From contig JAQUCZ010000001.1 in the NCBI GenBank assembly GCA_028685945.1, forward strand, positions 1-38,441: 38,441 nucleotides of DNA. Reading direction: 5' to 3'. The notes below the pieces were generated by a model that was given only the letters and a program-made list of their open reading frames with translations, searched no databases and was not told where the DNA came from. Below, piece after piece: positions 1-38,441 of this stretch (position 1 is the stretch's first letter; every line of letters starts with the position of its first letter). A program made the position numbers and the translations under genes. The DNA is from Sulfurimonadaceae bacterium. GTDB lineage: Bacteria; Campylobacterota; Campylobacteria; Campylobacterales; Sulfurimonadaceae.

Positions 1-2
1 TT

Positions 3-566
3 GTTTCAATTAAAGATATTAAAACATTTATCCGAGCAATGCGTATTACGATTAATGAGATTCCCGAAGCGGAGGGATGGATTGTAGGTCCGACGGATGA
101 AGATCCCGAGTATTTTCACGAATGTGAACAGATGGTTGAATCTTTAGGTCTAAACGAAAAAGTGAAGTTTTTGGGTTTTCAAAATATTAAAGAGATATTA
201 CCGCAATCGGCATTGCAAACACTCACGTCTATCAGTGAAGGGATGCCTTTGGTGATTTTAGAAGGGTTTGCGGCCGGCGTTCCTTGCGTTGCGACGGATG
301 TCGGGAGTTGCCGCGATCTTATATACGGAGGGCTTAATGAGGAGGATATCGGTTTAGGCGCGGCAGGAGCGATTACGCACATAGCGAATCCCTCGGAACT
401 TGCCAAGGCGTATATCCGTTTTTTAAGCGATTTTGCATTATGGAAACAAGCACAAGAGGTTGCCCTAGAAAGGGTAGAGAAGTATTATAGACAAGAGATG
501 TTTTTGGAAGAATACCGTGCACTTTATGCACAGAGTATGAATAAAGAGGAATCATGGCGGGCATAG
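3..566 (+). CDS. pelF: Pel glycosyltransferase PelF (GT4), 3' part; gene starts before the window
   Basis: Frame open from position 3 (VSIKDIKTFIRAM...); GT4 motif SISEGMPLVILEGFAAGVPCVATDVGSC; overlaps pelG start. Confidence 0.9.
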   Translation, partial: VSIKDIKTFIRAMRITINEIPEAEGWIVGPTDEDPEYFHECEQMVESLGLNEKVKFLGFQNIKEILPQSALQTLTSISEGMPLVILEGFAAGVPCVATDVGSCRDLIYGGLNEEDIGLGAAGAITHIANPSELAKAYIRFLSDFALWKQAQEVALERVEKYYRQEMFLEEYRALYAQSMNKEESWRA

Positions 567-1927
567 GATTTGAACTGCGAAGAATGCTTCATAAAGATCG
601 GCTTCTTTCTTTAGCAAAAGTATACGGCTATTCCGCTATTTTAAGTTCTGGTCCTTGGGTTATTTCGATCGTCGCGATTATTTTGGTAGGATTTATTAAC
701 CTTTCGACGTTGGGAACCATGTCGCAGGCAGCAAAATTTCAGATTGTCGTTACATATGCGATTGCACTCGCTTCAAGTTTGATTGTAACGGGGATATTGC
801 AGCTCCCTTTTACGCGTTACGTAGCCGATTTGATATTCGCAAAAAAAGAGAACGAGGTTCTTCCCTCCTATTTCGGTGCTATTTTTATCTCTTGGATACT
901 CGGTCTTCCTTTTGTCGTACCTCTGGCTTTATATGCTTTTGAAGAACAAAATTTTCTTTTTATTATGGGTGTAATCTCGGTATTTTTGATACTGTGCGGC
1001 GTTTGGATATCGAGTATTTTGGCAGCTAGTTTAAAATATTACCGAGGTGTAGTGTGGGCATATTTTATCTCCTATGCACTTATCGTCGTTTTTTCCTACT
1101 GGGTAGGCGATACCGTTGAAGCACTATTGTTTATCTTTTTTGCCGGTAATGCCGTTTTGTTTGTTATTTTGATGACGTTGATTATTAAATCGTATAACTC
1201 GTCGATTTTTATGAAGCTTGATTTTTTCTTCGCACCGAATTTTTATTGGACACTGGCAATCGCCGGATTGACTTATAATTTGGGTGCGTGGGTCGACAAA
1301 TTTATATTTTGGTACCACCCTATGACCGGCGAAGCGGTTATAGGAAAACTTCATGCTTCGGTAGTTTACGACATACCCATTTTTTTGGCATATCTCTCTA
1401 TATTGCCTTCAATGGCTATTTTCTTTTTTAGGCTTGAAACAGATTTTGCGGAAAAGTACGAGTTGTACTACGATGCAGTTCGAAACGGAGGAACTCTTCA
1501 TGCCATTCGTCGCTACAGAAACGAGATGGTGAGTATAGTGCGCCATGCCATCAGAGAGATTATAGTGATACAGGGTGTACTGAACATTATTCTTTTTTTA
1601 AGCGCACCCGAACTTTTTAGGATATTGCATATTCCTCAACTTTATATTGGACTTTTATATATCCTTACCGTAGGTGCAATGTTGCAGGTGAGTTTTATGT
1701 CCGTTTTGGCAATGCTGTATTATCTCGATAGGAAAAAAACGGCTATGTGGCTTTGTATATCTTTTTTCGTACTTAACGGCGCATTGACCTATATTTCGAT
1801 AGGCATGGGTCCTGCAATGTTCGGATACGGATATACGGTTTCGCTGCTTTTGGTCTTCACCGCAAGCGTTTTGGCGATAAGAAATGAAATGGAGAGACTC
1901 GACTATGAAACGTTTATGTTGCAATAA
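554..1927 (+). CDS. pelG: Pel polysaccharide export membrane protein PelG
   Basis: Characteristic N-terminus MAGIGFELRRML, SSGPW motif, many TM segments, WVDKFIFW, C-terminal LDYETFMLQ. Confidence 0.93.
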   Translation: MAGIGFELRRMLHKDRLLSLAKVYGYSAILSSGPWVISIVAIILVGFINLSTLGTMSQAAKFQIVVTYAIALASSLIVTGILQLPFTRYVADLIFAKKENEVLPSYFGAIFISWILGLPFVVPLALYAFEEQNFLFIMGVISVFLILCGVWISSILAASLKYYRGVVWAYFISYALIVVFSYWVGDTVEALLFIFFAGNAVLFVILMTLIIKSYNSSIFMKLDFFFAPNFYWTLAIAGLTYNLGAWVDKFIFWYHPMTGEAVIGKLHASVVYDIPIFLAYLSILPSMAIFFFRLETDFAEKYELYYDAVRNGGTLHAIRRYRNEMVSIVRHAIREIIVIQGVLNIILFLSAPELFRILHIPQLYIGLLYILTVGAMLQVSFMSVLAMLYYLDRKKTAMWLCISFFVLNGALTYISIGMGPAMFGYGYTVSLLLVFTASVLAIRNEMERLDYETFMLQ

Positions 1928-4643
1928 AATTATTTTTTTTCTATTAACATTGGTTGTTGCGCTGCAGGCTTCTTTGGATAAAAAGAGCGCGATTGTTTAC
2001 TACGGAGATCAAATCTCTTATCCGACGGTCGGTATTCACGATTACATTATCGTTGAACCGAGAAATACGAATGTTTATACACACGGCTTTTCTCTTTATA
2101 AAAAAAAGATATACGCCTATGTAAGTGTTTTTGAGGTCGAAAAAGGGGATGCAACGATTGATTCTTCGTGGGTGATCGCCCAAAATGAAGCATGGGGAAG
2201 TGTCGTACTCGATTTACGAAACGAAGCATATCGGAAGTATCTTTTGGAAAAAATAGAAGCGTTACATGCCAAAGGATTTGAAAACTTTTTTTTTGACACG
2301 CTTGATTCTTACATGCTCTATGCAAAAACGGCGGAACAAAAAGAGAGTTTTGAAAAAAGTTTAGCAGATTTTATCCAAGAGGTGCATCGACGTTTCAGCA
2401 ATGCCAAGATAGTGCTCAACAGAGGATTCGAAATCATCGATTCCGTACACTCTTGTATCGACGCCGTTTTATTCGAGTCGTATCACTACGGATTGGGAGA
2501 AGGGGCGCAAGGGTACAAAAAGGTTTCAAACGGGGATAAGGAGTGGCTTGATTATCATATCGCGAAGATCCAGCGTTACGGGCTTGATGTTATTTCGGTG
2601 GAGTATTTGCCGCAAGATCAAATGGAAAAAATCGATGAGGCGATAGATGTTATAGAAGCCAAAGGGATGATCCCTTACATAAGCGAGAGAGAACTCGATA
2701 TTTACGGAAAGTCTTCTAAAAATGGATTGAAAAGGGAGGTGTTCGTTTTAATTGATGAGAGTCAAAAAGATAGAATGGTTCAAGGAGCGCATCAGTATCT
2801 TTCGATGCCTTTGGAATATCTGGGATATATTCCGAAACTTTACGACTTGACCCAAGGGTTGCCCGATGTGCGCTACATGAAACATTATGCGGGTGTGGTT
2901 ATTTGGCTTGAGAATTTTACTACGGACCCCGACGGATTGCGCCGATGGCTTGAAGAGATCAAAAAATCCGGAATAAAGATCGTATTTATGAATAATTTCG
3001 GTTTTCTCCCAACTCTTACCAATATGAAGTTTTTAGAGATAGATGCATTACAAAAAAATGAAGATATAGATACGCCGAGCAAACTCGTACATTATGTAAA
3101 ACAGACGGGTTTTGAGATAGAAGCTTCGCCAAATTCACTCGAGACGCTTTACTTGCAACCGCGTAATGCAAAAGCTCTTTTACGTTATGAAGATACACAA
3201 GGGCAATATACGGTACCGGCGGCCATTACGTCTTGGGGAGGGTATGCGCTTGATGAAGCGTTAATGGTACAGATTCAGCAAGATAGTTTGTGGGTGATAG
3301 ATCCGTTTTGGTTTTTACAAGAAGCACTTGAGTTAAAACCCTTAGCCGTACCCGACGTAACGACGCACAACGGCAGAAGGATATTTTTTGCCCATGTCGA
3401 CGGCGACGGGATCATGAGCAGGGCAGAGTTTAATCCCGGATTACTTGCGGGTGAAGTGATTGTAGAGGAGATTTTGAAACCTTATAAAGTGCCCCATTCC
3501 ATTTCGTTTATCGGTGCAGAGATTAACCCCGAGGGGCTATACCCCGATCTTTCGCCCAGACTCTTGGAGATAGTCAAAAAGACGTACGCACTCGAAAACG
3601 TAGAAGCCGCGACACATACCTATACCCATCCGTTTTATTGGGGCAAAATAGAGGATGCTACTCTCGATGCATCTTACAGATTGGACGTAAAAGGGTATTC
3701 GTTTTCGTATGAGAGAGAAATATTAGGCTCTTTGGAGGAGATAAATACAAAATTTTTACCCTCGAAAAAAGAGCATGCCAAGACAATTTATTGGAGTGGC
3801 ATGTGCGATCCAAGAGAGGATGTACTAGAGTTCGTTTACAAACACGGCATACTGAACATTAACGGAGGCGATACGATTATTACAAACAGTTCCCCGTGGC
3901 TTTCATTGGTTGCTCCTTTGGGACTTGCACGCGGAGAATACTATCAAATATATACGGGAGCGCAGAATGAAAATATCTATACGAATAATTGGCAGGGTCC
4001 TTATTGGGGATTTAAGAAGGTAGTCCAGACGTTTGAACGTACCGAACATCCTAGACGTTTAAAACCTATTAATATCTATTATCACCTTTATGCAGGAACT
4101 AAAACGGCATCTTTGCGCGCTTTAAAATACGCCTTTGATTGGGCTCTGAAGCAGGAAATATACCCGATTTACGCTTCGGAATATATACCCAAAGTAATGG
4201 ATTTTTATACCCTTTCTTTGTCCAATGAAGAGGAGACATGGTTACTCGAAGGTGCAAGGGATATTAAAACCGTGCGGTTTGCGAAAAAGGTTTTTGCGGA
4301 TATGGAACGTTCCGATGGAGTGATCGGTGCTAAAGCAACCTCCAATCAAACATATTTTCATCTTGATCATGGGCAGAGCCAACGTATCGTACTGCGATCA
4401 AGCGCTCCTCAAGAGGAAGTGTATCTGCTTGATGCAAATGTGGCTCTTGAGAAAGTGTTTCAGGAAAAAGGGAAAATAACATACCGTTTTGCAGGGCATG
4501 TGCCCGCGGCGATGCGTTGGCATGTACCTCAAAAATGTTACGTGACTACGCTACAAGATGCCGAGATAACAAGAAGTTCGGATCTACTGACGTTAACGTT
4601 TTCAAACGCAAAAGAGGGAGTACTTGATGTTACGTGCAGATGA
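1905..4643 (+). CDS. pelA: PelA-like bifunctional glycoside hydrolase / deacetylase
   Basis: Signal peptide (likely start ATG 1905, MKRLCCNK; ORF track starts at 1884); N-terminal TIM-barrel hydrolase motifs FFFDTLDSY, NRGFE, LFES; deacetylase motifs AHVDGDG and HTYTHPFYW. Confidence 0.88.
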   Translation: MKRLCCNKIIFFLLTLVVALQASLDKKSAIVYYGDQISYPTVGIHDYIIVEPRNTNVYTHGFSLYKKKIYAYVSVFEVEKGDATIDSSWVIAQNEAWGSVVLDLRNEAYRKYLLEKIEALHAKGFENFFFDTLDSYMLYAKTAEQKESFEKSLADFIQEVHRRFSNAKIVLNRGFEIIDSVHSCIDAVLFESYHYGLGEGAQGYKKVSNGDKEWLDYHIAKIQRYGLDVISVEYLPQDQMEKIDEAIDVIEAKGMIPYISERELDIYGKSSKNGLKREVFVLIDESQKDRMVQGAHQYLSMPLEYLGYIPKLYDLTQGLPDVRYMKHYAGVVIWLENFTTDPDGLRRWLEEIKKSGIKIVFMNNFGFLPTLTNMKFLEIDALQKNEDIDTPSKLVHYVKQTGFEIEASPNSLETLYLQPRNAKALLRYEDTQGQYTVPAAITSWGGYALDEALMVQIQQDSLWVIDPFWFLQEALELKPLAVPDVTTHNGRRIFFAHVDGDGIMSRAEFNPGLLAGEVIVEEILKPYKVPHSISFIGAEINPEGLYPDLSPRLLEIVKKTYALENVEAATHTYTHPFYWGKIEDATLDASYRLDVKGYSFSYEREILGSLEEINTKFLPSKKEHAKTIYWSGMCDPREDVLEFVYKHGILNINGGDTIITNSSPWLSLVAPLGLARGEYYQIYTGAQNENIYTNNWQGPYWGFKKVVQTFERTEHPRRLKPINIYYHLYAGTKTASLRALKYAFDWALKQEIYPIYASEYIPKVMDFYTLSLSNEEETWLLEGARDIKTVRFAKKVFADMERSDGVIGAKATSNQTYFHLDHGQSQRIVLRSSAPQEEVYLLDANVALEKVFQEKGKITYRFAGHVPAAMRWHVPQKCYVTTLQDAEITRSSDLLTLTFSNAKEGVLDVTCR

Positions 4644-5639
4644 AGAAAGACTCTTTGTAGCAACGTATAAAGAGATCGCAATCGTTTTTATAAGTTTCGC
4701 GATGATCTTATTTTTTCTTTATCCCAAAGATATTTTAAAAGAGAATGTTTTGACCGAAGAGAGTAACTACGATTTAAGTGTCCTGTATCTTAAAAATATG
4801 TTGCGCCACGATCCGCAAAACGAAGTTTTAATGTTGGCTTTGGCAAAAAAAGGAATAGCACTTGAAAAGAACGATCTTGCACAGCATCTGCTTGAGACAC
4901 TTTTAAACAGCGACAATCGAGAGATTCGATATGAGGCGCACGAACTCAGCTACCTTTTGACCAAGCAAACCTACCTTTTAGGTGCAAAGGAAGAATTGCA
5001 TGCGCGTTTACAAACTTTATTCGGTCAAGTTATGCTTCAATTTCACATAAAAGACAAAGTGCTTTTTTGGTATGAAGAAGCACTTTTTTTGGAACGTTTC
5101 GAAGATGCAAGAAAGTTACTCGACACACACATGCTCTCTTACGGCGAGGATATGAAAATGTTACAGATGCGTTATTATTTAGCGCAAAAAAAAGGGGAAG
5201 ATCCTCGTCCTTTTTTACATAAGTTGCAGCAAGCGGATATAGGTAATAGGGATACATGGCTTATGGCAGAGTATTATTATCTCAATGATACCAAGCGTGA
5301 TGAAGAGCTTATAGCATTTTTGAAACTACATGCCAAAGAAAATAATACATTTGAGAAATATTTGCTGGAAACGTATGTCGGCACAAATCAGTATAAAAAA
5401 GCATCTGCGTTTTATCTCCGGCGCTATATACGTACAAAACGCAAAGAGGAGCTTAAAAACGCATTGCAAACGCTGGTTGCGGGAGATCTTTTGGAAGAGG
5501 CAGTGGCATTGGCACAAAAATACGAACCCCAAGCGTTGGAAGACAAAGCTTTGAGGGAGTATTTCTTAAAGCTTTATATCAGCGCTTCGCAGACCCAAAA
5601 AGCGTCTGATTTTGCTAAAAAAATATTGGAAGCAGGGCG

Positions 5640-5643
<4 letters not shown>
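4627..5643 (+). CDS. Membrane-anchored TPR protein resembling the N-terminal part of PelB
   Basis: Single N-terminal TM, then YDLSVLYLKNMLRHDPQNEVLMLAL resembling the PelB N-terminus as I recall it; helical repeats; SD GAGGGAG before ATG 4627; overlaps the next gene (ATGA). Confidence 0.65.
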
Positions 5644-9712
<4,069 letters not shown>

Positions 9713-9729
9713 TTATGTAATGAAACCGC

Positions 9730-10284
9730 TTAAAAGAGGGTTGGTTCGAGCGCTTTGATTTTGTAGCTTTTTCTGTGGATCTCGCTGTAGCCGTGTTGTT
9801 TAATCAGCTCAATATGGCGTTTGGTTCCGTACCCTTTGTGCTTTTGGAGTTCGTATTGCGGGTAGTGTTTTGCAAGTGCTACGATATCGCGGTCGTGGGT
9901 CACTTTTGCCAAAATAGAAGCGGCGCTCACGGCAGCGATTTTGCCGTCTGCTTGTACCATCGTTTGAAGATTTTTGATCCCAAAAGCGGTATTGCCGTCA
10001 AACAGATACTCTTGGGCATCTAGGTTGTGCATAATATCCTCAAGTCCTCTTTTAAGGCATGTAGCGATACCGAGCGTATCGATTTGTTGCGGCGTAAACG
10101 TAACAAGGCGGTAGGAGGATTTTTGTACGATCTCCTCAAAGAGAAGTTCCCTCTTTTTTGGCGTGAGTTTTTTGGAATCGTTTAGCCCTGCAATCTCTTC
10201 GTGGAGAATGCACCCCGCCATCACCAAGTCCCCCGCCAATGGTCCGCGTCCCGCTTCGTCAATGCCGCAAAGCTTTATTGGCAT
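9730..10284 (-). CDS. rnhB: Ribonuclease HII
   Basis: GIDEAGRGPLAG, LNDSKKL, AASILAKV, HKGYGT, HRKSY. Confidence 0.96.
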   Translation of the reverse strand: MPIKLCGIDEAGRGPLAGDLVMAGCILHEEIAGLNDSKKLTPKKRELLFEEIVQKSSYRLVTFTPQQIDTLGIATCLKRGLEDIMHNLDAQEYLFDGNTAFGIKNLQTMVQADGKIAAVSAASILAKVTHDRDIVALAKHYPQYELQKHKGYGTKRHIELIKQHGYSEIHRKSYKIKALEPTLF

Positions 10285-11858
10285 GTGGCATCCCCTTGGG
10301 GCAGATAGACCTCAAACAGCGCGCCCCCGTCATAGTTGGAGGCATGGATCTCGCCGCGATGGTCGGTGATGATTTTTTTGGCAACGTTGAGCCCTATCCC
10401 CATCCCCCCTTCGGTTTTGTTGCCCGTAAAGGGCTCAAAAATATTGGAGAGAATATTTTCGTCTATCCCCCCGCCGCTGTCTTTAAAACGGATCGCTATG
10501 CGGTCGTACTCTTTTTCTATACGTATATCGAGGTAGCGTTTGTCGTAGTTTTCGACGTGCTTGAGAGCATCGAGGGCGTTGTTGATGATGATGACGAATA
10601 CCTGTTCGATCCTTTGGGGCTGGATCTTTGCGCAGTAGTTGAGTTTCTCTTTTGGCATGCCGATCTCGAAAAGTTCGTTTTGGATAAACACGGGCGCTAT
10701 ATGTTTGGCTTTGTTGTGGGTAAGGGTGAGTGCCGTAATAAGAGATGCATAAATGTTGTGGGGTTTTGGGATTTCGCTTGCCTGCGACGCCATTTCGCGC
10801 ATCGATTCGACGATGCTTGCAATACGATCGACACCGTCGAAAATGATCTTTGCATCTTCGATAAGGTAGTGTTTTTGCTTGATCGTATCGTCGATATCGT
10901 TGATATCCTGCATCATCAGTTCAAGATTGCCGCGAATGTAGGTGAGCGGCGTGTTGATCTCGTGGGTGATCCCCGCGGCGATTTTTCCGATAGTCGAGAA
11001 TTTTGCTTCCAAAAGATTCTCTTCCTCCCGTTTGCGGCGCAGTTCGATGTTTTTTTCCACCTCTTCTTGTATCCGTTTTTTCAAAAACTGCTCTTGTTGG
11101 TAGAGCTTGGTGATATCCTGACGGATGGCGATATATTCGACGATCTCGTCGTTTTCGTCCAAGATGGGAACGATAACCGAAAATTCGTAGTAGGTCTCCC
11201 CTTTTTTATTGACGTTTTGAATACGCCCTTTCCATATCTTTTTTTGGCGTATCGTCGCCCAAAGATTTTTATGGACGGCAGGGGGTGTGTCGGGGTGTTT
11301 GATGAGACGGTGGGTTTTGCCTAAAAGTTCCTCTTTAGCATAGCCCGTCATTGCACAAAAGGCATCGTTGACGTAGATGATCACCCCGTTTTTGTCGGTT
11401 TTAGTCACCGAAGAGCTAACGTCGATGGCGTTTTTGTACTCTTCAAGAAGTTTGTGTTTGTTTTTGAACTTTTTAGCCAGAAGGATTTTGTTGGCATATT
11501 TATAAAGTATGATCTCAAGGCGCGCAAGGGAGAGGGGTTTGAACAGATAACCGTCTATGCCTATATCGACCGCCTTTTCGGTGATCTCTTTTTCAAAATG
11601 GGAAGTGATAAGGATGATGGGGATATCGATACGGTTTTGTTTGATAATCTCCGACATCTCTAACCCGTCCATCATCGGCATAGTAAGGTCGGTGAGGATC
11701 AGGTCGGGTCGGTGGAGGTAGTATTGGCGTAAGCCTTCATCCCCGTTTTGGGCGATGTAAATATTTTTAAAGGAGCGCTCTTGTAAAAAAGCGGTAATCT
11801 CCTCGCGCGTTTGGGTGTCATCCTCGACAAAGAGGATCGAGATGTCGTTAAAGAGCAT
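10275..11858 (-). CDS. Cytoplasmic hybrid histidine kinase (REC-PAS-HisKA-HATPase)
   Basis: REC (VEDD, LTDLTMP, KP); PAS (YVNDAFCAMTGY..ELLG..H..IKHPD..LWATI..W.G); H-box AGITHEINTPL; N/G boxes NNALDA, DSGGGI, GMGIGL; no TM segment. Confidence 0.92.
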   Translation of the reverse strand: MLFNDISILFVEDDTQTREEITAFLQERSFKNIYIAQNGDEGLRQYYLHRPDLILTDLTMPMMDGLEMSEIIKQNRIDIPIILITSHFEKEITEKAVDIGIDGYLFKPLSLARLEIILYKYANKILLAKKFKNKHKLLEEYKNAIDVSSSVTKTDKNGVIIYVNDAFCAMTGYAKEELLGKTHRLIKHPDTPPAVHKNLWATIRQKKIWKGRIQNVNKKGETYYEFSVIVPILDENDEIVEYIAIRQDITKLYQQEQFLKKRIQEEVEKNIELRRKREEENLLEAKFSTIGKIAAGITHEINTPLTYIRGNLELMMQDINDIDDTIKQKHYLIEDAKIIFDGVDRIASIVESMREMASQASEIPKPHNIYASLITALTLTHNKAKHIAPVFIQNELFEIGMPKEKLNYCAKIQPQRIEQVFVIIINNALDALKHVENYDKRYLDIRIEKEYDRIAIRFKDSGGGIDENILSNIFEPFTGNKTEGGMGIGLNVAKKIITDHRGEIHASNYDGGALFEVYLPQGDATCQ

Positions 11859-11863
11859 AGAGC

Positions 11864-12238
11864 TTATTTATTTAAAAGTTCTTTGACTTTTTTCCCCAAG
11901 GCATCAAGCGAGGAAAAAGGTTTCATGATGTAGTCGTGCGCTCCGTATCTGTGTGCGTTGAGAACCTTGTCGAGGGTTGAATACGCCGTCATCATCAATA
12001 TTTTGGCTTGGGGATTTTTCTCCAAGAGTTTAGGGAGCGCTTCGATACCGTTGAGTTGGGGCATCATAATATCAAGAAGAATGATATCGGTCTCTTTGTT
12101 CACCGCCGCAATGGCGGTAAGCGGATTTGCATACGTTTTTACGGTGTAATTAGGCTCTCTTGAGAGAAACTTGCTTAGCATGGTGAGGATCTGGTCTTCA
12201 TCGTCGATAATGACGATATTGATTTTTTTATTGCTCAT
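11864..12238 (-). CDS. Single-domain response regulator
   Basis: IIDDE, LLDIMMPQLNG, MTAY, YIMKPF; no output domain. Confidence 0.92.
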   Translation of the reverse strand: MSNKKINIVIIDDEDQILTMLSKFLSREPNYTVKTYANPLTAIAAVNKETDIILLDIMMPQLNGIEALPKLLEKNPQAKILMMTAYSTLDKVLNAHRYGAHDYIMKPFSSLDALGKKVKELLNK

Positions 12239-12247
12239 GTCGGATTC

Positions 12248-13561
12248 CTAGTGAAAAAGTTTACTTGCCGCTTCGTGCATGACGATTTTGGTACGCTGTT
12301 CTACAAGTTCATCAAGGTATTTAAACACCTCGTGGCTTGCCTCTTCTATTTTGTGGATACGCTCTTCGATAATCTCTTTGGAACAAAGCACTTTATCCCC
12401 CGCACACTCTTTTGCCAAGAGGTTTGCCTGTTCGTGTACTATGGCATGCGGTCGGTCGAGTTTCGGGTAGGAAGGCATATTCGCAAAGTTCTCTTTTCCT
12501 ACGCCGCTGCTATACCATTGCCCGAGACGGCACTCTTTATGGGTCGTGCTTGCAAAGGTGTTTTCCTCTCCGAAGATAAGTGCATACACGTTGTGTTTGT
12601 AGATAACGTGGTCGATTTTTGCCAAAGAGGTGAAGATTTTATCGCTGATATATTCCACTTCGTATTTGTTGCGAGCGGAGTTTTTCTCAAACGAATTGAT
12701 CTTCGCGGCAAGCTCTTCTATTTTCGTTTTCGTGCCGATAACGATATCGTTGACGATGCTTGTGCTTGTTTGGGCTTCGTTTGTTTCTTGGAGCATCGCT
12801 TTGACTACCAGCGATATCTCTTTGGTCGCCGTTTGCGTTTTTTCGGCAAGCTTGCGCACTTCGTCCGCTACGACCGCAAAACCGCGTCCGTGTTCCCCTG
12901 CGCGCGCCGCTTCGATGGCGGCATTGAGCGCCAAAAGGTTGGTTTGGTCGGCAATATCTTGGATAAGGGTGATCACCGTCGATATCTCCGAACTTCTTTG
13001 GTTGAGCGAGTCCATCCCGTGCATGTTGTTTTGCATATGCTCACTGAGCTGATCCATATCTTTGGAAGAACCTTGAATGAGCACGAGCCCCTCGCGAGAT
13101 TCCTCGGAGATCATATTCGATTCCTCTTTCATAATTTTAAGTTCGTCAAGCATCTGCGAAAAGGTTTTTTGTGTATCGACGAGTGCTTCTTTGATAGAGC
13201 GTTGGTGCAGACCCAAAATATCGCTGTCTCTCGTGTCGCGCATATCTGTTTTGATGATGCGATAGAGCGTCGTCTGGCTTGCGGGATCTTTTTTGGAAAC
13301 CACTTTGCCGGTACAGTTTTGTACTTCGATGACCGCTTTGTTTTTTTGTAACTCTCTGATGAGTTCGCTCGGTGCTTTTATATTTTGCTCGGCAGCTTCG
13401 TTTTGGAAAACGATCGTACCGTCGCTACCTAGCACCACCAACATCTCTTCGTGGGCAAACCGTGCCGCTTCTTTGTAAAAGTCGACCTCTTTTTCAAGTT
13501 TTCGTACTTGTTCTTCTAGCCGCGCAATGCGCAACTTATCCTCTTTGTTTTGAAAAAACAT
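12248..13561 (-). CDS. Soluble methyl-accepting chemotaxis protein with C-terminal CZB domain (TlpD-like)
   Basis: [38 protein letters not shown] signalling tip; CZB motifs [24 protein letters not shown]; no TM segment. Confidence 0.92.
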
Positions 13562-13596
13562 AACGGCGACTCCCGAACTTTTAAAAATTTACGTAA

Positions 13597-13622
13597 ATTT
13601 TAGCATAGATTTGTTGCTTAAA
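13597..13622 (-). promoter_or_regulatory. Sigma70-type promoter of the chemoreceptor-RR-kinase-rnhB operon
   Basis: Minus strand TTTAAG...TGCTAAAAT (extended -10), typical of Campylobacterota. Confidence 0.6.
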
Positions 13623-13640
13623 TGACACCAAAATCGATAT

Positions 13641-14753
13641 TTAATCGCCAAGTGCCCAAACATCGAAGGGAACCATCTCCACTTTTGAAAAAGGGTGCGA
13701 TATTTTTGCTTCCATATTCATTGTTACTGCGGTGATTTTTTTTACTTGGTAGGAAAAGATAAACGCTTCTATCTGCTCTATCTTTTTAAAAAGATTTCTT
13801 TCGTTGGAAAAGGGCATGCTTAAAATAATCTCGGAACGTTCGGGAACGTAAAAATCGATATGCTCGTCGTAGTAGCACTGTGTTGCAGATTTTAAAAGTT
13901 CGAGATAGATCATGTTTTCAAAGAGTCTTCCGAAATGTTTTTCGACCGTGAGCGCCGATTTGAAAAAGATGTCGCAAAGGTATATTTTTTTTGTTGCCTT
14001 GGCATGTCCCAGCTTTTCGAGTTGATGGATGTAGCGCTTTTGAAGGAGGCTTTCAAAAGATTTATAGAGTTTGTCTTTGGAGATTTTTCTGTTGTTTTTA
14101 AGCCTTTCGTAAACGGTGAAAGCGGAGAGTTTTTGTGCCGTCATCTTGGCACAAAAACAGAGGATATCAAACTCGGTGCTCTCAAGTGCGTAGCGCAAAA
14201 GTTTTTGGATCGTGATGTTTCTTTCGTCTTGGCTTATTTTGTGCATGCACGGCAAGCCGCCGAGTTTAAAAAAGTGGTTAAGGGCACTGGAGTCGTATTT
14301 GTGTTCGTACGCCAAAAATTCTTCGTAATCAAGCGGATAGAGGAAAATAGGTTCCAAAAAATCGATCGGATAGGAAATTTCGGAGGTGATAATAAGTTGC
14401 GCAATAGGAAAAAGGCGTATCGAAGGATCGTAATTGTCCAAAACGAGAATCTCTATGGCATGTCGGTTACAAAACGGTTCTAAAGATATATTAAGCGCTT
14501 GGATGTCGAGACGAATATCGTTACAGTCGATGTAGAGATAGGAGGATTTTTTAAGAGAGAGGAGGTAGTGCTTGATCAGTTTTGTTTTACCGCTTTGGGT
14601 GATCCCTATAATCTGGTAGCTTTTTGCCGATGCTACGGTTTTTCCTTTTTGGGGGGCAGTTTTAAAAATCGGCTCCTCCAAAAAAACTTTTCTTTGATGG
14701 TACTTTTCTATCAAAAGATCGTGTTTGTACAACTCCTCCAAAAGTATTTCCAT
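13641..14753 (-). CDS. ATP-binding protein, AAA family (AAA_14/DUF4143-like)
   Basis: Walker A GITQSGKT, LVLDNY, PLDYEEF, GGLP, KKIYLCD, LFENMIY, IDFY. Confidence 0.8.
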   Translation of the reverse strand: MEILLEELYKHDLLIEKYHQRKVFLEEPIFKTAPQKGKTVASAKSYQIIGITQSGKTKLIKHYLLSLKKSSYLYIDCNDIRLDIQALNISLEPFCNRHAIEILVLDNYDPSIRLFPIAQLIITSEISYPIDFLEPIFLYPLDYEEFLAYEHKYDSSALNHFFKLGGLPCMHKISQDERNITIQKLLRYALESTEFDILCFCAKMTAQKLSAFTVYERLKNNRKISKDKLYKSFESLLQKRYIHQLEKLGHAKATKKIYLCDIFFKSALTVEKHFGRLFENMIYLELLKSATQCYYDEHIDFYVPERSEIILSMPFSNERNLFKKIEQIEAFIFSYQVKKITAVTMNMEAKISHPFSKVEMVPFDVWALGD

Positions 14754-14781
14754 TTTCTACCCCCTCGCAAATTTAATCCGT

Positions 14782-14790
14782 ATTTTATCA
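14782..14790 (-). promoter_or_regulatory. Extended -10 promoter of the AAA ATPase gene
   Basis: Minus strand TGATAAAAT ~28 nt upstream of the ATG. Confidence 0.5.
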
Positions 14791-14847
14791 TTTCCTTTTA
14801 AAAAGGAAGTAAATTTTTAAATATTTCATTTTTTAGCCCCTAAATCC

Positions 14848-14876
14848 TTGAATACGAGAGGAGATTTCGATACAAT
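14848..14876 (+). promoter_or_regulatory. S10 operon promoter
   Basis: TTGAAT (14848-53), 17-nt spacer, gaTACAAT (14871-76); SD AAGGA before rpsJ. Confidence 0.65.
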
Positions 14877-14931
14877 TCCGTTCCCTTAAAATAGTTAGGC
14901 AAGACCTAACGAGTTCTTTAGAAGGAAAATT

Positions 14932-15243
14932 ATGGAAAAAATTCGTTTGAAGTTGAAAGCTTACGATCATCGTGTACTCGATAGATCAGTAGCGTCAATC
15001 GTAGAGGCTGTTAAGCGTACAGGTGCTGCAATCCGCGGTCCGATACCTTTACCAACAAAGATTCGTAAATATACGGTTATCAAATCTCCGCACGTAAACA
15101 AAAGTTCACGTGAGCAATTTGAGATTCGTATGCATGCTAGAATGATCGACATCGTATCGGCTACGCCGGAAACTGTTGACTCATTGATGAAGCTTGATCT
15201 TGCACCGGAAGTGGACGTAGAAGTTCGCTCTATGGATAAGTAG
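14932..15243 (+). CDS. rpsJ: 30S ribosomal protein S10
   Basis: [34 protein letters not shown]. Confidence 0.98.
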
Positions 15244-15252
15244 GGGTTTGGT

Positions 15253-15828
15253 ATGGAATATATTGTTGAAAAAATCGGTATGAGCCGTACTATCACGGTA
15301 CCAAGCAAACCTGTAACTCTTTTAAGAGTTCTTGATGCAAAAGTATGTGAAGTAAACGACGGTAGCGCTCTTGTAGCATACAACAGCGGTAAAAAAATGA
15401 ATAAGGCAATCGAAGGGCAACAAAAGAAATACAGCCTTTCATCTGAGTTTAATCGTTTTGTTACTTTAGAAGTAGCAAACGCCGAAGCCGGTGATTTAGA
15501 CGTAGCACCTTTGGCGGAAGCTAAAGTGGTAAAAGCTACTTTCACTACAAAAGGTCGCGGTTTCTCGGGTGCAATGAAGCGCTGGAATTTCGGCGGAGGT
15601 CCTGCTGAGCACGGTCATAGATTTGGACGTAGAACAGGTTCTATCGGTCAAAAAGAGTGGCCAGGTCGTGTTATGAAGGGTAAAAAAATGCCCGGACAAT
15701 ACGGAAATACACAAAACAGTGTAAAAAATGAGATCGTATCTTACGATGCCGAAAACAAGATTCTTGTTGTTTCAGGTTCAGTAAGCGGAGCAAATGGTTC
15801 TCTAGGTCGTATAAAGGTAGCTAAATAA
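15253..15828 (+). CDS. rplC: 50S ribosomal protein L3
   Basis: [30 protein letters not shown]. Confidence 0.97.
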
Positions 15829-16442
15829 TGAGCGCAATTATTTTAAATGAAAAATTGGAAAAAGCTTCTGAGTTAGCATTACCGGAAAGCTTTGCTGGAA
15901 TCAATCCGCACAACTTATATCTTTACGTAAAAGCTGCAAGAGCTGCACAACGTGCTAACTCTGCTTCTGCTTTAACACGCGGAGAGGTAAGCGGAGGCGG
16001 TAAAAAACCATGGTCTCAAAAAGGTGGAGGACGTGCGCGTGCAGGTTCAAGACGTTCACCGGTATTTGTAGGCGGTGGTAAGGCGTTCGGTCCTAAAAAC
16101 AACCGTAACTACGATTTAAAAGTGAATAAAAAGCAAAAGAAACTTGCTTTGAATTTTGCTTTAAGCGAGCATGCACAAAACGGAACTCTCTTCATCGTTG
16201 ATAGCCTTGAAGTACCGTCCGGAAAAACAAAAGATGCTGCTGCAATCTTTAAAGCTTTGAATCAAAGAGATGTTTTAATCGTTAAAACACTTTTAGATGA
16301 GAAAACATATTTAGCATTTGAAAACATCGCTCCTTCTTATGTAATAGAGGAAAATGAATTGAATGCTTATTTAGCTGCAAATTATCGTTCAGTAGTGATC
16401 GAAAAAGCGGTATGGGAAAATCTTGTAGGTGAGGCTAAATAA
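15828..16442 (+). CDS. rplD: 50S ribosomal protein L4
   Basis: [25 protein letters not shown]. Confidence 0.97.
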
Positions 16443-16723
16443 TGGCAGATATTACAGATATTAAATCTATACTCTATACAGAGAAGACTCTTGGTTTACA
16501 AGAAGATGGCGTGATAGTTGTTCAAACATCACCGCGTATGACTAAAACAGGTCTAAAAGAGGTGTTTCGTGAGTATTTCGGTATTGTTCCAAGCAATATT
16601 AACTCACTAAACCAAAGCGGAAAAACAAAACGTTTCCGTGGTGTAGCAGGTAAACAAAACGACTTCAAAAAGTTCTATGTTACGTTACCTGAAGGTGCAC
16701 AAATAGAAAGTTTGGCGGTTTAA
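16442..16723 (+). CDS. rplW: 50S ribosomal protein L23
   Basis: [20 protein letters not shown]; operon position. Confidence 0.96.
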
Positions 16724-16724
16724 T

Positions 16725-17564
16725 ATGGCAATTAAAACTTATAGACCAACAACTCCGAGTCGTCGTTTTATGACGAACGTAGAAAACAGTGATATTACTG
16801 CAAAAGCATCGGTTCGTTCTTTATTAGTAAAGTTACCGGCACATGCAGGACGTAATAACAACGGACGTATCACTTCTCGCCATAAACAAGCGGGTGCAAA
16901 AAAACTTTATCGTATTATCGATTTCAAAAGAGATAAATTCGGTATCCAAGGTACTGTAAGCGCGATCGAGTACGATCCGTACAGAAACTGCCGTATCGCT
17001 CTTGTAACGTATGTTGACGGTGAAAAAAGATACATTATCCAACCAAAAGGTTTGAATGTAGGCGACACGGTTGCTTCTGCAGAATCAGGATTGGACGTAA
17101 AACCGGGTAACGCTATGAAACTTATGAACATCCCTGTGGGTACAATCGTTCATAATGTCGAGTTAAAAGTAGGCAAAGGCGGACAAATGGTTCGTTCTGC
17201 GGGTGCTTCTGCTCAAATCATGGGACGTGACGGAAAATATGTTTCACTTCGTATGCCATCTTCCGAGATGCGTTTAGTATTAGGTGAGTGTTTAGCAACC
17301 GTTGGTGCCGTTGGAAATGAAGAGTACGCAAATATAGTTATCGGTAAAGCAGGTCGTACACGTCATATGGGTATTCGTCCTCAAACTCGTGGTTCTGCAA
17401 TGAACCCTGTTGATCACCCGCACGGTGGTGGTGAAGGTAAAACGAACTCAGGGCGTCATCCGGTTACTCCGTGGGGTAAACCAACGAAGGGTTCTAAAAC
17501 TCGTCGTAAAAAAGCAAGTGATAAACTTATTATTACTCGCCGTAAATCTAATCCGAAGAGGTAG
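16725..17564 (+). CDS. rplB: 50S ribosomal protein L2
   Basis: [32 protein letters not shown]. Confidence 0.98.
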
Positions 17565-17568
17565 TTAA

Positions 17569-17847
17569 ATGGCAAGAAGCGTAAAAAAAGGTCCATTTGT
17601 TGATGATCATTTAATGAAAAAAGTTGTTACCGCTAAAGCTGAAAACAACAAAAAACCGATCAAAACATGGTCTCGCAGAAGTGTTATTCTTCCAGATATG
17701 GTTGGTATGACGCTTAACGTTCATAACGGTCGTCAATTCGTTCCTGTATTCGTTACAGAGAACCACATTGGTTATAAATTAGGTGAATTCGCACCGACTC
17801 GTACATTTAAGGGCCATAAAGGTTCTGTACAGAAAAAGGTAGGTTAA
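17569..17847 (+). CDS. rpsS: 30S ribosomal protein S19
   Basis: [26 protein letters not shown]. Confidence 0.98.
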
Positions 17848-17849
17848 TC

Positions 17850-18167
17850 ATGGCTAGAGCATTATTGAAATTTATCCGTGTGTCCCCTATTAAATCTCGT
17901 CTTGTTGCAAGAGAAATTCAAGGTATGAATGCTGCTGAAGCATTGGCTGCTTTAGAGTTTACTCCGAACAAGGCTGCTAAAATTATCTACAAAGTACTTG
18001 CTTCTGCAGTTGCTAACAGTGGTAATGAGGCTGAAGATTGTATCGTAAAATCTTGTCGTGTTGACAACGGTCCTGTTCTTAAAAGATTCCGTCCGCGTGC
18101 TCGTGGTATGGCTTCCGGTATTCGTAAACCGACAGCACACATTTTAGTAGAAGTAGAGGGTAAATAG
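17850..18167 (+). CDS. rplV: 50S ribosomal protein L22
   Basis: [20 protein letters not shown]. Confidence 0.97.
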
Positions 18168-18168
18168 T

Positions 18169-18888
18169 ATGGGACAAAAAGTTAATCCTATTGGTTTACG
18201 TCTTGGTATCAACAGAAACTGGGAAAGCAGATGGTTTCCTAACTTTAAAACTGCTCCTGCAGCTTTAGGTGAAGATCACAAGATTCGTACATATTTGAAA
18301 AAAGAGCTTTACTATGCCGGTGTTTCTAACATCATCATCGAAAGAACGGTAAAAAGACTTCGTGTAACTATCGTAGCTGCACGTCCGGGTATCATTATCG
18401 GGAAAAAAGGTTCTGATATCGAGAAACTCAAAGATACTTTACAAGCACTTGTCGGAAAACAAATCTCTGTAAACATCAAAGAGGAGAAAAAAGCTCAAAC
18501 TTCGGCGCAATTGGTTGCTGAAAACGTAGCTACTCAGTTAGAGCGTCGTGTTGCGTTTAGACGTGCGATGAAAAAAGTGATGCAAGGTGCACAAAAATCA
18601 GGTGCAAAAGGTATCAAAATTTCAGTAAGCGGACGTTTAGGCGGTGCAGAGATGGCTCGTACGGAATGGTACTTAGAGGGACGTGTTCCACTTCATACTC
18701 TCCGTGCAAAAATCGATTACGGTTTTGCTGAAGCACATACGACTTACGGTTGTATCGGTGTAAAAGTTTGGATCTTCAAAGGTGAGGTTCTCACTAAAGG
18801 TATCCCTGCTGAAGCTAAAGAAGAGAAAAAAGAGACACGTCGTCCAACGAAACGTGCTCCAAAACGCGAAAGCGGAAAGGCTGAATAA
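18169..18888 (+). CDS. rpsC: 30S ribosomal protein S3
   Basis: [33 protein letters not shown]. Confidence 0.98.
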
Positions 18889-18890
18889 TC

Positions 18891-19316
18891 ATGTTAATGC
18901 CTAAAAGAACGAAATATCGTAAAGTAATGAAAGGGCGTAACCGCGGTTATGCTCGCAGCGGTTTCACGTTGGCTTTCGGTGATATCGCACTTAAAGCCGT
19001 AGAGGCAGGTCGTATCAACTCTCGTCAGATTGAGTCGGCTCGTATCTCTGCTACACGTCATATTAAGCGTAACGGTAAAATTTGGATTCGCGTATTCCCT
19101 GCTAAACCGTTAACTGCTAAGCCTTTAGAAACTCGTATGGGTAAAGGTAAAGGTTCAGTCGATCAGTGGGTAATGAACATTAAACCGGGTCGTATTATTT
19201 TTGAAATGGGCGGTGTTCCTGAAGAGCTTGCACGCGAAGCGTTAACTCTTGCAATGCACAAATTGCCATTCAAAACAAAAATCATAACTGCGGAGATGAG
19301 CAATGAAATATTCTGA
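18891..19316 (+). CDS. rplP: 50S ribosomal protein L16
   Basis: [18 protein letters not shown]. Confidence 0.98.
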
Positions 19317-19491
19317 TTTGGCAGATAAAAGTTCAGCAGAGCTTCAAGCGATGCTTAAAGCGAAAAAAACTGAACTATTTACTTTGAAAATTAAACAAAA
19401 GATGATGCAATTACAAAATACTAGCGAGTTACGTACTGCTAAAAAAGATATTGCAAGAATCAACACTGCACTTAGCGCAGTGGCAAACTAG
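19303..19491 (+). CDS. rpmC: 50S ribosomal protein L29
   Basis: [15 protein letters not shown]; operon position. Confidence 0.96.
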
Positions 19492-19502
19492 GGGCGTAGC
19501 AG

Positions 19503-19751
19503 ATGACACATAAACGTGAAATTCAAGGTAACGTGGTTAAAGTAGCAGGCGACAAAACGGTTAGTATCGTTGTTGAGCGTCGTATTATGCACCCTCGCTA
19601 TCATAAAGTTGTAAAACGTTTCAAAAAGTACCTTGTACATGATGAGCGTAATGAATTAAAAGTAGGTGACGAGATTATTGCGATCGAATGTCGTCCGCTT
19701 TCTAAGACTAAATCTTTTAGACTTAAGACTGTAGTTTCAGGAGAAAAATAA
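19503..19751 (+). CDS. rpsQ: 30S ribosomal protein S17
   Basis: [21 protein letters not shown]. Confidence 0.97.
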
Positions 19752-20119
19752 TGATCCAAAGTTTTACTCGTCTAAATGTAGCTGACAATACAGGCGCAAA
19801 AGAGATTATGTGTATTAAGGTACTTGGCGGTTCAAAACGTCGCTATGCTACGGTAGGTGATGTTATCATCGCTTCCGTAAAAAAAGCGATCCCGACTGCT
19901 AGAGTTAAAAAAGGTAAAGTAGTAAAAGCCGTAATCGTAAGAACATCTAAAGAGATCCACCGTGAAAACGGTTCTTTAATCCGTTTTGACGACAACGCGG
20001 CAGTTATACTTGATGACAAGAGAGAGCCAATCGGAACTCGTATTTTCGGCCCTGTAGGTCGTGAGGTTCGTTATGCCGGTTTTATGAAAATCGTATCTCT
20101 TGCACCGGAGGTTGTGTGA
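19751..20119 (+). CDS. rplN: 50S ribosomal protein L14
   Basis: [30 protein letters not shown]. Confidence 0.98.
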
Positions 20120-20349
20120 TGGCAAAATTTAATTTCAAAAAAGGCGATACCGTAGAGATTATCGCCGGAGACGATCGCGGAACAAAAGCAACCGTACTCG
20201 CCGTAATGCCTAAGAAAAACAAGGTTATCGTCGAGGGTTGTAAAATTGCTAAAAAAGCGGTCAAACCAACTGAAGAGAACACAAAAGGCGGCTTTGTAAA
20301 CAAAGAGATGCCTATTGACGCTTCAAACGTTCGTAAAGTGGAGGCATAA
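20119..20349 (+). CDS. rplX: 50S ribosomal protein L24
   Basis: KKGDTVEIIAGDDRG KOW motif; ATG overlaps the rplN stop. Confidence 0.96.
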   Translation: MAKFNFKKGDTVEIIAGDDRGTKATVLAVMPKKNKVIVEGCKIAKKAVKPTEENTKGGFVNKEMPIDASNVRKVEA

Positions 20350-20353
20350 TTAG

Positions 20354-20899
20354 ATGGCTCGTTTAAAAGATAAATATTTAAGTTTAAAGCCTGCATTGCA
20401 AGCAGAATTAGGTATCAAAAACGTAATGCAAGTACCGCAGATCGATAAAATCGTTATCTCTGTAGGTGCCGGTTTTGCAATGAAAGACAATAAACTTATG
20501 CAAAACATCGAAGATACGATTACTGCAATTGCCGGTCAAAAAGCAAGCACGATAATCGCAAAAAAATCGGTTGCAGGTTTTAAAGTTCGTGAAGGGATGC
20601 CTGTCGGTGTTTGCGTTACGCTACGCGGCGAAAACATGTACAACTTCCTTGATCGTCTTATCTCAATCGCTCTTCCGCGTGTAAAAGACTTCCGTGGTGT
20701 TCCAAGAAACGGATTCGACGGTCGCGGTAACTACAACTTCGGTATTCAAGAGCAATTGATTTTCCCGGAGATCAACTACGATTCAATCATGCAAGTTCAT
20801 GGTATGAATATTACAATCGTAACGACTGCTGATTCTGATAAGGCTGGATTTGCTCTTTTAGAGAAAATGGGTATGCCTTTTACAAAAGGGAGTAAATAA
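20354..20899 (+). CDS. rplE: 50S ribosomal protein L5
   Basis: [24 protein letters not shown]. Confidence 0.98.
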
Positions 20900-21084
20900 T
20901 GGCTAAGAAGTCTATGATCGCTAAAGCGAACAGAACTCCAAAGTTCAAAGTTCGCGCTTACACAAGATGTCAGATTTGTGGTCGTCCACACTCTGTACTT
21001 CGTGATTTCGGTATTTGTCGCGTTTGCTTTAGAAAAATGGCAAATGAAGGGTTAATCCCAGGCGTTAGAAAGTCAAGCTGGTAA
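20899..21084 (+). CDS. rpsN: 30S ribosomal protein S14, short Zn-binding (C+) type
   Basis: RCQICGRP...CRVCFR, 61 aa. Confidence 0.97.
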
Positions 21085-21124
21085 CAGCTTGATACTCCTA
21101 ATTGCAAGCATAAGGAAATAAAAA

Positions 21125-21520
21125 ATGATAAATGATTTAGTAGCGGATGCGTTGACTCGTATTCGTAATGCTGGTATGAGAAGATTGGCGGTTACAACTT
21201 TAGTTCACTCTAAAAGTGTTGAAGCTGTTGCGAACATCTTAGTTGAAAAAGGTTACTTGGATAGTTCTAACGTTCTTGAAGACGGCGTTAAAAAAACTAT
21301 TAAAGTTGTATTGAAATATGATGAGAATGACAGAACTGTGATCAACGAAATCAAAAAAATCTCTAAACCGGGTAGACGTGTTTACAAAGGTAAAGAAGAG
21401 ATTAAACGTTTCAAAAACGGTTACGGAACTATTATTGTTAGTACATCAAAAGGCGTCCTTCCAAATGATAAAGCTTATGAGCTTGGCATTGGCGGTGAAG
21501 TTTTATGTACAGTTTGGTAG
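21125..21520 (+). CDS. rpsH: 30S ribosomal protein S8
   Basis: [29 protein letters not shown]. Confidence 0.98.
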
Positions 21521-21532
21521 GAGGAATATAAC

Positions 21533-22069
21533 ATGTCAAGAATTGGTAAATTACCTGTAGAATTTGCAGCAGACGTAAAAGTAAGCGCAAACGGAAATGT
21601 TATAACTTTTGCTAAAGGCAAAAATAGTGTTGATTTAGATACAAAAGGGAATGTAGCTTTTGCTATCGAAGGAAACGTTTTAACTTTTAGTACATTGTCC
21701 GACTCTCGTACTCACAGAGCGTTTTGGGGTACATACCGTGCATTAGCGGCTAATATCGTAACAGGTCTACAAACAGGTTATACAAAAAAACTTGAGATTA
21801 ACGGTGTTGGTTACCGTGCTGCTGCAAACGGTAAAGTACTTAATCTTCAACTTGGTTTCTCACACGATATCAACTATCAGCTTCCTGATGCCGTTGATGC
21901 TAGTGTTGAGAAAAACGTTATTACGTTAACAAGCCACGATAAACAAACGCTTGGTCAAGTTGCATCTGAAATCCGTGGATTCCGTCCACCTGAGCCTTAT
22001 AAAGGTAAAGGTGTGAAATATGCTGAAGAGATAATCGCGCGTAAAGCCGGAAAAACATCTAAGAAATAA
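21533..22069 (+). CDS. rplF: 50S ribosomal protein L6
   Basis: MSRIGKLP, GVGYRA, LGFSH, RPPEPYKGKG. Confidence 0.98.
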   Translation: MSRIGKLPVEFAADVKVSANGNVITFAKGKNSVDLDTKGNVAFAIEGNVLTFSTLSDSRTHRAFWGTYRALAANIVTGLQTGYTKKLEINGVGYRAAANGKVLNLQLGFSHDINYQLPDAVDASVEKNVITLTSHDKQTLGQVASEIRGFRPPEPYKGKGVKYAEEIIARKAGKTSKK

Positions 22070-22082
22070 GGGAGGGTATTAA

Positions 22083-22439
22083 ATGAATGCTAGAGTATTA
22101 AAAAGCAAAATTGCAAATCGCTTAAAGCGTAAACGTCGCGTACGTGCAAAAATATCTGGTAGTGCTACACTTCCTCGTGTTTCTGTATTCCGTTCTAATC
22201 GCTATTTGAGTGTCCAAGCTATCGATGACGCAACGTCAACGACTATCTGCGGCTTGAACTCAAAATCTACGGGTCATAAAGCTAACAAAGAGGGTGCTAC
22301 TGCTTTAGGTGCTGCATTTGCTGCAAAACTTAAAGAAGCCGGTATCGCTTCAATCGTTTTTGACCGTAACGGTTACCAATACCACGGCGTTATCGCTGCG
22401 TTTGGTGAATCTCTTCGTGCAAACGAAATTAAGTTCTAG
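22083..22439 (+). CDS. rplR: 50S ribosomal protein L18
   Basis: [20 protein letters not shown]. Confidence 0.97.
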
Positions 22440-22448
22440 GGGCTGACT

Positions 22449-22892
22449 ATGATGCAAATCAATAGAGATGAATTCGAAGAATCAATAGTTAATATTGGTC
22501 GTGTAACAAAAGTTGTAAAAGGTGGACGTCGTTTCCGTTTTACAGCACTTATCGTAGTTGGTAACAAAAAAGGTACTATCGGATACGGTGTTGGTAAAGC
22601 GAAAGAGGTTCCTGATGCAATCCGTAAAGCGGTTGACGAGGCGTTCAAAAACCTTACTACCGTAAAAATCAAAGGTACTACGATTGCACACGATATTGAG
22701 CATAAATTCAATGCAAGTCGTATCTTACTAAAACCGGCATCCGAGGGTACCGGGGTTATCGCAGGTGGAGCGGCTCGTCCGGTTCTTGAACTTGCCGGTT
22801 TCCAAGATATTCTTACAAAGTCTATCGGCTCAAACAATCCAAACACACTCGTACGTGCTACAGTTGAAGCACTGTCTCGTATTAAAGGATAG
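22449..22892 (+). CDS. rpsE: 30S ribosomal protein S5
   Basis: [22 protein letters not shown]. Confidence 0.98.
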
Positions 22893-22895
22893 AAA

Positions 22896-23294
22896 ATGGG
22901 TATTGAAAACTTAACACCTGCAGAGGGTTCGACACACAGCCGTAAACGTGTTGGACGCGGCTGCGGTTCGGGTATGGGTAAAACTTCTACGCGCGGCGGA
23001 AAAGGTCAAACTGCTCGCAGCGGTAGCAAAAGAAAAAGAAACTTCGAGGGTGGACAAACTCCGCTTGCAAGAAGATTACCGAAAATCGGTTTTAACTCTC
23101 GCGTTATGAAACCGTACATTATCAATGTCGATAAAATAACTTCTGTTGCTGAGTTGGCTGAGATCACTATGGAATCTATCCGTGGCGTTCATAAAGTTGC
23201 TCAAGTTGTAAAAAAAGTTAAATTAGTAGGTGCGAACGCAAAAGCTTTAGCATCAAAAATTAAAGACGAAAACGTTACAACAACAGGTAAATAG
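22896..23294 (+). CDS. rplO: 50S ribosomal protein L15
   Basis: [25 protein letters not shown]. Confidence 0.97.
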
Positions 23295-23296
23295 TT

Positions 23297-24559
23297 GTGA
23301 ATAAAAATCTAGTTAATAAGATACTTATTACGATAGGGTTTTTATTTATCTACCGCCTACTGGCATACGTGCCGGTTCCGGGCGTCGATACGGCTGTCAT
23401 AGCCTCTTTTTTTGATTCGCATCAATCGGATGCACTCGGTCTTTTTAACATGTTCAGCGGAAACGCCGTAGAAAGACTCTCTATAATATCTTTGGGTATT
23501 ATGCCTTACATCACCGCTTCAATCATTATGGAACTTCTTGCTGCTACTTTCCCTACTCTCGGTCAAATGAAAAAAGAGAGAGACGGTATGGTTAAATATA
23601 TGCAGATTATTCGTTACTCCACTATAGGTATTACAATCGTACAGGCAGTGGGTGTAAGCGTAGGTCTTCAAAGTTTAACCGGTCCTAGCGGCAACAGTGC
23701 TATTCTCATAGACTTCAGTACGTTTTTGACACTTTCTATCGTTTCAATGCTTGCAGGAACTATGCTTCTTATGTGGATCGGTGAGCAGATTACCCAAAGC
23801 GGTATCGGTAACGGTATATCTTTGATCATATTTGCGGGTATCGTTTCGGCGATTCCGAGTGCGATCGGTCAAGCGGTTACTATGGTGAATACGGGTGCTA
23901 TGAGCTTTATTACCGTGCTGTTTATTTTAGCACTTATCCTTGCTACGGTCGGGATAATTATCTACGTTGAGCTTGGGGAGCGTCGTATCCCTATCACGTA
24001 TGCTAAAAAGACTATTATGCAAAATCAAAACAAAAGAGTTATGAATTACATCCCGATCAAAGTAAACCTTTCAGGTGTTATCCCTGTAATCTTTGCAAGT
24101 GCGATCCTGATGTTTCCTATGACTGTTTTATCAAGTAGTTCAAACCCTACCGTACAGGCAATAGCAGACTTTTTAAATCCGAACGGGTATTTCTTTAACT
24201 TCTTAACTTTTGTATTCGTTGTTTTCTTTGCATTCTTTTATGCTTCGATCACGTTCAATGCAAAAGATATTTCGGACAATTTAAAACGTCAAGGTGGATT
24301 TATTCCCGGTATTCGTATCGGTGATGCGACAAAAGAGTTTTTGAATGAAACGGCAAGTCGATTGACTTTTACCGGTGCACTCTATTTGGGACTTGTTGCG
24401 ACATTGCCGTTTATGATTATCAAAGGGATGGGTGTCCCGTTTGTTTTCGGCGGTACAGCCGTTTTAATCGTCGTTCAGGTTGCTTTGGACACGATGAGAA
24501 AAATAGAGGCTCAGTTATATATGAGCAAATATGAAACACTAAGTGCGGTTGGTCTCTAA
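23297..24559 (+). CDS. secY: Preprotein translocase subunit SecY
   Basis: GTG start; LGIMPYITASII, GIGNGISL, GVIPVIFA, FIPGIR, GGT. Confidence 0.97.
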   Translation: MNKNLVNKILITIGFLFIYRLLAYVPVPGVDTAVIASFFDSHQSDALGLFNMFSGNAVERLSIISLGIMPYITASIIMELLAATFPTLGQMKKERDGMVKYMQIIRYSTIGITIVQAVGVSVGLQSLTGPSGNSAILIDFSTFLTLSIVSMLAGTMLLMWIGEQITQSGIGNGISLIIFAGIVSAIPSAIGQAVTMVNTGAMSFITVLFILALILATVGIIIYVELGERRIPITYAKKTIMQNQNKRVMNYIPIKVNLSGVIPVIFASAILMFPMTVLSSSSNPTVQAIADFLNPNGYFFNFLTFVFVVFFAFFYASITFNAKDISDNLKRQGGFIPGIRIGDATKEFLNETASRLTFTGALYLGLVATLPFMIIKGMGVPFVFGGTAVLIVVQVALDTMRKIEAQLYMSKYETLSAVGL

Positions 24560-24561
24560 AA

Positions 24562-25320
24562 ATGGCCATCGCGCTTAGAAAACAAGACGAAATAGAAAAA
24601 CTAAGAGCCGCCAACAAAATCGTAGGCGGCGCCTTAGAGTTGCTTCGCGAAAATACAAAAGCGGGAATTTCTTTAAAAGAGCTTGATGCTATGGCGGAGG
24701 ATTATATCCGCTCTCACGGTGCCAAACCCTCTTTTAAAGGTCTTTACGGATTTCCCAACGCCGTTTGTACCTCCCTCAATCAAGTGATTATTCACGGAAT
24801 CCCTACAGATTATATACTTCAAGAAGGCGATATTATCGGTTACGATATCGGTACGGAGCTTGATGGATATTTCGGTGATGCCGCGATCACTGCTCCCGTA
24901 GGAAAAATATCCAAAGAAGATGAAGCACTTATAGCATGTGCGAAGGATTCTCTCTATTATGCAATAGAGGTGATTGAAGAGGGGATGCGCTTTAAAGAGC
25001 TTTCGATGTTGATCGAAAACTTTATTCGCGCTCGCGGATTTGTTCCGCTTCATAGTTTTTGCGGTCACGGTATCGGGAAAAAACCTCATGAAGAACCGGA
25101 AATTCCGAATTATTTAGAGGGAAAAAATCCAAAAGCGGGTCCAAAAATGAAAAACGGAATGGTTTTTTGTATCGAGCCTATGATCTGTCAAAAAGATTCT
25201 AAGCCGATTATTTTGGAAAATAAGTGGGATGTCGTTAGTGCCGACGGTTTACGCGGTTCACACTATGAGCATACTGTTGCTATAATCAATGGTAAAGCTG
25301 AAATTTTATCTCTTGCATAG
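24562..25320 (+). CDS. map: Methionine aminopeptidase type I
   Basis: IHGIP, GYFGD, GHGIG..HEEP, IEPM, HYEHT. Confidence 0.96.
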   Translation: MAIALRKQDEIEKLRAANKIVGGALELLRENTKAGISLKELDAMAEDYIRSHGAKPSFKGLYGFPNAVCTSLNQVIIHGIPTDYILQEGDIIGYDIGTELDGYFGDAAITAPVGKISKEDEALIACAKDSLYYAIEVIEEGMRFKELSMLIENFIRARGFVPLHSFCGHGIGKKPHEEPEIPNYLEGKNPKAGPKMKNGMVFCIEPMICQKDSKPIILENKWDVVSADGLRGSHYEHTVAIINGKAEILSLA

Positions 25321-25338
25321 AGAAGTAAGGAATACTAA

Positions 25339-25557
25339 ATGGCTAAATCAGATGTTATCGAAGTTGATGGCAAGATTATAGAGGCTTTGCCTAATGCAAC
25401 TTTTCGTGTCGAGTTAGAAAACGGACATATTATTTTATGTCATATTGCAGGAAAAATGCGTATGCACTATATTAAAATATTGCCGGGTGACCGTGTTAAA
25501 CTTGAGTTAACGCCTTATTCGTTGGATAAAGGTAGAATCACTTATCGTTATAAATAA
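25339..25557 (+). CDS. infA: Translation initiation factor IF-1
   Basis: [37 protein letters not shown]. Confidence 0.98.
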
Positions 25558-25582
25558 AAAAGAGAGTTTCGCTCTCTTTTTT
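25556..25582. terminator. Bidirectional intrinsic terminator between infA and the convergent rhodanese gene
   Basis: AAAAAAGAGAG-TTTCG-CTCTCTTTTTT perfect inverted repeat with A/T tracts on both sides. Confidence 0.85.
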
Positions 25583-25590
25583 ACTTCCGT

Positions 25591-26484
25591 TTACTTCGTC
25601 TCCCATTTATAGCGGATCAGTTCGTTATTTGGATCTTCTCTCCACCCTTTGATCCCTTTTGCATAAACTTTCGTATTTGTAAATCCAAGATGTTTGTATA
25701 GCAAAAACCAGCTCCATGCGGCATCCAAAAGGTCCTCGCCGTAGATCGTAATAGTATCTTCTTCATTGAGTCCGAGACCCTCTTTGTAAAGGGTAAGAAG
25801 CGTCTCTTTATCCAATAAGGTACGGTCATTACGCAGATTATACGCAAGCGGGATATTTATGGCATGCGGGATATGACCCGTTTGGTCGCAATTTTTTGAA
25901 GGGGCAATACCGAAATAGATTTCGGGTGATCGTACGTCGAACAGAACCGTTGCATCTTCTTTGGCAAGGTCGTGCTCTATAAAAGCGTGTTTTTGCTCGT
26001 ATCGTGCGTCGCGTTCTGCGGGAGAAGGAGATTTTTCCGAGGAGATAAGCAGTTCGTTCTCAAAAGCCCATGCCAAATACCCGCCGTCTAAAATAGCGAC
26101 GTTTTCAAATCCGTAACTTATAAGTGCTAAAGCACCCAGTGATGCATTGCGAAAATCCTCTTGGGTATTTCTCGTATAAAGAACAATCGTAGAACTCGGC
26201 TTAAGAGCGAATGCGGCGAAAATTTCCTGAAGTTTCTCTTTCGGTGCCAGTGCGACATCTCCGTTTTCTCGTACGCTTAAGCGTTGTGGATCGAGATGAA
26301 GGGCGTTGGATATATGGGAGCGCTTGAAGTTTTCTTTTGAGGAGAGATCGAGTATAACAAGCTCGGGATCATCCAAAAGGTTGTAAAGATCTTTGGGCTG
26401 CACGAATCCCTCGATTGCACAAAGGGTGAGCGTGCTTAAAAAGAGTAGAAGTGTCGTTTTGAACAAATTAAAAATTCCCTGCAT
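25591..26484 (-). CDS. Exported tandem-domain rhodanese/sulfurtransferase-like protein, apparently lacking the catalytic Cys
   Basis: Signal-peptide-like N-terminus; HISNA, ILDGGYLAW, DVRS, GHIPHAINIP rhodanese motifs; active-site loop reads IYGEDLLDA. Confidence 0.8.
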   Translation of the reverse strand: MQGIFNLFKTTLLLFLSTLTLCAIEGFVQPKDLYNLLDDPELVILDLSSKENFKRSHISNALHLDPQRLSVRENGDVALAPKEKLQEIFAAFALKPSSTIVLYTRNTQEDFRNASLGALALISYGFENVAILDGGYLAWAFENELLISSEKSPSPAERDARYEQKHAFIEHDLAKEDATVLFDVRSPEIYFGIAPSKNCDQTGHIPHAINIPLAYNLRNDRTLLDKETLLTLYKEGLGLNEEDTITIYGEDLLDAAWSWFLLYKHLGFTNTKVYAKGIKGWREDPNNELIRYKWETK

Positions 26485-26761
26485 TTCTAAATTCGGAAAT
26501 TTCCGTTTCGACCATCTCGTCGATCATGATTTTAAAAAGTTCCGAAATAAGGTTCGGAGAGACGTCAAGCCCGATCGCTTTTTTGCGCACTTTTTGCATT
26601 ATAAAATCGATTCTATCCTCCGCCTTAACCTCTTCGATACTGTTTTTAAACGATGCAGCCTGACGGACGAGATGACTTCTTTGGGAGATCAGCTCGACGA
26701 GTTTGTCATCGATGATGTCGATTTGGTCTCTTACTTCTTTGAGTGAGTTGCATTTTTTCAT
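26468..26761 (-). CDS. Chorismate mutase (AroQ/PchB-like, monofunctional)
   Basis: SLKEVRDQIDIIDDKLVELISQR..V; start reassigned to ATG 26761 (MKKCNS) because of SD AAGGA and TATAAT at 26807-12. Confidence 0.85.
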   Translation of the reverse strand: MKKCNSLKEVRDQIDIIDDKLVELISQRSHLVRQAASFKNSIEEVKAEDRIDFIMQKVRKKAIGLDVSPNLISELFKIMIDEMVETEISEFRNAGNF

Positions 26762-26944
26762 AGAAATCCTTTGTGTTGTATCGCATGTTTTCTGAGTTAA
26801 AACGTCATTATAGTAGGTTGCATATTGGTTTTTGTTTAAGCAGATAGGATCACTTGGCATGTCGTATTTTTAATTTAAAATTACGAGAAGAATATAGAAA
26901 TCTAAGTTAACACAAATGTAACGCAAAATAAATATAATTTTATT

Positions 26945-27030
26945 ACGATTCTCCTTGTATAGTTTTATATTGACTCAATAAAATTATGCTTACACTTCGT
27001 CTTCTCTTGAAAAAGGGAAGGCGCTCCTAT
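26945..27030 (+). ncRNA. Candidate small RNA with 5' anti-SD and two hairpins
   Basis: TATAAT 26933-38; TTCTCCTT 26949-56; hairpins 26957-26989 and 26998-27023 (GAAA loop) whose G-U pairs form only on the plus strand. Confidence 0.4.
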
Positions 27031-27677
27031 CTTCTCTTTAAAATCTCTATTTTTTTACGTATCGCTTCTTTTTCGCTCGTAGATTCGTTCAACTCCTCTA
27101 GTACGCCCAACCAATACAACACCGATTTTTTATACCCGTAAAACGATGCGCTCTCTAAAATATTTTCCGCTTGCGCGATACTCAGATGCTCTTTTAGAAG
27201 TGCCGCGCCGATCAGTTTGCTGCTGATGGGAGCATCTTCCAAAGATGCAAATGCCAAAGCGTATTCTTTTTTTTGCATATGCTCGGCGAAGCTGTTGTAA
27301 GGTCGGGGTAAGAGGGAAGGTTCAATCGCCTCCGTATTGTTTTGTAAAAGAGTATAGTAGTTTTTAAGGGAGGGATCGCTTGTAAACTCCGCGATCTCTT
27401 GGTACTCACTACACTTATCGGGACGACCGACCGAGATACGTAGAGCACACATGCCAAGGTATATGCGAGCCAAACTCTCAAAATCTCCGCCCGCCTTGGC
27501 ATGTGCGATTGCACGTTTGAGATCGCCTGTGGCAACGGCATCGTGCCCCGCTAAAAAGTTCTTCGTATAGGACTCGAACGCATTGGCGCTTTGGATTTGC
27601 CACTGATTGGGGGGAAGTTGCATAGAACACCCGCTCCCAAGAAGAAGAATAAAGGCTAGAAGAGAGAAAAGTTTCAT
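27027..27677 (-). CDS. Lipoprotein with helical/TPR-like repeats, last gene of the MCE operon
   Basis: Lipobox LLLGSGC; overlaps the MCE gene stop. Confidence 0.75.
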   Translation of the reverse strand: MKLFSLLAFILLLGSGCSMQLPPNQWQIQSANAFESYTKNFLAGHDAVATGDLKRAIAHAKAGGDFESLARIYLGMCALRISVGRPDKCSEYQEIAEFTSDPSLKNYYTLLQNNTEAIEPSLLPRPYNSFAEHMQKKEYALAFASLEDAPISSKLIGAALLKEHLSIAQAENILESASFYGYKKSVLYWLGVLEELNESTSEKEAIRKKIEILKRR

Positions 27678-28609
27678 GGCAGCGGCACCTCGGTTTTGGT
27701 TTCGTCTTGCGTGAGCGCATCTATTTTATCCATGAGTTGGTTTGACTTGGTGAGTCCAGCGCTGATTTGTTCTTTGATCTCAAGCAGTTGCGTATCGTAA
27801 CTTCCGACGCTTTTAACGGTTCCGTCGAGTGCTTCAAGTTTTTGCTTGACGTCTTTCATGATGGCGTTGAGTTCTTGGATCGCTTGGGAGGAGGGGGTGA
27901 GAATATCTTGTTTGAGATTAGAGGTGACCCCTTGGACGTCTTTGCTGATTTTATGGGTCTCTTCCATAATCGCAGCGGTCGTATTGAGCGCATCTATCAA
28001 ACTTTGCGTAGCATGTGCATCGCCGGTGACGGTCGTTAAAAGCGCATCGCCGTTGGAGAGTTTGTCGGTAAAGAGTTTGATGTTTTTGATGGTCGCAAAA
28101 AGATCGGAATCCTCCGAAGAGAGCTTGGACGTTATAGCATCGACGGAGGTGATTATGTTAATAAGGCGATCGATTGCAGGTTCGAGTTTGGAAATCATGC
28201 CGTTGATATCGTCGCTGATGATGATCTCTACAAGCGCACCCTCTTCAAGCGGCGGGTTTTCGATACTCGAATAAATCTCTATATGAGGAGAGCCGATAAG
28301 CGGTTTTTGCAAGAGGAGCACACAATGCTCACTGATCCATTTTCGGTTTTTTTCGGCGACGGAAAAGGTGATTTTGACGCTTCCGTCGTCGTTGAGTGCA
28401 ATCTCGTCGATCGTTCCGATATCAAAGCCCGAAAACTTCAAGGGCATCCCGACGCTAAAGGCGTTGGCACTTTGGGTCGTAAAGTAGAAGCTGTAGCGTT
28501 TATCGAACGTCCCTTTCTCTTGTAGAATTAAAAACGAGGAAAAAGCGATGGTGACAAAAAAGGTCAGAACGAAAAGACCCACCGCAATTTTCATTTTATT
28601 ATATTGCAT
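27674..28609 (-). CDS. MCE/MlaD family protein with long helical C-terminal extension
   Basis: IAVGLFVL anchor; MCE motif FSVGMPLKFSGFDIGTIDEI; LIGSPHIEI; coiled-coil tail. Confidence 0.88.
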   Translation of the reverse strand: MQYNKMKIAVGLFVLTFFVTIAFSSFLILQEKGTFDKRYSFYFTTQSANAFSVGMPLKFSGFDIGTIDEIALNDDGSVKITFSVAEKNRKWISEHCVLLLQKPLIGSPHIEIYSSIENPPLEEGALVEIIISDDINGMISKLEPAIDRLINIITSVDAITSKLSSEDSDLFATIKNIKLFTDKLSNGDALLTTVTGDAHATQSLIDALNTTAAIMEETHKISKDVQGVTSNLKQDILTPSSQAIQELNAIMKDVKQKLEALDGTVKSVGSYDTQLLEIKEQISAGLTKSNQLMDKIDALTQDETKTEVPLP

Positions 28610-29067
28610 AGATCGCCTTTGTAGTGGGATTGGTTTGTAAGGTTGTCGAGTATTATAATATTTTTTTGCTCTTTGTTTAAGAGAACAAGTTTTTCAAGAA
28701 CCGGTTCGATGCGGGCTAGTTTTTTGATGAGGAAAAAAGGGGTTACGATAAAAATCACCTCCTCTTTTGCCATCATCGCGCGAATAACCATGACGTAAAA
28801 AACCTCCAAAGAGGTGCATTGGTTAAGACGGTTCAGCCCTATGTGTTCTAGGTCGATCAGCCGCAAAGATTCTATGGCATGTGCCTGTGCCTCTTGGGTG
28901 GGAAGCAGTTCGTGCACCTCTTTGATGAGCGCAATATTCTCAAGCATATTGAGGTTTGAGATCAAAGGGGTGTCTCCGGAGATAAGGGAATAATCTTGCT
29001 CGTTTGCAAGAAAATCGTCTATCTCTTTGTAAGAAGCGAAAAGTTTTACAGTGATTGCAGCACTAAT
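28591..29067 (-). CDS. Degenerate ABC-ATPase-like (MlaF-like) protein; start uncertain (TTG 28965 or ATT 29067)
   Basis: LISNLNMLENIAL matches the post-Q-loop segment of ABC ATPases; no Walker A; LSGG and Walker B positions altered; lies between the permease and MCE genes. Confidence 0.6.
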   Translation of the reverse strand: MSAAITVKLFASYKEIDDFLANEQDYSLISGDTPLISNLNMLENIALIKEVHELLPTQEAQAHAIESLRLIDLEHIGLNRLNQCTSLEVFYVMVIRAMMAKEEVIFIVTPFFLIKKLARIEPVLEKLVLLNKEQKNIIILDNLTNQSHYKGDLCNIIK

Positions 29068-29834
29068 GAGAGCACCTCGATAAAAAAGATTGCGATAAAG
29101 AGTTTCACCATGCCGTTTAAAACGGAGATGGGGATCGCGGTATAGGCATTGGCGGTTTTAAGCCCGCTGTAGATCGGTATAAGCATCGTTACAAACCCAA
29201 AAGCGACGCTTTTGAGCAAGAGTATGAGCAGATTATCGACCCCTACCGCATTGGCTAAGAGGGTTTGGTAGGTATGCAGATCCATCCCCATGTAGAAAAG
29301 GGTGAAGATATAGCCGCTGCCGAGCATAATGATGGCAAATAGGATCGAGAGGGAGGTAACGCTTACGATACCGCTTAGGATTCTGGGGAGGAAAAGGTAA
29401 TCGATAAGGTCTATTTTGTACTCTTTGAGCGTGTTAAGCTCTTTGTTGACGTTCATGACCGCAATCTCCGTATTCACCGCCGTTCCCGAGCGCAGCGAGA
29501 TAAGCAGGGCGGTAAAGAAGGGGGAGAATTCGTTGAGTGCAAAAGTAACGATGATCGATCCTATTTGCGATTGAAGATTATACTGCGTTGCAAGAGCGAT
29601 AACGACCCCGATGATAACCGAACCGAAAAGAAAAGCCATCATGATAAAGAGAGGGATAATCCCCACGGCGGTGAAATATATCTGTTTGATAAGAACCATC
29701 CGCATAGCGGGGTTATAGCTTTTGGGCTGTACCATATGGATAAGGCAAAGGGCGGTAAATTGCATCGCTTCGTAGATAGAAAGAAAAAAATCGGTTGTTT
29801 TCTGTCCGATATGCTCAAAAAATTTTAAAATCAT
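29046..29834 (-). CDS. MlaE-family ABC permease
   Basis: QIYFTAV, EFSPFFTALLISLRSGTAVNTEIAVMNVNKELNTL, YLFLPRI. Confidence 0.9.
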   Translation of the reverse strand: MILKFFEHIGQKTTDFFLSIYEAMQFTALCLIHMVQPKSYNPAMRMVLIKQIYFTAVGIIPLFIMMAFLFGSVIIGVVIALATQYNLQSQIGSIIVTFALNEFSPFFTALLISLRSGTAVNTEIAVMNVNKELNTLKEYKIDLIDYLFLPRILSGIVSVTSLSILFAIIMLGSGYIFTLFYMGMDLHTYQTLLANAVGVDNLLILLLKSVAFGFVTMLIPIYSGLKTANAYTAIPISVLNGMVKLFIAIFFIEVLSLVLQSL

Positions 29835-29956
29835 CTAAAAACCGTTTGCAGAGAAAAAATAGCACATGCCAAAGAGAAAAAAACGAAACGGCGTAAAAAG
29901 AGAGGAGAAAGCCTTTTTGTCGGAGTAAGGGTAAAAAGGGAGGCACAAGCAAGCAT
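29831..29956 (-). CDS. Candidate 41-aa small protein heading the MCE operon (not in ORF track)
   Basis: MLACASLFTLTPTKRLSPLFLRRFVFFSLACAIFSLQTVFR; SD AAGGA 6 nt upstream; ATGA overlap with the permease start; TATAAT at 29988-93. Confidence 0.5.
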   Translation of the reverse strand: MLACASLFTLTPTKRLSPLFLRRFVFFSLACAIFSLQTVFR

Positions 29957-30026
29957 CTTTTTTCCTTCATTTTGTTGTAAGGCAACCATTATAATGAAGA
30001 AAAAATCAAATCTTGCTTACTATGTT

Positions 30027-30266
30027 CTAGTCTTCGTAAAATCTGTTTTTGTGAGGAAATTTTTGGATATATCCGTCGTCTTCGTCATCATCGTCAAAAT
30101 CGTCCAAAGTATCGTCAAGGATTTTGCCGTATCCCATGTCGACGAGTTGCTCGTCGATCTCTTCCTTGTTGATCCCGTGTACTTTGCAATGCTCGATGAT
30201 GGCATCTATATCTTTATTCATTACGCAACCCAATTCGAGTGCAAATCGAAGGTCTTGTAGCGTCAT
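30027..30266 (-). CDS. Small acidic hypothetical protein
   Basis: ATG preceded by AGGGG; Asp-rich tract DDTLDDFDDDDEDD. Confidence 0.65.
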   Translation of the reverse strand: MTLQDLRFALELGCVMNKDIDAIIEHCKVHGINKEEIDEQLVDMGYGKILDDTLDDFDDDDEDDGYIQKFPHKNRFYED

Positions 30267-30530
30267 TGTTACCCCTGTAAGTCAATGTTCCACTAGGTGG
30301 ATAGTAATTATGAAAAATCATAATAGCGCTTTTGGCACAAATGCAACGAAAAATGAAATAACCCTACGGATAGAAATATAGATGGTTGCTTTTCGCCAAA
30401 CTCTTTCGGAGCAAAAGAGATTTTACAAAGATTTTTGCGCCGTTTTTTCTATCGTAATGCGGAATTATACTCTCAAAATAAATTTTTTTCGCTAAAAAAT
30501 ATCTTAAAAATAACCCCGAAAAACAGGTGT

Positions 30531-30737
30531 TTAAAGAGGGTTGATCTGCTTTTTAAGCGCTTTTGGAAGATGGGCAAAAGGGAGGGTACGCACTCCCGTT
30601 TTTTTGCCGTTTTCATAGGTTGCGACCTCTACGGTCATTGCGGAGGGGAAATAGTAGAGCAAAACGTAAGTGACCCCGTCTTCGCAAAAGCTGAGGTTTT
30701 CTGCCGTGAGGGGGATCGATTTTTTCTTTTTTGCCAC
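30531..30737 (-). CDS. Small hypothetical protein co-transcribed with cvfB-like gene
   Basis: GTG start 3 nt after the upstream stop; 68 aa; PFAHLPK motif. Confidence 0.65.
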   Translation of the reverse strand: MAKKKKSIPLTAENLSFCEDGVTYVLLYYFPSAMTVEVATYENGKKTGVRTLPFAHLPKALKKQINPL

Positions 30738-30740
30738 CGC

Positions 30741-31589
30741 TTAGCCTTTGAGGTAGATTCCCGTTTCTTTAACCTCGATTTGCCCCTTTTCTTGGAGAGT
30801 CGTGAGGGTGCGTTTAAAATCTTTTTTGCTCATGCCAAACACCTCTTGGATCAACTCGGGTGCGCTTTTGTAGTTGTAGGGGAGAATCCCTTTGTTGGCA
30901 TGTAAAAGTTCTAGAACTTTTTGGGCGGCGGATTTTGTTTTGGCGCCCCCGATTTTTCTTAGGCTCAGATCGATCCCTCCGTCTTTGCGGATGTTTTTGA
31001 CGTAGGCGGTTTTTTGATCCCCTATGGAGAGTTTTTCAAATATTTCGTTGTGAAACATCAGCCCCTCGTAGCGATCCTCGACGATACATTTAAACCCCAG
31101 CGGCGTTTTGTCGATGATGAGCGCCTTGACCTCTTGGTGGGGTTTGAGTCCTTTTGGTTTTTTGTCGAGGTATTTGGAAAACTTCTCCGTTCCCGCGAGG
31201 CGGTGGGTCATCTCGTCGTACACGACGCGTAAAAATTTCCTCTCCCCGATTTGAAACGGTGCTTTTTGAAACATTCTAGGGACAAACAAATCTTTTGGAA
31301 GCCCCCAGTTCACAAACGCGCCGAATTTCGTGGTATCGACCACCTCGAAAAAGCCGAATTGATCGAGCATCGCCGTGGGCATAAGGGTGGTAGCGACAAG
31401 CCTGTCTTCGGAGTCGGTGTACAAAAACACCTCTACTAAATCGCCTACCTTCATGGCAGGGGTTACGTAGGCTTTGGGAAGGAGCACGTCTTTGTCGTCT
31501 TGTGCTTTTAAAAAAACGCCGTGAGGGGTATCGCGGTCGATAAGAAGGGTGTTGCGCTCGCCTAAAACGAGGTGGGCATTTTGTTGCAT
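30741..31589 (-). CDS. CvfB/YitL-like S1 RNA-binding domain protein
   Basis: VLLPK, VFLYTDSEDRLVAT, FGAFVNWGLPKDLFVP, RKDGGIDLSL, FGMSKKDFKR winged helix. Confidence 0.9.
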   Translation of the reverse strand: MQQNAHLVLGERNTLLIDRDTPHGVFLKAQDDKDVLLPKAYVTPAMKVGDLVEVFLYTDSEDRLVATTLMPTAMLDQFGFFEVVDTTKFGAFVNWGLPKDLFVPRMFQKAPFQIGERKFLRVVYDEMTHRLAGTEKFSKYLDKKPKGLKPHQEVKALIIDKTPLGFKCIVEDRYEGLMFHNEIFEKLSIGDQKTAYVKNIRKDGGIDLSLRKIGGAKTKSAAQKVLELLHANKGILPYNYKSAPELIQEVFGMSKKDFKRTLTTLQEKGQIEVKETGIYLKG

Positions 31590-31630
31590 GGGTATCCTTG
31601 GTAATTCCGTCTATGAAAATAAAATACGAC

Positions 31631-31696
31631 ATTATATCCACTATCTTGGCATGTTGAAAATGGCAGCACGAAGAGGTAACGAAACTTTGATACAAT
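31631..31696. promoter_or_regulatory. Divergent promoters for the cvfB-like gene and pyk
   Basis: Minus strand gaTATAAT at 31631-36; plus strand TGaTACAAT at 31688-96. Confidence 0.55.
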
Positions 31697-31722
31697 GGTG
31701 AAAATTTTTACGGGGATAAAGC

Positions 31723-33198
31723 ATGAAAAAAAGAACGAAAATCGTTGCAACGGTGGGGCCTGCAAGCGAGAGCACCGAGATTTTGGTAGAGCTTATCGAA
31801 GCGGGGGTAAATGTTTTTCGTCTTAATTTCTCTCACGGAACCTACGCATACCACGAAACGGTTTTGCAAAATATCCGCGAAGCTATGCAAAAAACGGGAA
31901 AAATCGTAGGGGTGCTGCAAGATATAAGCGGTCCGAAAATCCGCATCGGCGAGCTAGAACACAGTTTCGAGCTTGAAAAAGGGGACGTAATCGAGTTTAC
32001 CAAAGAGCAGATCGTGGGGTACAAGGCGGTGGAGGGGCACTACAGGGTGCATCTCAATCAAAGTGCCATTCTCGATAAACTCCGCGTGGGGGAGTATATC
32101 TACCTTTACGACGGGATTATCCGTGCGAAAGTGACCCAAAAAAGCGAAAACTCCGACGAGGTGTTTGCACAGGTGGAAAACAGCGGTATCCTTAGCTCCA
32201 AAAAAGGGGTGAATTTCCCCAATACCCGACTCGATTTCGACGTACTTACCGACAAAGATAAAGCCGACATCGAGTGGGGCGTAGTAAACGGGGTCGATTT
32301 TATGGCGATTTCGTTTGTGCAAAATGCCAAAGATATGCTCCATGCCAGAGCTTTGGTGGAGAAGTTCGGCGGCAGACAGATGCTTATTGCCAAGATCGAG
32401 AAATTTGAAGCGATCGAAGAGATCGATGCGATTTTAGAAGCAAGCGACGGTATTATGGTTGCACGGGGAGATTTGGGGATCGAGGTGCCTTACTACGAGG
32501 TGCCAAATATCCAAAAGATGCTTATAGCCAAAGCAAACGCCGCATCCAAACCCGTCATCACTGCGACGCAGATGCTCCTTTCTATGACGGGTGCGACCCG
32601 TGCCACGCGTGCCGAGATCAGCGACATCGCCAATGCGGTGCTTGACGGTACCGACGCCGTGATGCTTTCAGAAGAGAGTGCCGTGGGGAAATACCCCGTT
32701 TTGGCGGTAGAGACGATGTTTGAGACGATTCGCGAAACCGAAAAACAGTACGACAACTACAAATTCGGCATCTACCCGTACTCCGACGCCGCCAATGCTA
32801 TCGATGAATCTGCCGTGCGCCTTGCAAAAGTGCTCGACGTCGAAGCGATTCTCACCCTCACCAGTTCGGGCAATTCCGCAAAAAAAATAGCAAAATACCG
32901 CCCCGCACGCCCCATTTTGGCAATCACCCACGACGAAACGGTACGGCGTCAGCTCACCCTCTCATGGGGTGTCGTGCCGATCTTTTCGGTGCAAAAAAGC
33001 TCTTTGCCCCGTATTTTGCAAAACGTGATGCAAAAAGGGCTCGATGAGGGAATCCTTGACATAAACAAAGGGTACATCCTCACCGCAGGCGATCCTACGG
33101 GGATCAGCGGCTCTACCAATATGATCCGCTATCTAAGACGCTACGAGATGGAGATGTTTTTGAACCAAAAATGCGATTACGAAGGGGCGCCGCTGTAA
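31723..33198 (+). CDS. pyk: Pyruvate kinase
   Basis: RTKIVATVGPAS, RLNFSHG, GPKIRIG, IAKIE, MVARGDLG, ATQML, TRAE, DAVMLS. Confidence 0.97.
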   Translation: MKKRTKIVATVGPASESTEILVELIEAGVNVFRLNFSHGTYAYHETVLQNIREAMQKTGKIVGVLQDISGPKIRIGELEHSFELEKGDVIEFTKEQIVGYKAVEGHYRVHLNQSAILDKLRVGEYIYLYDGIIRAKVTQKSENSDEVFAQVENSGILSSKKGVNFPNTRLDFDVLTDKDKADIEWGVVNGVDFMAISFVQNAKDMLHARALVEKFGGRQMLIAKIEKFEAIEEIDAILEASDGIMVARGDLGIEVPYYEVPNIQKMLIAKANAASKPVITATQMLLSMTGATRATRAEISDIANAVLDGTDAVMLSEESAVGKYPVLAVETMFETIRETEKQYDNYKFGIYPYSDAANAIDESAVRLAKVLDVEAILTLTSSGNSAKKIAKYRPARPILAITHDETVRRQLTLSWGVVPIFSVQKSSLPRILQNVMQKGLDEGILDINKGYILTAGDPTGISGSTNMIRYLRRYEMEMFLNQKCDYEGAPL

Positions 33199-33309
33199 TT
33201 CTTGGCATGTAGCATATGAAAATGCTTAAACTTTTTACTTTACAAAACTGCTAAGGGGAGAAAAAGCACAAAGCGATACCATAGCGAAAAAATTAAAAGG
33301 AAAGAACAT

Positions 33310-33552
33310 ATGTTTACAATATCGGTAGAAAAAGAGTGCGGTTGTTTTAAGAGAAGCGACTTGCAAAACAATATGAGTTTAGACTCCAAAGATGCAGCGC
33401 TCCTTAAATCGTTGGAGATGCGCGACCATATGAACGACGAGTTCTGCGGCAAGCATAAATTTAAAGTGCAAGAGGTAGGCAATAGCTTCGTTATCGCCAT
33501 GAGCGACTCCACAAGCAACGGCTGTTGCGGCGGCGGATGCGGCAGCCACTAA
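33310..33552 (+). CDS. Small Cys-rich putative metal-binding protein
   Basis: SD AAGGA; ECGCF, FCGKH and C-terminal GCCGGGCGSH. Confidence 0.75.
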   Translation: MFTISVEKECGCFKRSDLQNNMSLDSKDAALLKSLEMRDHMNDEFCGKHKFKVQEVGNSFVIAMSDSTSNGCCGGGCGSH

Positions 33553-33720
33553 GTAACTGATGTTACACACTTTATGAGCAAAGCCCATAAAGTGGCAGGG
33601 ACAAATGTCCCTACAACCCCCTAAAGCTACCCGTATCTTCCCGATACGGGAGAAAAACTGACAACTTACCCTCTTTTTGAAAAAAAGTGCATAAGGTCAG
33701 TAAGTAAGTGTTGCATAAGC
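33553..33720. repeat. Hairpin-rich cassette with imperfect terminal inverted repeats (MITE-like element or structured RNA)
   Basis: Stems 33553-66, 33568-94, 33597-612, 33630-50, 33657-701; ends CTGATGTTACAC / GTGTTGCATAAG match 9/12 as an inverted repeat. Confidence 0.5.
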
Positions 33721-33738
33721 AAAAAATCCGCACACTGT

Positions 33739-33764
33739 GTCATTCCGCACTCGATGCGGCATCT
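33739..33764. repeat. REP/dRS3/RPE-like palindromic unit
   Basis: GTCATTCCGCACTCGATGCGGCATCT resembles the GTCATTCC...GGAATC family of short palindromic repeats. Confidence 0.55.
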
Positions 33765-33794
33765 AGTTTGTGAGCCATAGCAAAACTTTCTAAC

Positions 33795-33829
33795 TCTTGG
33801 CATGTAAAAAAAAACTTTACATGCCAAGA
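33795..33829. terminator. 14-bp perfect hairpin built from two inverted CTTGGCATGT motifs just downstream of the radical SAM gene
   Basis: TCTTGGCATGTAAA-7 nt-TTTACATGCCAAGA, 4 nt past the stop at 33834; no clear U-tract, so terminator function is uncertain. Confidence 0.55.
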
Positions 33830-33833
33830 ATTG

Positions 33834-35084
33834 CTACACCAAAAACTCCAACCCCAATTTCTGCGTATAACTAAAAAGCATCTCCCTTTCAAAATCGTTG
33901 TTGGTCGCGTATTCATACCCAAAACACTCTCGCCACAAACTGTGCTCTTCCATGCAAAGATAGAAAAATACCTTGGCATGCCACGGCGCAAAACTTTCGT
34001 AGGCATGTGCGAACATCTCTTTTTTTCTCTCAAGCGGGTAAGATGTTTTGCCGCTTGCATCCGCGTGGGGCATTTGGGTTATTTTCGTGTGAAAATCGCG
34101 CGAACGCAACTGCTTGATAACGGGTTTTATAAAGGTGAGGGTGCCCAAACTAACAAGTGCCGCTTCGCTTGGATCAAACATCTCCAAAAGCGTTGCGTAC
34201 ACCTCTGCATACTCCTCAAGATAGTTTTCGTATACGACGATGGGGTGGAAATGAAACCCCACTTTCACTCCTTTGTCGGCAACTTTACGCGCGGCTCTCA
34301 GCCGTTTTTCGAGCGACGCGGTGAGGTGTTCTTCGTTTTGGATGATGGTCGGTGTGTTGAGACTCCATGTGCAGAGGATATTTTTCGGTACCTCGTTTTG
34401 GAGAAAATAGCTTACGTTGTCCGATTTGGTTTTAAACTCCAAAATTACGTTGGGGTATTTGCGTGCAAAATCAAAGAGCGCATCCAAAACCCCCTCGCGA
34501 TTGCCCCACATAAGCGAATCGGAACTCTGCCCCGTGCCGATGTGGTAGGTTTTGTTCGGGTCTAGGTCGAGGTTTAAGAGTTTTTCCTTAAATCCGCTAT
34601 CAAAGGTGATGGTGTTTTGGTTGTAAAAACTCTGAATCGAGCAGTAGGAACAGTCAAAACCGCAGCTCTCGACCGCATCGAGGGTGAGCAGGTTGCAGCA
34701 GCGCGTCTTTTCGCTTGCCACGGGGCAAAGCCCCAGCCCGAACCCCTCTTTGGGCTCTGTTTTAAAGGTGTATTTCTGCTCTTTGGCAACGATTTTTGGG
34801 GTAAACGTTTTGTAAGAGTTTGGCATGTTGCGCAGATTTTCGTACGCTTCGCGCAGACGTTTTAAAACAACCCTTTTGTCGGCATGTTCCGCAAAATAAT
34901 CGCAGATGCTCCCCTCTTGCCACAGCGTAATATCGCGCGCCATATCGACGAGCTGTTTTATCTCTTGATGGGAAAACCTGTATTCGCAAGCCTTGGCATG
35001 TAAGAACGATTGTTCCTCTTGCGTGAGTTTGGTAAAAAACGTATTTTGGATCGATCGGTTGAATTTTTCTTCGTAAGTTTGCAT
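33834..35084 (-). CDS. Radical SAM protein, spore photoproduct lyase-like
   Basis: CGFDCSYC (CxxxCxxC), IGTGQSSDSL, LEFKTKS, WSLN, GFHFHP, YLCME. Confidence 0.85.
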   Translation of the reverse strand: MQTYEEKFNRSIQNTFFTKLTQEEQSFLHAKACEYRFSHQEIKQLVDMARDITLWQEGSICDYFAEHADKRVVLKRLREAYENLRNMPNSYKTFTPKIVAKEQKYTFKTEPKEGFGLGLCPVASEKTRCCNLLTLDAVESCGFDCSYCSIQSFYNQNTITFDSGFKEKLLNLDLDPNKTYHIGTGQSSDSLMWGNREGVLDALFDFARKYPNVILEFKTKSDNVSYFLQNEVPKNILCTWSLNTPTIIQNEEHLTASLEKRLRAARKVADKGVKVGFHFHPIVVYENYLEEYAEVYATLLEMFDPSEAALVSLGTLTFIKPVIKQLRSRDFHTKITQMPHADASGKTSYPLERKKEMFAHAYESFAPWHAKVFFYLCMEEHSLWRECFGYEYATNNDFEREMLFSYTQKLGLEFLV

Positions 35085-35090
35085 GGCGCT

Positions 35091-35098
35091 ATTTTAGC
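35091..35098 (-). promoter_or_regulatory. -10 box of a probable leaderless transcript
   Basis: gcTAAAAT ends 6 nt before ATG 35084; no SD. Confidence 0.55.
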
Positions 35099-35245
35099 GA
35101 ATCGGGAAGTTTTTTAGAAGGAGCGACGGGCAAAACGGCGTACAAAAAAGGCAGATCAACGTAAGAGAGATATTGCAATATGCCATATTTTAGAACTCTG
35201 TCCTAAAAAATATGTACAATTTTAAAAATAATCGAGGTAGATGCC

Positions 35246-35590
35246 ATGACTTTAGGAAAATGCCCCTACTGTGAAGACGGGGCTATCGAAGTGCGCGACA
35301 AAGAGGTGCGGGGGAAGAAAGTAAAATTGTATGCTTGCTCAAACGCGCACTGGAAAACCGAAGACGGAGAATTTTTCGAATTGCACCAAGATGCGACATG
35401 CTCGTTTCGTATTTGGCAGAACGCTTTAGGCAGGTACGGCAAGTGGCTCTCCTATAAAGAGGTACGAGAACTTTTGGAAAACGGAGAGCTTGAAGCGGAA
35501 CTCGTGAGCAAAAAATACGGCAAAAAAATCGCTTATACGAAGTGGGTCGTGCTCGATGCGGAGTACGGTGTGCGCGTTGTTTGGGAATAA
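35246..35590 (+). CDS. Stand-alone topoisomerase C-terminal Zn-finger/repeat-like protein
   Basis: LGKCPYC, LYACSN, CSFRIW, EVRELLENG, SKKYGK resemble the type IA topoisomerase C-terminal repeat; SD GAGGT; TACAAT upstream. Confidence 0.7.
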   Translation: MTLGKCPYCEDGAIEVRDKEVRGKKVKLYACSNAHWKTEDGEFFELHQDATCSFRIWQNALGRYGKWLSYKEVRELLENGELEAELVSKKYGKKIAYTKWVVLDAEYGVRVVWE

Positions 35591-35667
35591 TGTGAAAAAA
35601 AAAGCTTAAAACGGAATAAAAAAAGAGAAATTCTATTTATTTAATAAATCTTTTACATTTGTTTGTG

Positions 35668-35875
35668 TATAATCCACATCCGCTTTGCTGTTTTAACATA
35701 AAAGTTGAGTATTTTTATCTACATATTCCTATCTAGTTAAAAGTATTGGCAAGGTTTTGGAATCTGCCTAAATGCAGCAAAGAATGGAGTGGGTCGCGCA
35801 CTTATGCGGGGCTTTCGTGACTGAGTAAAGTCCGTTTTTTCGGATTTTACAAGATTATTTAATAGGAGACTTTCT
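35668..35875 (+). promoter_or_regulatory. Promoter (TATAAT 35668-73) and ~195-nt structured 5' leader of the rpmJ-rpsM-rpsK-rpsD-rpoA operon
   Basis: Nested stems CTTTGCTG/CAGCAAAG, TTTTAAC/GTTAAAA, GGCA/TGCC, GTCGCG/CGTGAC, GTAAAGTCCG/CGGATTTTAC; SD AGGAG. Confidence 0.6.
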
Positions 35876-35989
35876 ATGAAAGTACGTGCTTCGGTTAAGA
35901 AGATGTGTGACGACTGTAAAGTTGTCAAAAGAAAAGGCATTGTTAGAGTAATCTGCAAAGTTAAAAAACATAAACAGAGACAAGGATAA
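35876..35989 (+). CDS. rpmJ: 50S ribosomal protein L36 (C+ type; missed by the ORF track)
   Basis: [37 protein letters not shown], 37 aa. Confidence 0.97.
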
Positions 35990-35991
35990 TC

Positions 35992-36354
35992 ATGGCTCGT
36001 ATTTCTGGTGTTGATTTACCGAAAAAAAAGAGAATAGAGTATGGTCTAACATACATCTATGGGATTGGTCTTTATGCATCTCGTCAAATTCTTGATGCTA
36101 CTGGTATTGACTATAACAAAAGAGTTTACGAACTTTCTCAAGACGATATCGCGGCTATCACAAACGAAATCCGTGAAAAATATGTTGTAGAGGGAGACCT
36201 TCGTAAACAAGTTGCTATGGATATCAAGGCACTTATGGATTTAGGTTCATACCGTGGTTTACGTCACCGCCGTGGTCTTCCGTGCCGTGGTCAAAAAACT
36301 AAGACAAATGCGCGTACTCGTAAAGGGAAACGCAAAACTGTCGGCGCAGCGTAA
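35992..36354 (+). CDS. rpsM: 30S ribosomal protein S13
   Basis: [42 protein letters not shown]. Confidence 0.98.
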
Positions 36355-36364
36355 GGAATAAGAG

Positions 36365-36757
36365 ATGGCAAAAAGAAAAGCTGTTAGAAAAAAAGTAATT
36401 AAGAAAAATATATCTCGCGGTATCATCCATATCTCTGCATCGTTCAACAACACGATCGTAACGATCACGGACGAAATGGGAAATATGGTAGCGTGGAGTT
36501 CTGCAGGAAGCCTTGGTTTTAAAGGTTCTAAAAAATCTACTCCGTTTGCAGCGCAAGCAGCAGTAGAAGCAGCGGTAGAAAAAGCTCAAGTACACGGTAT
36601 TAAAGAGCTAGGTATTAAAGTTCAAGGTCCGGGTTCCGGACGTGAAACAGCAGTGAAGTCTGTTGGTGCGATCGAAGGTATCCGCGTAACATTCATGAAA
36701 GATGTTACTCCGTTACCACACAACGGTTGTCGTCCACCAAAACGTCGTAGAGTTTAA
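36365..36757 (+). CDS. rpsK: 30S ribosomal protein S11
   Basis: [42 protein letters not shown]. Confidence 0.98.
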
Positions 36758-36768
36758 GGAGATTACTG

Positions 36769-37395
36769 ATGGCAAGATATAGAGGTCCAGTAGAAAAAAT
36801 CGAAAGAAGATTTGGTGTTAGTCTTAACCTAAAAGGTGAGCGCCGTTTAGCAGGAAAATCTGCATTAGATAAGCGTCCTTATGCTCCGGGTCAGCATGGT
36901 CAACGCCGTAAAAAAGCGTCTGAGTACGGTTTACAACTTAACGAAAAACAAAAAGCGAAATTTATGTACGGTATTTCCGAAAAACAATTCCGCGCTATCT
37001 TCGTTGAGGCAAAAAGAAGAGAGGGGAATACGGGTACAAACCTTATTACTCTTATCGAGCAAAGACTTGATAACGTCGTATACCGCATGGGGTTTGCAAC
37101 GACTCGTCGTTTTGCACGCCAATTGGTAACACACGGTCACTTACTTGTAGACGGTAAAAAAGTCGATATCCCGTCTTACCGCGTTAAACCGGGTCAAAAA
37201 GTAGAGATTCGTGAAAGCAGCAAAAACAACCCGCAAGTTGTACGTGCTCTTGAACTTACAAACCAAACCGGTATCGCTCCGTGGGTAGATATCGATGCTG
37301 CAAAAGTATTCGGTATTTTCACTCGTTTACCGGAACGTGAAGAGGTTGTTATTCCTGTAGAAGAGCGTTTAATCGTTGAGCTTTACTCGAAATAA
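36769..37395 (+). CDS. rpsD: 30S ribosomal protein S4
   Basis: [35 protein letters not shown]. Confidence 0.98.
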
Positions 37396-37420
37396 TAATT
37401 AAAAACAAAGGCGTTTGAGA

Positions 37421-38419
37421 ATGAAAAAGATTAAAACTACTCCACTTGCTCCTCAAGAATTTGAGGTAGAACAGATTAGTGAGACTGAAGCTAATATTAT
37501 TGCATTCCCGTTCGAGACGGGGTATGCGATCTCTTTAGCTCACCCACTTCGCCGTTTTTTATTAAGTAGCTCTGTCGGCTTTGCTCCGATTGCTATTAAA
37601 ATCGAGGGTGCAAAACACGAGTTTGACTCGGTTCGCGGTATGCTTGAAGATATTTCAGATTTTATTTTAAATCTTAAAGAAGTACGTTTCAAGCTTAAAA
37701 ACGATGCAACCGAAGCAACCGTGAACTACAGCTTTGCAGGTCCTTGTGAAGTTAAAGGTGCCGACTTAAGCAACGATGAAGTAGAGGTTGCTACTTCTAC
37801 TGCGCATCTTGCTACGTTAAACGAAGATGCGACGCTAAACTTTTCTATCAAAATTGCAAAAGGGATCGGGTTCGTTCCAAGCGAAGACGTCGCAGGGGAA
37901 CTTGAAGAGGGATACATCGCACTCGATGCATTCTTCACGCCTGTAAGAAGTGCAACGTATAAAATAGAAAATGTTTTGGTTGAGGATAACCCTAACTTTG
38001 AAAGAGTCGTATTTACGATTAAAACAGACGGTCAGATCTCTCCGATCGATGCGTTTAGAAACTCTTTGGAAGTTATGTATGCTCAATTGGCTGTATTTAA
38101 CAGCGAAATCAGCATCAAAGCACCTACGACGGTTGAACGTGCGGAGGAAAATCCTGATCTGAAAAAGTTAACGGCTCATATTGATAGTTTAGGATTAAGT
38201 GCGCGTAGTTTTAACTGCCTTGACCGCTCAAACATTAAACTGATCGGTGAGATTGCATTAATGAGTCACAACGACTTAAAAAATGTTAAAAACCTTGGTA
38301 AAAAATCGTATGACGAGATCGTCGACAAATTGCAAGAGTATGGTTTTGCAGTAGGTTCCGATCTTGCAGACGACGTAGTAGCCGCATTAAAAAAGAAAAT
38401 CGAAGCTAAAGAAGCTTAA
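37421..38419 (+). CDS. rpoA: RNA polymerase alpha subunit
   Basis: [48 protein letters not shown]; ATG 37421 preferred over TTG 37415. Confidence 0.97.
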
Positions 38420-38434
38420 TATAAGGGATAGCAG

Positions 38435-38441
38435 ATGAGAC
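38435..38441 (+). CDS. rplQ: Start of 50S ribosomal protein L17 (truncated by window end)
   Basis: ATG AGA C after SD AAGGG, directly downstream of rpoA; L17 typically begins MRH. Confidence 0.7.

Follow-up and report, generated by a model that had tools for sequence, protein, structure and literature searches.

The heptamer TGGCATG, set in soft flanks, is a dispersed, conserved and unpolarised word found throughout the genome of this Sulfurimonadaceae bacterium, and it has dialects in related lineages. By analogy with Neisseria and Haemophilus, it is probably an uptake-sequence-type self tag that is read in natural transformation. No earlier description of the word or of its dialects was found in the literature searched.

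The initial annotation of the window (the whole stretch of 38,441 nucleotides analysed here) had proposed a dispersed motif YTTGGCATGT from hand counts, and our recount agreed with them: TTGGCATG occurs 25 times (15 on the plus and 10 on the minus strand), whereas 100 dinucleotide shuffles give an expectation of 1.0 and about one had been estimated, the extended form TTGGCATGT 18 times, and CTTGGCATGT 11 times against 0.02 expected, in line with the previous figure of less than 0.1. The "about a dozen" further heptamers amount to 13, as the window contains 38 copies of TGGCATG, and its GC content is 42.6% (~41% by eye). YTTGGCATGT is indeed the commonest form but it is not a strict 10-mer, the invariant part being the heptamer with soft flanks. 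The ribosomal operons, already noted as an exception, hold no copies (14,900-25,560 and 35,700-38,441), and the two remaining blocks outside them hold 20 and 18. The features of the window are the following:

1499..1505, minus, core TGGCATG
1544..1550, minus, core TGGCATG
2265..2272, minus, TTGGCATG
3774..3781, minus, TTGGCATG, in-gene inverted pair with the 3797 copy
3797..3803, plus, core TGGCATG, partner of 3774..3781
4517..4524, plus, TTGGCATG
5329..5336, minus, TTGGCATG
6077..6084, plus, TTGGCATG
6959..6968, minus, CTTGGCATGT
7662..7669, plus, TTGGCATG
7900..7909, minus, CTTGGCATGT
8010..8016, plus, core TGGCATG
8737..8746, unstranded, two overlapping cores on opposite strands (TGGCATGCCA)
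9277..9283, plus, core TGGCATG
10278..10285, plus, TTGGCATG
10652..10659, plus, TTGGCATG
12442..12448, plus, core TGGCATG
13998..14007, plus, CTTGGCATGT
14456..14462, plus, core TGGCATG
14900..25560, unstranded, S10/spc ribosomal-protein operon, 0 copies in 10.7 kb (~13 expected at the genome mean of 1.21/kb)
25860..25866, plus, core TGGCATG
26069..26076, minus, TTGGCATG
26853..26862, plus, CTTGGCATGT
27449..27458, minus, CTTGGCATGT, in-gene, opposite copy 46 nt away
27495..27504, plus, CTTGGCATGT
28875..28881, plus, core TGGCATG
29865..29872, minus, TTGGCATG
30831..30838, minus, TTGGCATG
30895..30902, plus, TTGGCATG
31645..31654, plus, CTTGGCATGT in the gap of divergent genes
32341..32347, minus, core TGGCATG inside the pyruvate kinase gene
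33201..33210, plus, CTTGGCATGT, 2 nt past the pyruvate kinase stop
33796..33828, unstranded, inverted pair of two CTTGGCATGT copies, beginning 5-7 nt past the stop of a minus-strand radical-SAM gene (33834-35084)
33973..33983, unstranded, TTGGCATG and an overlapping core on the opposite strand
34820..34827, plus, TTGGCATG
34992..35001, plus, CTTGGCATGT
35700..38441, unstranded, alpha operon (S13, S11, S4, RpoA), 0 copies

In the whole genome (G000; 1.49 Mb, 68% complete) TGGCATG occurs 1,796 times against 123 expected, and TGGCATGT is the top 8-mer (1,248 copies against 26), both under an order-2 Markov model. These densities, 1.21/kb for the heptamer and 0.84/kb for the octamer, bear out the ~1/kb first proposed, which is the density of DUS and USS. 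The enrichment also survives a codon-preserving null (457 sense copies against 136 expected, and 960 antisense against 114). One-off variants at core positions stay at about the background count and the conservation of the flanks ends within 4 nt (-1 T61/A28; -2 C50/T34/G14; +1 T70/C15/G13). In dialect A, that of this genome, one-off copies are at least as numerous as perfect ones (1,271 against 1,248 for the 8-mer, 716 against 465 for the 10-mer), whereas perfect copies prevail in dialect B, which is strict over ~10 bases (202 against 121 in 500 kb). Spacing is near random apart from short inverted pairs, and the over-regular spacing of DUS and USS was not seen (variance/mean of 1.16 in 2-kb and 1.19 in 5-kb bins with pairs collapsed). 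A strong replichore skew, which would suggest Chi or KOPS, was not found: 563 of 1,105 copies lie on the G-rich strand, which excludes 60:40 (P=0.0005) and is compatible with 55:45, dialect A being represented by genomes none of which is closed. In G180 the figure is 47 of 92, and a mild skew appears in one set of 11 named dialect-A loci (167/280, P=0.0015). Besides the ribosomal-protein operons, copies are absent from an rRNA operon of G193 and from a 20-kb island of G180.

The pair at 33796..33828 folds as a 17-bp hairpin (-27.4 kcal/mol, z -6.1) with no U-tract after it. The region is near-identical in contigs of independent public metagenomes (X5, covering 33640-34028 with 1 letter different; X8, 33610-34190 with 3; X2, 33641-34461 with 7), so it is not an assembly artefact. 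Inverted pairs after stop codons, as proposed previously, do occur genome-wide, but this is the one clear non-coding pair of that kind in the window. Close pairs in G000 are inverted in 85 cases and in the same orientation in 27; among the inverted ones, 71 are non-coding and 56 lie ≤30 nt from a stop codon, only 19 of the latter having a TTTT tail, and 23 of the 84 convergent gene gaps are occupied by such pairs. In 170 kb of G180, nine of 10 close pairs are inverted and non-coding. Oppositely oriented pairs at gene ends are a hallmark of DUS and USS, and so are an excess of non-coding copies and biased reading frames, both of which were observed here: according to our home-made gene caller, 1,417 copies are coding, 325 non-coding and 54 on gene edges, and the coding ones occur in all six frames with the His-Ala frame foremost (714). 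The word has reshaped the proteome (HAK, TCQ, WHV, LAC), the six most enriched tripeptides in G000 being TCQ, WHV, TCH, MAC, HAK, and HMP.

In relatives, the word is conserved where dialect A is used, and other dialects are found elsewhere in the family. Dialect-A relatives at 88.8% identity keep 187 of 209 sites, when compared to 52% for all 7-mers and 38 of 81 for synonymous His-Ala words, and codon alignments show that the word arises by substitution, without indels. Other relatives have GGCATGTGGAA, GGCATGTGAA, or the palindromic TACATGTA (dialect C) around a shared core, CATG being the common centre of dialects A, B, and C; AGATGC (the E word), which is in register and lacks CATG, is probably a further dialect. 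Close relatives swap or lose the word. Codon positions are shared from B to C (7/13 against a background of 5/93, P=4e-5) and from C to B (7/26 against 2/94, P=3e-4), and sharing is not significant from A to C (4/19 against 3/26, P=0.43) or from A to B (3/19 against 0/26, P=0.07); the sharing of positions could reflect a common amino-acid tolerance. The commonest dialect is the palindrome, unlike known DUS and USS. Because carriers of TACATGTA are dispersed over the tree and other genera are full of it, it is likely the older form.

G000 encodes a Campylobacter-like type II/IV-pilus uptake machine (secretin, AAA ATPase, T2SSE, T2SSF, ComEA, ComF-like, DprA, and ComEC). In C. jejuni the homologous machine is sequence-selective and the pilin-like cj0683 precedes priA, according to the part of the report available to us (PMC10046745). 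Of the 33 family genomes with a priA match, 31 have a pilin upstream of that gene. Copies are concentrated in comEC (14, 17, and 20 in dialects A, B, and C against 2.4, 3.2, and 2.3 expected), in priA (83 against 17.6 over 20 genomes), and in recG (5, 4, and 4 in the three dialects against 1.4, 1.0, and 0.85), and neighbours as divergent as these genes show no enrichment. Fifteen repair and recombination genes of G000, labelled by sequence motifs, are not biased as a class (27 against 23.2), and recA, radA, and dprA in G000, the secretin operon, and comEA have no copies. Three receptor candidates (the priA-adjacent pilin and two FimT-like ones, one of them universal and the other extra) are not strongly basic and none of them tracks the dialects; the three minor pilins of the tip type were seen in no more than four genomes, and genomes in which no word was detected still keep comEC and pilins.

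Taken together, the data suggest a self-DNA uptake signal, as the initial annotation had proposed, in the sense that most genomic hallmarks of DUS and USS are present (~1/kb, no polarity, non-coding excess, inverted pairs at stop codons, frame bias, origin by substitution, and lineage dialects), but regular spacing and, in dialect A, a majority of perfect copies are not, and no receptor was found among the candidates. A sequence-specific component of the uptake machine would preferentially bind word-bearing fragments, which would recombine into the chromosome more often. Point mutations creating the word would then spread, and those destroying it would be overwritten wherever the protein tolerates it, so that copies would gather in tolerant frames (His-Ala foremost), gene-end hairpins, and genes of lower conservation, and ribosomal operons, rRNA, and an island would be left without any. 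A shift in the preference of the reader may have rewritten the flanks around the kept core, giving rise to dialects.

As far as the accessible parts of the cited works go, the Neisseriaceae DUS (GCCGTCTGAA and dialects, with the receptor ComP) share with our word the density of ~1/kb, both orientations, the non-coding excess, gene-end inverted pairs, frame bias, dialects around a short core, and the absence of a long flanking motif (bioRxiv 10.1101/2025.10.24.684340; PMC1626085). However, sequence and phylum are unrelated, dialect A has only seven strict bases, one dialect is palindromic, no ComP-like basic pilin was found here, and the 15 repair and recombination genes of G000, taken together, show no enrichment. 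The Pasteurellaceae USS (AAGTGCGGT / ACAAGCGGT, with ComN/PpdA as predicted receptor) are alike in genomic distribution and clade variants, and their sites, in what we could consult, also originate by substitution and are retained from one species to another (PMC1626085; PMC12616744); in contrast, AT-rich flanking tracts are absent here, spacing is not over-regular, and the FimT-like pilins do not covary with dialect. In the case of C. jejuni, uptake depends on methylated RAATTY and CtsM, which we take to be a member of the EcoRI-like methylase family, found in none of five genomes; the count of RAATTY in G000 is just 1.2 times that expected (2,482 against 2,068), and the present word is longer and asymmetric, with none of the methyltransferase families searched being common to its carriers. 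C. jejuni and this bacterium belong to the same order, with self-selective uptake in C. jejuni and a homologous machine (secretin, ATPases, ComE, ComEC, and a pilin before priA), in the available part of PMC10046745. Cyanobacterial HIP1 (GCGATCGC) and alternative iterated palindromes likewise have hundreds of copies per Mb, a strict core, lineage variants, and a link to transformation (PMC4390886 and bioRxiv 10.1101/2024.09.10.611283, both in part). Like HIP1, the TACATGTA dialect is an octameric palindrome, whereas dialects A and B are non-palindromic and occur as inverted pairs; GATC and CGATCG methyltransferases accompany HIP1, and no such partner was found here among the families searched. 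In G000 palindromic forms are not abundant (TACATGTA, 12 against 13 expected; TTGGCATGCCAA, only 10), and a palindromic word is seen only as dialect C of relatives. Chi and KOPS are also short, asymmetric, over-represented words, but with polarity, and here gene-end pairs and a higher density are seen.

An intracellular reader would fit drive and conservation equally well but is unlikely. In this scenario a recombination or repair enzyme (AddAB, with the word as its unpolarised Chi-like site, or another helicase or nuclease) would protect or activate the DNA carrying the word, which would spread by the same biased recombination. The copies in priA and recG and the failure of the three candidate pilins as surface receptors favour such a reader. 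Chi sites are usually polarised and shorter than ~10 bases, whereas replichore polarity is absent here and dialect B is strict over ~10 bases; moreover, inverted gene-end pairs are a described trait of DUS and USS. A Chi-like effect is one of two mechanisms considered for HIP1 in the part of that study available (bioRxiv 10.1101/2024.09.10.611283).

We consider it improbable that a solitary methyltransferase modifies the CATG core for a reader that needs the methylated word, as for RAATTY (PMC10046745, in part) and for HIP1, whose methylation helps transformation (bioRxiv 10.1101/2024.09.10.611283, in part). The CATG centre of three dialects, the HIP1-like palindrome, and the 68% completeness of G000 would suit this, and the initial annotation had offered a HIP1-like motif tied to a CATG methyltransferase as an alternative. 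This alternative is weakened, as none of six families searched (3-5 genomes each) is common to the carriers (D12 in 1/5, N6/N4 in 3/5, C5 in 3/5, EcoRI-like in 0/5). The complete genome G041 lacks these four and yet has ~1,000 TACATGTAR matches, its 504-aa enzyme has no match in G000, and neither G193 nor G160 contains a full match to the MmeI-type gene of G000. Furthermore, CATG is scarce outside the word (2,958 in all against 4,445 expected), and the E word lacks it.

It is similarly doubtful that the word binds an abundant protein of the nucleoid, or one that organises the chromosome, and that each copy is under direct selection: the strict core with soft flanks, the conserved sites, and a CATG-centred two-half layout suited to a dimer look like a protein site, but spacing is near random save for the short inverted pairs, 10-kb operons lack copies, protein sequence has been changed at >1,400 places, the word is swapped or lost in close relatives, and such a site would give no reason to expect the enrichment in comEC and priA. 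Remains of mobile repeats (REP/MITE), a terminator consensus, a sigma-54 half-site, or a codon or composition effect are very improbable and largely refuted in spite of the REP-like pairs after genes and the resemblance of TGGCA to what we take to be the sigma-54 -24 box (with TTGC expected 4 nt downstream as -12), since 1,417 of 1,796 copies are coding, in all six frames and arising without indels, the conserved flank ends within 4 nt, codon shuffles reach a small fraction of the count, the -12 element follows only 7 of 1,796 copies, and TGGCACG is not enriched.

Returning to the uptake signal, the uptake-sequence system of Sulfurimonadaceae may, more tentatively, be a third and independent one, comprising five dialects or more, in which an ancestral HIP1-like palindrome TACATGTA would have given the asymmetric DUS-like TTGGCATGT (this genome), GGCATGTGGAA, GGCATGTGAA, and ATAGATGC, rewritten site by site as a putative receptor changed. 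In the parts of the literature available to us, descriptions of uptake sequences cover only two families (PMC1626085; bioRxiv 10.1101/2025.10.24.684340). Even with no role in uptake, a word of seven bases by which >1,400 coding positions have been rewritten, and which is ~90% kept, needs a reader. The dialect series at shared codon positions joins a HIP1-like palindrome to asymmetric DUS-like words, and the function of iterated palindromes, a long open question, becomes testable in a genus with cultured members. If this more tentative reading is true, highly iterated palindromes and uptake sequences would amount to one phenomenon in two shapes, and a receptor swap could be mapped inside one genus. 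A role in uptake would also make this the third such system, after those of Neisseria and Haemophilus, and its carriers would be free-living sulfur oxidisers that are abundant (landfill, sediment, and biofilm). Self-selective DNA uptake would then not be confined to bacteria of mucosal surfaces, and among environmental species it may act as a barrier to gene flow. Finally, such a system would provide a handle on the selectivity step in the uptake machine of Campylobacterales and a simple route to Sulfurimonas genetics.

The counts that the initial annotation had made by hand in the window proved correct, with 25 copies of TTGGCATG (15 on the plus and 10 on the minus strand; 1.0 expected), 18 of TTGGCATGT and 11 of CTTGGCATGT (0.02 expected). 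The core TGGCATG is present 38 times in total, and the two ribosomal-protein blocks of the window (13.4 kb) have 0 copies compared to the ~16 expected. This region is nearly identical in contigs of independent metagenomes (landfill, sediment, and water), and the way homologous proteins and records with the same word are named suggests that the source organism is a Sulfurimonas-type member of the Sulfurimonadaceae. Other features observed in the window are the following.

33554–33700: non-coding repeat of ~100–147 bp without the word; the genome has 26 further copies, complete or partial (69–97% identity), and in four metagenomes the depth spikes here, with loose ends. A MITE or an element of the REP type is the probable identity.
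33731–33770: short GC-rich repeat resembling a hairpin, of which three weak copies lie elsewhere.
27016–27099: one contig of the metagenome run X2 hardly differs from the window as far as ~27016 and is ~16% divergent beyond there; the break resembles a recombination boundary, or may alternatively be an assembly chimera.
39–9673: cluster of glycosyltransferase, membrane exporter, glycoside-hydrolase-like, TPR-rich, and UDP-glucose-epimerase-like genes, with one weak NCBIfam match only; we take it to resemble pel-type exopolysaccharide loci.

In the genome to which the window belongs (G000; 1.485 Mb in 267 contigs, 45% GC, 68% complete), TGGCATG occurs 1,796 times, whereas 123 and 405 copies are expected under order-2 and order-4 Markov models, respectively. 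The commonest 8-mer is TGGCATGT (1,248 copies vs. 26 expected), and related 9- to 12-mers top their lists. The 10-mer originally proposed is abundant genome-wide, but its strict part is limited to seven bases: one-off variants of the 8-mer (those with one mismatch) at core positions are found at 0.2–2.7 times expectation, and the flanks are soft (YY(T/A) 5′ of the core and T-R-S-S 3′ of it), with no signal past four bases. According to a home-made gene caller, which misses some genes such as comEC and therefore somewhat overstates the non-coding share, 1,417 copies are coding, 325 are non-coding, and 54 lie on gene edges, the His-Ala frame accounting for half of the coding ones. Shuffling synonymous codons while keeping the amino acids gave 136 sense and 114 antisense copies, compared to the 457 and 960 observed, so that the enrichment in G000 survives both the Markov and the codon-shuffled nulls named in the initial annotation. 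Furthermore, the word translates into the six tripeptides with the strongest enrichment (TCQ, WHV, TCH, MAC, HAK, and HMP), which indicates that it altered protein sequence too. A reading as a sigma-54 half-site was ruled out by variant-by-position counts and by the coding and codon analysis in G000. Local repeats (CTGACAC/CTGTATC; GAGGTGGA), which look like tandem arrays, top the k-mer lists in the L060 region (record JAABQD) and in locus L231 of the relative G253.

The word sits where it costs least and is paired at gene ends. In G000, gaps between convergent genes hold 11.6 copies per kb and those between divergent genes 1.1, and among copies 9–30 nt apart there are 85 inverted pairs (on opposite strands) and 27 same-orientation pairs. 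Of these 85, 71 are non-coding and 56 have a stop codon no more than 30 nt away, which extends to the whole genome the inverted pairs after stop codons first noticed in the window. They are found in 23 of the 84 convergent gaps, and head-to-head and tail-to-tail arrangements both occur; the pair of the window folds at −27.4 kcal/mol (z −6.1). It is likely that such pairs act as transcription terminators, a role that we grade no higher because a TTTT run lies behind only 19 of the 56 stop-proximal pairs. In the 535 genes with a distant orthologue, the density is 1.69 copies per kb at 55–65% identity, 0.56 at identities of at least 85%, and 0.95 in the most divergent class. There were 0 copies in an rRNA operon of the relative G193 and 0 in a 32% GC island of the relative G180. 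Viral contigs yielded 15 single hairpin matches, none of them with raised word density, a result that says nothing about phages of these hosts.

Relatives carry the same word or related ones, which we call dialects, together with two further abundant words:

Dialect A: strict TGGCATG; G000 and the relatives G193 and G160.
Dialect B: GGCATGTGGAA, strict over about ten bases.
Dialect C: the palindrome YTACATGTAR.
E word: AGATGC core.
F word: TGCGTGAG.

Over 166 kb of alignment with dialect-A relatives (88.8% identity), 187 of 209 sites were kept (89.5%), and 187 of 221 in the reverse direction of the same alignment, in a set whose named loci had been fetched for holding the inverted pair, which slightly favours conserved sites. 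In the controls, the share kept was 52% for 7-mers overall, 54% for other 7-mers that contain CATG, and 38 of 81 for synonymous His-Ala words. One-off variants opposite a perfect copy amounted to 3.4%, vs. 0–2.2% for 12 anagram controls.

As the initial annotation had thought worth verifying, the word is present in related genomes, as dialect A in G193 and G160 and as sister dialects in other Sulfurimonadaceae. TGGCATGT reaches at least 250 copies in 20 of 193 other genomes of the genus, and a threshold of at least 100 copies and five times the control is reached in 26 of 193; among 159 family genomes outside the genus only G247, whose form is GGCATGTGAA, attains such counts, and the form of G148 is AGCATGTGGAA. 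For dialect B, at least 200 copies of GCATGTGGA were found in 18 of 180 genus genomes and in 0 of 154 others, and for dialect C at least 200 matches in 20 of 118 genus genomes and in 21 of 106 genomes of other genera; TACATGTA is also enriched in the counts across relatives. GGCATGT stayed at or below 349 copies in each of 345 genomes drawn from 23 other families of the order. The ~200 copies in f25 genomes, vs. near-zero reversed controls, were not counted as enrichment because they represent 0.13 per kb, without a Markov null. A search for the 20-base inverted pair across all GTDB species found 69 loci, and the records with several matches were from Campylobacterota or from one unclassified assembly with the same word, the exception being an unrelated contig whose two matches are neighbours; word density was not raised at the 18 unrelated loci counted. 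Named records and numbered genomes were drawn from the same collection and probably overlap.

A FastTree phylogeny of 14 genes around comEC in 21 genomes, several of them with only part of these genes, placed A in one clade (1.00) and most B genomes in another (0.96), with C scattered, so that dialect C is likely ancestral given the midpoint rooting used. The single-gene PriA tree had poorly supported deep nodes and did not place G247 with G193. In codon alignments each genome has its own dialect at shared positions without indels (e.g., priA codons 46 and 340, panC codons 103 and 260). Seven of 13 B columns hold C, compared to 5 of 93 other CATG columns, and 7 of 26 C columns hold B, compared to 2 of 94; positional sharing of dialect A was not significant (4/19 and 3/19). 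Shared amino-acid tolerance may contribute to this sharing.

Regarding the further words, the E word GCATCTAT is present in 564–974 copies in G146, G147, G185, G192, and G051 (controls 44–112; loci L170, L171, L172, L174, L165–L167, and L234–L237), with almost no inverted pairs, and its core is in register with A, B, or C sites at 5 of 42 columns, under a null that ignores amino-acid constraint. For this word, the plus-strand matches listed first in two closed genomes (100 vs. 105 and 50 vs. 52 expected) fit no polarity. The F word (loci L175 and L222) has 962 copies in G055 (control 33) and 14–26 in four other genomes, with 4 in priA; a strand skew is possible, with 87 plus-strand copies vs. 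63 expected among the matches listed, and we list it apart from the CATG words.

Several genes are themselves rich in the word. In A, B, and C, respectively, comEC has 14, 17, and 20 copies (2.4, 3.2, and 2.3 expected) and recG has 5, 4, and 4 (1.4, 1.0, and 0.85 expected), and priA has 83 over 20 genomes (17.6 expected), in counts where kin are not independent and palindromic sites were scored once per strand, among the observed copies as among the expected ones. These copies occupy 7, 3, and 7 distinct columns in comEC and 2, 7, and 6 in priA (A, B, and C), compared to 0–1 in equally divergent neighbours (PBP, M23, and c3). A raised count in panC, the absence of bias in 15 repair genes of G000 labelled by motif (27 copies vs. 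23.2 expected), and the 0 copies in its secretin operon, comEA, and dprA count against a general gene-class rule.

G000 encodes a secretin, an AAA ATPase, T2SSE, T2SSF, ComEA, a ComF-like protein, DprA, and ComEC, as well as RecA (by motif label) and two FimT-like pilins (an interpretive label), ComEC and ComEA being among the competence genes that the initial annotation had proposed to look for. ComEC was found in 159 of 163 genus genomes, irrespective of whether a word was detected in them. In Campylobacter jejuni, the homologous machine is described as importing only RAATTY-methylated DNA, and the pilin-like Cj0683, encoded before priA, as required to start uptake (PMC10046745). Of the 33 family genomes with a priA match, 31 have a pilin upstream of that gene, the locus of G000 itself not having been recovered. 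As no Campylobacter name appeared among the best 120 of 1,196 matches to this pilin, it is gene order that would identify it with Cj0683. Three pilin candidates did not follow the dialects: the extra FimT-like pilin of G000 (contig C98), which we reject as determinant, has a close copy in 20 other genus genomes, 10 of them without A, B, or C, whereas six strong dialect-B genomes gave no match to it, and neither the universal FimT-like pilin (25 sequences) nor the priA-adjacent one (31 sequences), both mostly neutral or acidic in net charge, grouped by dialect on alignment inspection and in one tree. The relative G041 has 15 pilin matches and a 30% GC pilus cluster (L135, G041:C1:422000-441900) with secretin, ATPases, minor pilins, and a large adhesin, 28–54% identical to G000 genes; some genomes may hold two pilus systems. 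Three minor pilins of the tip type, and a large adhesin next to recG, were observed in four genomes.

Other explanations have to be weighed. We regard an intracellular recombination signal as unlikely, and a chromosome-organising site as rather more so. The copies lack the replichore orientation suggested as a check, with 563 of 1,105 on the G-rich strand (contigs of at least 5 kb); their spread over 66 contigs excludes a 60:40 polarity (P = 0.0005) and not a 55:45 one, so that polarity of the Chi/KOPS type is rejected at 60:40 or stronger. Similar values were obtained in G180 (47 of 92) and in pooled named dialect-B loci (150 of 282), although one set of 11 named dialect-A loci had a contrary mild skew (167 of 280, P = 0.0015).

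A methylation-dependent mark seems to us as improbable as a chromosome-organising site. The link to a CATG-core methyltransferase, offered as an alternative from the beginning, was weakened, as none was common to the carriers among the D12, N6/N4, C5, EcoRI-like, MmeI, and Eco57I families, each searched in 3–5 genomes. The motifs given for Sulfurimonas denitrificans in a survey limited to m5C and to a fraction of the CATG sites are CGCG, CCNGG, GATC, and CCGG, with no CATG-centred one among them (PMC8112702). G000 strongly avoids GGCC, CCGG, CCWGG, and AGATCT, which suggests several restriction systems, past or present. It also has a low-GC block on contig C233 (L269:1981-3684) with an intact gene of the DpnI family and an N6/N4 methyltransferase whose family match is interrupted by stops, and a MmeI-type gene on contig C249. 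Finally, a mobile or compositional origin is hardly credible, composition and codon bias having been ruled out as the cause by the Markov and codon-preserving nulls.

Searches of the literature on uptake sequences in Campylobacterota and Sulfurimonas and on Sulfurimonas transformation and methylomes (subscription papers mostly outside their scope), on TTGGCATG (among the matches listed, supplementary k-mer tables being outside the scope), and on TACATGTA and highly iterated palindromes in Epsilonproteobacteria returned nothing on the word, which is undescribed as far as searched. For comparison we used published work on the DUS (10.1101/2025.10.24.684340), the USS (PMC1626085; PMC12616744), and the HIP1 palindromes of cyanobacteria (PMC4390886; 10.1101/2024.09.10.611283).

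The uptake signal proposed in the initial annotation finds partial support in a genomic anatomy like that of the DUS of Neisseria and the USS of Pasteurellaceae, but no receptor was found among the three pilin candidates and, unlike the regular spacing that is a hallmark of DUS/USS, the spacing of the word in G000 is random to slightly clumped. The word is real and strong, and by analogy of anatomy it resembles these sequences rather than being assigned to them as a member. It has been created by substitution, is kept far better than synonymous alternatives, is unpolarised, and has been swapped between lineages. This would require a process favouring word-bearing DNA at each passage, of which biased uptake followed by recombination is the documented case, and it is probable, by this analogy, that the word is read by a component of the uptake machine.
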